This document shows positions 1 to 64,000 of a DNA stretch of 64,000 bases, piece after piece; the first letter of the stretch is position 1, and the number at the start of each line of letters is the position of its first letter. This DNA is from Eledone cirrhosa (Eukaryota), in assembly GCA_964016885.1 (NCBI GenBank), contig OZ024745.1, forward strand, positions 66,216,001 through 66,280,000, given 5' to 3'. Made by a program: the position numbers and the translations under genes. Below the pieces are notes generated by a model. That model was not told where the DNA came from. It worked only from the letters and a program-made list of their open reading frames with translations, and made no database searches.

Positions 1-3000
1 GGTGGTAATGATGTTGGTGGTATTGTGATCACTGGTAGTGGTGGTGGTGGTGGTAATGACGTTGGTGGTATTGTGCTCACTGGTAGTGGTGGTGGTGGTG
101 GTAATGATGTTGGTGGTATTGTGATCACTGGTAGTGGTGGTGGTGGTGGTAATGACGTTGGTGGTATTGTGCTCACTGGTAGTGGTGGTGGTGGTGGTGG
201 TGGTGGTAATGACGTTGCTGGTATTGTGCTCACTGGTAGTGGTGGTGGTGGTAATGACGTTGGTGGTATTGTGCTCACTGGTAGTGGTGGTGGTGGTGGT
301 AATGACGTTGGTGGTATTGTGCTCACTGTTAGTGGTGGTGGTGGTGGTGGTAATGACGTTGGTGGTATTGTGCTCACTGGTAGTGGTGGTGGTGGTGGTA
401 ATGACGTTGGTGGTATTGTGCTCACTGGTAGTGGTGGTGGTGGTGGTAATGACGTTGGTGGTATTGTGATCACTGGTAGTGGTGGTGGTGGTGGTAATGA
501 CGTTGGTGGTATTGTGCTCACTGGTAGTGGTGGTGGTGGTGGTAATGACGTTGCTGGTATTGTGCTCACTGGTAGTGGTGGTAATGACGTTGGTGGTATT
601 GTGCTCACTGGTAGTGGTGGTGGTAGTGGTGGTAATGACGTTGGTGGTATTGTGCTCACTGGTAGTGGTGGTGGTGGTGGTGGTAATAACGTTGGTGGTA
701 TTGTGCTCACTCATAGTGGTGGTGGTGGTGGTAATGACGTTGGTGGTATTGTGCTCACTGGTAGTGGTGGTGGTGGTGGTGGTAATGACGTTGGTGGTAT
801 TGTGCTCACTGGTAGTGGTGGTGGTGGTGGTAATGACGTTGGTGGTATTGTGCTCACTGGTAGTGGTGGTGGTGGTGGTAATGACGTTGGTGGTATTGTG
901 CTCACTGGTAGTGGTGGTGGTGGTGGTGGTAATGACGTTAGTGGTATTGTGCTCACTGGTAGTGGTGGTGGTGGTGGTGGTAATGACGTTGGTGGTATTG
1001 TGCTCACTGGTAGTGGTGGTGGTGGTGGTGGTAATGACGTTGGTGGTATTGTGCTCACTGGTAGTGGTGGTGGTGGTGGTAATGACGTTGGTGGTATTGT
1101 GCTCACTGGTAGTGGTGGTGGTGGTGGTAATGACGTTGGTGGTATTGTGCTCACTGGTAGTGGTGGTGGTGGTGGTAATGACGTTGGTGGTATTGTGCTC
1201 ACTGGTAGTAGTGGTGGTGGTGGTGGTAATGACGTTGGTGGTATTGTGATCACTGGTAGTGGTGGTGGTGGTGGTAATGACGTTGGTGGTATTGTGCTCA
1301 CTGGTAGTGGCGGTGGTGGTGGTGGTAATGACGTTGCTGGTATTGTGCTCACTGGTAGTGGTGGTAATGACGTTGGTGGTATTGTGCTCACTGGTAGTGG
1401 TGGTGGTGGTGGTAATGACGTTGGTGGTATTGTGCTCACTGGTAGTGGTGGTGGTGGTGGTAATGACGTTGGTGGTATTGTGCTCACTGGTGGTGGTGGT
1501 GGTAATGACGTTGGTGGTATTGTGCTCACTGGTAGTGGTGGTGGTGGTGGTAATGACGTTGGTGGTATTGTGCTCACTGGTAGTGGTGGTGGTGGTAATG
1601 ACGTTGGTGGTATTGTGCTCACTGGTAGTGGTGGTGGTGGTGGTAATGACGTTGGTGGTATTGTGCTCACTGGTAGTGGTGGTGGTGGTGGTGGTAATGA
1701 CGTTGGTGGTATTGTGCTCACGGGTAGTGGTGGTGGTGGTGGTAATGACGTTGGTGGTATTGTGCTCACTGGTAGTGGTGGTGGTGGTAATGACGTTGGT
1801 GGTATTGTGCTCACTGGTAGTGGTGGTGGTGGTGGTGGTAATGACGTTGGTGGTATTGTGCTCACTGGTAGTGGTGGTGGTGGTGGTAATGACGTTGGTG
1901 GTATTGTGCTCACTGGTAGTGGTGGTAATGACGTTGGAGGTATTGTGCTCACTGGTAGTGGTGGTGGTGGTGGTGGTAATGACGTTGGTGGTATTGTGCT
2001 CACTGGTAGTGGTGGTGGTGGTGGTGGTAATGACGTTGGTGGTATTGTGATCACTGGTAGTGGTGGGGGTGGTAATGACGTTGGTGGTATTGTGCTCACT
2101 GGTAGTGGTGGTGGTGGTGGTAATGACGTTGGTGGTATTGTGCTCACTGGTAGTGGTGGTAATGACGTTGGTGGTATTGTGCTCAGTGGTAGTGGTGGCG
2201 GTGGTAATGACGTTGGTGGTATTTTGCTCACTGGTAGTGGTGGTGGTGGTGGTGGTAATGACGTTGCTGGTATTGTGATCACTGGTAGTGGTGGTCGTGG
2301 TAATGACGTTGGTGGTATTATGCTCACTGGTAGTGGTGGTAATGGTGGTAATGACGTTGGTGGTATTGTGCTCACTGGTAGTGGTGGTGGTGGTAATGAC
2401 GTTGCTGGTATTGTGCTCACTGTTAGTGGTGGTAATGGTGGTAATGACGTTGGTGGTATTGTGCTCACTGGTAGTGGTGGTGGGGGTGGTAATGACGTTG
2501 GTGGTATTGTGCTCACTGGTAGTGGTGGTAATGGTGGTAATGACGTTGGTGGTATTGTGCTCAGTGGTAGTGGTGGTGGTCGTGGTAATGACGTTGGTGG
2601 TATTGTGCTCACTGGTAGTGGTGGTGGTGGTGGTGGTAATGACGTTGCTGGTATTGTGATCACTGGTAGTGGTGGTGGTCGTGGTAATGACGTTGGGGGT
2701 ATTGTGCTCACTGGTAGTGGTGGTAATGGTGGTAATGACGTTGGTGGTATTGTGCTCACTGGTAGTGGTGGTGGTGGTGGTAATGACGTTGGTGGTATTG
2801 TGCTCACTGGTAGTGGTGGTGGTGGTGGTAATGACGTTGGTGGTATTGTGCTCAGTGGTGGTGGTGGTGGTGGTGGTAATGACGTTGCTGGTATTGTGCT
2901 CACTGTTAGTGGTGGTAATGGTGGTAATGACGTTGGTGGTATTGTGCTCACTGGTAGTGGTGGTAATGGTGGTAATGACGTTGGTGTTATTGTGCTCACT

Positions 3001-6000
3001 GGTAGTGGTGGTAATGACGTTGGTGGTATTGTGCTCACTGGTAGTGGTGGTGTTGGTGGTAATGACGCTGGTGGTATTGTGCCCAGTGGTGGTGGTGGTG
3101 GTAATGACGTTGGTGATACTGTGATCACTGGTAGTGGTAATGGTGGTAATGACGTTGGTGGTATTGTGCTCACTGGTAGTGGTGGTGGTGGTAATGACGT
3201 TGGTGGTATTGTGCTCACTGGTGGTGGTGGTGGTGGTAATGACGTTGGTGGTATTGTGCTCACTGGTAGTGGTGGTGGTGGTGGTAATGACGTTGGTGGT
3301 ATTGTGCTCACTGGTAGTGGTGGTGGTGGTAATGACGTTGGTGGTATTGTGCTAAATGGTAGTGGTGGTGGTGGTGGTAATGACGTTGGGGGTATTGTAC
3401 TCACTGGTAGTGGTGGTGGTGGTGGTAATGACGTTGGGGGTATTGTACTCACTGGTAGTGGTGGTGGTGGTGGTAATGACGTTGGTGGTATTGTGCTCAC
3501 TGGTGGTGGTGGTGGTGGTGGTAATGACGCTGGTGTTATTGTGCTCACTGGTAGTAGTGGTGGTGGTGGTATTGACGTTGGTGGTATTGTGCTCACTGGT
3601 AGTAGTGGTGGTGGTGGTAATGACGTTGGTGGTATTGTGCTCACTGGTAGTGGTGGTGGTGGTGGTATTGACGTTGGTGGTATTGTGCTCACTGGTAGTA
3701 GTGGTGGTGGTGGTAATGACGTTGGTGGTATTGTGCTCACTGGTAGTAGTGGTGGTGGTGGTATTGACGTTGGTGGTATTGTGCTCACTGGTAGTGGTGG
3801 TGGTGGTGGTAATGACGTTGGTGGTATTGTGCTCACTGGTAGTGGTGGTGGTGGTGGTAATGACGTTGGTGTTATTGTGCTCAGTGGTAGTGGTGGTGGT
3901 GGTGGTAATGACGTTGGTGGTATTGTGCTCACTGGTAGTGGTGGTGGTGGTAATGACGTTGGTGGTATTGTGCTCACTGGTAGTGGTGGTGGTGGTAATG
4001 ACGTTGGTGGTATTGTGCTCACTGGTAGTGGTGGTGGTAATGACGTTGGTGTTATTGTGCTCAGTGGTAGTGGTGGTGGTAGTGGTAATGACGTTGGTGG
4101 TATTGTGCTCACTGGTAGTGGTGGTGTTGGTAATGACGTTGGTGGTATTGTGCTCACTGGTAGTGGTGGTGGTGGTAATGACGTTGGTGGTATTGTGCTC
4201 ACCGGTAGTGGTGGTGGTAATGACGTTGGTGTTATTGTGCTCAGTGGTAGTGGTGGTGGTGGTGGTAATGACGTTGGTGGTATTGTGCTCACTGGTAGTG
4301 GTGGTGGTGGTGGTAATGACGTTGGAGGTATTGTGCTCACTGGTAGTGGTGGTGGTGTTGGTAATGACGTTGGTGGTATTGTGCTCACTGGTAGTGGTGG
4401 TAGTGGTAATGACGTTGGAGGTATTGTGCTCACTGGTAGTGGTGGTGGTGGTGGTAATGACGTTGGTGGTATTGTGCTCACTGGTAGTGGTGGTGGTGGT
4501 GGTGGTAATGACGTTGGTGGTATTGTGCTCACTGGTAGTGGTGGTGGTGTTGGTAATGACGTTGGTGGTATTGTGCTCACTGGTAGTGGTGGTGGTGGTG
4601 GTGGTAATGACGTTGGTGGTATTGTGCTCACTGGTAGTGGTGGTGGTGGTGGTAATGATGTTGGTGGTATTGTGACCACTGGTAGTGGTGGTGGTGGTGG
4701 TAATGACGTTGGTGGTATTGTGCTCACTGGTAGTGGTGGTGGTGGTGGTAATGATGTTGGTGGTATTGTGATCACTGGTAGTGGTGGTGGTGGTGGTAAT
4801 GACGTTGGTGGTATTGTGCTCACTGGTAGTGGTGGTGGTGGTGGTGGTGGTGGTAATGACGTTGCTGGTATTGTGCTCACTGGTAGTGGTGGTGGTGGTA
4901 ATGACGTTGGTGGTATTGTGCTCACTGGTAGTGGTGGTGGTGGTGGTAATGACGTTGGTGGTATTGTGCTCACTGTTAGTGGTGGTGGTGGTGGTGGTAA
5001 TGACGTTGGTGGTATTGTGCTCACTGGTAGTGGTGGTGGTGGTGGTAATGACGTTGGTGGTATTGTGCTCACTGGTAGTGGTGGTGGTGGTGGTAATGAC
5101 GTTGGTGGTATTGTGATCACTGGTAGTGGTGGTGGTGGTGGTAATGACGTTGGTGGTATTGTGCTCACTGGTAGTGGTGGTGGTGGTGGTAATGACGTTG
5201 CTGGTATTGTGCTCACTGGTAGTGGTGGTAATGACGTTGGTGGTATTGTGCTCACTGGTAGTGGTGGTGGTAGTGGTGGTAATGACGTTGGTGGTATTGT
5301 GCTCACTGGTAGTGGTGGTGGTGGTGGTGGTAATGACGTTGGTGGTATTGTGCTCACTGGTAGTGGTGGTGGTGGTGGTAATGACGTTGGTGGTATTGTG
5401 CTCACTGGTAGTGGTGGTGGTGGTGGTGGTAATGACGTTGGTGGTATTGTGCTCACTGGTAGTGGTGGTGGTGGTGGTAATGACGTTGGTGGTATTGTGC
5501 TCACTGGTAGTGGTGGTGGTGGTGGTAATGACGTTGGTGGTATTGTGCTCACTGGTAGTGGTGGTGGTGGTGGTGGTAATGACGTTGGTGGTATTGTGCT
5601 CACTGGTAGTGGTGGTGGTGGTGGTGGTAATGACGTTGGTGGTATTGTGCTCACTGGTAGTGGTGGTGGTGGTGGTGGTAATGACGTTGGTGGTATTGTG
5701 CTCACTGGTAGTGGTGGTGGTGGTGGTAATGACGTTGGTGGTATTGTGCTCACTGGTAGTGGTGGTGGTGGTGGTAATGACGTTGGTGGTATTGTGCTCA
5801 CTGGTAGTGGTGGTGGTGGTGGTAATGACGTTGGTGGTATTGTGCTCACTGGTAGTAGTGGTGGTGGTGGTGGTAATGACGTTGGTGGTATTGTGATCAC
5901 TGGTAGTGGTGGTGGTGGTGGTAATGACGTTGGTGGTATTGTGCTCACTGGTAGTGGCGGTGGTGGTGGTGGTAATGACGTTGCTGGTATTGTGCTCACT

Positions 6001-9000
6001 GGTAGTGGTGGTAATGACGTTGGTGGTATTGTGCTCACTGGTAGTGGTGGTGGTGGTGGTAATGACGTTGGTGGTATTGTGCTCACTGGTAGTGGTGGTG
6101 GTGGTGGTAATGACGTTGGTGGTATTGTGCTCATGGTGGTGGTGGTGGTAATGACGTTGGTGGTATTGTGCTCACTGGTAGTGGTGGTGGTGGTGGTAAT
6201 GACGTTGGTGGTATTGTGCTCACTGGTAGTTGTGGTGGTGGTAATGACGTTGGTGGTATTGTGCTCACTGGTAGTGGTGGTGGTGGTGGTAATGACGTTG
6301 GTGGTATTGTGCTCACTGGTAGTGGTGGTGGTGGTGGTGGTAATGACGTTGGTGGTATTGTGCTCACTGGTAGTGGTGGTGGTGGTGGTAATGACGTTGG
6401 TGGTATTGTGCTCACTGGTAGTGGTGGTGGTGGTAATGACGTTGGTGGTATTGTGCTCACTGGTAGTGGTGGTGGTGGTGGTGGTAATGACGTTGGTGGT
6501 ATTGTGCTCACTGGTAGTGGTGGTGGTGGTGGTAATGACGTTGGTGGTATTGTGCTCACTGGTAGTGGTGGTAATGACGTTGGAGGTATTGTGCTCACTG
6601 GTAGTGGTGGTGGTGGTGGTGGTAATGACGTTGGTGGTATTGTGCTCACTGGTAGTGGTGGTGGTGGTGGTGGTAATGACGTTGGTGGTATTGTGATCAC
6701 TGGTAGTGGTGGGGGTGGTAATGACGTTGGTGGTATTGTGCTCACTGGTAGTGGTGGTGGTGGTGGTAATGACGTTGGTGGTATTGTGCTCACTGGTAGT
6801 GGTGGTAATGACGTTGGTGGTATTGTGCTCAGTGGTAGTGGTGGCGGTGGTAATGACGTTGGTGGTATTTTGCTCACTGGTAGTGGTGGTGGTGGTGGTG
6901 GTAATGACGTTGCTGGTATTGTGATCATTGGTAGTGGTGGTGGTGGTCGTGGTAATGACGTTGGTGGTATTATGCTCACTGGTAGTGGTGGTAATGGTGG
7001 TAATGACGTTGGTGGTATTGTGCTCACTGGTAGTGGTGGTGGTGGTAATGACGTTGCTGGTATTGTGCTCACTGTTAGTGGTGGTAATGGTGGTAATGAC
7101 GTTGGTGGTATTGTGCTCACTGGTAGTGGTGGTGGGGGTGGTAATGACGTTGGTGGTATTGTGCTCACTGGTAGTGGTGGTAATGGTGGTAATGACGTTG
7201 GTGGTATTGTGCTCAGTGGTAGTGGTGGTGGTCGTGGTAATGACGTTGGTGGTATTGTGCTCACTGGTAGTGGTGGTGGTGGTGGTGGTAATGACGTTGC
7301 TGGTATTGTGATCACTGGTAGTGGTGGTGGTCGTGGTAATGACGTTGGGGGTATTGTGCTCACTGGTAGTGGTGGTAATGGTGGTAATGACGTTGGTGGT
7401 ATTGTGCTCACTGGTAGTGGTGGTGGTGGTGGTAATGACGTTGGTGGTATTGTGCTCACTGGTAGTGGTGGTGGTGGTGGTAATGACGTTGGTGGTATTG
7501 TGCTCAGTGGTGGTGGTGGTGGTGGTGGTAATGACGTTGCTGGTATTGTGCTCACTGTTAGTGGTGGTAATGGTGGTAATGACGTTGGTGGTATTGTGCT
7601 CACTGGTAGTGGTGGTAATGGTGGTAATGACGTTGGTGGTATTGTGCTCACTGGTAGTGGTGGTAATGACGTTGGTGGTATTGTGCTCACTGGTAGTGGT
7701 GGTGTTGGTGGTAATGACGCTGGTGGTATTGTGCCCAGTGGTGGTGGTGGTGGTAATGACGTTGGTGATACTGTGATCACTGGTAGTGGTAATGGTGGTA
7801 ATGACGTTGGTGGTATTGTGCTCACTGGTAGTGGTGGTGGTGGTAATGACGTTGGTGGTATTGTGCTCACTGGTGGTGGTGGTGGTGGTAATGACGTTGG
7901 TGGTATTGTGCTCACTGGTAGTGGTGGTGGTGGTGGTAATGACGTTGGTGGTATTGTGCTCACTGGTAGTGGTGGTGGTGGTGGTAATGACGTTGGTGGT
8001 ATTGTGCTAAATGGTAGTGGTGGTGGTGGTGGTAATGACGTTGGGGGTATTGTACTCACTGGTAGTGGTGGTGGTGGTGGTAATGACGTTGGGGGTATTG
8101 TACTCACTGGTAGTGGTGGTGGTGGTGGTAATGACGTTGGTGGTATTGTGCTCACTGGTGGTGGTGGTGGTGGTGGTAATGACGCTGGTGTTATTGTGCT
8201 CACTGGTAGTAGTGGTGGTGGTGGTATTGACGTTGGTGGTATTGTGCTCACTGGTAGTAGTGGTGGTGGTATTGTGCTCACTGGTAGTGGTGGTGGTGGT
8301 GGTATTGACGTTGGTGGTATTGTGCTCACTGGTAGTAGTGGTGGTGGTGGTAATGACGTTGGTGGTATTGTGCTCACTGGTAGTAGTGGTGGTGGTGGTA
8401 TTGACGTTGGTGGTATTGTGCTCACTGGTAGTGGTGGTGGTGGTGGTTGTAATGACGTTGGTGGTATTGTGCTCACTGGTAGTGGTGGTGGTGGTGGTGG
8501 TAATGACGTTGGTGGTATTGTGCTCACTGGTAGTGGTGGTGGTGGTGGTGGTAATGACGTTGGTGGTATTGTGCTCAGTGGTGGTGATGGTGGTGGTGGT
8601 GGTAAAGACGTTGGTGGTATTGTGCTCACTGGTAGTGGTGGTGGTGGTGGTAATGACGTTGGTGGTATTGTGCTCACTGGTAGTGGTGGTGGTGGTAATG
8701 ACGTTGGTGGTATTGTGCTCACTGGTAGTGGTGGTGGTGGTGGTGGTAATGACGTTGGTGGTATTGTGCTCACTGGTAGTGGTGGTGGTGGTGGTGGTAA
8801 TGACGTTGGTGGTATTGTGCTCACTGGTAGTTGTGGTGGTGGTAATGACGTTGCTGGTATTGTGCTAAATGGTAGTGGTGGTGGTGGTAATGACGTTGGT
8901 GGTATTGTGCTCACTGGTAGTGGTGGTGGTGGTAATGACGTTGGTGGTATTGTGCTCAGTGGTGGTGGTGGTGGTGGTGGTAATGACGTTGGTGGTATTT

Positions 9001-12000
9001 TGCTCACTGGTAGTGGTGGTGGTGGTAATGACGTTGGTGGTATTGTGCTCACTGGTAGTGGTGGTGGTGGTGGTAATGACGTTGGTGGTATTGTGCTCAC
9101 TGGTATTGGTGGTGGTGGTGGTGGTAATGACGTTGGTGGTATTGTGCTCACTGGTAGTGGTGGTGGTGGTGGTAATGACGTTGGTGGTATTGTGCTCACT
9201 GGTAGTGGTGGTGGTGGTGGTAATGACGTTGGTGGTATTGTGCTCAGTGGTAGTGGTGGTGGTGGTGGTAATGACGTTGGTGGTATTGTGCTCAGTGGTA
9301 GTGGTGGTGGTCGTGGTAATGACGTTGGTGGTATTGTGCTCACTGGTAGTGGTGGTGGTGGTGGTGGTAATGACGTTGCTGGTATTGTGATCACTGGTAG
9401 TGGTGGTGGTGGTGGTAATGACGTTGGTGGTATTGTGCTCACTGGTAGTGGTGGTAATGGTGGTAATGACGTTGGTGGTATTGTGCTCACTGGTAGTGGT
9501 GGTGGTGGTGGTAATGACGTTGGTGGTATTGTGCTCACTGGTAGTGGTGGTGGTGGTAATGACGTTGGTGGTATTGTGCTCACTGGTAGTGGTGGTGTTG
9601 GTGGTAATGACGCTGGTGGTATTGTGCCCAGTGGTGGTGGTGGTGGTGGTGGTGGTAATGACGTTGGTGGTATTGTGCTCACTGGTAGTGGTGGTGGTGG
9701 TGGTAATGACGTTGGTGGTATTGTGCTCAGTGGTAGTGGTGGTGGTGGTGGTATTGACGTTGGTGGTATTGTGCTCACTGGTAGTGGTGGTGGTGGTATT
9801 GACGTTGGTGGTATTGTGCTCACTGGTAGTGGTGGTGGTGGTGGTGGTAATGACGTTGCTGGTATTGTGATCACTGGTAGTGGTGGTGGTCGTGGTAATG
9901 ACGCTGGTGGTATTGTGCCCAGTGGTGGTGGTGGTGGTGGTGGTAATGACGTTGGTGGTATTGTGCTCACTGGTAGTGGTGGTGGTGGTGGTAATGACGT
10001 TGGTGGTATTGTGCCCAGTGGTGGTGGTGGTGGTGGTGGTAATGACGCTGGTGGTATTGTGCCGAGTGGTGGTGGTGGTGGTGGTGGTAATGACGTTGTG
10101 GTATTGTGCTCACTGTTAGTGGTGGTAATGGTGGTAATGACGTTGGTGGTATTGTGCTCACTGGTAGTGCTGGTGGTGGTGGTAATGACGTTGGTGGTAT
10201 TGTGCTCACTGGTAGTAGTGGTGGTGGTGGTAATGACGTTGGTGGTATTGTGCTCACTGGTGTTGGTGGTGGTGGTGGTAATGACGCTGGTGGTATTGTG
10301 CTCACTGGTAGTGGTGGTGGTGGTGGTGGTATTGACGTTGGTGGTATTGTGCTCACTGGTAGTGGTGGTGGTGGTGGTAATGACGTTGGTGGTATTGTGC
10401 TCACTGGTAGTGGTGGTGGTGGTGGTGGTGGTATTGACGTTGGTGGTATTGTGCTCATTGGTAGTGGTGGTGGTGGTGGTGGTAATGACGTTGGTGGTAT
10501 TGTGCTCACTGGTAGTAGTGGCGGTGGTGGTATTGACGTTGGTGGTATTGTGCTCAGTGGTGGTGGTGGTAATGACGTTGGTGGTATTGTGCTCACTGGT
10601 AGTGGTGGTGGTGGTGGTGGTAATGACGTTGGTGGTATTGTGCTCACTGTTAGTGGTGGTGGTGGTGGTAATGACGTTGGTGGTATTGTGCTCAGTGGTG
10701 GTGGTGGTGGTGGTAATGACGTTGGTGGTATTGTGCTCACTGGTAGTGGTGGTGGTGGTGGTAATGACGTTGGTGGTATTGTGCTCACTGGTAGTGGTGG
10801 TGGTGGTAATGACGTTGCTGGTATTGTGCTAAATGGTAGTGGTGGTGGTGGTAATGACGTTGGTGGTATTGTGCTCAGTGGTAGTAGTGGTAACGGTGGT
10901 AATGACGTTGGTGGTATTGTGCTCAGTGGTAGTGGTGGTGGTGGTAATGACGTTGGTGGTATTGTGCTCACTGGTAGTGGTGGTGGTCGTAATGACGTTG
11001 GTGGTATTGTGCTCACTGGTAGTGGTGGTGGTGGTAATGACGTTGGCGGTATTGTGCTCACTGGTAGTGGTGGTGGTGGTGGTGGTAATGACGTTGGTGG
11101 TATTGTGCTCACTGGTAGTGGTGGTGGTGGTAATGACGTTGGTGGTATTGTGCTCACTGGTAGTGGTGGTGGTGGTGGTAATGACGTTGGTGGTATTGTG
11201 CTCACTGGTAGTGGTGGTGGTGTTGGTGGTAATGACGTTGGTGGTATTGTGCTCACTGGTAGTGGTGGTGGTGGTGGTAATGACGTTGGTGGTATTGTGC
11301 TCACTGGTAGTGGTGGTGGTGGTAATGACGTTGGTGGTATTGTGCTCACTGGTAGTGGTGGTGGTGGTGGTGGTAATGAAGTTGGTGGTATTGTGCTCAC
11401 TGGTAGTGGTGGTGGTGGTAATGACGTTGGTGGTATTGTGCTCACTGGTAGTGGTGGTAATGACGTTGGAGGTATTGTGCTCACTGGTAGTGGTGGTGGT
11501 GGTGGTGGTAATGACGTTGGTGGTATTGTGCTCACTGGTAGTGGTGGTGGTGGTGGTGGTAATGACGTTGGGGGTATTGTGATCACTGGTAGTGGTGGGG
11601 GTGGTAATGACGTTGGTGGTATTGTGCTCACTGGTAGTGGTGGTGGTGGTGGTAATGACGTTGGTGGTATTGTGCTCACTGGTAGTGGTGGTAATGACGT
11701 TGGTGGTATTGTGCTCAGTGGTAGTGGTGGCGGTGGTAATGACGTTGGTGGTATTGTGCTCACTGGTAGTGGTGGTGGTGGTGGTGGTGGGAATGACGTT
11801 GCTGGTATTGTGATCACTGGTAGTGGTGGTGGTCGTGGTAATGACGTTGGTGGTATTGTGCTCCTTGGTAGTGGTGGTAATGGTGGTAATGACGTTGGTG
11901 GTATTGTGCTCACTGGTAGTGGTGGTGGTGGTAATGACGTTGGTGGTATTGTGCTCACTGGTAGTGGTGGTGTTGGTGGTAATGACGCTGGTGGTATTGT

Positions 12001-15000
12001 GCCCAGTGCTGGTGGTGGTGGTGGTGGTAATGACGTTGCTGGTATTGTGCTGACTGTTAGTGGTGGTAATGGTGGTAATGACGTTGGTGGTATTGTGCTC
12101 ACTGGTAGTGGTGGTGGGGGTGGTAATGACGTTGGTGGTATTGTGCTCACTGGTAGTGGTGGTAATGGTGGTAATGACGTTGGTGGTATTGTGCTCAGTG
12201 GTAGTAGTGGTGGTCGTGGTAATGACGTTGGTGGTATTGTGCTCACTGGTAGTGGTGGTGGTGCTGGTTGTAATGACGTTGCTGGTATTGTGATCACTGG
12301 TAGTGGTGGTGGTCGTGGTAATGACGTTGGTGGTATTGTGCTCACTGGTAGTGGTGGTAATGGTGGTAATGACGTTGGTGGTATTGTGCTCACTGGTAGT
12401 GGTGGTGGTGGTGGTAATGACGTTGGTGGTATTGTGCTCACTGGTAGTGGTGGTGGTGGTGGTAATGACGTTGGTAGTATTGTGCTCAGTGGTGGTGGTG
12501 GTGGTAATGACGTTGCTGGTATTGTGCTCACTGTTAGTGGTGGTAATGGTGGTAATGACGTTGGTGGTATTGTGCTCACTGGTAGTGGTGGTAATGACGT
12601 TGGTGGTATTGTGCTCACTGGTAGTGGTGGTGTTGGTGGTAATGACGCTGGTGGTATTGTGCCCAGTGGTGGTGGTGGTGGTAATGACGTTGGTGATACT
12701 GTGATCACTGGTAGTGGTAATGGTGGTAATGACGTTGGTGGTATTGTGCTCACTGGTAGTGGTGGTGGTGGTAATGACGTTGGTGTTATTGTGCTCACTG
12801 GTGGTGGTGGTGGTGGTGGTAATGACGTTGGTGGTATTGTGCTCACTGGTAGTGGTGGTGGTGGTGGTAATGACGTTGGTGGTATTGTGCTCACTGGTAG
12901 TGGTGGTGGTGGTGGTAATGACGTTGGTGGTATTGTGCTAAATGGTAGTGTTGGTGGTGGTGGTAATGACGTTGGGGGTATTGTACTCACTGGTAGTGGT
13001 GGTGGTGGTGGTAATGACGTTGGGGGTATTGTACTCACTGGTAGTGGTGGTGGTGGTGGTAATGACGTTGGTGGTATTGTGCTCACTGGTGGTGGTGGTG
13101 GTGGTGGTAATGACGCTGGTGTTATTGTGCTCACTGGTAGTAGTGGTGGTGGTGGTAATGACGTTGGTGGTATTGTGCTCACTGGTAGTGGTGTTTGTGG
13201 TGGTATTGACGTTGGTTGTATTGTGCTCACTGGTAGTAGTGGTGGTAATGACGTTGGTGGTATTGTGCTCACTGGTGTTGGTGGTGGTGGTGGTAATGAC
13301 GTTGGTGGTATTGTGTTCACTGGTAGTGGTGGTGGTGGTGGTAATGACGTTGGTGGTATTGTGCTCACTGGTAGTAGTGGTGGTGGTGGTATTGACGTTG
13401 GTGGTATTGTGCTCACTGGTAGTAGTGGTGGTGGTGGTAATGACGTTGGTGGTATTGTGCTCACTGGTGTTGGTGGTGGTGGTAATGACGTTGGTGGTAT
13501 TGTGCTCACTGGTAGTGGTGGTGGTGGTGGTATTGACGTTGGTGGTATTGTGCTCACTGGTAGTGGTGGTGGTGGTGGTAATGACGTTGGTGGTATTGTG
13601 CTCACTGGTAGTAGTGGTGGTGGTGGTATTGACGTTGGTGGTATTGTGCTCACTGGTAGTGGTGGTGGTGGTGGTTGTAATGACGTTGGTGGTATTGTGC
13701 TCACTGGTAGTGGTGGTGGTGGTAATGACGTTGGTGGTATTGTGCTCACTGGTAGTGGTGGTGGTGGTGGTGGGAATGACGTTGGTGGTATTGTGCTCAG
13801 TGGTGGTGGTGGTGGTGGTGGTGGTAAAGACGTTGGTGGTATTGTGCTCACTGGTAGTGGTGGTGGTGGTAATGACGTTGGTGGTATTGTGCTCACTGGT
13901 AGTGGTGGTGGTGGTGGTGGTGGTAATGACGTTGGTGGTATTGTGCTCACTGGTAGTGGTGGTGGTGGTAATGACGTTGGTGGTATTGTGCTCACTGGTA
14001 GTGGTGGTGGTGGTGGTGGTAATGACGTTGGTGGTATTGTGCTCACTGGTAGTGGTGGTGGTGGTAATGACGTTGCTGGTATTGTGCTAAATGGTAGTGG
14101 TGGTGGTGGTAATGACGTTGGTGGTATTGTGCTCACTGGTAGTGGTGGTGGTGGTAATGACGTTGCTGGTATTGTGCTAAATGGTAGTGGTGGTGGTGGT
14201 AATGACGTTGGTGGTATTGTGCTCAGTGGTAGTAGTGGTAATGGGGTAATGACGTTGGTGGTATTGTGCTCAGTGGTGGTGGTGGTGGTGGTGGTAATGA
14301 CGTTGGTGGTATTTTGCTCACTGGTAGTGGTGGTGGTGGTAATGACGTTGGTGGTATTGTGCTCACTGGTAGTGGTGGTGGTGGTGGTAATGACGTTGGT
14401 GGTATTGTGCTCACTGGTAGTGGTGGTGGTGGTAATGACGTTGGTGGTATTGTGCTCACTGGTAGTGGTGGTGGTGGTGGTAATGACGTTGGTGGTATTG
14501 TGCTCACTGGTAGTGGTGGTGGTGGTGGTAATGACGTTGGTGGTATTGTGCTCAGTGGTAGTGGTGGTGGTGGTGGTAATGACGTTGGTGGTATTGTGCT
14601 CAGTGGTAGTGGTGGTGGTCGTGGTAATGACGTTGGTGGTATTGTGCTCACTGGTAGTGGTGGTGGTGGTGGTGGTAGTGACGTTGCTGGTATTGTGATC
14701 ACTGGTAGTGGTGGTGGTGGTGGTAATGACGTTGGTGGTATTGTGCTCACTGGTAGTGGTGGTGGTGGTAATGACGTTGGTGGTATTGTGCTCACTGGTA
14801 GTGGTGGTGTTGGTGGTAATGACGCTGGTGGTATTGTGCCCAGTGGTGGTGGTGGTGGTGGTGGTAATGACGTTGCTGGTATTGGGCTCACTGTTAGTGG
14901 TGGTAATGGTGGTAATGACGTTGGTGGTATTGTGCTCACTGGTAGTGGTGGTGGTGGTGGTAATGACGTTGGTGGTATTGTGCTCAGTGGTAGTGGTGGT

Positions 15001-18000
15001 GGTGGTGGTATTGACGTTGGTGGTATTGTGCTCACTGGTAGTGGTGGTGGTGGTGGTGGTAATGACGTTGCTGGTATTGTGATCACTGGTAGTGGTGGTG
15101 GTCGTGGTAATGACGCTGGTGGTATTGTGCCCAGTGGTGGTGGTGGTGGTGGTGGTAATGACGTTGGTGGTATTGTGCTCACTGGTAGTGGTGGTGGTGG
15201 TGGTAATGACGTTGGTGGTATTGTGCCCAGTGGTGGTGGTGGTGGTGGTGGTAATGACGCTGGTGGTATTGTGCCGAGTGGTGGTGGTGGTGGTGGTGGT
15301 GGTAATGACGTTGCTGGTATTGTGCTCACTGTTAGTGGTGGTAATGGTGGTAATGACGTTGGTGGTATTGTGCTCACTGGTAGTGGTGGTGGTGGTGGTA
15401 ATGACGTTGGTGGTATTGTGCTCACTGGTAGTAGTGGTGGTGGTGGTAATGACGTTGGTGGTATTGTGCTCACTGGTGTTGGTGGTGGTGGTGGTAATGA
15501 CGCTGGTGGTGTTGTGCTCACTGGTAGTGGTGGTGGTGGTGGTGGTATTGACGTTGGTGGTATTGTGCTCACTGGTAGTGGTGGTGGTGGTGGTGGTAAT
15601 GACGTTGGTGGTATTGTGCTCACTGGTAGTGGTGGTGGTGGTGGTGGTAATGACGTTGGTGGTATTGTGCTCACTGGTAGTGGTGGTGGTGGTGGTGGTA
15701 ATGACGTTGGTGGTATTGTGCTCACTGGTAGTAGTGGCGGTGGTGGTATTGACGTTGGTGGTATTGTGCTCAGTGGTGGTGGTGGTAATGACGTTGGTGG
15801 TATTGTGCTCACTGGTAGTGGTGGTGGTGGTGGTGGTAATGACGTTGGTGGTATTGTGCTCACTGTTAGTGGTGGTGGTGGTGGTAATGACGTTGGTGGT
15901 ATTGTGCTCAGTGGTGGTGGTGGTGGTGGTGGTAATGACGTTGGTGGTATTGTGCTCACTGGTAGTGGTGGTGGTGGTGGTAATGACGTTGGTGGTATTG
16001 TGCTCACTGGTAGTGGTGGTGGTGGTAATGACGTTGCTGGTATTGTGCTAAATGGTAGTGGTGGTGGTGGTAATGACGTTGGTGGTATTGTGCTCACTGG
16101 TAGTGGTGGTGGTAGTAATGACGTTGGTGGTATTGTGCTCACTGGTAGTGGTGGTGGTGGTGGTAATGACGTTGGTGGTATTTTGCTCACTGGTAGTGGT
16201 GGTGGTGGTAATGACGTTGGTGGTATTGTGCTCACTGGTAGTGGTGGTGGTGGTGGTAATGACGTTGGAGGTATTGTGCTCACTGGTAGTGGTGGTGGTG
16301 GTGGTGGTAATGACGTTGGTGGTATTGTGCTCACTGGTAGTGGTGGTGGTGGTGGTAATGACGTTGGTGGTATTGTGCTCACTGGTAGTAGTGGTGGTGG
16401 TGGTGGTAATGACGTTGGTGGTATTGTGCTCACTGGTAGTAGTGGTGGTGGTGGTAATGACGTTGGTGGTATTGTGCTCACTGGTAGTGGTGGTGGTGGT
16501 GGTGGTGGTAATGACGTTGGTGGTATTGTGCTCACTGGTAGTAGTGGTGGTGGTGGTAATGACGTTGGTGGTATTGTGCTCACTGGTAGTAGTGGTGGTG
16601 GTGGTGGTAATGACGTTTGTGGTATTGTGCTCACTGGTAGTGGTGGTGGTGGTGGTAATGACGTTGGTGGTATTGTGCTCACTGGTAGTAGTGGTGGTGG
16701 TGGTGGTAATGACGTTGGTGGTATTGTGCTCACTGGTAGTAGTGGTGGTGGTGGTAATGACGTTGGGGGTATTGTGCTCACTGGTAGTGGTGGTGGAGGT
16801 GGTGGTAATGACGTTGGTGGTATTGTGCTCACTGGTAGTGGTGGTGGTGGTGGTAATGACGTTGGTGGTATTGTGCTCACTGGTAGTAGTGGTGGTGGTG
16901 GTAATGACGTTGGTGGTATTGTGCTCACTGGTAGTGGTGGTGGTGGTGGTGGTAATGACGTTGGTGGTATTGTGCTCACTGGTAGTAGTGGTGGTGGTGG
17001 TAATGACGCTGGTGGTATTGTGCTCACTGGTTTGTAGTGGTGGTGGTGGTGGTAATGACGTTGGTGGTATTGTGCTCACTGGTAGTAGTGGTGTTGGTGG
17101 TAATGACGCTGGTGGTATTGTGCTCAGTGGTGGTGGTGGTGGTGGTGGTAATGACGTTGGTGGTATTGTGCTCAGTGGTGGTGGTGGTGGTGGTGGTAAT
17201 GACGTTGGTGGTATTGTGCTCACTGGTAGTGGTGGTGGTGGTGGTAATGACGTTGGTGGTATTGTGTTCACTGGTAGTGGTGGTGGTGGTAATGATGTTG
17301 ATGGTATTGTGCTCACTGGTAGTGGTGGTGGTGGTGGTAATGACGTTGGTGGTATTGTGCTCACTGGTAGTAGTGGTGGTGGTGGTATTGACGTTGGTGG
17401 TATTGTGCTCACTGGTAGTAGTGGTGGTGGTGGTGGTAATGACGTTGGTGGTATTGTGCTCACTGGTAGTAGTGGTGGTGGTGGTAATGACGTTGGGGGT
17501 ATTGTGCTCACTGGTAGTGGTGGTGGAGGTGGTGGTAATGACGTTGGTGGTATTGTGCTCACTGGTAGTGGTGGTGGTGGTGGTAATGACGTTGGTGGTA
17601 TTGTGCTCACTGGTAGTAGTGGTGGTGGTGGTAATGACGTTGGTGGTATTGTGCTCACTGGTAGTGGTGGTGGTGGTGGTGGTAATGACGTTGGTGGTAT
17701 TGTGCTCACTGGTAGTAGTGGTGGTGGTGGTAATGACGCTGGTGGTATTGTGCTCACTGGTTTGTAGTGGTGGTGGTGGTGGTAATGACGTTGGTGGTAT
17801 TGTGCTCACTGGTAGTAGTGGTGTTGGTGGTAATGACGCTGGTGGTATTGTGCTCAGTGGTGGTGGTGGTGGTGGTGGTAATGACGTTGGTGGTATTGTG
17901 CTCAGTGGTGGTGGTGGTGGTGGTGGTAATGACGTTGGTGGTATTGTGCTCACTGGTAGTGGTGGTGGTGGTGGTAATGACGTTGGTGGTATTGTGTTCA

Positions 18001-21000
18001 CTGGTAGTGGTGGTGGTGGTAATGATGTTGATGGTATTGTGCTCACTGGTAGTGGTGGTGGTGGTGGTAATGACGTTGGTGGTATTGTGCTCACTGGTAG
18101 TAGTGGTGGTGGTGGTATTGACGTTGGTGGTATTGTGCTCACTGGTGGTGGTGGTGGTGGTAATGACGTTGGTGGTATTGTGCTCAGTGGTGGTCGTGGT
18201 GGTGGTGGTGGTAATGACGATGGTGGTATTGTGCTCAGTGGTGGTGGTGGTGGTGGTGGTAATGACGTTGGTGGTATTGTGCTCAGTGGTGGTGGTGGTG
18301 GTGGTGGTGGTAATGATGTTGGTGGTATTGTGCTCAGTGGTGGTGGTGGTGGTGGTGGTAATGACGTTGGTGGTATTGTGCTCAGTGGTGGTGGTGGTGG
18401 TGGTGGTGGTGGTAATGATGTTGGTGGTATTGTGCTCAATGCTGGTGGTGGTGGTGGTGGTAATGACGTTGGTGGTATTGTGCTCAGTGGTGGTGGTGGT
18501 GGTGGTGGTGGTAATGATGTTGGTGGTATTGTGCTCACTGGTGGTGGTAATGACGTTGGTGGTATTGTGCTCAGTGGTGGTGGTGGTGGTGTTAATGACG
18601 TTGGTGGTATTGTGCTCAGTGGTGGTGGTGGTGGTAATGACGTTGGTGGTATTTTGCTCACTGGTAGTGGTGGTGGTGGTGGTAATGACGTTGGTGGTAT
18701 TGTGCTCAGTGGTGGTGGTGGTGGTGCTGGTAATGACGTTGGTGGTATTGTGCTCAGTGGTGGTGGTGGTGGTGGTGGTAATGACGTTGGTGGTATTTTG
18801 CTCACTGGTGGTGGTGGTGGTGGTAATGACGTTGGTGGTATTGTGCTCACTGGTAGTGGTGGTGGTGGTGGTAATGACGTTGGTGGTATTGTACTCACTG
18901 GTAGTAGTGGTGGTGGTGGTAATGACGTTGGTGGTATTGTGCTCAGTGGTGGTGGTGGTGGTGGTGGTAATGACGTTGGTGGTATTGTGCTAAATGGTAG
19001 TGGTGGTGGTGGTGGTAATGACGTTGGGGGTATTGTACTCACTGGTAGTGGTGGTGGTGGTGGTAATGACGTTGGGGGTATTGTACTCACTGGTAGTGGC
19101 GGTGGTGGTGGTAATGACGTTGGTGGTATTGTGCTCACTGGTGGTGGTGGTGGTGGTGGTGGTAGTGACGCTGGTGTTATTGTGCTCACTGGTGGTGGTG
19201 GTGGTGGTAATGACGTTGGTGGTATTGTGTTCACTGGTAGTGGTGGTGGTGGTAATGATGTTGATGGTATTGTGCTCACTGGTAGTGGTGGTGGTGGTGG
19301 TAATGACGTTGGTGGTATTGTGCTCACTGGTAGTAGTGGTGGTGGTGGTAGTGACGTTGGTGGTATTGTGCTCACTGGTAGTGGTGGTGGTGGTGGTATT
19401 GACGTTGGTGGTATTGTGCTCACTGGTAGTAGTGGTGGTGGTGGTATTGACGTTGGTGGTATTGTGCTCAGTGGTGGTGGTGGTGGTGGTAATGACGTTG
19501 GTGGTATTGTGCTCACTGGTAGTGGTGGCGGTGGTGGTGGTAATGACGTTGGTGGTATTGTGCTCACTGGTAGTGGTGGTGGTGGTAATGACGTTGGTGG
19601 TATTGTGCTCAGTGGTGGTGGTGGTGGTGGTGGTAATGACGTTGGTGGTATTGTGCTCACTGGTAGTGGTGGTGGTGGTGGTAATGACGTTGGTGGTATT
19701 GTGATCACTGGTAGTAGTAGTGGTGGTGGTGGTAATGACGTTGGTGGTATTGTGCTCAATGGTAGTAGTGGTGGTGGTAATGACGTTGGTGGTATTGTGC
19801 TCACTGGTAGTGGTGGTGGTGGTGGTAATGACGTTGGTGGTATTGTGCTCACTGGTAGTGGTGGTGGTGGTAATGACGTTGGTGGTATTGTGCTCACTGG
19901 TAGTGGTGGTGGTGGTGGTGGTAATGACGTTGGTGGTATTGTGCTCACTGGTAGTGGTGGTGGTGGTGGTGGTAATGACGTTGGTGGTATTGTGATCACT
20001 GGTAGTAGTAGTGGTGGTGGTGGTAATGACGTTGGTGGTATTGTGCTCACTGGTAGTAGTGGTGTTGGTGGTAATGACGCTGGTGGTATTGTGCTCAGTG
20101 GTGGTGGTGGTGGTGGTGGTGGTGGTGGTGGTGGTAATGACGTTGGTGGTATTGTGCTCAGTGGTGGTGGTGGTGGTGGTGGTGGTAATGACGTTGGTGG
20201 TATTGTGCTCACTGGTAGTGGTGGTGGTGGTGGTAATGACGTTGGTGGTATTGTGTTCACTGGTAGTGGTGGTGGTGGTAATGACGTTGGTGGTATTGTG
20301 CTCACTGGTAGTGGTGGTGGTGGTGGTAATGACGTTGGTGGTATTGTGCTCAGTGGTGGTGGTGGTGGTGGTGGTAATGACAATGCTGGTATTGTGCTCA
20401 GTGGTGGTGGTGGTGGTGCTGGTAATGACGTTGGTGGTATTGTGCTCAGTGGTGGTGGTGGTGGTGGTGGTGGTAATGATGTTGGTGGTATTGTGCTCAG
20501 TGGTGGTGGTGGTGGTGGTGGTGGTAATGACGATGCTGGTATTGTGCTCAGTGGTGGTGGTGGTGGTGCTGGTAATGACGTTGGTGGTATTGTGCTCAGT
20601 GGTGGTGGTGGTGGTGGTGGTGGTAATGATGTTGGTGGTATTGTGCTCAGTGGTGGTGGTGGTGGTGGTGGTAATGACGTTGGTGGTATTGTGCTCAGTG
20701 GTGGTGGTGGTGGTGGTGGTGGTGGTAATGATGTTGGTGGTATTGTGCTCACTGGTAGTGGTGGTGGTGGTGGTAATGACGTTGGTGGTATTGTGCTCAC
20801 TGGTAGTGGTGGTGGTGGTGGTAATGACGTTGATGGTATTGTGCTCAGTGGTGGTGGTGGTGGTGGTGGTGGTAATGACGATGCTGGTATTGTGCTCAGT
20901 GGTGGTGGTGGTGGTGGTAATGACGTTGGTGGTATTGTGCTCAGTGGTGGTGGTGGTGGTGGTAGTGGTGGTAATGATGTTGGTGGTATTGTGCTCAGTG

Positions 21001-24000
21001 GTGGTGGTGGTGGTGGTGGTGGTAATGACGTTGGTGGTATTGTGCTCAGTGGTGGTGGTGGTGGTGGTAATGATGTTGGTGGTATTGTGCACAATGGTGG
21101 TGGTGGTGGTGGTAATGACGTTGGTGGTATTGTGCTCAGTGGTGGTGGTGGTGGTGGTGGTGGTAATGACGTTGGTGGTATTGTGCTCACTGGTGGTGGT
21201 GGTGGTGGTGGTAATGACGTTGGTGGTATTGTGCTCAGTGGTGGTGGTGGTGGTGGTGGTAATGACGTTGGTGGTATTGTGCTCAGTGGTGGTGGTAATG
21301 ACGTTGGTGGTATTTTGCTCACTGGTAGTGGTGGTGGTGGTGGTAATGACGTTGGTGGTATTGTGCTCAGTGGTGGTGGTGGTGGTGGTAATGACGTTGG
21401 TGGTATTGTGCTCAGTGATGGTGGTGGTGGTAATGACGTTGGTGGTATTTTGCTCACTGGTAGTGGTGGTGGTGGTGGTAATGACGTTGGTGGTATTTTG
21501 CTCACTGGTGGTGGTGGTGGTGGTAATGACGTTGGTGGTATTGTGCTCACTGGTAGTGGTGGTGGTGGTGGTGGTAATGACGTTGGTGGTATTGTGCTCA
21601 GTGGTGGTGGTGGTGGTGGTGGTGGTAATGATGTTGGTGGTATTGTGCTCAGTGGTGGTGGTGGTGGTGGTGGTAATGACGTTGGTGGTATTGTGCTCAG
21701 TGGTGGTGGTTGTGGTGGTGGTAATGACGTTGGTGGTATTGTGCTCACTGGTAGTGGTGGTGGTGGTGGTAATGACGTTGGTGGTATTGTGTTCACTGGT
21801 AGTGGTGGTGGTGGTAATGACGTTGGTGGTATTGTGCTCACTGGTAGTGGTGGTGGTGGTGGTAATGACGTTGGTGGTATTGTGCTCAGTGGTGGCGGTG
21901 GTGGTGGTGGTGGTAATGACGATGCTGGTATTGTGCTCAGTGGTGGTGGTGGTGGTGCTGGTAATGACGTTGGTGGTATTGTGCTCAGTGGTGGTGGTGG
22001 TGGTGGTGGTGGTGGTGGTGGTAATGATGTTGGTGGTATTGTGCTCAGTGGTGGTGGTGGTGGTGGTGGTAATGACGTTGGTGGTATTGTGCTCAGTGGT
22101 GGTGGTGGTGGTGGTGGTGGTAATGATGTTGGTGGTATTGTGCTCACTGGTAGTGGTGGTGGTGGTGGTAATGACGTTGGTGGTATTGTGCTCACTGGTA
22201 GTGGTGGTGGTGGTGGTAATGACGTTGGTGGTATTGTGCTCAGTGGTGGTGGTGGTGGTGGTGGTGGTAATGACGATGCTGGTATTGTGCTCAGTGGTGG
22301 TGGTGGTGGTGGTGGTAATGACGTTGGTGGTATTGTGCTCAGTGGTGGTGGTGGTGGTGGTGGTGGTAATGATGTTGGTGGTATTGTGCTCAGTGGTGGT
22401 GGTGGTGATGGTGGTGGTAATGATGTTGGTGGTATTGTGCTCAATGGTGGTGGTGGTGGTGGTGGTGGTAATGACGTTGGTGGTATTGTGCTCAGTGGTG
22501 GTGGTGGTGGTGGTGGTGGTGGTGGTAATGACGTTGGTGGTATGGTGCTCACTGGTGGTGGTGGTGGTGGTGGTAATGACGTTGGTGGTATTGTGCTCAC
22601 TGGTGGTGGTGGTGGTGGTAATGACGTTGGTGGTATTGTGCTCAGTGGCGGTCGTGGTGGTGGTGGTGGTAATGACGATGGTGGTATTGTGCTCAGTGGT
22701 GGTGGTGGTGGTGGTGGTAATGACGTTGGTGGTATTGTGCTCAGTGGTGGTGGTGGTGGTGGTGGTGGTAATGATGTTGGTGGTATTGTGCTCAGTGGTG
22801 GTGGTGGTGGTGGTGGTAATGACGTTGGTGGTATTGTGCTCAGTGGTGGTGGTGGTGGTGGTGGTGGTGGTAATGATGTTGGTGGTATTGTGCTCAATGG
22901 AGGTGGTGGTGGTGGTGGTAATGACGTTGGTGGTATTGTGCTCAGTGGTGGTGGTGGTGGTGGTGGTGGTAATGATGTTGGTGGTATTGTGCTCACTGGT
23001 GGTGGTAATGACGTTGGTGGTATTGTGCTCAGTGGTGGTGGTGGTGGTGGTGTTAATGACGTTGGTGGTATTGTGCTCAGTGGTGGTGGTGGTGGTAATG
23101 ACGTTGGTGGTATTTTGCTCACTGGTAGTGGTGGTGGTGGTGGTAATGACGTTGGTGGTATTGTGCTCAGTGGTGGTGGTGGTGGTGGTGGTAATGACGT
23201 TGGTGGTATTGTGCTCAGTGGTGGTGGTGGTGGTGGTGGTAATGACGTTGGTGGTATTTTGCTCACTGGTGGTGGTGGTGGTGGTAATGACGTTGGTGGT
23301 ATTGTGCTCACTGGTAGTGGTGGTGGTGGTGGTAATGACGTTGGTGGTATTGTACTCACTGGTAGTAGTGGTAATGGTGGTAATGACGTTGGTGGTATTG
23401 TGCTCAGTGGTGGTGGTGGTGGTGGTGGTAATGACGTTGGTGGTATTGTGCTAAATGGTAGCGGTGGTGGTGGTGGTAATGACGTTGGGGGTATTGTACT
23501 CACTGGTAGTGGTGGTGGTGGTGGTAATGACGTTGGGGGTATTGTACTCACTGGTAGTGGCGGTGGTGGTGGTAATGACGTTGGTGGTATTGTGCTCACT
23601 GGTGGTGGTGGTGGTGGTGGTGGTAGTGACGCTGGTGTTATTGTGCTCACTGGTGGTGGTGGTGGTGGTAATGACGTTGGTGGTATTGTGTTCACTGGTA
23701 GTGGTGGTGGTGGTAATGATGTTGATGGTATTGTGCTCACTGGTAGTGGTGGTGGTGGTGGTAATGACGTTGGTGGTATTGTGCTCACTGGTAGTAGTGG
23801 TGGTGGTGGTAGTGACGTTGGTGGTATTGTGCTCACTGGTAGTGGTGGTGGTGGTGGTATTGACGTTGGTGGTATTGTGCTCACTGGTAGTAGTGGTGGT
23901 GGTGGTATTGACGTTGGTGGTATTGTGCTCAGTGGTGGTGGTGGTGGTGGTAATGACGTTGGTGGTATTGTGCTCACTGGTAGTGGTGGCGGTGGTGGTG

Positions 24001-27000
24001 GTAATGACGTTGGTGGTATTGTGCTCACTGGTAGTGGTGGTGGTGGTAATGACGTTGGTGGTATTGTGCTCAGTGGTGGTGGTGGTGGTAATGACGTTGG
24101 TGGTATTGTGCTCACTGGTAGTGGTGGTGGTGGTGGTAATGACGTTGGTGGTATTGTGATCACTGGTAGTAGTAGTGGTGGTGGTGGTAATGACGTTGGT
24201 GGTATTGTGCTCACTGGTAGTAGTGGTGGTGGTAATGACGTTGGTGGTATTGTGCTCACTGGTAGTGGTGGTGGTGGTGGTAATGACGTTGGTGGTATTG
24301 TGCTCACTGGTAGTGGTGGTGGTGGTAATGACGTTGGTGGTATTGTGCTCACTGGTAGTGGTGGTGGTGGTGGTGGTAATGACGTTGGTGGTATTGTGCT
24401 CACTGGTAGTGGTGGTGGTGGTGGTGGTAATGACGTTGGTGGTATTGTGATCACTGGTAGTAGTAGTGGTGGTGGTGGTAATGACGTTGGTGGTATTGTG
24501 CTCACTGGTAGTAGTGGTGTTGGTGGTAATGACGCTGGTGGTATTGTGCTCAGTGGTGGTGGTGGTGGTGGTGGTGGTGGTGGTGGTGGTAATGACGTTG
24601 GTGGTATTGTGCTCAGTGGTGGTGGTGGTGGTGGTGGTGGTAATGACGTTGGTGGTATTGTGCTCACTGGTAGTGGTGGTGGTGGTGGTAATGACGTTGG
24701 TGGTATTGTGTTCACTGGTAGTGGTGGTGGTGGTAATGACGTTGGTGGTATTGTGCTCACTGGTAGTGGTGGTGGTGGTGGTAATGACGTTGGTGGTATT
24801 GTGCTCAGTGGTGGTGGTGGTGGTGGTGGTAATGACAATGCTGGTATTGTGCTCAGTGGTGGTGGTGGTGGTGCTGGTAATGACGTTGGTGGTATTGTGC
24901 TCAGTGGTGGTGGTGGTGGTGGTGGTGGTAATGATGTTGGTGGTATTGTGCTCAGTGGTGGTGGTGGTGGTGGTGGTGGTAATGACGATGCTGGTATTGT
25001 GCTCAGTGGTGGTGGTGGTGGTGCTGGTAATGACGTTGGTGGTATTGTGCTCAGTGGTGGTGGTGGTGGTGGTGGTAATGACGTTGGTGGTATTGTGCTC
25101 AGTGGTGGTGGTGGTGGTGGTGGTGGTGGTAATGATGTTGGTGGTATTGTGCTCACTGGTAGTGGTGGTGGTGGTGGTAATGACGTTGGTGGTATTGTGC
25201 TCACTGGTAGTGGTGGTGGTGGTGGTAATGACGTTGGTGGTATTGTGCTCAGTGGTGGTGGTGGTGGTGGTGGTGGTAATGACGATGCTGGTATTGTGCT
25301 CAGTGGTGGTGGTGGTGGTGGTAATGACGTTGGTGGTATTGTGCTCAGTGGTGGTGGTGGTGGTGGTAGTGGTGGTAATGATGTTGGTGGTATTGTGCTC
25401 AGTGGTGGTGGTGGTGGTGGTGGTAATGACGTTGGTGGTATTGTGCTCAGTGGTGGTGGTGGTGGTGGTAATGATGTTGGTGGTATTGTGCACAATGGTG
25501 GTGGTGGTGGTGGTAATGACGTTGGTGGTATTGTGCTCAGTGGTGGTGGTGGTGGTGGTGGTGGTAATGACGTTGGTGGTATTGTGCTCACTGGTGGTGG
25601 TGGTGGTGGTGGTGGTAATGACGTTGGTGGTATTGTGCTCAGTGGTGGTGGTGGTGGTGGTGGTAATGACGTTGGTGGTATTGTGCTCAGTGGTGGTGGT
25701 AATGACGTTGGTGGTATTTTGCTCACTGGTAGTGGTGGTGGTGGTGGTAATGACGTTGGTGGTATTGTGCTCAGTGGTGGTGGTGGTGGTGGTAATGACG
25801 TTGGTGGTATTGTGCTCAGTGATGGTGGTGGTGGTAATGACGTTGGTGGTATTTTGCTCACTGGTAGTGGTGGTGGTGGTGGTAATGACGTTGGTGGTAT
25901 TTTGCTCACTGGTGGTGGTGGTGGTGGTAATGACGTTGGTGGTATTGTGCTCACTGGTAGTGGTGGTGGTGGTGGTGGTAATGACGTTGGTGGTATTGTG
26001 CTCAGTGGTGGTGGTGGTGGTGGTGGTGGTAATGATGTTGGTGGTATTGTGCTCAGTGGTGGTGGTGGTGGTGGTGGTAATGACGTTGGTGGTATTGTGC
26101 TCAGTGGTGGTGGTTGTGGTGGTGGTAATGACGTTGGTGGTATTGTGCTCACTGGTAGTGGTGGTGGTGGTGGTAATGACGTTGGTGGTATTGTGTTCAC
26201 TGGTAGTGGTGGTGGTGGTAATGACGTTGGTGGTATTGTGCTCACTGGTAGTGGTGGTGGTGGTGGTAATGACGTTGGTGGTATTGTGCTCAGTGGTGGC
26301 GGTGGTGGTGGTGGTGGTAATGACGATGCTGGTATTGTGCTCAGTGGTGGTGGTGGTGGTGCTGGTAATGACGTTGGTGGTATTGTGCTCAGTGGTGGTG
26401 GTGGTGGTGGTGGTGGTGGTGGTGGTAATGATGTTGGTGGTATTGTGCTCAGTGGTGGTGGTGGTGGTGGTGGTAATGACGTTGGTGGTATTGTGCTCAG
26501 TGGTGGTGGTGGTGGTGGTGGTGGTAATGATGTTGGTGGTATTGTGCTCACTGGTAGTGGTGGTGGTGGTGGTAATGACGTTGGTGGTATTGTGCTCACT
26601 GGTAGTGGTGGTGGTGGTGGTAATGACGTTGGTGGTATTGTGCTCAGTGGTGGTGGTGGTGGTGGTGGTGGTAATGACGATGCTGGTATTGTGCTCAGTG
26701 GTGGTGGTGGTGGTGGTGGTAATGACGTTGGTGGTATTGTGCTCAGTGGTGGTGGTGGTGGTGGTGGTGGTGGTAATGATGTTGGTGGTATTGTGCTCAG
26801 TGGTGGTGGTGGTGATGGTGGTGGTAATGATGTTGGTGGTATTGTGCTCAATGGTGGTGGTGGTGGTGGTGGTGGTAATGACGTTGGTGGTATTGTGCTC
26901 AGTGGTGGTGGTGGTGGTGGTGGTGGTAATGACGTTGGTGGTATGGTGCTCACTGGTGGTGGTGGTGGTGGTGGTAATGACGTTGGTGGTATTGTGCTCA

Positions 27001-29151
27001 GTGGTGGTGGTGGTGGTGGTAATGACGTTGGTGGTATTGTGCTCAGTGGTGGTGGTGGTGGTGGTGGTAATGACGTTGGTGGTATTTTGCTCACTGGTAG
27101 TGGTGGTGGTGGTGGTAATGACGTTGGTGGTATTGTGCTCAGTGGTGGTGGTGGTGGTGGTAATGACGTTGGTGGTATTGTGCTCAGTGATGGTGGTGGT
27201 GGTGGTGGTGGTGGTGGTGGTAATGACGTTGGTGGTATTTTGCTCACTGGTAGTGGTGGTGGTGGTGGTGGTAATGACGTTGGTGGTATTTTGCTCACTG
27301 GTGGTGGTGGTGGTGGTAATGACGTTGGTGGTATTGTGCTCACTGGTAGTGGTGGTGGTGGTGGTGGTAATGACGTTGGTGGTATTGTGCTCAGTGGTGG
27401 TGGTGGTGGTGGTGGTGGTAATGATGTTGGTGGTATTGTGCTCAGTGGTGGTGGTGGTGGTGGTGGTGGTAATGACGTTGGTGGTATTTTGCTCACTGGT
27501 AGTGGTGGTGCTGGTGGTAATTACGTTGCTGGTATTGTGCTCACTTGTAGTAGTGGTGGTGGTGGTGGTAATGACGTTGGTGGAATTGTGCTCACTGGTA
27601 GTGGTCGTAGTGGTGGTAATGACGTTGGTGGAATTGTGCTCACTGGTAGTGGTGGTGGTGGTAATGACGTTGGTGGTATTGTGCTCAGTGGTGGTGGTGG
27701 TGGTGGTGGTGGTAATGACGATGCTGGTATTGTGCTCAGTGGTGGTGGTGGTGGTGGTGGTAATGACGTTGGTGGTATTGTGCTCAGTGGTGGTGGTGGT
27801 GGTGGTGGTGGTAATGATGTTGGTGGTATTGTGCTCAGTGGTGGTGGTGGTGATGGTGGTGGTAATGATGTTGGTGGTATTGTGCTCAATGGTGGTGGTG
27901 GTGGTGGTGGTGGTAATGACGTTGGTGGTATTGTGCTCAGTGGTGGTGGTGGTGGTGGTGGTGGTAATGACGTTGGTGGTATGGTGCTCACTGGTGGTGG
28001 TGGTGGTGGTGGTAATGACGTTGGTGGTATTGTGCTCAGTGGTGGTGGTGGTGGTGGTAATGACGTTGGTGGTATTGTGCTCAGTGGTGGTGGTGGTGGT
28101 GGTGGTAATGACGTTGGTGGTATTTTGCTCACTGGTAGTGGTGGTGGTGGTGGTAATGACGTTGGTGGTATTGTGCTCAGTGGTGGTGGTGGTGGTGGTA
28201 ATGACGTTGGTGGTATTGTGCTCAGTGATGGTGGTGGTGGTGGTGGTGGTGGTGGTGGTAATGACGTTGGTGGTATTTTGCTCACTGGTAGTGGTGGTGG
28301 TGGTGGTGGTAATGACGTTGGTGGTATTTTGCTCACTGGTGGTGGTGGTGGTGGTAATGACGTTGGTGGTATTGTGCTCACTGGTAGTGGTGGTGGTGGT
28401 GGTGGTAATGACGTTGGTGGTATTGTGCTCAGTGGTGGTGGTGGTGGTGGTGGTGGTAATGATGTTGGTGGTATTGTGCTCAGTGGTGGTGGTGGTGGTG
28501 GTGGTGGTAATGACGTTGGTGGTATTTTGCTCACTGGTAGTGGTGGTGGTGGTGGTAATTACGTTGCTGGTATTGTGCTCACTTGTAGTAGTGGTGGTGG
28601 TGGTGGTAATGACGTTGGTGGAATTGTGCTCACTGGTAGTGGTCGTAGTGGTGGTAATGACGTTGGTGGAATTGTGCTCACTGGTAGTGGTGGTGGTGGT
28701 AATGACGTTGGTGGTATTGTGCTCACTGGTAGTGGTGGTGGTGGTGGTGGTAATGACGTTGGTGGTATTGTGTTCACTGGTAGTGGTGGTGGGGGTGGTA
28801 ATGACGTTGGTGGTATTGTGCTCACTGGTAGTGGTGGTGGTGGTATTTACGTTGGTGGTATTGTGATCACTGGTAGTAGTGGTAATGGTGGTAATGACGT
28901 TGGTGGTATTGTGCTCACTGGTAGTGGTGGTGGGGGTGGTAATGACGTTGGTGGTATTGTGCTCACTGGTAGTAGTAGTAATGGTGGTAATGACGTTGGT
29001 GGTATTGTGCTCACTGGTAGTAGTGGTGGTGGTAATGACGTTGGTGGTATTGTGCTCACTGGTAGTGGTGGTGGTGGTATTGACGTTGGTGGTTGTGCTC
29101 ACTGGTAGTAGTGGTAATGGTGGTAATGACGTTGGTGGTATTGTGCTCAGT
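1..29151. repeat. Giant G/T-rich tandem array (composite minisatellite: fixed ~27-nt core + variable (GGT)n tail), truncated at left window edge
   Basis: Consensus GGT(GGT)n-AATGACGTTGGTGGTATTGTGCTCACT-GGTAGT recurs without interruption from base 1 to the last core at ~29125-29151 (...gtgctcagt). Unit length varies in steps of 3. The + strand is extremely G/T-skewed. Confidence 0.99.
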
Positions 29152-29160
29152 GTTATTTAA
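1..29160 (+). CDS. Candidate (unproven) giant Gly-rich repeat protein, [G(n)NDVGGIVL(T/S)GS]n, broken by 6 indels, ending ...GGIVLSVI*
   Basis: The Gly frame has no substitution-derived stops and shifts only at indels near 6133, 10098, 14243, 17031, 17761 and 29092. It ends at TAA 29158-29160 just past the array, and there is an AATAAA at 29476-29481. No consensus codon in this frame is one substitution from a stop, so its openness is weak evidence. Confidence 0.2.
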
Positions 29161-29210
29161 TGGAAGTGTGTTTCCTTTTGCCTTTTGTGTTTCAATTACA
29201 TGTTTGTTCT
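1..29210 (-). CDS. Alternative candidate (unproven) minus-strand readings: Thr-rich mucin-like [T(n)SEHNTTNVI]n or Pro-rich FH1-like [P(n)[11 protein letters not shown]]n
   Basis: The Thr frame runs 19 codons into unique flank ([25 protein letters not shown]) but has ~10 TAG stops from the CTA-AAT variant. The Pro frame has stops at 711, 27521, 28559, 28847 and a TAA just upstream of the array. A polypyrimidine+AG acceptor-like site lies at 29392-29415 (-). Confidence 0.2.
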
Positions 29211-29588
29211 ATTTTTACTGCTTCTAATGTTGTTGCTGTGATTCTGGTGGTGGAGGTAGAAGCATGGGTCAGCTGCAGGCCTTGAAAATCCTTCACAATG
29301 AAAGAATGTGGTCGAGGGAGAAACAATGTCCACCTACTCCTAGAAACTGTTCACTAATGGTTGCCAAAAACAAATGCCCTACTCGGTTTACCTTGAAAAA
29401 AAATACAGAAGTTTTTAAATTATTTTTTTTTAATTTGCCTAGAAGGGTCACTATTGTAAAGGTACCTAATTGTAAAATAAAGTAACCAACTTTATTCACA
29501 ATTTAGTAACAATTAGAATAGTTTCAATAGGAAGTGTAGTGCAAGTGACACACTTATGACCTGAAGTGATAACAGGATGTGGCAAATA

Positions 29589-30135
29589 TCTACTTATATA
29601 TATAACCAGCAATTTCTCTGTCTGTCTGTCCGACAGTGGAAACACGTGCGTAGAGAGAGAGTGAGAGTGAAAGAAAGAGACAGACTACGAGAGGGGGATA
29701 GCGGGAGGGAGAGAGAGAGAGTGAATAGACGCTAAAACACGTGCTACAGAAACATTACCTTCCCATCTCCACTGACTTTGGTCACTGAGGCCGAGGGACT
29801 CGCGGTGAGCGCGTCATAATGACGTAATGCAGACAGCCAGACATACAGACAGATATTATAAGGGCGCGACGTTATATCTATGTATCTATCTAAAAAGAAA
29901 AACTAAGAATTATATAGAGAGAACGCTAAATCGCCTAATGCGGTCCCTAGGGCATTACAAATTTGAAATAATTTTTGCTCAAAACACTCACAGGACCATA
30001 AGTATTACATGTCTAAAGTTTGAAAACAATCGGTTGGATGGTTCTCAAGTTTTAGTGAGCTGACAGACAGACAGACATTCTCTGTTTTAGATCTATAGAC
30101 TAGCAGAAAACCGCCCCCGTGTGGTTTTCTGCTAG
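29589..30135 (+). mobile_element. Non-autonomous Helitron-like element (copy 1)
   Basis: Starts A|TC...TATATATA...(CTGT)n. Ends with hairpin CTAGCAGAAAACC...GGTTTTCTGCTAG, i.e. terminal CTAG|T. Has a subterminal (CTGT)n/(ACAG)n inverted motif. Confidence 0.6.
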
Positions 30136-31017
30136 TCTATATATATAAATCTGAGGATGTCTATCTGTGTGTGTGTGAGTTCAAATCCCTAAAACTTGAG
30201 AACCACCCAACCAACTGTTTTCAAACTTTACACATGTAATACTTATGTTTCAGGGAGTGTTCTGAGCAAAAACAATTTCAAATGTTTAATGCCCTAGGCG
30301 CATTAGGCGTTTTAACGATCTCTCTCTATAATTCTTAGTCTTTCTCTTTTTAGATAGATACATACATATAACGTCGCGCCCTTATATCTGTCTGTATGTC
30401 AGACTGTCTGCATTACGTCACTTCCCTGAGGATGTGTGTGTGTGTGTGTCTGTGAGTTTGAATCCTTAAAACTCGAGAAGTACCCAACCGACTTTTTTCA
30501 AACTTTACATGTGTATTATTTATGTTTCAGGGAGTGTTATGCACATAATTCTACTTTTTGATCCCTAGGGCCCGCATTAGGTGAAAAACTGCATTTTTTC
30601 AGGTTTTTAAGGCTTTTTTAGTCGTTACGTCAGACTGATTTCCTTGAAATTGTAACTATGTATTAGTCAGTCTCTTCACACTGTGAGCAAAGAAAGTCCA
30701 AATTTGTTATGACCTAGGTGAAAAACTTTATTTTTTCAGCTTTTTAGGGCTTTTTTGAGGCGTAACGTCTAGCTGATTTTCCCGAAATTTCAAGGCATAT
30801 TCTGCACATAAAAAAAATCATTTTCTTTATCCCCTAGGTGAAAACCTGCATTTTTCCTGCGTCATTGAGGAAAATCTTAAAGATTATCCAGCCATCAGAG
30901 TATTCTGTTTATGTTCTTTACATATTGTCCACACATGCAGTTTTTCCACGATTAGGTCTGTTGGCGGCCCGCGTTCCAAAATACCTTATCCCGTGCAACG
31001 CCGGGTACCACTGCTAG
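30136..31017 (+). mobile_element. Non-autonomous Helitron-like element (copy 2), abutting copy 1
   Basis: Starts TCTATATATATAAA. Ends with a GC-rich hairpin (CCCGTGCAACGCCGGG, 30990-31005) a few nt before CTAG|T (31014-31017). Internal direct repeats (CTGAGGATGT at 30151 and 30426; TAGGTGAAAA x3). Confidence 0.7.
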
Positions 31018-31032
31018 TATATAATAATGATA

Positions 31033-31572
31033 ATGGTTTCTGATTTAAATAGAAAGCCAACAATTTTTGGGAAGGGGAAAGTTAATTAAATTGACCCTTA
31101 GACATTACTGGTACTTTATGTTATCAACCCTGTAAAAATGAAAGACAAAACTAACCATGGCAGGATTTGAACTCAGATCATAAAGGCTGTAACTATACGC
31201 AGCAAATCATATTGTCTGATGCTTTACTGATATTGACAAACCACAACCAGCAATTTGGGGAAAGAGTAAAGTTGATTAAATCGACCTCTGAGCATGACTG
31301 GTGCTTTATTTTATTGACCCCCATAAGGATGAAAGGCAAAGTTAACCTCAACTGGATTTGAACTCAGAACATAAAGGGCATAACTCTATGCTGTGAAGCA
31401 TGTTGTCCAATGCTCTACCAATACTGCCAATCCACCAATAATAATAATAACAATGATAATAATTATTTCTACTTTTGGCACAAGGCCAGTAATTATCCCA
31501 GTGCATTACTGGTACTTTATTTTATCGACCCCGTAAGGATGAAAGGCAAAGTTAACCTCGGCGGGTTTGAAC
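31033..31572 (-). mobile_element. Three stacked partial copies of SINE family B
   Basis: The motif ACTGGTACTTTATTTTATCGACCCC..AAGGATGAAAGGCAAAGTTAACCTC..GGATTTGAAC occurs three times (~31105, ~31297, ~31508). It is the reverse complement of the copy at 52190-52371. Confidence 0.75.
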
Positions 31573-31599
31573 AATGATAATAATAAAAATAAATATTAA

Positions 31600-32760
31600 C
31601 TGAAACAACCTACAAATTTATGGACACAAATCATCTTTTCCCTATTGAGAAGAAAGGTTGTTGCTGGGAGTATTATAACTGCTGCAGGATTAATTGAAAG
31701 ATTCTAGAAAATTGTCATAACCAACACAAAGGTTTGAGTACTGCTTGCATTGAGTATAAAAATCTTTTGAATGGACTTTGAAAACTTTTATGTTCTGAAA
31801 ATGCTTGCACTAATATCAAACCTCTTTAAATACAACATGTCTGTAAGGAATACAAATCTATTATTGTCACACAGTGATAGAATTATAAATCCGAGCAGCA
31901 TAAGCATTAACAATGGTATTCTTCCATGTTCATTATTTTCTCCTCTTATATTTTGTATTGCACTTATACCGTTAGCTCTACAGCTCAACAAAATGAAATA
32001 TGGCTACAAAATAGATGGCAAAACTATAAAACATCTGTTTTCTATTGATGACTTGAAACTATGCCAAAATTGACAGCATATTGGAAGGACTGTTGCAGAC
32101 AGTTAAGGTGTTCAGCAATGATGTAAGGATTGAGTTTGGATTGGGAAAAATGTACCAAAGCAACATCCAAGAAGGCAGAATGACAAGCATAAACTCAGTA
32201 AAAATAGATGTGAATAAAATAATTAAGACACTAGAACAGGAACAAACCAGCAGATATCTAAGGATCAATGAAGGCCAAGGTAATCATTAGAAAACACAAA
32301 AGAGAGAATCAGAAAGGAATGTAACCAGTGAGTATATGTGGTCGTGAAAACTGAACTCCATTTAAAGAATAAAATATCTGCCATAAATGCTCATGTAATC
32401 CCCGCTGTCATCTATAGTTTCAATATCATAAATTGGAATATAAATGAAATAAGGAAAATATACACCAAAATCAGAAAACATTTGATCTGCAATAAACTAC
32501 ATCACCCTAAATTTGATGTGGATCACCTCTATCTTCCTAGATCAAACAGAGGTAGAGGAATGATCCAGTTTGAGCTGTCATGTAAAATATCAACTATTAG
32601 ACTCAAACAATACTTGAACTATTAGACTCGAACAAAACTGCTGATGACTGGATGTTGGAAATGATTGCAGATCATGAAAGAAAGAAGAGTCTACATTCAA
32701 TTATGAAGGAAAGTAAGTAGTTTGTGAAAGAATTGGGAATAAATGTACAACCCATGTCAG
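31600..32760 (+). pseudogene. Decayed non-LTR retrotransposon reverse transcriptase fragment, R4/Dong-like
   Basis: Frameshifted ORFs 31771, 32081 and 32338 give INNGILPCSLFSPLIFCIALIPL (GIFQGDSLSPLLF-like), HLFSIDDLKL (HLLYMDDLKL-like), FSNDVRIEFGLGK, KNKISAIN...YSFNIINW and HHPKFDVDHLYLPRSNRGRGM, all typical of R4/Dong RTs. Confidence 0.85.
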
Positions 32761-34044
32761 CATGGGAAGCAGATGTAAAAAATGATGTGAATGTATTATA
32801 TCATGCAAATATTGATTTTATTTGCCATACAAATGCTTGAGAAAATATTTCCCACCCAAGCCTTCCACTTATTTACAAATATACAATATAGTTGAGTAGA
32901 GTTTTATCATTTATGTCAGTTATTTAAAAGTAGTATAAATTCCTTCTAGCAGGATTCAAACTGAAATATATAATGTTAGTGATCGAACTGTTACATTATA
33001 AAATGGTATTAATGTGATTTCAAAAGATTTTGAGTTGAATAGTATGCTACACCACAGGTTCTTATTGATTCCCCTGGGTTCTAAACCTTTGAAATAATCA
33101 TTATGATTCCCATTTATTTAGATCGATTTCCATTTCCCTTTTCTTCCATTCATTTGTTCCTCTTGGAAATAAATGAATTTGATTAAGTCCACATACTATT
33201 ATTGAATTTCATGTTTTTTTGTTTACCATTTCCTTTCCTGAGTATAATAATAATAATTATTACATAATTAGTTTTATGCAATTCATTCTAATATATGTTG
33301 TATTTAGATTGCTTATTGAATTCATGTAACATTAATAGAAATGTTGCTTGAATTATAGTTTTTTGAATCTTGATTATTCCTGCATCTGAATCTTCTAAAG
33401 AAAATATTGCATGTTTCTGACGTCTTGAAACTAGCATTATAAATAAACTTGATAATGTAGCAAAATCTATATCATATACTTTCATTTTTAGTTTTTACTG
33501 AACATATTTTATTCCTGGACACATTGGGATTTAAGAAAATACAGAAGAAAAATGCAATATATATTTTGAATAGGAAAACATTAGAAAATATTGAATATTT
33601 TACTTTTGAAATATTTCATAATCCTAAGCATACACTGTGGATGTATGTGAATGTGAGAAGTTTGATAAAAAATATATTTGATTCTACAAAGGAAATAAAA
33701 TCAATTAAGCAAATATTTCTAAAATAGATTCAGGTACTATAAAAAGTTGAGAGTAATGTGTTATATAGTTTTTATTTACTCTAAAAAAAAGGCATGGACT
33801 TAATATCTCCAAATGTATTAAGCATTTTGGAAGTGAATGTCTTTTAAAATATGTTGCATATGTATTTCAGTTTATTTAAAAAATAATCAATAATTTAAAG
33901 AAATTTAATATTGAAATAGTATTTGCCAGTTAAAAGGTTCTTACATTAATTTTAGGTAATTGCTGGCCTTGTGCCAAAAGTAGAAACAATTATATTTCTG
34001 TTGCATTTATTTGATTATATTGTTTTCATATGACATGAAAAAAC

Positions 34045-34358
34045 AGCATCAGCCCACCCTGTAAAGTGGTTGTGTTGGTGATACAACAAAAAGCACCTGT
34101 TCCACCCTGTAAGGTGGTTGTGCTGGTGACACAATGAAAAGGTACCCAGTAAACTTGTCAGTTGGTCATTTTAGTGCAATGATAAAAAGCATCCACACTG
34201 TAAATGTGGTTGGAAAGGCATTCAACTGTAAAACCCAAGTCAGAAATAAATCGGTATGAGCAAGACATGGTTACCTGATCTGACTTGTCTCAGAATGGGG
34301 CAACTCGTCTAACCCAGGTAAGCATGGAAAATGGACATTAAACAATAAGGATGATGAT
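34045..34358 (+). mobile_element. Degenerate SINE/LINE 3' part with RTE-type tail
   Basis: Internal repeats CACCCTGTAAAGTGGTTG; GGCATTCAACTGTAAAA; tail AACCCAGGTAAGCATGGAAAATGGACATTAAAC...GATGAT, related to the tails at 55110-55174 and 62770-62827. Confidence 0.55.
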
Positions 34359-36387
34359 TTATAGAAAAATTAGAAAAATTATATACTGTAATATAATTAA
34401 GAAGTAGGAGTAAGGTGGTTAAGTGAATAAAGTATTTGAATACCTACATAATGTTCATAAGTTCAAATCTGCTACCGGCATTTCACTATATTTCTGGGGG
34501 AAATATCTTATTCTATATTTACCCAGTTCATGTGACTAACTCCAATAGGTACCAGAACAACTGGAAATATTGCAATAAATACAATAGACTTTTTCCAGTG
34601 TAAAGATTTATCTATCAGTCTCACATCATGAAATTGGAGGAAAGTGCTAATTACAAAATCATTCATCCCTTTTACTCATTCCTTTGAAACAATAATGCAA
34701 GAGTTAACTACAGCTACATAAAATCATTGAAATATCTAGAACCATCTTCTACAGCAAATCATGTGAAAAAGAATCCTGGTATAAGAACATTTTCTAAACA
34801 AGCATTGATCCACAAAAACACAGAAAGAAGACTGAATAAATTCTAAAGTACATGTTACTGGTTGACTAATCATTTGAAGGTGAATATTAATAATTATAAA
34901 CAACCAAATGCGAAATTAAGAGTCATTCAAATCCAAAGATTTTAAAATACTTTTGTGGGTTAAATAACTTATTACTATTATATTTCATTACATTGTTAAC
35001 TGTTATATCAACAAACGGTTTTGTCTGCAAGTAAGATGGCAGAGAGCAAACAGATGCCATATTAAATTCTTGCTCTGTATAACCAACTCTGACTCAACAA
35101 TTCTTTTGTTCAGTGAACAAACAATTTGAAGTGAGTAATTTTGTTGGAGTGAAAAATGTACATTGTCATTATTCAATGCCTCTGTATTCATTTGCTCATG
35201 CTACATGAATTTCTCTTCGGCATATTTTATTTTTCTGTCATTACATTACTATTCATATTTCTAAATTCCCACAGCTTGAAGATATAAATATATATGTATA
35301 CATATGTGTATATGTGTATGTTTGTATGTCAGCATTACCATATATATATTTCTGTGAAATAACTATTGGTTTGTGTTTCTTGTTGTGCCAGAATAAAGAA
35401 ACGTTATTATTCTTATCCAGTCCAAATATATATATATTTTCTAACTATAACTGATTTACAGACATGTCCTACAACATAACTTGGCTAAATTGTGATTATA
35501 TACACTGATAGCTTTATTGCACATCAACTATTTCTTCTCACAGACATTTCACATTAATTTTGTTATATTGTATTCTTTCAGCCACTGAACACCATGAATA
35601 AAATTGTATTTGCAGCAAAAATAAGTATTTCCTGCATCAGTTAAAAACTGTTTTTATATATATCACAGTGGGAAATTGAATAGCCAATTGCAAGTTTTAT
35701 GTGTTATTATTTTCCTATAATATTCAAACAATTGACTTTTTTATTTTGAATATTTTTAGATAGATTTCAAAATGTATATGTGAGTGTATGTACAGGTGTG
35801 TGAATGTGTGTATGTTGGGTGGGGTGTATAAGATTGTATTCATTTTAAAAATAAGCTAAATTCTGTCCCAAGCATGGAGTTTCATCAAGCTGGTTTCAAT
35901 GGAATTGAATGACTAAGAGTACATTGCACAGTTAACCTCCAGCTACAGCTGATACTCAGTTTTGACTGAGTTGATTGGAGAAAGGTGATAGCTTGTCCAT
36001 GTATACGACCCATCACATGATCGTAAGCCTAACATCATTCTAGCCACCAGACTGCATGACTTCACTATAACACACAAGCCAAACGTCTTTGTGCTGCAGT
36101 CGGGACTTTACACATCTCTCTCTCTCTCATATATATACATTTATATATAAATATGAGTGTGTAAATTTTCTCCCCGCTTTCTTGAGAGTTGTTAATAATG
36201 ACCACACAGGTTTTGTTTTCTTTCTCCAACTAAAGTTGATCTCTGGTTTTTTTCACTCATAGTACAGAGAGCCAGAATAAATACTGTAAATCATTCTATG
36301 TTACATTCTGACAACTCTACCAATTCACTGCCTATAAAAATGATAATACTGATTTCTGGAGAACGATGATAGGATGAGCATGTGAAG

Positions 36388-36714
36388 TTATCGGCATATC
36401 TTGAAGAAGTGTAGAAACATTATGAAACGCATTAGTAGAAGGAAAATACAAGTTTCAAAATAGTTGTTGTTCTCTACATATGTTGTGTGGCCTAGCAAGC
36501 AGTTTGCTTTCCAGCATCGGACACAATTTCTTAAGATGGTGTTGGGTACTTTTTGTATATGTGAGTAGCAATGAATGGAACCAAAAGCTTTGCTGGTGTT
36601 GATTGTAGTTAAAATGTTGAATGTGGGTACTTTCTTTTTGTTATTAAAGCTACCATTTTTTTCTTGTTGGGTTTCTAGAGTAGTGTGATGGTTGAATGTA
36701 ATGCCATTATCCAT
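36388..36714 (-). pseudogene. Highly decayed non-LTR RT fragment
   Basis: LTTINTSKAFGSI...IQKVPNTIL...RCWKANCLLGHTTYV resembles the RT motif 'D.SKAFD.V...L..K......W..NFL.GR...V'. Confidence 0.45.
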
Positions 36715-36862
36715 GATCAGATTATGTCATTTGAATATATTGAATGCAAAATTATATGCAATTTAAAAAATCTTCCCCCAACATTGTTTTACAAAGATCT
36801 GTTAAGTCTGATATGGAGTTCTGCATTCTGGTAGTAAGAATGTTTTCTGAATGTCTTGTTTG

Positions 36863-37196
36863 ATAATTTCTGATTTAAGCAAAAGGCTAGCAAATTTTAT
36901 TCAATATCATCAACCCCTGTATTTCAGTGGTACATATTTCATTAATCTCTTGGAGGATAAAAGACAAAGTTGACCTCAGAGAATTTGGAACTCTGAAAAT
37001 AAAGAGCAAGAATAAATGCTGCTAAGCAATACTTTAACAAAACTAACAACAATAATGATAATAATTGTTTCTACTTTAGGCACAAGGCTAGCGGTTTTGG
37101 GGAGGAGAAAGTTGATTAAATCGATCCCAGTGCATTACTGTTGCTTTTTTATCGACCCTGTAAGGATGAAAGCAAAAGATAACCTCGGCAGGATTA
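36863..37196 (-). mobile_element. Two partial copies of SINE family B
   Basis: TTTATCGACCCTGTAAGGATGAAAGCAAAAGATAACCTCGGCAGGATT and TTTCTACTTTAGGCACAAGGC match 31465-31570 and the reverse complement of 52270-52370. Confidence 0.65.
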
Positions 37197-37940
37197 ACAA
37201 AATGAAAATCAGTGTTTTATATTATGTCAACAAAATTTTAAAAAGATAGACAAGACCACTCATAATTAGACACTTGCTGTTATTTTATCTTCATTATAAA
37301 ATAGCATATGATATATATATCGATTAATTAATTTCCAAAAGCAGTATTTTTCATTAATCTAATATAAAATAGTGATTTGCATTTATGATTTAATTGGACC
37401 TATCAGAATGAATATTTTAAGAACATGAAGCCCAACCCACGAAATAGAATAGGGTTGGAACTGTTGTCGATATCAGCTCACTAATGAACATTTGTGAACA
37501 CTTGTAATTTGTAAATATATATAGGACTGAGACAAGAAGACAAAGGCTGACACAGAGAAATAAATAAACAAATTGTTTTTATTTTTCTGAATTCTTAAGT
37601 TTCAGTAAATTAACCAATGGAAACCTTATATTATTTTTCTTGAATACATATAGTTCAAAACCACTCTGATAAATCATATCACACCAAGGAGCAATTAAGA
37701 AACCAAATCAAATAAGCAACAGAATATAGTACCTCAGAAGAAAATATGTAAGGATAGGTTCTGAATAGGCGTTTCACAACTAGAAATAACAGCCAAGTCC
37801 CCTTCAAATCAAATCTAACTATTTTAAACATGGAAAGTTGCCTATGATATTGTAGATCAATGTATGCTATGCCAAAGAATATGACAGGAAAGTTATAGAA
37901 TCAAAACTTTTGATCATAGGTTTGCTTGATCAGAACTGAC

Positions 37941-39260
37941 TATATCTTAGGTCTACTCAATCTTGCTTGAGTTGGGCTTAAAACAACAATTGTAACATCA
38001 TTGACAACAGCACCAATATGCTAATCAACAACAAAAAATGAAAAATCCTTTGTGGGAATAAAATATAATAAATATTTTGCATATAAACACCATACATTGC
38101 TAACATGTACAAAGTTCAAAACTAAACTGAAAGATCACATCAATTCACGGAATATAGTTCACCAGAAAAAATATATAATGTAAAAATAAAAGTAAAGCTG
38201 AAATAAGTAAAAAAGGTCTTAAAGATTTTTTTCATTCCTATAAGTGATGGAAAATGAAAACAAAAAAGGTTAAAAAGGAAAGGATTAAAAGATTTGAGTC
38301 AAGACGAAAATAGAGCAAAATGTTTTACAACTAGAAAAATAATAGTGCTTAGAGAAAAATACAACAAATTTTAGCAAAAAATTGTCTGCTTAAATAAAAT
38401 GCCCTAGCAATCTTAAGTGAAACTATTTAGCAAAACTCTAAAGATACTAAAGCAATAAAAGATTTTTGAGATATTTTTTAAGTGAAGCATTATTTACATG
38501 CACGGCACATTTATATCTGTCTCTAATGATTCATCAAAATATGACATAATTAACAGGCCTTCATCAAATATTAAATTTCAGCAACTGCAAACCAAGACTA
38601 TACCTTTGATCTTTGAAAACACAAAACACAACAAAAGCGACTAAATGTCACCATTAAAAGTTAAACTGGGAAATCCCATTATTTAGGTAGCAAATCAGCT
38701 GAGGTGTTAAAATGAAAAAAATATTTGAGGTATTTGTACAGCTCCATGTATTTTGTGTCCAAGTTGATTGGTAGAGTTAATTGGTAAAACATTTAAATAT
38801 GAACATATTGATCTTGTGTACCTTTATTTATGACCATGCTATTGCAAGCATTTGTGCCAGGCTGGCTTCCATCCTATCAGTTTTAAAATCCACTGAATAA
38901 GGTAATAAAACACTACACTTCTTCTGTCTAAACAACAAATTAAGACATAACATATGACACACAAGAAAAAAAAAAGTAAAAAAAAAGCGAATACGATCTC
39001 AGAAATTTAGAAAAAAATTAAAAAAGTAGCTAAGGGATACAGATAGTTGCCTTATTAGAAATCCACAAATAAAATATTACCAACGAAGGCACTATTGGAA
39101 AGATAATCACAGAAATATCAGAAGTAGATTGTAAGATAATATAGGAGCATACATCTATAATGTATTTTACAATCATTGAGCATATTGGTGCTGTTGTCAA
39201 TGATGTTACAATTGTTGTTTTAAGCCCAACTCAAGCAAGATTGAGTAGACCTAAGATATA
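37941..39260. repeat. Perfect 82-bp inverted repeat pair (37941-38022 / 39179-39260) around a ~1.16-kb A-rich spacer
   Basis: TATATCTTAGGTCTACTCAATC...CACCAATATGCT is the exact reverse complement of AGCATATTGGTG...GACCTAAGATATA. Identity stops abruptly on both sides. Confidence 0.95.
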
Positions 39261-39457
39261 TAGGATGAGTAATAAGTTACTGGGAAGCTCAACATTTATA
39301 TTCCAAATGATAATATTTACTAAAACCCTGGTCAAGCATTACGAAATTATAAATACATAAAAAGTAGTTAAAAATATGATGGCTGATCACACACAAATAA
39401 TGTTCAAAAAGTTATCTGTGAACCTTGCAAATAAAAATGTATTGACTGCCCAGTTAC

Positions 39458-39502
<45 letters not shown>

Positions 39503-39514
39503 GAGAGAGAGAGA

Positions 39515-39852
39515 GAGGCATATGGCTTAGCGGTTAGAGCATTGGGCTTGCAATCAAAAGGTTGTGAGTTCAATTCTCACTCTGGGTGATGTGTTGTTTC
39601 CTTGAGCAAGACACTTTATTTCACATTGCTCCAGTTTACTCACCTGTAAAAATGAGATGATAGGACTGTAGTCCATATCATTCCACTGTGAAATGGACGT
39701 GTAGGCGCCACAGAAAAAAAGTACCAGCACTCACTGTTAATGAGGTTGGTGTTAGGAAGGGCATCCAGCTGTAGAAATCAAGCCAGAATCAGTTCCCATC
39801 CCACCCTTGCAAGCAGGGTAAAGCAGATGTAAAATGATGATGATGATGATGA

Positions 39853-39854
<2 letters not shown>
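39515..39854 (+). mobile_element. tRNA-derived SINE family A, full length
   Basis: A box TGGCTTAGCGG, B box GAGTTCAATTC, CORE-like CCTTGAGCAAGACACTT, a 3' part shared with the RTE LINE 3' UTR and a (GAT)n tail. Flanked by (TG)n/(GA)n and (TA)n. Confidence 0.85.
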
Positions 39855-39903
<49 letters not shown>

Positions 39904-39937
39904 GGATTTGAATGGATACAGTTTAGTTAAAAGGAAT

Positions 39938-40058
39938 TTATTGACACGTGTTTCTATAACAGTTACATAACCTGAAAACAGCTGCTATCTACAAAGTATT
40001 AGTTATGCAGACATTCAATATTTCAATGTTATTATCAACTGTCATTTCATCCGAATAA
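39938..40058 (-). ncRNA. Type I hammerhead ribozyme-like motif (core position 4 = G, long stem II insert)
   Basis: Minus strand: TTATT CGGATGA aATGACAGTT...AACTGTTATa GAAAC ACGT GTC AATAA. Confidence 0.55.
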
Positions 40059-40334
40059 TTTTACTGAGGACCTGTTTGGTTTTTATAGAGAATATTAGGA
40101 GGGAGGGGTGAAGATGTTAGAAGAATAGTTGAGGGAGTGGTTTTTTGATAGCAGTGAGAAATAACCAATAATATATTCTATAAAAATGTCAAAACAACAG
40201 ATGGGAATCTAATTACTCGCTGCCACCAAAAATCCTCACTGCTATCAAAAAACTACTCCCTCAACTATTCTTCTAACAACTTCACCCCTCCCTCCTAATA
40301 TTCTCTATAAAAACCAAACAGGTCCTCAGTAAAA

Positions 40335-40455
40335 TTATTCCGATGAAATGACAGTTGATAATAACATTGAAATATTGAATGTCTGCATAACTAATACTTT
40401 GTAGATAGCAGCTGTTTTCAGGTTATGTAACTGTCATAGAAACACGTGTCAATAA
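40335..40455 (+). ncRNA. Type I hammerhead ribozyme-like motif (core position 4 = C, long stem II insert)
   Basis: TTATT CCGATGA aATGACAGTT...AACTGTCATa GAAAC ACGT GTC AATAA. Stem I TTATT/AATAA, 9-bp stem II, palindromic ACACGTGT at stem III, GUC site. Confidence 0.65.
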
Positions 40456-40698
40456 ATTCCTTTTAACTAAACTGTATCCATTCAAATCCTTCTATTTTTC
40501 TCCGGATTACTTTTGGAACTACAACTGGAACCGTCGAGCAAACTCTACGTGAGCTGTCCATCTACTGTGTGTAATATTTATATTACAACACTACGGAAAA
40601 TACTGTATATATATATATACTCTAGTAAAAGTTTGGTAGAAATATCCAAGGGTAAGAGCACTCAGTCCATAGGATGAGGTAAGTATAATTAGTTATAC

Positions 40699-40748
40699 AC
40701 AGGTACTTAAGTTTCGTTGGGTTATACACCCCAACTCATTCAGCCTGT
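40699..40748 (-). ncRNA. Type I hammerhead ribozyme-like motif with one extra core base
   Basis: Minus strand: ACAGG CTGAATGA GTTGGG-gtgtataa-CCCAAC GAAAC TTAA GTA CCTGT. All stems pair and stem III carries the palindrome ACTTAAGT. Confidence 0.7.
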
Positions 40749-41929
40749 TATAAAAAGAAAGATGGTCTCTAGTAGTTGAATGTTACTTCTTTTGAGAAGA
40801 TTGTCCAAGAGCTCTTCAAAGACAGGTAATATTGAAAGTAGCTATAAATAACCATAAATAACCAAAATTATTAGATGGGTTGAAGGGGGCAACTATTCTA
40901 AAACTAATATCAAGAGTAGGCAAATGTATGGTAAGTTAAAGAGGCCAAATTGCTTGACATACAAATTAGTAATTCAAAGAAAATATATTCTTTGACATTC
41001 AAATTAGTTAGTCAGGTCTACACCAATTACTCTCAGAATGTATTTCGTTTCTGATCTGCAGGTGTGAGAGAATGAAAAGGAAGAGAAATGTGATGTTATG
41101 GATGGATATATGGAAATACCACCTTATGCTTGGAATGCCTATGGGATGGCAGATGAGAAGAATGGTTGCTTTTCTTAGTTTGTCCCCCGTATGCCATTTT
41201 CATGTGCACGTTTGTGTGTGTGTCAACATTTTCATGCTGGCATGATTTGGATGGGATATTTGAAGCAATATCTTGGAGTGCGATGTTCTTCCTGACACGA
41301 ATTTAGTCACTTTTTGTGGCAATGCTGATACAATAACATATCATCTTTTCCATTCTGTGAAATGCATCTAATTATTGAAACCATGTCAAGTGAGAAAAGA
41401 TACTCTAGCCTGTCTCAATCAATGCTCCATGCCAACATGGGAAGCTGATCATGCACACATAGATTCACATAAGCATATATATATGTTAATGTTTATATAT
41501 ATATCGCTTCCTCAATGTTATTCATTATTGTTAACATTGAATAGCCATTGAAATTGATAAAATGTGTGCATAGGAATTAGTTGAATTCCTTTTATTATCA
41601 AGACATTTAAATGAATCTAACAATTTAAAATATGTAAAATCTTGAAGTACAAATCACAGTATATTCTTCTCAATATATCATCGAATTCAAAAGAATAGTT
41701 GCTTAACAATTTCTCCTAAAGTTTTAACAAGCAGTAAACATTAACAACATTTTTCTATTTGCCACCAGATTGTTTACCATTCCCAAGGATGCATTAATCC
41801 AATCATAAGAAATTATTATTCATTAAAATAATCAAAAATGCTTTTTACCTTGTCTTGATTTTGTTTTTTTTATGAAATGATGTTTGTTTATATAAATGAA
41901 TCTGGTGTGGTAAAAAATCCTAACGGTCA

Positions 41930-42230
41930 CAAATTTTTCCCAGGTTACCTGGAAAAGCAAGGTGTGGAAACTAAAGGACCTCTTTGATAACCATAGGTCC
42001 AGAGACGGTCTAAGTGATGTGTATAACATTGAGAACAAATGGAAATTTCTATGCAATAACATGTTACAGGCTACAGACAAGTGTACAGTAACAGTAAGAG
42101 CGAGGTGAAGTCAAATTCGAAAAATTGGAATAAAAAAAGCAACAACGATAGCTGAGAAAAGAACACTCATGAGTTTTAAGTAGAAAGGAGCAATGAAAGG
42201 GTGAGATATGAGCACAAGTGATCTCAGAGA
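41930..42230 (+). pseudogene. Decayed RTE-type LINE fragment (linker between endonuclease and RT)
   Basis: My translation KSKVWKLKD...IENKWKFLCNNMLQATDKC resembles the 'WKLK...W..L...L.A....C' linker of RTE ORFs; stops follow. Confidence 0.45.
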
Positions 42231-42716
42231 ACTGAACTACACAAAAAGTGTAACAAAAGAACATGGCAAATGGAGAATTACACTCTTCACTTTACAGTTT
42301 TTTTAAAATAGCTGATCTCAAAATAATGTCCTGGTTACATAGACTATGCCTAAAAAACAAGATGTAATGGTAGCAGCTGCGATGTCTGTGATCATTTGTT
42401 TGCTTACTTAGGGATGTTTTGGAGCTAAACAATAGCAACAACAACAACAATTTATAGTTAGGTGACCATACCAGTAATGGGTTAACTTTTGCAAGTGCTT
42501 ATTTGCTAATTTTAAGTGTCAAGTTATAAAGTGAAACATTAATCATGCCCTGTCCTTATATTTGCAAATACAAATATCAGTATTTCCAGGCTGTTTGTGG
42601 AGGTAAATGGCGTAATTTTAGTTTGATGAAAGTGCAGATATCTATACAAATTTAATCCCAATAGAATTGTTTCATTTCGTGTCCAAAGTTGAACTTTATT
42701 ACAACATTCTGTTTAT

Positions 42717-44277
42717 ATCATCATCATCACCGTTTTACGTCTGTTCTTCCATGCTAGCATGGGTTAGACGGGTTGTCTTGTTGTGGGCAGTGTCTGGTCG
42801 GCTGACCATGTCTTGCTCATACAGGAACTAATTTTGGCTTGATTTCTACAGCTGGATGCCCTTCCTAACACCAACCTCATTTACAGTGAGTGCTGGGTGC
42901 TTTTTTGCCGTGGCACCTCCACGACCACTTTGCAGTGGGAGGGTGTGGGGGCATATTGTCTATATGCTTCAGCTTGTACCCATGGGAGGTCGGGTACTCT
43001 GTATTACTGCGTGGCGCCAGAGGTCACGGTCGTATGTCATCGCCTTTGAGAGGTGTAATTGGGTAAGGTCGGCTTTTATCACCTCATCCCAGGTCTTCTT
43101 GGGTCGCCCCACTCCGCGGTTTCCATTGACTTCTAGTGCTCTGCACCTTTTTATGCAGCTGTCATCCTTCATACGCATCACATGTCGATACCAACACAAC
43201 CGCCTCTCCTGCACACAGCATTTGATTCCTCTTATGCTCAGTCTCTCTCTCAATTCATTTATGCTTTGCTGTTCACGTATATTACTATTACACATCCATC
43301 GGAGCATGCAGGCTTCGTTTCTTTCTAATCTACATAAGTCTTCCACCTTCAGCGCCCAGGTCTCACTACCATGTAACACTGCTGTTCGGATACACGCATC
43401 ATACAGTCTGCCTTTCATTTTGAGGGAGAAGTCTTTTGCAGCTAGCAGTGGCAGTAGTTCCCTGAACTTCTTCCATCCTGTTCTTACCCTAGTTATTGTA
43501 CTTTCTGAACACCCACCACCGTTGCTAATTCGGTCACCTAGGTAGCAGAAGCTGTCTACTGTTTCTACAGAGCCCTCCCAGAGATTGGTGGTACTTGTTT
43601 CCTGTGGCTGTTTACTGCTTGCTGTCCCAGCATAGCTGCTACATGTGAAGCCTACATTCTTAATTAAGCTTCCTGAGATCCCGCTACATCTCTTGTGTAC
43701 CCATTGTTTGCATTTTGGGCAGAGAATGGAGTTCCTACCTACACCTTTCCTACATACTGAGCAAGGCCATTTCCCTGAGGGGATCTGGGTTCTGTTTTCT
43801 CGTCTACTTACAAGGACCTTAGTCTTTGTCATATTGACTTTGAGACCCTTTCTTTCTAGTCCCTGCTTCCAAGTTTGGAATTTCTTCTCTAGTTCTACCA
43901 TAGATTCAGCTATAAGTGCAAGGTCATCTGCATACAGGAGTTCCCATGGGCATCCGGTCTTAAACTCCTCCGTTATTGCCTGCAGGACTATGATGAACAG
44001 GAGAGGGCTAAGAACAGAGCCCTGGTGGACACCAACCTGTACGCTAAATTCCTCACTATACTCATTGCTAATCCTAACTTTGCTGACTGCTCCCCTATAC
44101 ATGGCTTGTAGAGCTTTCACAAGCCATTCATCTACTCCTAGTTTTCTAAGAGCCCACCAGATTATAGCACGTTGAACTCTGTCAAAGGCTTTCTCGAGAT
44201 CGACGAATGCCAGGTAGAGTGGCTTACTTTTAGCTAGGTACTTTTCCTGTAACTGCCCCACAAGGAAGAGGGCATTA
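42717..44277 (-). mobile_element. 5'-truncated RTE-clade LINE with 3' UTR and (GAT)n tail
   Basis: Contains the RT ORF below, a 3' UTR at 42730-42968 and an (ATC)n run at 42717-42729. The 5' end is truncated into (TA)n at ~44280. Confidence 0.93.
42969..44277 (-). CDS. Reverse transcriptase (C-terminal part) with PHD-like Cys/His insert; N-terminally truncated
   Basis: AFVDLEKAFDRV, GVHQGSVLSPLLF, LLYADDLAL, GLKVNMTKTK, CSVCRKGVGRNSILCPKCKQWVHKRC, FCYLGD, LHGSETW, GRPKKTW. The first ~17 residues of the ORF-track entry come from microsatellite. Confidence 0.9.
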
Positions 44278-44446
44278 TTGGTATATATATATATATATAT
44301 ATATATGTATGCATGTATGTATACACACACATATATATGGATGTACCATTCGAGAAAATATAAAACTATGCATCAGTGAGATCCAGAGACCCCAGCCTCT
44401 CTGGAAGGTTGGTAGTCTCTCTTCAATACCGACTTGGTTTATATAG

Positions 44447-44504
44447 ACCCATCCAACCCTTGCTAGCAAGGGAAGTGGATGTTAAACAATGGTTATGATG
44501 ATGA
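44447..44504 (+). mobile_element. Short RTE-type LINE/SINE 3' tail remnant
   Basis: ACCCATCCAACCCTTGCTAGCAAGGGAAGTGGATGTTAAAC...GATGATGAT; similar stubs at ~50099-50142, ~51799-51848 and ~52725-52808. Confidence 0.65.
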
Positions 44505-46449
44505 TATAAATAAATATATATATGTTTGTGTGTATGCATCTAATACAAATGCTTACATAAGATGGTATCTATTATGTAGTTAGAAAATTAGTTTTACTTT
44601 GTTAACTAAATGGAATGCAATATATTGGAAAGAATGGTTTTTGGCATTTAATCTCTAAATAGTATTGGTCAGATAACATTTTAGCTGAAGTAAAGGCTAT
44701 CTGACCAAAGAAATGACCAGCATGAAATCAACTCAAATATCAATGAATCAGAGTAAAGTGAATTTTAAGCCTGAAAGAAGACCATGACACTCGTAAGGTT
44801 ATGAAGGAGAATGCCACTCTGGTACTAATATGAATCTACAACTCCAACTATGTCTAAGTAGGTTATCATTCAGAAATACAACTAGTTTGACAACTCATCT
44901 TGTTAATTCAAGATATTCATTTCTTCAAAATAAAATTATCTGAATTGCAGAGACACATTTAAACAGCAGTTAGAATAGTTGAAAGAATTTAAGGTCAGTT
45001 AGATGTAGTTATAAAATTCTTTCATCTGATGATGATCTGTTTTGTCTCCTTGTTTTACTCATTTGCAGGTTCCAGTCAGTGAACTGTGACTATTTCAAGG
45101 GCCTTGCTCAGTATTGTCAGGAATAAAATATGCTTACCTATTGTCGTCAATATTTCCAATGAATTCACAAAATATATGTTATAGTAATTTATGAGAAATG
45201 AGCCTTCTTTCCACATAATATTTAAGGAAATTCTTTTCAGGGACATGTATGGCTTGTTTAGTGAAATACTATATATATCAGATTATATAATTAATACAGG
45301 AGACAAAACAGTCTATTAATATTTTATAAACTTTAAAAGTGTGGATAGAACAAAGATCATTACTTCATATGCTAAAGACAAAGTATATCCTATTTTCAAT
45401 TGTGTTAGAAGTGATATACAGGAAATATAGACAAGGACAACTAGAAGGAAATATAATCAGTATGATGTCTGGTTGTATAATGAGAATTTTATGGAAAGCC
45501 ATGTCAAATTGAATTAAACATTCTACATCTTGACTTTTATATGAAGAGAAAACCACTGTGCTGTTGCATGACTGGAGATTTCTAGTCTGATGAATATTGA
45601 TTTCTTTTTGCTATGATAAAACTTTTGAAGAAGTGTTGAACATAGTACAATTGAAATGACCCAAGTATATTACTAGTACTGAAGAATAAAAAGCAAAATT
45701 AATTATGACAAGATAGGGACTCAGAATTTCGAAAGACAAAATGAAATTATTTTTCAATTTACTTCATATAATCATATAACTATCATGCCAACTAGGTATT
45801 ATTTTAATGGTATATACTCATCTGCTACTGGCTTCCACCTGGAACCTAAATCCTAACTATGGCTCCACAAACAGTCTGGATGCTGCAGTGCACCACTTTC
45901 TTGGAAATGGTATTAGCAGGCTAGCTGAACCAGATTGAATTTAGCCAATGGTTTTCAAACTCCTTAGTGGCTTGTCATTGTCACCCTGAAAAAGGATACT
46001 TTTGTAGACTATGAAAAGAATGCCCTACTATCAATTTTCAAGTTTCAATGGGCAGAAAGGCAATATCAAATAATGTTACTGTGGAATGTGTGCTTCATAG
46101 CTCAGTGAGACACCTAGATTGCCTTAGTCCTCATGCTGTATCCTTAGTATACGGTCAGACATTTTGACCATCCCTTATCACTGAAATATGAAGTCAGGGA
46201 TGTGATAGTGAAGCTAGATATCTAGTGCAACCCTCCCTCACTATAATCCAAGTTGCGCTCAAGTCAATGAGTTAGCAGGGAACCAGTAGGTGAAATTACC
46301 ACCAGCAAGTAGCAGAAAATCTGTATACAAGCAGATCAGGAAATAAGGTTATTTTCCACTAGACTAAAGCAGCAGTGGAATATGGTAAACACCAAGCAGC
46401 CCTATTTTTAGGATAGCTTTGCTTGCAAAAACAGGGGCTAGAAACAGTG

Positions 46450-48060
46450 CTTTAAACAAAGCCTGATTACTCCACCTAGGCTGGTAATCCATAACAGATG
46501 TGAACATGAGGGATGAAATTGATTACATTTACATCAGTACACCAGGTGATACAGAACATGAAAACATACAAAAAGCTAATATTTGGACAGAATGCCAACT
46601 GGTAAAAATCTATCTCACATCGATGATTGAAGTGGCAAAAGAAAATCACTATAATTCAGCCATAGAGAAATCAAGAGAAACAGCAACAGCAAGCAAGCAG
46701 TATCGATTACAAGGGAATTGCTTACGACAGGGAAATCTGTCTGAAATGGCAGTAAGGGAAAGTGAAAAAAGCAGCAGCAAATTCCAGACAACAGTAGATA
46801 CAAGAATGATTGTTGGAACTGATTGGTCAGTGAAAAGAACTAGAGAGCAAAATAGAGCAGAAATTTTATTACTAAAGAAAGGAAACATAGCAGAGAACAA
46901 CTGGTAAGGAATTATGCTACTCAGAGTACGAGGAAATGGTTTTTCTAAACAAACTCCATAACAAAATCGACACCAGACTGTGAAAAGAACAGGCAAGATT
47001 TCCCAGGCTATCGTTTCATTTGCTGAGCTGAATTTATCTCTAAAGAAAATAATCAAATAGTTTGGTGAACTTCAGTAACCACTCTCTACAGTGTGTATCA
47101 GGAGTTAATATTGAAAATTGCTCAGTAAACAATATATTTCCAAAAACCTCTACCAGAAATTCAACTGCTGTATGAGAGCAGATTCCAACAACACGCACCA
47201 TTTCAGTATCAATACTAGTTCAGACAATGTTGCGTATCCCCCCCCCCCCCATCATGTTGTCCTGTTAGCATGGGATATATGATGCAACATTGAAGGAAAT
47301 ACCCAACAAGACAGAAACAGGTGTTCAGTGGAAAAAGACAGGATCACTTTGTAATTTGGACATTACAGATAATATTTCACTCTTATCAGATATAGAAACA
47401 GAGCTATAAGAACAGTAGGAAGGATTAGGTGAAAACAAAATGAAGACTATGCAAATAGACAATACCTCCATGTACCGTATCAATATATAACAAAAAGTGA
47501 ACGATATCACAAATTTTCTAATAGTGTAATCAATAGCAATGAAAAGATGGAAGCTAGCGTAAAATAGCAGAAGTGGAAAAGGAACCACAATCTTTCAAGG
47601 TATGCGATCATCTGGAAAATAAAACGTCAGCACTGCATTGTACAACAATATTTTACTATCAATGGTGTTATGTGGAGGAGAGACTTGCAATATGACTGCG
47701 AATGTCATAAGGAAACTTGATGTTCAGAAATGGTGCCTATACAAAAATCAAACAAATTACATACAATGGTCACATAATTTATTTCATCATCCTTCAAGTT
47801 CTTAACAATTGCAATACATTGGCGCAGGACTGCAATTTAGATTGGCTGGGTATATTCCACAGCTTTCAGATAGAAGCCATATAAAAGAGGCAATTTGTTT
47901 GAATTTCACCAGAGGATAAACAAAGTTGAAGGAGGCTGAAGAAGATCTGGCACTGAAAATATTAAGAAAACTTACAAGAAGTGTAGATAAACTGGGAAGA
48001 TATGGAAACAACAGTGACTGATTGATTGAAAGAGTGAAACATTAGTACTTGATATTCCAA
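46450..48060 (+). pseudogene. Old, heavily decayed RTE-like LINE
   Basis: Remnant motifs in the expected order: EIDYIYIS (endonuclease end), GIMLLRVRG (I.LLS..GK-like), LDITDNISLLS (LD(F/Y)ADDI.LL-like), LCGGETCNMT (LYG.ETW-like), RKLDV, RLAGYI; many stops and frameshifts. Confidence 0.6.
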
Positions 48061-50037
48061 ATAGCTCATGAGAAGCTAACATTAAAAACACTATCCTCTG
48101 GAGTAAAAGGAAGAAATCCTCACTAGCTTCCAATTACTAAAATCCTTAAATGCATGAAAAGATTATATGTACTTTTCCTGTGAATATTACAAGCAAAACA
48201 AATTAATAGAAACAGCTTAATATCATCAGCAGTATTTTGTGCTTATTGAAAGTTAAGCAATACATTCTTGAACAGTAAAGAATATTTCTACCATTATTAC
48301 TCTGATATTTATTGGTTCAGTATTAGTGATTTTCAAGTGTGGATGATTGGATGTATTCATAGAATGGGCATTTAATGATAAATTGCAAAATGGTATCATA
48401 TTAGAAATTCTATGCTTAAGTGGATGCAAAAGATCTTATTTCTGATATATTTCTAAATTATTAGTCTTCATCTTGCTAATTGCCAAGCTTTAAAATGTTA
48501 TTCCTCTCCATCAAACATTTCAGATATGTTTTAGGTATGGAGCATTATAAATTTTACATGATGTTCTTGAATTTTGCATTTTCAAAAATATTGGCCATTA
48601 CAAAAACTAAAAAAATAAAATAAGCTCCTGAGTTCTTAATGATTACAAACTATATTCAATTCAGTCGAAGTATTTATATTGAACCAAACTACTTCACACT
48701 TATAAAATGTTGGTGACAACATGATATCTGCGCAGATTGATCAGCACAAGTATAATCCTGAAATACTATATTGCAAAAGCAATTAAAGTTGTAAGGATAT
48801 CTCTACAGATATTACTTTTATGTTCAGAATACATATAAATTAAAAGGAAAAGGACATTTTCTGGATATGTATACAATAAATGAATTTAATAGTGTGCTTT
48901 AATCATGATGGTTGAAATTTCAAGTAATTTTATTTTTGTCACTTTAACAGTATTATATTGATAACATAATAGTAATTTACTGGTGCCGTTTACTAGATAA
49001 ACTTGAATGAAATGAATATAACGATCAATCAATAATAAATCTAGATATGAAGATCCCTTAAAATATTTCATTGCAGAAGGCACTGTTTATGTTACCTTCA
49101 TGCAATATAAATCTCTCTCAAAACAGCTCAGTTTTAATTTAGATGATCTCAGTAATGGAAGTGCTAAGCAAGGGCTAAGAATTGGCTTGCTGCAGCCTTG
49201 CCCAGTTAGGCAAAATTTAATATTTAATATAAGCCTATAAATACTTCATTTGATGTAGAAACACCAATACTGTTTTACATACAACTGACCTGGATCTTGC
49301 TACAAAATTTCACCTCCACACAGTTAAGGTAATCTGTACAACCACTCTTTCAAAAAGAGATAAGATACTTAATAAAACTGATGTGTCCCCATCTCAGGTA
49401 AGTTTATTAGACAGTCAAATTTCATTAAACAAGTCTTCAATAAAATATTTATAATATATATGCCAGACAAAACACCTGTTTCAAAATGTTTCTCCAAAGT
49501 TTACATTCTGAATTAAAAATGCATTAATTATTTGGTGCACACACAGGCAAATTGTGAGATAATTAATTTGTTAAAATCTTATTGTATAAAAGACACATTT
49601 ATACATCTTAACATGTGAGTTCTACTATTTTATTTTGAATTGGTTTGGAAGTGAAATTTGGTAGACAATAGATGTTGAAGCTTATCATATATATAGGAAG
49701 GGCACGCAGCAACAGAAACCATGCCAAAATAAAAAGTATGAATAAGAGGCTTAACAAGTCATCTGACTTGTTAAGGCCTCAGATCATGACACACTTTCTA
49801 ACACAAGCAAGGAAGGGAAATAGATGTAAAATGATAACAATATATATTTTTTGTTGAATCATCAACCAGAAAAGCAGATTGATGCTGGCTTTGGGTTCAT
49901 AGCTTCAAAATGTGACTTTGAGCCAATCATCTGTGAAACACATGTAAAAGGTCAATACTCAATAAAAACATAAACACATGTAAATGAAACTTCATTGTAT
50001 TTTCTTATTATATACATTCTACCTGTGCATCGAGTGC

Positions 50038-50248
50038 TTATATATATATATATATACATTACACACACACACACATATATACATATATATATATATAATC
50101 CATGCTAGCATGGAAAAATGGACATTAAATGGTGATGATGATACATTCATATACATACATACATACATATATATATGTATATATATATACACACACACAC
50201 ATATATATAGACACACACACACACATATTTATAGATACACACACAGAC

Positions 50249-50320
<72 letters not shown>
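50038..50320. repeat. Compound (TA)n/(CA)n microsatellite
   Basis: Directly visible; it produces the YIYI/THTH ORFs in the track. Confidence 0.9.
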
Positions 50321-50323
<3 letters not shown>

Positions 50324-51850
50324 CAAAGAAATGGAGAAAAATCTCAGTGGATAGCACTTGTTGAAGTGGTAGATGTAAGATTGAATGGGAGTAAGTAGTG
50401 AAACCTAACCTTAGGGAGCTGAACCTCATTACAAAGAAAGGACCACAAAGATTGGCAAAATGCAACATAAAATTGAAACTAATTATCTCAACTTTAACCA
50501 CCATCAATTTTTAGAAACTACTCTCACAATCTCAGTGTGCACTGCTTATTCTACCCAGGATCATCCCATATCCCATCAGCCTGACGCATTCAACTCATGT
50601 CTTACACCATGCATCCTTTCTCACCCTTTCACTCACATCACCAATTGACACCAAACTTATTAATCTCTTCCCCTACACTTGTCATTTTCTCATGACTCTT
50701 TACATCCTCTTTTATCATCCTCTTTACATCTGTCATCCTACACTGCCCACACCTCATCCTCCATGGGGTAGAGAGCCCTTCTGTCTGATCTATGAGTGCT
50801 GACTGCTCTGATGCTGGTGATATGATCAAATACAACAAGCATACTCTTTATAATCTTTGGTATAAGGAAGGATTTCCAACCATAGAAACAATGCTTAAAG
50901 GGGTTTATAGGACACAACAATCATGATATGACAACCTATCTAGTGCTGCTCCCATGATAAATGCACCCAGTACACTCTGTTATAGGATTTATGATATGAA
51001 GAGAATCCATCCATACAAAATCTGGCCATCAAAAGGATAAGAAGTCTCATTAGCTGAGTGAAAGACATGACAACCTCCCTAGTTCCATGAGAAAATGCAC
51101 TCAGTGCACTCTAGAGTGTGGAATCTATCAACAAGATGTAGGATACCTCCTGGCCCACCTGAGAGATCAGTAATTCTGATTATTAAACTGACTTTGAGAC
51201 AACCCATGTAACACTTACTATCAAGGAAAGTAGGCATTAAATTATGATGATGTTGTGTTGTTTAAGTTTATTTAAAAGCAACTCGGTTGAGAGCTTACTT
51301 CGATTTGTGCAATTTTTTGCAATTCCTTTACACATTTTGAATGCACCCGTCAAAAACAGGGGTTACCTCCCTTGCAGGGTAACCACGTGAGGTAGTGGCT
51401 TCACTAATGCTTCATTTGAACCTGGTAGGCAGTTGAGAGCAAAAACCTGTTGGCAAAGTGTCTACCTGGTTCGATCATTATAGCAAAGGCTTACAACGAA
51501 AGCAGACAGTATACTTGATTTAAGACTCTCAGAAACCTCCCACTGGATTTTACCACCAAATCCCAGGAAGGTTCAGGTAAAAAGTTTTTGTTAACCTGTT
51601 TAGCTTGCTCATTTTTTCGGCTGCCTGGCTTGTCAATTCACAGCCATTTTTATAATGTGTCTGGCCCTTATAACGAATGTTAATTTCTCTGGCTTCTTCC
51701 TAGTCCATTGAGCGCTTGCTGGCATATCTCAAAAATTGTGTTTCGTTTTGTTTTGGCTGCCGCCGAAATATGATCTCGCTGAAATTATATTTGTATAAAC
51801 CCATGCTAGCATGGAAGATAGACACATTAAACAACGATGATGATGATCAT

Positions 51851-51883
<33 letters not shown>

Positions 51884-52189
51884 TACTCATACACACATGA
51901 GCAAGATGAAATGCGCATAGGGTGGATGGTGGTAAAAAGCAGATAGGTGTAATGACATTTAGATCCTTCAAACCAATATGTCTCTTACATCTAACCTGTC
52001 CTCATTACCTGTCACCCACCTAGTCTTCCCTCCATTCACATTCCAGATTTCTCCTTCCTTGTCTACCTGATTCCCCCATGGAAAGATGGTGCACCTCCTC
52101 CACGTACAGCTGGGTGATGCTTACTCATTCTTTGTAAACCCACTTCTTCCTTTTGCCCCTTTCTGGCAAGTATTATGTACCTTACCTCG

Positions 52190-52371
52190 GTGGATTGGCA
52201 GTATCGGTAGAGGGTCGGACGCCATGCTTTCCAGCATAGTTACGTCCCTTTACGATCTGAGTTCAAATCCCGCCGAGGTTGACTTTGCCTTTCATCCTTA
52301 CGGGTCGATAAAATAAAGTACCAGTAATGCACTGGGTAATTGCTGGCCTGGTGCCTAAAGTAGAAACAATT
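52190..52371 (+). mobile_element. tRNA-derived SINE family B, near full length
   Basis: A-box-like TGGCAGTATCGG, B box GAGTTCAAATCC, central GCCGAGGTTGACTTTGCCTTTCATCCTTACGGGTCGATAAAATAAAGTACCAGT; several partial copies elsewhere in the window. Confidence 0.8.
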
Positions 52372-52766
52372 ATGTAGCTTACCTCCACTCTCATACTTCC
52401 ATTCTTTTTACTGCCACTCCAGCATGCTAGTGCTGGTGCTACAATACAATGCACTGAAACCACACTGTAATATAGTACTGCTGATGCCACAATAAAAACA
52501 CACAGTCCAACCTATCAGATAGGAGTGGTGCTGCCTTGATAAAATGCTGTGTCTTGGCTGGAATTACGAAGGGCATCCAGCCATAGAAACCATAATAGAA
52601 TAGAACGTATGAGGAGGATGCAATCTAGACTCAAATATTAATAGCCTAAGAATGTGACACCTTCTCTAATCCATGCAAACATATAAAAAGATTTAATGAT
52701 GATGATGTTGACATTAATGTAAATACCCGTCCAGACCCATGCTAGCGTGGAAAATGGACGTTAAAC

Positions 52767-52808
<42 letters not shown>

Positions 52809-53725
52809 AACACTCACAGGAAATCACTTTATTATGCTTATTTAAAAAATACCTGTACCATTATTCATGATAAAATTGTGTTTTGCAAACATTTCTATTC
52901 TAAAATATTGAGGAAATACCAAACAAGTTATGATAATTTACTATTAGTTTGAAAACAATCAAACGTAACATAACGTATAACACAGAAGCTGGTCATTGTT
53001 CTGGTCTGATGGCCATGTGGAAATAAATGCATCCCATCAATGAAATAAAAAGAGCTATTATATCTAAGCTAATGATGATATTGTTAATCTATGATTTTAA
53101 TGGCATCTTTTGAAATAAATGAACAATGCAAAGCAATATTATTGTTAGGTGATATAACAGGATTGTTTGGTTTTGAGATTATGATTATTATTTAAACAAT
53201 GAAATAAACATTATATAATTTTAATATACAGGATTTACATTGCTGAGAAAAAGAAACAAGCTTGTAAATGAAACCCCAGTCTCTCTGCTGTAAAGTCACT
53301 GTCCTGCACTATATATTTAAAATAATCAATATATATATATACAGAAATCATATTGACTGTTTACATAGACAATATTATAATTCTAACAACTTTCACGTGT
53401 AAGAAATCAATATATAGAGAGTTGAAATTTTAAACATTTTTATGGTTGCAATTTTAATTTCTTGACTTTGTGATAACCTCATATAACAGAAATGGCCTTT
53501 TAAATTGTTTATATTCTATATAGAATAATGTGTTCACAGGTATGATGGTATGATTGTGTAGTTAAGAATTATGCTTTGCAAATACGTGGTTCTAGGTTAA
53601 ATACTACTGTGCAGCTCCTTAAATAAGTGTCTATGCCTATTGTTCAATATAGCTTGATAAATAGCTATGAGTAGAATCTATAAAATAAACCCCAGACAAA
53701 AACAAGTAGTGGGATCAGCTGATAC

Positions 53726-53923
53726 GATTGCCTAAAAATACCTGTGGTCAGGGGATATGATTGACTAAAAATACCTGTGGTCAAGTGATAGGATTGACTA
53801 AAAATACCTGGGGTTAGGTGATAAGATTACCTAATAATACCCGTGGTCAGGTGATATGATTGACTAAAAATGCTTGTGGTCAGGTGATATCATTGACTAA
53901 AAGTACCTGTGGTCAGGTGATAT
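53726..53923. repeat. 33-bp minisatellite, 6 copies
   Basis: Unit GATTGACTAAAAATACCTGTGGTCAGGTGATAT with a few substitutions per copy; follows a decayed SINE-like head at ~53550-53680. Confidence 0.9.
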
Positions 53924-54786
53924 TAGTTTTTTTCAAACTACCTTGATGTTAGTGACACAACATGACTGAAACCAGAAGATTTATAAAAGAATATAGCTTT
54001 TGGAAAATTTGAATATGTAATTCAGCAGCCTTTTGTAAAAATTTAAATGTTCTGACACTTGCATAGGATTTAACAAAGTTATAAAATATTCATCAACAGA
54101 ATATAAACACAAAGCAGAACAAATATTACTCAACAAGAATTAATCATGTTTTTAAAGAGCAAGAATTCAGTTTAGAATCTATTACACTATCCGTTGCAGA
54201 CAGAATGCTTTCCCTCATAGCAATTGTCAGATATAAAATATTTTTTATTCTTTAATTAGGATATGAAAAATTAAAATTACTGGAGTACCAATAAAATTAC
54301 TGAGTACCAATAAAATTACAGTGTAGTTTATGAATAAATAATGTTAACAGGGAGAATGAACATTAAATGATGATGAAGGTGGTTGAGTCATATAAATACA
54401 TGCTAAATCTTGTTGAGAAATTAGGCTTACTATAGCCTGCCTCACACCTCAGCATGAAGTGAACATTCAACTAACAAGTTTTTAAATAAAGATCACACAT
54501 ATCAACTTAAAATCTGCCAAGGTTAAAGAGTAGTTGACATTTATGATCAGAGCTGATACTTCCCTCTGTTACTTTTCAAAATGTCACACCATGAATAATC
54601 ATTCAGGAAACAAAAAGAACTAACTACATGTGGTGAAAAACAGAAGCAAATGTATGAATTATCAGTATCTTAATGAAATTATGAAACTGGCCTGACCTGA
54701 ATGCTCTAGTTCTACAAATCCTGCATGCCTAACATAATTATCTTTCTTCTTCTTCTTCTTGTGGGGGTGGTTTTTCCTTTTCTGAA

Positions 54787-55174
54787 GATGCTTGTGTGAA
54801 GTCATGAGCAGAAACCACAGAAACTCGGTGTCAAATATTTTCATAGACGAGTTGAGAAAGAAACTGGGTATAAGAGGGATAAGTTGTGGTGTGCAGGAGA
54901 GAAGGCTGAGATGGTATGGATATGTGATGCACATGGAGGGTGACCGATGGGGGAAGAAGTGCCAGGAAGTCCCAGTGGAGGGAAGACGCAGTAGAGGTAG
55001 ACCGCGAAAAATACGGGCGGAGGTGGTGAGAGCAGACCTCAGATCGCTGAAACTCACGGAGGAAATGACGAAGGACCGTGACAAGTGGAGAGATGTTGTG
55101 CTAAATAGGACCCGTCCAACCCTTGCTAGCAAGGAAAAGCGGACGTAAAATGATGATGATGATGATGATGATGA
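54787..55174 (+). mobile_element. 3' fragment of a second RTE-clade LINE family with (GAT)n tail
   Basis: ELRKKLGIRGISCGVQERRLRWYGYVMHM...VEGRRSRGRPRK...DRDKWR is homologous to the C-terminus of the 42969 ORF. It has almost no 3' UTR before (GAT)n. Confidence 0.88.
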
Positions 55175-55311
55175 TATTATTTAATGTCTGTCATCCCAGT
55201 TAGCAAGAGTTAGATGGGTTTTCATAGACTGTATGAGTACTTAAGCAGAACAACTGATTTAACCCATGTCAGCAGAGGAAAATTGACTGATATATTCGAT
55301 ATATAGATTAA

Positions 55312-55650
55312 CATCATCATCATTTCATTTTACGTCCGCTTTTCCCTGCTTGCAAGGGTGGGATGGGAACTGATTCTGGCTTGATTTCTACAGCTGGATG
55401 CCCTTCCTAACACCAACCTCATTTACAGTGAGTGCTGGGTGCTTTTTTGCCGTGGCACCTCCACGACCACTTTGCAGTGGAATGATATGGACCCCAGTCC
55501 CTATCATCTCATTTCTACAGCTGAGGAAACTGGAGCATTGTGAAATGAAGTGTCTTGCTCAAGGAAACAACACATCACCCAGTCTGAGAATTGAACTCAC
55601 AACCTTTTGATTGCAAGGCCAATGCTCTAACTACTAAGCCATGTGCCTCC
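55312..55650 (-). mobile_element. SINE family A, full length
   Basis: Reverse complement of 39515-39854 (tRNA-like head at 55590-55650, (CAT)n at 55312). Confidence 0.88.
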
Positions 55651-56264
55651 ATTGTGCTAACATATAGTTAATAATTATTTCTAGAGTCCTCTCTAATCTT
55701 TCTTGAATATGCCCATCAAGTCTTTCATAAATATGTCCATTACATGATCATTCATATTCTGAGAGATTGCCAGGTCAACATAAATGTACAGTACAGAGCG
55801 ATAGGAGGAGGTTTGCTTTCTAAGAGTGTCATGGATGAATAAATAATTTTATTAATCACTCAAACACTGGATCACATTCCTCTTTTATACAGAAAGAAGT
55901 GTCATGTTATAACAATGTCTTATTGCTTGTTGTCTCTAATGTTATGTCTAGATCACTAATCATAGTGAAATTTTTCCCAAACTCCAGGGCTTTCAGGAAG
56001 CGGGATTTATGATATAGATAGCTAGAACTCCACAGTATTAAACATGGGTAGATATTCAGACTAGTTTACTTTCAATCTCATAGAACTACTTCATAACGCT
56101 CATCAATGGTTTTTTTTCTGTAGTATAGTGAAAAATTAAAATGCCAGAAGGGGCCCAAAGTAACTGAGAGCCTAGGGACCCAGCCATGGTTTGACATGAC
56201 GTTGTTACTTAAACAACTAAAACACAGAGAATAAATAGTCTCTCCTGTTACACAATCTTAATAT

Positions 56265-56485
56265 TTAACCCTTTAGCATTTAAACTGGTCGTATCCAGCC
56301 AGAAATATCTCACCACTTTCTATCCAAACCAGCTGTAACTGGCCACTCATACTGATGTTAAGTTATTGTTCTCAAGATAAATATCATCAAACTCTCATAG
56401 ATTCGATATTATATGAGGTAAAGCCTTTACCTTTAAAATATAATAGTATATATAATAATATATATGGAGTAATGTAAATGCTAAA
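56265..56485. mobile_element. Possible decayed piggyBac-type MITE
   Basis: TTAA|CCCTTTAGCATTTA at the left and a partial inverted match TAAATGCTAAA at 56475-56485; the terminal GGG|TTAA is missing. Confidence 0.3.
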
Positions 56486-57250
56486 TTTGTTTACATGGTA
56501 TAATGTTGAAAGTGTGACTATATCAATTAAAAATTGTTATTTAGTTTATAGTTTTGATTCATGGCGTAAAGTTTAAGTAGGAAGTGTACACAATAAAATG
56601 TTTTGTATATATTTCAAAATTCTGATTTGATTTAATGGGAATGTTTAGAATTATTGTGGCCTATAATATATCAATAATAATCAGATTAGTTCAACAGCTT
56701 ATATTTATGAGAAATTTGAAATAAATTCAACTCATAGCTGTATGACAAGTTTAAAACATCAAAATAGAGAAATAGAATGGCAAGTCTATTATTCATCATC
56801 TAACCAATGAAGTAAATTTTCCTATTTACTGTTGCCATTGAATTTGATTATTGTAATTTGCTTAATTTAAAATGCACTGAACATCAAACTATTGTCAATC
56901 ATTCTCTCAATTTATCGTTATTTAAAAATTTCTCCTTTGTTGGATGCTGTGTTTTGGAAGAGATCTAAATTGAAATTACTCAACAAAACATAGTGGAAGC
57001 ACACATTGCCACTAGGTAACCCCTCAATTGAACTTAAACAACCAGCTGTTGATAATGCTTAAAGGCAGTATACTACTATGGTATAAAGCATTTAGCATAA
57101 GGCCCCCCAAAAAATGCATGGCCTGTAGCATATGCTACTCGTGCTATTAGACTAATCAGGTACTGGCAAAAATATGCATTCTCTCTCTCTCTCTATATAT
57201 ATATATATACGATATTAATAAATGGAAACTATATTTATAAAACCATATTT

Positions 57251-57313
57251 ATTTCATTATACATATTTCAGGGATACCAAATTAAATTATGATATGCCTT
57301 CATCAGACAAAAT
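57251..57313 (-). ncRNA. Type I hammerhead-like motif (diverged relative of the 60.8-61.0 kb family)
   Basis: Minus strand: ATTTTGT CTGATGA AGGcATATCA...TGGTATCCCT GAAA TATGT ATA ATGAAAT. Flank 57211-57250 matches 60756-60795 and lies next to (TA)n. Confidence 0.6.
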
Positions 57314-57631
57314 GCAATATATAACAGTTTTACAAATAAGCTTTGACGTACCCTTTTAAAATGCAACCATTATTTTTGGAAGCCATCTGGATAGTGAATT
57401 GTTTATATTATTTTAATAAGTCTTAGTGTTAAGGACAATTAGAAAAAGACGGAGAGAAAGAAAAAAGAAAAAAACGTGGAGAAATATCGGAGAGAGAGAA
57501 ATGCATGGAGAAAAAAGAGAGAGATAAATAAAGACAGGAGGAAAGAAAGAAAAAAGAAAAAAAGAGTGCTTTATATCAGTTATAAAAATATTTACTTGTT
57601 GTATCCCAACAATTTTAAATAGAACTTTTGC

Positions 57632-57667
<36 letters not shown>

Positions 57668-57738
57668 ATATAAGTATATATGTATATATTTATATATATA
57701 TTTAATATAGTATATATATATATATTTAATATAGAAAT

Positions 57739-57789
57739 GGCTTCTACAGGACTAGAACTGTTTCATTCAGGAGAAATCATCAGGAAGCC
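57739..57789 (-). ncRNA. Type I hammerhead-like motif standing almost alone within (TA)n
   Basis: Minus strand: GGCTTC CTGATGA tTTC-tcct-GAAt GAAAC AG-ttctagtc-CT GTA GAAGCC. Canonical core, 6-bp stem I, GUA site. Confidence 0.75.
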
Positions 57790-58326
57790 CATTATATATA
57801 TATATATAATGGCTGCATCTCTGTTTTGAGAATTTCTATCTCTTGACTTTTTTCTCATACAAGGGTGATATGAACATGACATTTTAACCCTGCCAAGGAC
57901 TTAGATATCTTTTTGCATATGCTGCAGTGAAAACCAAAGTGAAAAAGCCATCCTTTCACCAACCACTTTAACGTATATACTGGTGGATGCTTTTATCATG
58001 TAGATCACCAACTATAGGGAGGTTGTCATGCCATTGTCACAACTAAAGCTTCCTTTCAACACTTTTAGACATGCCTTTCCTTTCCCCACCCATATTACAG
58101 GGTGTACCAGAAGCATTTTCATGGCATCAACACTAGATGGCATTGAGCATGAATTCATATAATTAATAGCTACAAGTATATCATCTTCTGCCCTTAATTT
58201 TTATACGTGTCTGTAATTGAATTCTAGCGATTGAAGAATTTATTTGAATTATATCCTAATCATCAAATATTGATCTAAACCCTTATTATACACACATACA
58301 CACAACACACACATTATATATATATA

Positions 58327-58381
<55 letters not shown>

Positions 58382-58564
58382 GTTATATAGTAAGTTGTAT
58401 TATTGGTTGTGTCATACGGTCCAATAAACTTTTGTTAGCAATATTAAGTTCTCCATGCTTTTGTATATCTCCAATTCCATCCGAGGGAACAGCTAGATGA
58501 TGTAAAACTGAGTATAAGTATCAAAATGAAAATCCGAAGGCAAGGTAAAATTCCAATCATTTAA

Positions 58565-58638
58565 TCACGACACATGTTTCAATAAGAGATAGATCGATTG
58601 TGAAGCCATGATCGATTGTCACTGATCTCATCAGGTGA
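58565..58638 (-). ncRNA. Type I hammerhead-like motif in a ~350-bp (TA)n-flanked insert (58379-58729)
   Basis: Minus strand: TCAC CTGATGA GAT...ATT GAAAC ATGT GTC GTGA. Canonical core; stem II is imperfect. Confidence 0.6.
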
Positions 58639-59373
58639 AAATGAATTGTCTTCAAATTCTTGATATGAGGGAGAAAAAATAACGATGTTCTCTCACAGAA
58701 TTCATTCCCTCATATGGAGACACCATATGATATATATATATATATATATATACAATATATTTAGAAACACACAGATTCATGCGGACACACACATATACAT
58801 GAATGCATCCACACCAAACCGTGAGTTAAGGGTGCCAACCTCACCGATGTTGCTCAATGAATGACTGGGACAGACCAATCCGGTTGAACCAGACTGAACC
58901 AGTAATACGCACATATATGTTGGTTAAGTTAATGGGTAAGTTTTAGAGTCGTTTGTTTAAAACGTTGGTCAAAATTTTAGTTAGATATCATTTAATATTT
59001 GTGGAGTTATCAGTTTGGTAAGAAGGATAAGATTTGGATTACGCAATTTGTTGATTGAGCAGATAGTTTATTTTGATTCATATTCAGTACAGATATTTAG
59101 GCAGACATATTTTTGGTGACTGTGCTGATTCAGTATGGCTGCAATGTCAATTACATAATAAGGTGGTGATCACTGCAGAGAAATAGAGAACCTATAAAAT
59201 TAAACATACAAATAATTAGTATAGGGTAGGTAGTATTATGCTGAGTGTGCTGTGGTTTGGTTTTGAAGGGTATGATTGGTTTTATTTTTATGACTTGTTT
59301 GATATGTATCTGGTAGGTAAGGCTGCATGTATTTTTATATATTGTGCTGTCCTGAGTTCAAGTTAAGGCAATT

Positions 59374-59445
<72 letters not shown>

Positions 59446-59451
<6 letters not shown>

Positions 59452-59913
59452 AATGAATAATAACAGGTAGACATCATAAAAAGGTAATTTATTCTGTGTG
59501 CTTACAAATGTGTCCACGGTGGTTATACAGCCTAGTTATGCTATGTGCAAATTTAAAACTATTTGCAAAACTCAATTATCAAATGCTGTGACCACTGTAT
59601 CATCAGAGCAGAATGGTTAAAATGTACAGCATTTGATAATTGAGTTTTGCAAATAGTTATAAATTTGCACATAGCATAACTAGGCTGTATAACCACCGTG
59701 GAAACATTTGTAAGCACACACAATAAATTACCTTTTTATGATGTCTACCTGTTATTGTTCATTCTTTATCTACACTCCCGAATACAGAAGGATCAGGAAC
59801 TGAGTTTCTTCAAATATTCTTTCATAACTCGTTGAGTAACCTCTCACCGTACGTCAACTCTATCCAGTGTAGTAATTAACCATTACTGCATCCAGGATAA
59901 TCCTATACCTAAT
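59446..59913. mobile_element. Penelope-like insert with 144-bp inverted arms (59446-59589 / 59626-59769), in (TA)n
   Basis: Near-identical reverse-complement arms with a hammerhead-like motif spanning the left arm and spacer. Confidence 0.65.
59499..59610 (-). ncRNA. Hammerhead-like motif (GAAA mutated to GACA in this arm)
   Basis: Minus strand: TGCT CTGATGA TACAGTGGT...ACCACCGTG GACAC ATTT GTA AGCA. The opposite arm keeps GAAACATTTGTAAGCA (59701-59716) but lacks the CTGATGA half. Confidence 0.55.
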
Positions 59914-59926
59914 ATATATATATATA

Positions 59927-60489
59927 TGGAAAAGAATGAAATGAAATTTCATTTCTCAATCTTAGTACGGCTGATACTTAAATGTAAGTATGTATACGTA
60001 CATACATATATGTATACAGACGTACAGTAGTATGTATATATATATATATATACATACAGGCACACATATATATATGTACGTATGGGTTTACCGAACATTT
60101 ATTATAATGTTCGTTTTTTTTGTAAACAAACAGCCCGAATTAAGCCGTACAGTGTTTGGCAACCATCGTTGTCCTTTTGTTCAATACTGACAAAGGAACG
60201 ATGAACTAGTTTCAAGCTTATTAGCTATCGTCAGCATCGTATACCTTCCTGTCAGATGATTGAACGTTTGAAAGTATATACTTTCCTTATGCATATTAAC
60301 GGCTGAGCAGCCTAATTTGCATATCGAGTGAGTTAGTCGGCCGGGCGTACCGAAAACGATAAATGGAAAAGAATGAAATGAAATTTCATTTCTCACTCTT
60401 AGTACGGCTGATACTTAAATGTAAATATGTATACGTACATACATATATGTATACAGACGTACAGTATTATGTATATATATACGTACAGG

Positions 60490-60524
<35 letters not shown>

Positions 60525-60699
60525 GTATGGGTTTACTGAACACTGTACGGCTTAATTCAGGCTGCTTGTTTACAAACAAACCGAACATTATAATAAATGT
60601 TCGGTAAACGTATACGTACATATATATGTGTGCCTGTATGTATATATATACATACTACTGTACATCTGTATACATATATGTATGTACGTATACATACTT

Positions 60700-60700
<1 letters not shown>
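59927..60700. mobile_element. (TA)n-embedded insert with direct repeat (period 437 bp) plus inverted arm; pseudo-LTR-like architecture
   Basis: TGGAAAAGAATGAAATGAAATTTCATTTCTCA... at 59927 and 60364; 60539-60700 is the reverse complement of ~59985-60157. Confidence 0.55.
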
Positions 60701-60753
<53 letters not shown>

Positions 60754-60794
60754 ATGATATTAATAAATGGAAACTATATTTATAAAACCATATT

Positions 60795-60855
60795 TATTTT
60801 ATTATATATATTTCAAGGGTACCAAAATTTTGGTGTGCCCTCATCAGATAAAATA
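60795..60855 (-). ncRNA. Type I hammerhead-like motif
   Basis: Minus strand: TATTTTAT CTGATGA GGGcacACCAA-aatt-TTGGTACCCtt GAAAT ATAT ATA ATAAAATA. Confidence 0.7.
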
Positions 60856-60957
60856 CAAAATTTGTTTTATACTTGACATACTCAAGAAACCAGACCTTAC
60901 CTGGACCGATAAGGTCTGGTTTCTTGGGTTATGTTAATATTTATAAAACAAATTTTG

Positions 60958-61018
60958 TATTTTATCTGATGAGGGCGTACCAAAATGTTGGTACCCTTGA
61001 AATATATATAATAAAATA
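60958..61018 (+). ncRNA. Type I hammerhead-like motif
   Basis: TATTTTAT CTGATGA GGGcGTACCAA-aatg-TTGGTACCCtt GAAAT ATAT ATA ATAAAATA. 8-bp stem I, canonical core, AUA site. Confidence 0.75.
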
Positions 61019-61140
61019 AATATGGTTTTATAAATATAGTTTCCATTTATTAATATTATACTCCAGAAAACTTGTAGAGTGCTTCAAATCTGTTTAAAAT
61101 AAATTTGTTGAATAACCAAAAAATTAATTATCTCTTTGCT

Positions 61141-61188
<48 letters not shown>

Positions 61189-61305
61189 CAAACATATTTA
61201 TATATATGTATACAAAGGAAAACAGGGAGAGAGGGGGAGAAAGAAAAATTGAGAGAGAAAATATGAAATATTCTTTTTTAAATCTAGAACAATAGAAAAT
61301 TATAC

Positions 61306-61685
61306 ATCATCACCGTTTTACGTCTGTTCTTCCATGCTAACATAGGTTAGATCGGGAACTGATTCTGGCTTGATTTCTACAGCTGGATGCCCTTCTTAAA
61401 ACCAACCTCATTTACAGTGAGTTCTGGATGATATTGTTTACTTGGCGCCTGCCTATACGTCCACTTTACAGTGTGGGCTGAGTGTTTTTTTGCCGTGGCA
61501 CCTCCACGACCAGTTTGCAGTGGAATGATAAGGACCCCAGACCTATCATCTATAGCTGAGTAAAGTGGAGCAATGTGAAATAAAGTGTCTTGTTCAAGAA
61601 AACAACACATCACCCGGTCTGAGAATTGAACTCACAACCTTTCGATTGCAAGGCCAATGCTCTAACCACTAAGCCATGTGCCTCC
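61306..61685 (-). mobile_element. SINE family A, full length, alternative tail
   Basis: Head and body match 55312-55650; the extreme 3' end matches the LINE tail at 42730-42772. Confidence 0.88.
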
Positions 61686-61814
61686 ATATATATATATATA
61701 TGTATAAATATTTCGTATCTCCAAGGAAATACGGTTTTAGGAAGCCGTAGCTATGCAAATACCGGGGGGGGGGCTAACGACCTCTGGTGATGTCCAGCAG
61801 AAGCAAGAGAGACA

Positions 61815-61858
61815 ACCGTCTATGCAGTTCAGGCTTAACTGGCCTTTGTCAGGACGGT
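61815..61858 (-). ncRNA. Degenerate hammerhead copy (core CTGACAA, GAAC)
   Basis: Minus strand: ACCGTC CTGACAA AGGC-cagttaa-GCCT GAAC TGCATA GACGGT; two core substitutions. Confidence 0.45.
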
Positions 61859-62076
61859 CCCTCCCACCGCTTGCGACTGCTGGACTAGAAGACAGGCGAG
61901 AAAATATACTTTTCTCGTCTGTGTAAATGAAGCGAAATCCTATTTCTTCTTATTATAAGTTGAGCCAACTTATGCAGCTTCATATGCAAGTGAGATTAAT
62001 CACCTCATTTTCACAGATGAGAAAAGTATATTTTCTCGCCTGTCTTCTAGTCCAGCAGTCGAAAGCAGTGGGAGGG

Positions 62077-62120
62077 ACTGTCCTGACGAAGGCCAGTTAA
62101 GCCTGAAATGCATAGACGGT
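62077..62120 (+). ncRNA. Minimal type I hammerhead-like motif
   Basis: ACTGTC CTGACGA AGGC-cagttaa-GCCT GAAA TGCATA GACGGT. Palindromic ATGCAT in place of a stable stem III. Confidence 0.75.
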
Positions 62121-62280
62121 TGTCCTCCTTGCGTCTGCTGGACATCACCAGAGGGCGTTAGCCTCCCTCCTCCCCCGGTATTTCCATAGCTACGGCTTCC
62201 TGAAACCGTATTTCCTTGGAGATACAAAATATTTATACATATTGTATAAAGCTATGCTTGAAGCGAAATCATATTTCTTT

Positions 62281-62301
62281 TATATACATATATATATATA
62301 C

Positions 62302-62343
<42 letters not shown>

Positions 62344-62453
62344 ATATATATATATATATATGTATATATAATATATATATATATATGTATATATAATATA
62401 TATATATATATGTATATATAAATATATAATATATATATAAAATATATATATAT

Positions 62454-62496
<43 letters not shown>

Positions 62497-62497
62497 T
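62281..62497. repeat. Imperfect (TA)n microsatellite
   Basis: Directly visible; other long (TA)n tracts at 39858-39900, 57620-57730, 58315-58378, 59378-59447, 60702-60750 and 62830-62886. Confidence 0.95.
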
Positions 62498-62827
62498 ACA
62501 GAGTACCCGACCTCCCATGGGTACAAGCTGAAGCATATAAACAATATGCCCCCGCACCCCCCACTGCAAGGTGGTCGTGGAGGTGCCACGGCAAAAAAGC
62601 ACCCAGCCCACACTGTAAAGTGGACGTGTAGGCGCCACGAAAAAGCACCCAGCACTCACTGTAAATGAGGTTGGTGTTAGGAAGGGCATCCAACTGTAGA
62701 AATCAAGCCAGATCAGTTCCTGTATGAGCAAGGCATGGTCAGTCGACCAGACACTGCACACAAGAGGACAACCCGTCTAATCCATGCTAGCGTGGAAGAA
62801 CGGACGTAAAACGGTGATGATGATGAT
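62498..62827 (+). mobile_element. 3' end of the same RTE LINE family as 42717-44277
   Basis: ACAGAGTACCCGACCTCCCATGGGTACAAGCTGA (QSTRPPMGTS*) plus 3' UTR and (GAT)n; carries one more internal UTR repeat than the 42.7-kb copy. Confidence 0.9.
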
Positions 62828-62830
62828 ATG

Positions 62831-62898
<68 letters not shown>

Positions 62899-64000
62899 TA
62901 AAATAATATATAATTGGTATTTTGTGTGTTTGAAGTAGGTTTTATATCCCACACTTCTATTTACTTATTCATAATTTGGATAGAAAGATGGAAATATATC
63001 CTGCAGGCTACTGTATTTTTAAGGGGTGAAGCCAAACAAGATATCCCTTACGGGGATTTATAGACATTATAATTAAACAAAATTTTTTCTTCTCCTGCTT
63101 TTGTTCTCCTCATCCCCTTCTCCCTCCTTCTTTTTTATAATAATAAGAGGAAAGGTTATGATGGTTAATCAATGCTGCCTGCCCATTTCATACTAGAGTG
63201 ATAGCCAAAAATGTGAGAAAAATAGAAGTTTAACAATACCTGAAATAGGAAAAACAGATAATGTGGCATTATCACAAAGTTGTTATAATCCAAATTGAAA
63301 TAGGAGGCACAAGGACAGTAGAGAGAAGTTTGAATATCTGGTTAAAGATGTTAGATGCAGAGGTGGATTTTCTGACTTTACAGAAAGTTTGTTTTTTTTG
63401 GCATAATAAAACTACAAGAAAGGTGCTAGATAGTTAAGGTTGCAAGAGACAGTTTGATATTTAACTATCCAAATGCTGAAAGAAGAGTGCATGCAGGATA
63501 GTTTCCTTACCTTGTCTGCATCTCAGAGATCCAGCAGATAGCACTTCCATAACTGTAAGGTTTATCCTAAACTAGAAATTCTCTCTGTTAGCACTACCAG
63601 GCCAGATATTTCTGGAAAGTATTCATGGTTGAAAATTCTAGTCAATTGATTTTTGTCAATGTATAAAATTGCTCTGATAACATCAGCACTTTTACCCATA
63701 GCATAATGAAGTGGAATTTTCATTGACTATATTGCCTGACTGAGAGAGAACTGTGAACACCTGAAGACATTACAGTTGGTATTGAACTCCACAATTATCA
63801 TTTGACTCCAAACTGCAGCTTGGTCAAAGAAACAAACTGGAATCACATTTTACAAATAGTGAACACATTTACTTTCAAAGAAATGCAGGGCATGTCACAT
63901 CTTCTGTGCATGACTACATATCATTAGTCATAACATGTCTAGTCCTCCACACAATGGCTGTTGACAGCAATTGAATTACTTGATCTGTGGAATGTGTGCC

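Follow-up and report, generated by a model that had tools for sequence, protein, structure and literature searches.

Human D1Z2, at 1p36, is a subtelomeric "midisatellite" array of hundreds of kilobases, and formin FH1 regions are tens to a few hundred residues long. The term midisatellite occurs in a reference title within the available part of PMC3218863. The minisatellite origin model of Haber and Louis (1998), as summarized in the available part of PMC6947457, starts from short look-alike sequences at the unit ends; the same text attributes growth to slippage, conversion, or unequal crossing-over and gives sizes of up to about 100 units. According to excerpts of PMC13345508, alleles of human MUC4 can be as long as 27,843 bp and MUC12 can extend to 23,080 amino acids, so size by itself does not exclude that an array is coding; the excerpts also report that the open reading frame of mucin exons is kept in 94.8 to 100% of haplotypes, with MUC1 at 84.8% and MUC19 in none.

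We analyzed a 64,000-nucleotide stretch of the Eledone cirrhosa genome (the window; GenBank assembly GCA_964016885.1, contig OZ024745.1, here C5, positions 66,216,001 to 66,280,000 of the forward strand), for which an initial annotation made from the sequence alone had described a triplet-periodic array of at least 29 kb, with several hundred units, that could encode a repeat protein of ~9,700 residues in three different chemistries. The array itself was confirmed: TRF returned a period of 48 with 607.6 copies and 87% matches over positions 1 to 29,149, and 608 units lie at 1 to 29152 of the window. Its left end, which the annotation had suggested looking for, was found at C5:66,211,310, 4,690 bases before the window, adding 99 units (4.7 kb); the full array thus covers C5:66,211,310-66,245,152 (33.8 kb, 707 units) and sits 49% of the way along the 134.7-Mb contig. 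Each unit joins a core of 9 to 11 triplets to a (GGT)n tail whose length varies. Unit lengths range from 30 to 63 nt, with a mode of 48 nt in 357 of 706 measured units, and there are 187 distinct unit sequences. The caveat that GGT slippage preserves frame automatically holds, with 699 of 706 lengths divisible by 3.

All 333 matches of an exact 23-mer of the unit in 3.0 Gb fall in the array (reversed-pattern control, 0), as do 699 of 704 matches of a 21-mer searched with two mismatches (reversed-pattern control, 5+23). The right flank has one match, and the left flank has one full match and three short weak ones. The array is therefore one 33.8-kb locus, neither a multilocus nor a megabase satellite. 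A noncoding satellite had been expected to show the same unit at several unlinked loci, which is not what was found; a single-locus unit fits a minisatellite and a gene equally. With its head-to-tail unit of tens of bases (within the ~10-to-100-base range), its unique flanks, its interspersed variants, and its block duplications, the locus has the features of a minisatellite or VNTR. The short look-alike ends of the PMC6947457 text may have a counterpart in a likeness between the two array ends (6/8 bases), which is weak in GT-rich DNA. Unlike typical minisatellites in that text, it has 707 units instead of about 100 at most, and a GGT microsatellite of variable length is embedded in every unit. 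It resembles D1Z2 as a minisatellite-sized unit grown into a long single-locus array, a likeness of form between unaligned sequences, but it is 34 kb long and mid-contig, whereas D1Z2 is subtelomeric and hundreds of kilobases long. In the literature searched, as far as its listings go, there was no such array in cephalopods.

Blocks of 0.7, 1.0, 2.8, 4.4, and 4.6 kb are duplicated within the array. At 16708 to 18116, a 730-bp block of 14 identical units occurs twice. A higher-order copy at 3619 to 8451, with a lag of 98 units (4,641 bp), has 85 of 102 units identical to a source block whose first base lies 1,022 bases before the window, and a further duplication at 18213 to 27117 has a lag of 91 to 92 units (4.4 kb), with identical units numbering 42 in 54 and 34 in 44.

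The three quoted translations (Gly-rich on the plus strand, Pro- and Thr-rich on the minus strand) were correct, and we found a fourth mostly open frame, Val-rich on the plus strand, that had been overlooked. None of the six frames scanned crosses the whole array, and a product of ~9,700 residues is not supported; the longest stop-free stretch, 4,033 codons (17007 to 29105, plus strand), starts inside the array and runs in the Val register and then in the Gly register. Raw stops over positions 1 to 29,160 number 327, 862, 586, 315, 107, and 203 in the six frames; in the 699 frame-keeping units, in-register stops number 0 for Gly, 12 for Thr, 4 for Pro, and 45 for Val. A variant that reads as TAG in the Thr frame accounts for 12 units across 28 kb, two of them left of the window and ten within it (3331 to 23477, minus strand; units at 3331, 7986, 8844, 10808, 12917, 14066, 14156, 16027, 18969, and 23430). 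At the right end, the entry side for a minus-strand gene, the Thr register is stop-free for 1,901 codons (23454 to 29156, minus strand), a stretch that lacks a Met and has a stop directly upstream. Neither the Thr nor the Pro frame has a Met at entry, and the Pro frame meets a stop at 28845, within the first units.

Exactly six units in the window break the frame, as the initial annotation had counted (6109, 10089, 14201, 17002, 17732, and 29079), and a seventh frameshift, a 1-base deletion, lies outside it in the array's second unit from the left. Three of the six carry private 1-base deletions, which may be assembly errors: one at 6109 to 6149, whose sister unit at 1462 is intact, making the deletion either recent or an assembly error; one at 10089 to 10135, whose best sister unit, at 15304, is in frame; and one in the tail of the unit at 14201 to 14247. 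The identical 4-base insertion at 17002 and 17732, which creates a TAG in the Gly frame, is present in both copies of the 730-bp block, and an assembly error is for this reason an unlikely source. The remaining one, a 2-base deletion in the second unit from the right end (29079 to 29124), parts the right flank from the main register; both array ends are thus frameshifted in their second unit.

The four open frames do not exceed chance expectation. When the unit was shuffled 5,000 times by triplets, at least four of six frames were open in 4,191 cases; the corresponding counts were 2,291 of 5,000 for base shuffles and 4,242 of 5,000 for (GGT)16 units mutated at random. None of 99 single changes of the modal core gives a Gly-frame stop, so the lack of Gly-frame stops is uninformative. 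The pN/pS of distinct core variants (53 variants, 698 units) is 1.10 for Gly, 0.87 for Thr, 1.04 for Val, and 1.05 for Pro (Fisher p 0.63 to 1.0), a measure with little power in repeats, as a true Thr/Pro exon yields 0.71 on 26 variants. Only 29 of 198 tail triplets other than GGT are synonymous GGN, and nonsynonymous changes in the Gly frame stand at 637 versus 113 synonymous (weighted). Nor is the indel load below the background rate: there are 6 indel events against 53 core substitution classes, where 3.1 would be expected from the 0.058 non-triplet gaps per substitution of 278 duplicated background pairs. Between higher-order copies we counted 1 non-triplet indel versus 92 substitutions, where ~5 indels would be expected; many of the 92 are probably converted old variants.

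One observation is odd for a minisatellite: no frameshift event exceeds 2 copies, whereas 32 of the 53 substitution classes have at least 3 (Fisher p 0.007, or 0.03 when only the 4 interior events are counted). The background rate predicts only 1.9 spread indels, with P(0) of 0.16.

Just beyond the array, the single-copy right flank (29153 to 29359) has a weak triplet periodicity and is likely a remnant of the parent tract. Periodicity reaches the 93rd percentile of 1,139 background bins in the right flank and the 97th in the left, a weak signal in GT-rich DNA. High-copy interspersed repeats follow at 29574 to 31593 (summed contig depth of ~10^5 or more, versus ~10 for unique DNA). Three runs from one sample cover 29,170 to 35,200 at an even depth of ~8 to 18, with no splice-like joint among those shown, and look like genomic DNA, the sample type being unrecorded. 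A Pfam scan of 446 flanking ORFs within ~150 to 185 kb, a filtered subset of at least 40 to 48 codons that misses short or family-less exons, returned above cut-off only retroelement domains and a PHD finger in a reverse-transcriptase ORF; no signal-peptide, VWD, SEA, or cystine-knot family was among them. The mucin and signal-peptide exons that the annotation had suggested looking for at the left end are absent from the scanned ORFs, as is FH2. A Mak10 match 134 kb to the left (23.1 bits, cut-off 24) was not accepted as a host gene, since stronger matches lie on C4 and no relative was found, and sub-cut-off matches to FSAP, Gp6, C1, MCR_C, and PAP2_C were set aside as chance.

Like mucin PTS/VNTR exons, the array is a triplet-phased repeat of similar length, Thr-rich when read on one strand and Gly/Val-rich on the other. 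Unlike them, it has no continuous open reading frame, being interrupted by the 7 frameshifts and the 12 Thr-frame stops. Mucin exons join signal-peptide and VWD/cystine-knot or SEA/TM exons, and for the array no such entry was found, nor a partner among the scanned ORFs: the AGs able to enter the main Thr register have T-fractions of 0.05 to 0.25 versus 0.65 for a control acceptor, graded from base counts and not by a splice model. A SEA search had no match anywhere and is uninformative. The nearest VWD gene ends 1.2 Mb from the array; we rejected the array as part of it because the gene closes with its own cystine-knot exon at C5:67,446,761-67,447,105 (under cut-off, with an E of 2.4e-4), after which a stop comes. 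This VWD gene supplied a control, a Thr/Pro VNTR exon at C5:67.474-67.479 Mb with one 1,756-codon frame free of stops and shifts, unique coding ends, and clean AG/GT splice ends; compared with the break rate of the array, its lack of breaks reaches a P of about 0.05 only. Its opposite strand is also a Gly/Val-rich open frame. Its Thr codons are ACA 363, ACT 428, and ACC 47 times, versus ACC in 5,389 of 6,191 in the array. Elsewhere on C5, an intronic degenerate GGT tract of 620 bp has open Gly, Val, Thr, and His frames, so the proposal that the array grew from an exon is not needed.

Searches for protein relatives, all of them weak for queries of such low complexity, found none at E ≤ 0.001 for 300 aa of the Thr frame among 8,000 scored candidates (165 to 525 aa) or for 100 aa of the Gly frame among 8,000 (176 to 2,000 aa); 68 aa of the Thr frame had one match, 37% identical, among 1.84 billion representatives, and an Atlas search gave a best score of 0.84 (recognition 657), a lead at most. 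The 68-aa match is an intermediate-filament protein whose acidic repeat is unrelated, and it was rejected.

The giant coding exon in three chemistries originally proposed is not supported, as the frames are broken by frameshifts and stops and pN/pS is 0.87 to 1.10. In a modified form of the idea, a lineage-specific gene, live on another haplotype or just dead, could have the array as its giant central exon and encode a protein, born from a GGT microsatellite, of 7,000 to 11,000 residues that is Gly-rich (plus strand) or Thr-rich and N-glycosylated (minus strand); we consider this unlikely. Were it true, the confinement of frameshifts to two copies would be a trace of selection, and a microsatellite would have turned into one of the largest exons known. 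Quite unlikely, too, is a defunct mucin-like exon of the minus strand, whose Thr-rich N-x-T reading was once coding, lost its entry, and went on expanding as junk. The Thr frame is mucin-like in composition, has an N-x-T site in the modal unit and the lowest pN/pS (not significant), and the next 90 bases upstream on that strand are Ser/Thr-rich behind a moderate AG (T 0.50); MUC19 is a human precedent, lacking a complete open reading frame in any long-read haplotype in the PMC13345508 excerpts. That AG, however, is parted from the main register by two frameshifts and a stop, the Thr codons are almost all ACC, and the scanned flank ORFs lack the partner families. The stop variant, moreover, is array-wide and also lies inside duplicated blocks, which implies that much of the growth came after the Thr frame had been broken.

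We regard as very unlikely a live plus-strand exon of a Gly-rich structural protein in which the 1-base deletions are assembly errors or recent private changes. Its frame has no in-register stop in 699 units, the frameshifts are unspread and three of them private, and a T-rich AG (T 0.60) lies 20 bases before the array; yet the frame entered from that AG is already shifted in unit 2 and meets a stop in unit 4, the duplicated 4-base insertion introduces a TAG, nonsynonymous changes prevail, the zero count is uninformative given the modal core, and the relative search, weak as it is, was empty. Just as improbable is a noncoding array that has a function in itself, for example in seeding heterochromatin or a centromere or as a satellite that is transcribed. 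The midpoint location in retroelement-rich DNA, with no host exon recognized, and the higher-order structure would suit this, but the array is 34 kb on one contig, position alone shows nothing, and the G4Hunter score is modest (mean 0.69; 1.2 reached in 2% of 25-base windows). The same score gives little support to G-quadruplex-driven instability of the array. A formin FH1 region in the minus-strand Pro frame, finally, is extremely improbable: the frame is an interrupted poly-Pro with only 4 in-register stops, and yet C5 has none of the 20 FH2 matches (from 90 of 90 candidates scored), entry lacks a Met and soon meets the stop at 28845, and pN/pS is 1.05.

With every protein-like reading broken, the array is likely an ordinary noncoding repeat and not a giant gene, the satellite option of the initial annotation in the sense of a noncoding repeat. 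Probably it is a single-locus noncoding minisatellite, which slippage and the duplication of kilobase-sized blocks likely built up from a degenerate GGT/ACC tract. The seed would have been a decayed triplet tract, a few hundred bases long, as suggested by the weak 3-base periodicity of both flanks and by the small intronic GGT tract elsewhere on the contig. A piece of ~50 bases may then have doubled via slippage between its short look-alike ends. GGT slippage within units would set their lengths, which vary in steps of three, and block duplications of 0.7 to 4.6 kb, likely by unequal exchange, would have built the array length and spread variants, including one frameshift as well as stop codons. 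Such growth would leave frames open incidentally, because the register survives both three-base length steps and the movement of whole units and because a single change cannot turn any Gly-frame codon of the modal unit into a stop. If this reading holds, the locus is an ordinary but long single-locus minisatellite. It would serve as a warning and a test case, in which a GGT-derived repeat yields thousands of open codons in four frames and no gene; for comparison, there is a genuine mucin-type repeat exon on the same contig, at a distance of 1.2 Mb.

The repeat fills window positions 1-29,149 as one tandem array with a period of 48 (607.6 copies) and extends a further 4,690 bases to the left. 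The whole array covers C5:66,211,310-66,245,152 (C5 is the 134.7-Mb contig, in a 3.0-Gb assembly, whose positions 66,216,001-66,280,000 form the window) and comprises 33.8 kb and 707 units, 608 of them inside the window. Each unit consists of an 11-triplet core followed by a GGT tail that varies in length; among 706 measured units, length was a multiple of three in 699 and 48 nt in 357, 187 sequences were distinct, and cores diverged from the column-wise commonest base at a mean of 1.07 of 33 positions. The initial annotation had described the array largely correctly, and its six frame-breaking indels in the window were confirmed as exactly six; a seventh lies outside, in the second unit from the array's left end. 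All 333 genome-wide matches to an exact 23-mer from the unit were inside the array, as were 699 of 704 matches to a 21-mer with at most two mismatches (reversed-pattern controls gave 0 and 5+23 matches, respectively). The right flank had one genome match, and the left flank had one full-length match and three weak matches over short parts. The array is a single locus.

None of the six frames runs through the whole array; across window positions 1-29,160 they contain 107 to 862 stops each. The proposal that the array encodes a giant protein of ~9,700 residues is unsupported: all frames are broken and no open stretch exceeds 4,033 codons. The frames mostly open in register are Gly and Val on the plus strand and Thr and Pro on the minus strand, with 0, 45, 12, and 4 in-register stops, respectively, in the 699 frame-keeping units. 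Four open frames are expected from the make-up of the unit, since at least four were obtained in 4,191 of 5,000 triplet shuffles and in 4,242 of 5,000 (GGT)16 units mutated at random; the absence of Gly-frame stops is likewise uninformative, because no single change of the core, out of 99, creates one. One variant, a TAG in the Thr frame, occurs in 12 units, the first lying 4,520 bases left of the window and the last at position 23,430; a 4-base insertion that terminates the Gly frame at TAG is present twice, once in each copy of a duplicated 730-bp block (14 identical units). At each end of the array the second unit carries a frameshift, and neither flank therefore enters the main register. 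Three 1-base deletions, each private to its unit, may be assembly errors; without them, the shift at either end and the duplicated insertion would still remain. Broken frames were tolerated during array growth.

No codon-level selection was detected in the four open frames of the core using 53 distinct variants (pN/pS: Gly, 1.10; Thr, 0.87; Val, 1.04; Pro, 1.05; p 0.63 to 1.0), which fall 16/21/16 by triplet position, although the test has little power, as a true exon (described below) itself gives 0.71 on 26 variants. Independent frame-breaking events were not fewer than expected (6 observed versus 3.1, at a rate of 0.058 non-triplet gaps per substitution measured across 278 duplicated pairs in background DNA). 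Two observations run against the minisatellite reading: no frameshift is present in more than two copies, versus 32 of 53 substitution classes in at least three (Fisher p 0.007; interior events only, p 0.03; chance of no frameshift spreading at the background rate, 0.16), and the 92 substitutions that separate higher-order copies are accompanied by only one non-triplet indel. Nor does length exclude an exon: PMC13345508 gives human MUC4 alleles of up to 27,843 bp, a MUC12 of 23,080 residues, and a MUC19 without a complete ORF.

Formin or mucin partner exons were not found. None of 20 genome matches to FH2 is on C5. Of 72 VWD matches, 2 fall on this contig, at 67.56 Mb, in a VWD-C8-TIL-LDLa-TSP1 gene whose terminal cystine-knot exon is 1.2 Mb from the array; a search for SEA was uninformative. 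A Pfam search of 446 flanking ORFs, which is blind to short or family-less exons, gave no match above cut-off other than retroelement domains and a single PHD finger inside a reverse-transcriptase ORF. It covered every minus-strand ORF of at least 48 codons that passed a complexity filter in the remainder of the window (113), 35 ORFs from the left 5 kb, 2 plus-strand ORFs, 146 in the left 150 kb (128 of 164 filter-passing, plus 18), and, to the right of the window, 109 of 209 ORFs within 150 kb, as well as 41 plus-strand ORFs of the window itself. Protein searches, a weak test for such queries, found no relative. With acceptors judged by base counts rather than a trained splice model, minus-strand entry into the Thr stretch is immediately preceded by a stop, lacks a Met, and offers only AG sites whose T-fractions are 0.05-0.25; on the plus strand, a frame entered at a T-rich AG that lies 20 bases ahead of the array meets a shift in unit 2 and then a stop in unit 4.

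The large minus-strand VWD gene (C5:67,446,761-67,580,000), which is SCO-spondin-like or gel-forming-mucin-like by its domains, provided two controls. The positive one, its Thr/Pro-rich VNTR exon (C5:67,473,957-67,479,224, minus strand; 5.2 kb), is a single frame of 1,756 codons, free of stops and shifts, with unique coding ends, a T-rich AG acceptor, and a GT donor; the reverse strand is open too, for 1,728 codons. Had frame breaks arisen in this exon as often as in the array, 2.9 would be expected, a contrast that alone gives only P about 0.05. Thr codons in this exon are split between ACA and ACT, whereas the array uses ACC in 5,389 of 6,191. The second control, between predicted exons of the gene, is a degenerate, internally repeated (GGT)n tract of 620 bp (67.456 Mb; L055:6380-6997 in its own stretch), with Gly, Val, Thr, and His frames open and closed by stops; it resembles, in miniature, the probable seed of the array and shows what that seed would look like. 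The gene also contains an intact multi-exon macrosatellite, a tandem repeat of exons and introns with a period of 5,777 bp, in which 10 copies of one exon-bearing stretch are 100% identical and a further 12, related to them, are 88-89% alike.

The DNA around the array is AT-rich and laden with (TA)n. About 530 bases to its left is a 2.2-kb LTR-element remnant (L002:2555-4786 of the left-flank stretch) with two 350-400-bp direct repeats, 82% alike, a purine-tract-like motif, and a primer-site-like motif resembling tRNA-Trp; its scanned ORFs had no Pfam match. Within the window are very high-copy short interspersed repeats (29574-31593 and 33816-34421), one motif of which resembles a SINE of octopus genomes, a 467-codon minus-strand ORF (42972-44372; reverse transcriptase, E 7e-23, then PHD finger, E 7e-6) that is likely a non-LTR retroelement fragment, and a minisatellite of 6.3 copies of a 33-bp unit (53715-53923). 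Flanks within 150 kb carry several reverse-transcriptase and GIY-YIG ORFs, a Penelope-like pairing, one integrase ORF, and kilobase-long (TA)n-type tracts (longest, 5.8 kb). A weak, below-cut-off minus-strand likeness to Mak10/NAA35 (L070:1513-1722, C5:66,077,5xx) is possibly a decayed copy of a gene on another contig, C4, or chance. A T/G difference at position 29428, present in contigs from two of three runs (all from one sample and behaving as genomic DNA), likely reflects a second haplotype.

By the features tested, the array is very probably a long single-locus minisatellite. That it is a dead mucin-like exon is improbable; a live Gly-rich exon is still harder to credit, and we give a structural non-coding role just as little weight. 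The formin reading, with no FH2 match on C5, is close to negligible. Our literature search turned up no paper on a comparable array in cephalopods.

Several patterns bear on how the array probably arose. The 200 bases on either side retain 3-base periodicity at the 97th (left) and 93rd (right) percentiles of 1,139 background bins; the array begins with a tail and finishes with a core, and 6 of 8 bases match between its ends. Duplicated blocks of 0.7, 1.0, 2.8, 4.4, and 4.6 kb, together with variants confined to parts of the array, would record its later growth. When 12 stretches of 10 kb were picked arbitrarily, 2 of them contained other kilobase minisatellites (L041:1-3964 and L046:4831-6406; 16-bp and 28-bp units), and thus arrays of this sort are no rarity in the genome.

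Follow-up and report, generated by a model that had tools for sequence, protein, structure and literature searches.

Minimal hammerhead ribozymes (min-HHRs) are known from repeats that flank metazoan Penelope-like elements (PLEs), where they combine a long helix II with a short helix I and a palindromic helix III, cleave poorly in vitro and occur as opposite-strand motif pairs 100-700 bp apart, with truncated PLEs making up most copies (Cervera and de la Pena, 2014; PMC4209133). For the Hydra clade of C-terminal EN+ PLEs, a set of marks has been listed alongside hammerheads and insertion into (TA)n (Craig, Yushenova, Rodriguez and Arkhipova, 2021; PMC8557442), and non-LTR retrozymes have been reported from animals (Cervera and de la Pena, 2020; PMC7229834; Li, Clavereau and Pollet, 2026, preprint 10.64898/2026.07.22.740005). 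Positions 57200-62300 of the window, i.e., of the whole stretch of 64,000 nucleotides that was analysed, are very probably a nest of 3′-terminal PLE pieces and short PLE-type or retrozyme-like units with minimal type-I motifs, which most likely entered by target-primed reverse transcription into (TA)n. This kind of element is already known from other animals.

A descriptor scan of these 5101 bases for type-I hammerheads (CUGANGA, GAAA, U and then H, not G; helix II of at least 3 bp with a first-pair mismatch allowed, helix I of at least 5 bp, helix III unconstrained; positions given as C3 of the core) returned six full motifs. Five of them, 57306(-), 57783(-), 60847(-), 60966(+), and 62083(+), are among eight motifs listed in an earlier note on this DNA, which had proposed a dense hammerhead cluster here, and the sixth, 60234(-), is absent from that list. 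The same descriptor found no site in 300 dinucleotide shuffles of the region (mean 0, maximum 0), in the remaining 28 kb of non-satellite window, in the reversed window or in the 20 kb downstream of the window. These counts confirm that the hammerhead motifs are real and far exceed the chance level, and the proposed cluster is borne out. The Rfam search suggested in the same note yielded no hammerhead match, neither at the gathering score nor at E<=10 on 56500-63000. The background check gave a more nuanced picture: the region has about 12 times the genome mean, but this mean already amounts to 0.95 motifs per 10 kb (38 random 10-kb loci, a 380-kb sample) and one of the 38 loci is denser than the region, so that "hotspot" is a relative term in a motif-rich genome.

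Each of the eight listed positions corresponds to the 3′ end of stem I or to the start of a readable motif. The layout CUGANGA...GAAA..UH with a closing stem I, previously ascribed to all of them, holds for five and is imperfect in 58634(-), 59606(-), and 61852(-). The first narrowly fails the descriptor because its helix I consists of 4 bp, a 2-nt bulge and 6 bp, and its A9 and G12 are 47 nt apart; 59606(-) has a helix II of 85 nt and GACA in place of the GAAA that is present in some relatives, and 61852(-) is degenerate, as had been noted. Elsewhere in the window, 40699(-) has the core CUGAAUGA with one extra base. Of the 25 distinct motif types found across the window and the 38 random loci, 13 have a fully self-complementary helix III, and at least seven of the other 12 could be read by eye from the motif list as short helix III hairpins. 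The local motifs lie in inserts of six families, where five had been claimed:

57216..57330, minus strand: 5′-truncated tail of a diverged family A subfamily, 92% homology to 60739-60826 (D7); its 3′ end adjoins (TA)n 57194-57215.
57251-57313, minus strand: family A motif; CUGAUGA 57306-57300, GAAA 57269-57266, predicted cleavage after A57258.
57736..57793, minus strand: family C stub of ~58 nt with little beyond the hammerhead 57739-57789; helix III a 4-bp hairpin, helix II opening with a U-U mismatch; flanked by (TA)n to left and right.
58381..58727, minus strand: 5′-truncated family E copy with a hammerhead-like motif at ~58557-58644 (CUGAUGA 58634-58628, GAAA 58580-58577, helix III ACAUGUGU, C58569 as H17); (TA)n on both sides.
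59443..59772, both strands: palindrome I2, a head-to-head pair of the sixth family, with 147-nt arms, 97% complementary; minus-strand copy 59625-59443 with CUGAUGA 59606-59600, GACA 59514-59511, helix III ACAUUUGU and a 4-bp helix I ending at 59499; plus-strand arm 59626-59772 truncated ahead of the CUGAUGA box.
59922..60654, both strands: family D complex (D8, spacing 437; I4); minus-strand part 60521-59922 with ~1.4 units of a ~430-437-nt unit and one hammerhead, and an inverted, truncated plus-strand tail at ~60539-60654.
60198-60240, minus strand: family D motif; CUGACGA 60234-60228, GAAA 60213-60210, helix III ACUAGU, predicted cleavage after U60204.
60754..61135, both strands: palindrome I3, two head-to-head 5′-truncated family A tails with 118-nt arms, 97% complementary, at 60754-60871 (minus) and 60942-61059 (plus), and a ~80-nt extension 61056-61135 common to many copies; (TA)n on both sides.
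60795-60855, minus strand, and 60958-61018, plus strand: I3 hammerheads, predicted cleavage after A60803 and A61010.
61698..62280, both strands: palindrome I1 (I1, I19), two head-to-head family B copies, the right one being 61928-62250 plus ~30 nt of the next unit.
62076-62121, plus strand: intact hammerhead of the right I1 copy; CUGACGA 62083-62089, GAAA 62105-62108, helix III AUGCAU, predicted cleavage after A62114.
61814-61859, minus strand: degenerate motif of the left I1 copy, with CUGACAA and GAAC (61852).

All inserts adjoin (TA)n at their 3′ end and most of them, though not all as previously stated, are bounded by it on both sides. In line with the earlier remark that no RT or GIY-YIG coding sequence lies nearby, 57200-62250 contains no stop-free frame of at least 150 aa. 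The local copies are all single or head-to-head, and a same-strand tandem pair of one family, which a dimer-type minimal hammerhead needs, was not found in the region. This arrangement suggests that the copies in the window are probably not working ribozymes but inert products.

The motifs share with the min-HHRs of metazoan PLEs the type-I layout (CUGANGA, GAAA, UH), a long helix II, a helix I of 4-8 bp and a helix III whose short, self-complementary form (AUAUAUAU, AUGCAU, ACUAGU) marks them as dimer-type (PMC4209133). Likewise, many consensus families occur in one genome, single truncated pieces predominate, and opposite-strand pairs lie 100-700 bp apart. In contrast to the highly conserved G10.1-C11.1 given in that report, the first helix II pair is here G-U, A-U or a U-U mismatch; the regular 4-bp hairpin forming helix III of family C and the 47-85 nt from A9 to G12 in families E and I2 differ as well. 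The ~1 motif per 10 kb found here extrapolates far above the 2,000-9,000 per genome stated there, although the two figures come from different descriptors and are not directly comparable.

Judging from the loci that were extended, family A is the 5′-truncated tail of an autonomous Penelope-like element with RT and GIY-YIG. Shared sequence of at least 2.3 kb precedes the tail in four of four such loci and encodes YRDD, then CNCRx5C and then a GIY-YIG-like block; an A-type tail also lies 1.2-1.4 kb downstream on the same strand in 7/10 loci found via the EN ORF. The earlier description of the inserts as small non-autonomous elements was therefore rejected for family A, whose full copies elsewhere hold an ORF ~1.3 kb upstream of the tail, whereas at least B and D look so. 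Homologues of the parent ORF (E 1e-50 to 1e-65) contain YRDD in 18/18, DKT in 17/18 and RWK in 11/18 cases. Pfam lends the ORF weak support: a search of the genome's own ORFs gave no match, and the same search on 19 aligned proteins gave GIY-YIG in two (best E 0.005) and RVT_1 in one. A PDB profile search found nothing relevant.

The parent appears to carry the marks of the Hydra clade (PMC8557442), a placement made from motifs and not from a tree: a single ORF with RT followed by C-terminal GIY-YIG, DKT replacing DKG, a CxCX5C linker, a GIY-YIG core without CCHH, CxxC and CxH flanking the conserved E and N, a downstream hammerhead and insertion into (TA)n, with RWK seen in its homologues. Truncation at the 5′ end, inverted copies and an extension at one end are shared as well. 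Differences are the 3′ UTR of ~1.3 kb and the "tail" extension of ~80 nt, compared to the 30-40 bp reported (PMC8557442). That paper lists few families from hosts other than cnidarians and mentions no very high copy numbers, while the EN ORF has 104,359 first-look candidates here, an unverified lower-level count.

In 66 family A copies picked by their tail only, 95.3% of the helix cells are paired, compared to 36-57% with the partner slid, and in helix II three pairs carry double changes in 19 cells, a cell count reached in none of 500 shuffles. The stem covariation looked for in the earlier note is thus present: helix II pairing is maintained via double changes, which rest on few subfamilies and hence on few events.

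All six families are high-copy, with 951 to 2693 or more candidates (first-look counts and lower bounds, with the best-scoring 40 copies per family examined): at least 1399 for A (copies 97-99% identical), 2084 for B, 951 for C (95-100% identical, often head to head), 2693 for D (96-97% identical), 1392 for E (99-100% identical over 201 nt) and 1235 for the I2 family. The A/T-rich 3′ end of the copies is fixed and adjoins (TA)n, and their 5′ ends are ragged (A, B, E); family E has two alternative 3′ ends. Copies are single, paired head to head or longer than one unit; 30 family A loci comprised inverted pairs plus single ~160-nt copies. These high-copy families with constant 3′ and variable 5′ ends uphold the view that Penelope-kind pieces adjoin (TA)n here. 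Cores are mutated in ~11/66 family A copies (by-eye reading of the alignment) and 4/21 family B copies, so that genomic copies are under no visible constraint. At 422-437 nt, the D unit reaches or exceeds the upper end of the sizes of animal retrozymes.

Insertion by target-primed reverse transcription would proceed as follows. The GIY-YIG nuclease of the element would nick (TA)n, which makes up 4% of the genome and is likely the insertion target, and the A/U-rich 3′ end of the RNA would prime on the nicked repeat, with early stops and strand switches giving truncated and inverted copies. Since a new insert would leave (TA)n on both sides, a tract could be struck and filled repeatedly. In RNA of tandem source copies, two hammerheads may pair through helix III, which is self-complementary, and excise RNA of unit length, which may be circularised and then copied more than once round; this would explain copies of 1.3-1.4 units. 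The DNA 3′ ends lie 45-137 nt past the predicted cleavage sites, which argues against simple, cleaved linear monomers as the templates that were inserted.

A refinement of this explanation, which does not contradict it, is that B and D, perhaps also C, E, and I2, are genuine non-LTR retrozymes and more than dead solo pseudo-LTRs, i.e., small non-autonomous units whose tandem copies would be transcribed, cut by the hammerhead, made circular and moved in trans by the reverse transcriptase of a PLE; we would give this just short of an even chance. B and D look like such units in having ~330 and 422-437 nt, respectively, one hammerhead each and copies of 1.0-1.4 units, which lacked an ORF in 13/13 (B) and 13/13 (D) flanked loci. 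Three tandem B copies at ~330-nt spacing on C1, D arrays of five and four units at 422-nt spacing in one random locus (L116) and the 96-97% identity of D copies point in the same direction. Few-hundred-nt ORF-less units with one type-I hammerhead, tandem arrays, more-than-unit copies and PLEs in the same genome are also features of the animal retrozymes already described (PMC7229834; Li et al. preprint), compared to which most of the B and D copies examined are of 1.0-1.4 units instead of long arrays. The link to an autonomous Penelope element, made for family A, did not extend to an ORF-bearing parent of B, C, D, E or I2: among 30 loci at canonical GIY-YIG matches, two had a descriptor-level hammerhead, and these five families were absent but for one nearby D copy. 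However, ORF-bearing copies could lie outside the best-scoring 40 per family, and insertions of autonomous PLEs are normally partial tandems too (PMC8557442).

It is very improbable that the palindromic inserts represent DNA transposons of the foldback or MITE type, or mere hairpin-forming repeats, with incidental hammerhead cores; on this view their transcription would yield long double-stranded RNA along with small RNAs. The region does contain three near-perfect palindromes (arms of 171, 147, and 118 nt, 91-97% complementary) and permissive Rfam matches to several hairpin microRNA precursor families, yet all of these are well under the gathering score (e.g., MIR807 with 72.7 bits vs 113 and mir-5014 with 65.5 vs 101). 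Moreover, the arms are joined at differing truncation points, family A runs into the RT/GIY-YIG ORF, and the hammerhead layout is seen again in unrelated families whose helix sequences differ. Many family A copies consist of one arm, share the 3′ end and vary in their 5′ ends, so the palindrome is not the unit, which rules out this reading for family A.

Least probable of all is that a functional cluster of host-selected ribozymes acts on a host transcript, e.g., by cutting intron RNA: the unpaired motifs are all on the minus strand (57306, 57783, 58634, 59606, 60234, and 40699; 6/6, two-sided sign test ~0.03 by hand arithmetic), as the earlier note had stated for those that it listed, and this would agree with a biased orientation towards a host gene, but the partner copy required by minimal hammerheads is absent here, two local cores are mutated (59606, 61852), and the copies match thousands of others at 92-100% identity and so are recent insertions rather than conserved sites.

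The 64-kb window was searched throughout with a type-I hammerhead descriptor that asks for CUGANGA, a helix II with 3 or more bp, the first pair of which may mismatch, GAAA, U followed by a base other than G, and a helix I with 5 or more bp. It yielded six sites, which without exception fall within 57306-62083. The type-I core (C3-U-G-A-N-G-A9, G12-A-A14, A15.1...U16.1, H17 not G) is present at each of them. The motifs of window region 57200-62300 are named here by the position of core base C3 and by strand:

57306, minus strand: descriptor site
57783, minus strand: descriptor site
58634, minus strand: narrowly missed by the descriptor, helix I being bulged and helix II containing 47 nt
59606, minus strand: core altered, GAAA replaced by GACA
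60234, minus strand: descriptor site
60847, minus strand: descriptor site
60966, plus strand: descriptor site
61852, minus strand: core altered (CUGACAA, GAAC)
62083, plus strand: descriptor site

All eight positions proposed in the earlier note correspond to readable motifs, of which five pass the descriptor, whereas 58634(-), 59606(-) and 61852(-) are imperfect; the last had been called degenerate, with which we agree. The site at 60234(-) had been overlooked, yet passes the descriptor. A further hammerhead-like motif at 40655-40745(-), named 40699(-), also departs from the conserved core, as its first box of 8 bases (CUGAAUGA) holds one base extra; it has a perfect helix II of 6 bp, GAAA, the self-complementary ACUUAAGU and a helix I, and probably represents either a further, seventh family or a variant core. 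All six unpaired hammerhead inserts (40699, 57306, 57783, 58634, 59606 and 60234) are on the minus strand (6/6; two-sided probability by our own arithmetic about 0.03), which may be chance or else an orientation bias with respect to a host gene not seen here.

Within 57100-62400, eight CUGANGA boxes were read on both strands, compared with a mean of 1.4 in dinucleotide shuffles. No descriptor site was found in 300 dinucleotide shuffles of 57200-62300, in the remaining 28 kb of non-satellite window, in the reversed window or in the 20 kb past the window's end. The count of six sites against none in 300 shuffles settles the comparison with shuffled sequence proposed in the earlier note and rules out a chance origin of the motifs. 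The Rfam search proposed there recovered no hammerhead: the single match at the gathering score belongs to another family, and hammerhead families are absent from the 100 matches at E<=10, which shows that the Rfam hammerhead models miss the whole class of minimal motifs, of the type known from Penelope-like elements (PLEs), seen here. Apart from a tRNA-like SINE, the output consists of weak, sub-threshold matches to hairpin microRNA-like families, which are due to three long palindromes.

For the background density, 38 random 10-kb stretches of the same genome (380 kb) were searched with the unchanged descriptor. They contained 36 sites, equal to 0.95 per 10 kb, with at least one site in 18 of the 38 stretches, ten in the densest and five in the next. 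The region, with six sites in 5.1 kb, reaches about 12 times the sample mean, but its designation as a hotspot has to be qualified, as this density still lies inside the range of the random stretches. (TA)n runs of at least 6 units account for 7.5% of the region, the corresponding shares being 4.1% in the genome sample and 0.8% in the window outside the region; this enrichment is consistent with the nest being explained by its target site.

The motifs of the region are carried by six high-copy repeat families, called A-E and I2.

Repeat families carrying the hammerhead motifs of the region. Candidate counts are lower bounds from first-look searches of the 3.0-Gb genome, with the best 40 copies scored per search.
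Family A: motifs 60966(+), 60847(-) and 57306(-); at least 1399 candidates; copies 97-99% identical
Family B: motifs 62083(+) and 61852(-); at least 2084 candidates; copies about 90-92% identical
Family C: motif 57783(-); at least 951 candidates; copies 95-100% identical
Family D: motif 60234(-); at least 2693 candidates; copies 96-97% identical
Family E: motif 58634(-); at least 1392 candidates; copies 99-100% identical
Family I2, the sixth: motif 59606(-); at least 1235 candidates; identity up to 99%

Family A copies share a constant A/T-rich 3′ end running into (TA)n, and their 5′ ends vary from copy to copy; among 30 loci, many are single arms of about 160 nt and others consist of two arms placed head to head, as in the window. 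Families B and E likewise have 3′ ends fixed in (TA)n, with two alternative end points each, and family C copies are stubs of 57-65 nt that barely extend beyond the hammerhead and are frequently head to head. Given this copy structure, the three palindromes of the window are head-to-head pairs of 5′-truncated copies and not units of their own. For family A, a foldback or MITE-type DNA transposon was considered and rejected on account of the many single arms with ragged 5′ ends; target duplications are unreadable within (TA)n. An extension of about 80 nt past the family A 3′ end (61056-61135) is also present in roughly half of the copies seen and occurs inverted on the 5′ side in at least one locus (L009); it exceeds the 30-40-bp "tail" described for PLEs.

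Evidence for the hammerhead fold comes from three lines that are independent of the descriptor, namely pairing in copies chosen by their tail, double changes and self-complementarity of helix III. Family A copies were picked by the tail alone and then by a word upstream of the motif, and 66 of 78 distinct copies were kept, the 12 dropped being truncated. In these 66, 95.3% of helix cells are paired, and sliding the 3′ partner lowers this share to 36-57%. Three pairs of helix II show double changes (G-C to A-U, U-A to C-G and A-U to G-C) in 19 cells, a number reached in none of 500 shuffles, and helix I shows wobble variation only. Stem covariation among copies, one of the tests suggested in the earlier note, is thereby found for helix II of family A, although it amounts to few events because the changes follow a few subfamilies. 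The 21 homologous copies of family B hardly vary and are too uniform for pairing statistics. The window and the 38 random loci together gave 25 distinct motif types; in 13 of them helix III, which is free in the descriptor, is fully self-complementary, and at least seven of the remaining 12 can be read by eye as short helix III hairpins. The motifs of the window and genome share this dimer-type helix III with the hammerheads of PLEs, for which such an architecture is described in the 2014 study (PMC4209133).

Several features argue against ribozyme activity. Minimal PLE-type hammerheads are reported to close helix II with a highly conserved G10.1-C11.1 pair; here this pair is never G-C, but G-U in family A, A-U in B and A′, and a U-U mismatch in C and D. 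Core mutations are present in about 11 of the 66 family A copies by our own count from the alignment, and in 4 of 21 family B copies. Dimeric PLE hammerheads are reportedly the subject of a study from 2017. Cleavage of minimal PLE hammerheads in vitro is poor according to the 2014 study (PMC4209133).

In all four extended loci, the sequence shared by family A continues upstream of the tail for 2.3 kb or more. Translated as is, this upstream sequence gives a block resembling reverse transcriptase (RT) with YRDD, next a linker of the form CNCRx5C, and then a GIY-YIG-like block whose core has one Cys. Locus L048 holds an open frame of 456 aa running from YRDD through CNCR (CNCRDESNC, single core Cys) to the GIY-YIG-like block and a stop, and locus L051 one of 445 aa with DKT. 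The nuclease (EN) ORF has 104,359 first-look candidates genome-wide; of the 10 loci returned, 7 carry an A-type tail on the strand of the ORF, 1.2-1.4 kb downstream of it. Homologues of about 700 aa were found in public data at E 1e-50 to 1e-65; 11 of 18 contain RWK, 17 of 18 DKT, and all 18 YRDD and a CxC linker whose third Cys follows after five residues (in 17) or six. The genome's own ORFs, which lack the N-terminus, showed no RWK. These sequences mark family A as the probable tail of an autonomous Penelope-like element.

The marks of the Hydra clade, according to Craig et al. (2021; PMC8557442), are DKT in place of DKG, RWK, CxCX5C, loss of CCHH and a GIY-YIG domain at the C-terminus, with hammerheads readily found and insertion into (TA)n. 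Of these, the family A parent has DKT and CxCX5C, CCHH is absent from its nuclease core and RWK is present in the homologues; a downstream hammerhead, (TA)n at 3′ ends, 5′ truncation and inverted pairs are shared as well. Placement in this clade is suggested by these motifs rather than by a domain model or a tree, since Pfam support is weak: no family matched the genome's own family A parent ORFs, and among 19 aligned proteins GIY-YIG matches two and RVT_1 one. In Atlas neighbours, RVT_1 and GIY-YIG occur in a minority of members. A profile of the 19 homologues gave only chance GFP matches against PDB sequences (E ~0.4), and a search for longer, fused homologues returned none.

The link of the inserts to an autonomous Penelope element, as envisaged in the earlier note, is made for family A through its ORF with RT-like and GIY-YIG-like blocks, but not for B, C, D, E or I2, for which no ORF-bearing version was found among the best 40 copies of each. 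Around the best Pfam GIY-YIG matches, 30 loci with flanks of 1.5 kb were examined; a single D copy occurred beside one of them, along with two minimal hammerheads (L173 and L192) that are unrelated. The family B unit comprises about 330 nt, its copies beginning in the end of the previous unit or extending about 30 nt into the next, and three tandem copies are present on chromosome C1. The family D unit measures 422-437 nt, and each of the 13 flanked loci contains about 1.4 units, in many cases together with an inverted partner. No longer shared sequence was found beyond the unit in 13 family B and 13 family D loci. Like non-LTR retrozymes, both families form tandem units that measure a few hundred nt, lack an ORF and carry a type-I hammerhead apiece, and by this organization they look like units of the retrozyme type. 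One random locus (L116, C1:50599428-50609427) contains at 3761-6900 facing arrays of family D, four units on the minus and five on the plus strand at 422-nt spacing, which from their arrangement are a natural candidate substrate for dimeric hammerhead cleavage.

The observed family structure, with (TA)n at the 3′ ends, ragged 5′ ends, inverted and more-than-unit copies and the link of family A to an ORF, can be joined by steps taken from what is known of PLEs (PMC8557442, PMC4209133). The nuclease would nick (TA)n, and the A/U-rich end of the RNA would prime at the nick; truncation would produce the stubs, and strand switching the head-to-head pairs. Every insertion would leave (TA)n on both sides as a target for the next. 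Where source copies lie in tandem, a pair of hammerheads would join via helix III and cut. The small, non-autonomous, (TA)n-targeting elements proposed in the earlier note agree with the (TA)n 3′ ends and with the ORF-less units of B and D, whereas the family A tail probably belongs to an autonomous RT/GIY-YIG element. Since the window contains no same-strand tandem of copies of one family, its motifs are probably inert.

In the window copies, cleavage is predicted after A61010 (family A), A62114 (family B) and U60204 (family D), each the H17 of its motif. At their 3′ ends, the DNA copies extend 45-137 nt beyond such predicted sites, and copies of B and D are longer than one unit. Both features would fit repeated copying round a circular or multimeric template, as proposed by Cervera and de la Pena; read-through of existing tandems would explain them equally well. 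A joint reading would be a large, recent burst of a Hydra-clade PLE together with several retrozyme-like units in a 3-Gb genome, with ~10^5 motifs (about 1 per 10 kb), families 97-100% identical and 330-430-nt units copied by the Hydra-clade enzyme from circular, ribozyme-processed RNAs. We regard this as a tentative and rather unlikely scenario; if true, it would be the first natural system joining the Hydra clade to retrozymes and a good test of rolling-circle reverse transcription.

The association of minimal hammerheads with PLEs and retrozymes is known, and what is new here are the families of this genome. As the striking pattern is ordinary transposon biology, it is not to be chased as a new ribozyme system. 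Still, the genome is unusually rich in hammerhead-bearing elements and, by the motif-based call, contains very many copies of a Hydra-clade element. Several very young families, with copies up to 100% identical, could be used to test both in vivo cutting by minimal hammerheads and circular RNA as template for more-than-unit copies.

In addition to the hammerhead inserts, the window contains at 42969-44372(-) an open frame of 467 aa in which a PHD finger accompanies RVT_1 (E 7e-23) and which has thousands of relatives in marine invertebrates. The best named matches of the LINE reverse transcriptase, at 56% identity to a hydrozoan and from lancelets, pointed to no particular taxon. Its RT is of LINE type, by which it was rejected as a Penelope element and is not the parent of the 40699(-) motif. 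tRNA-like pieces at 39522-39581(+) and 61619-61676(-) (Rfam tRNA, 41.8 and 28.1 bits), and also at 61451-61523 and 62561-62633, look in sequence like the heads of tRNA-derived SINEs; a SINE-like pair is inverted around the family B palindrome and is 93% complementary. Approximately the first 29 kb (1-29100) consist of a long satellite with a GGT-rich unit of roughly 60 nt (GGTGGTAATGA[CT]GTTGGTGGTATTGTG...), in which stop-free frames of up to 4033 codons occur on both strands. Finally, a purine-rich (GA/A) low-complexity block with a direct repeat spaced by 89 nt is located at 57430-57570, between two hammerhead inserts.
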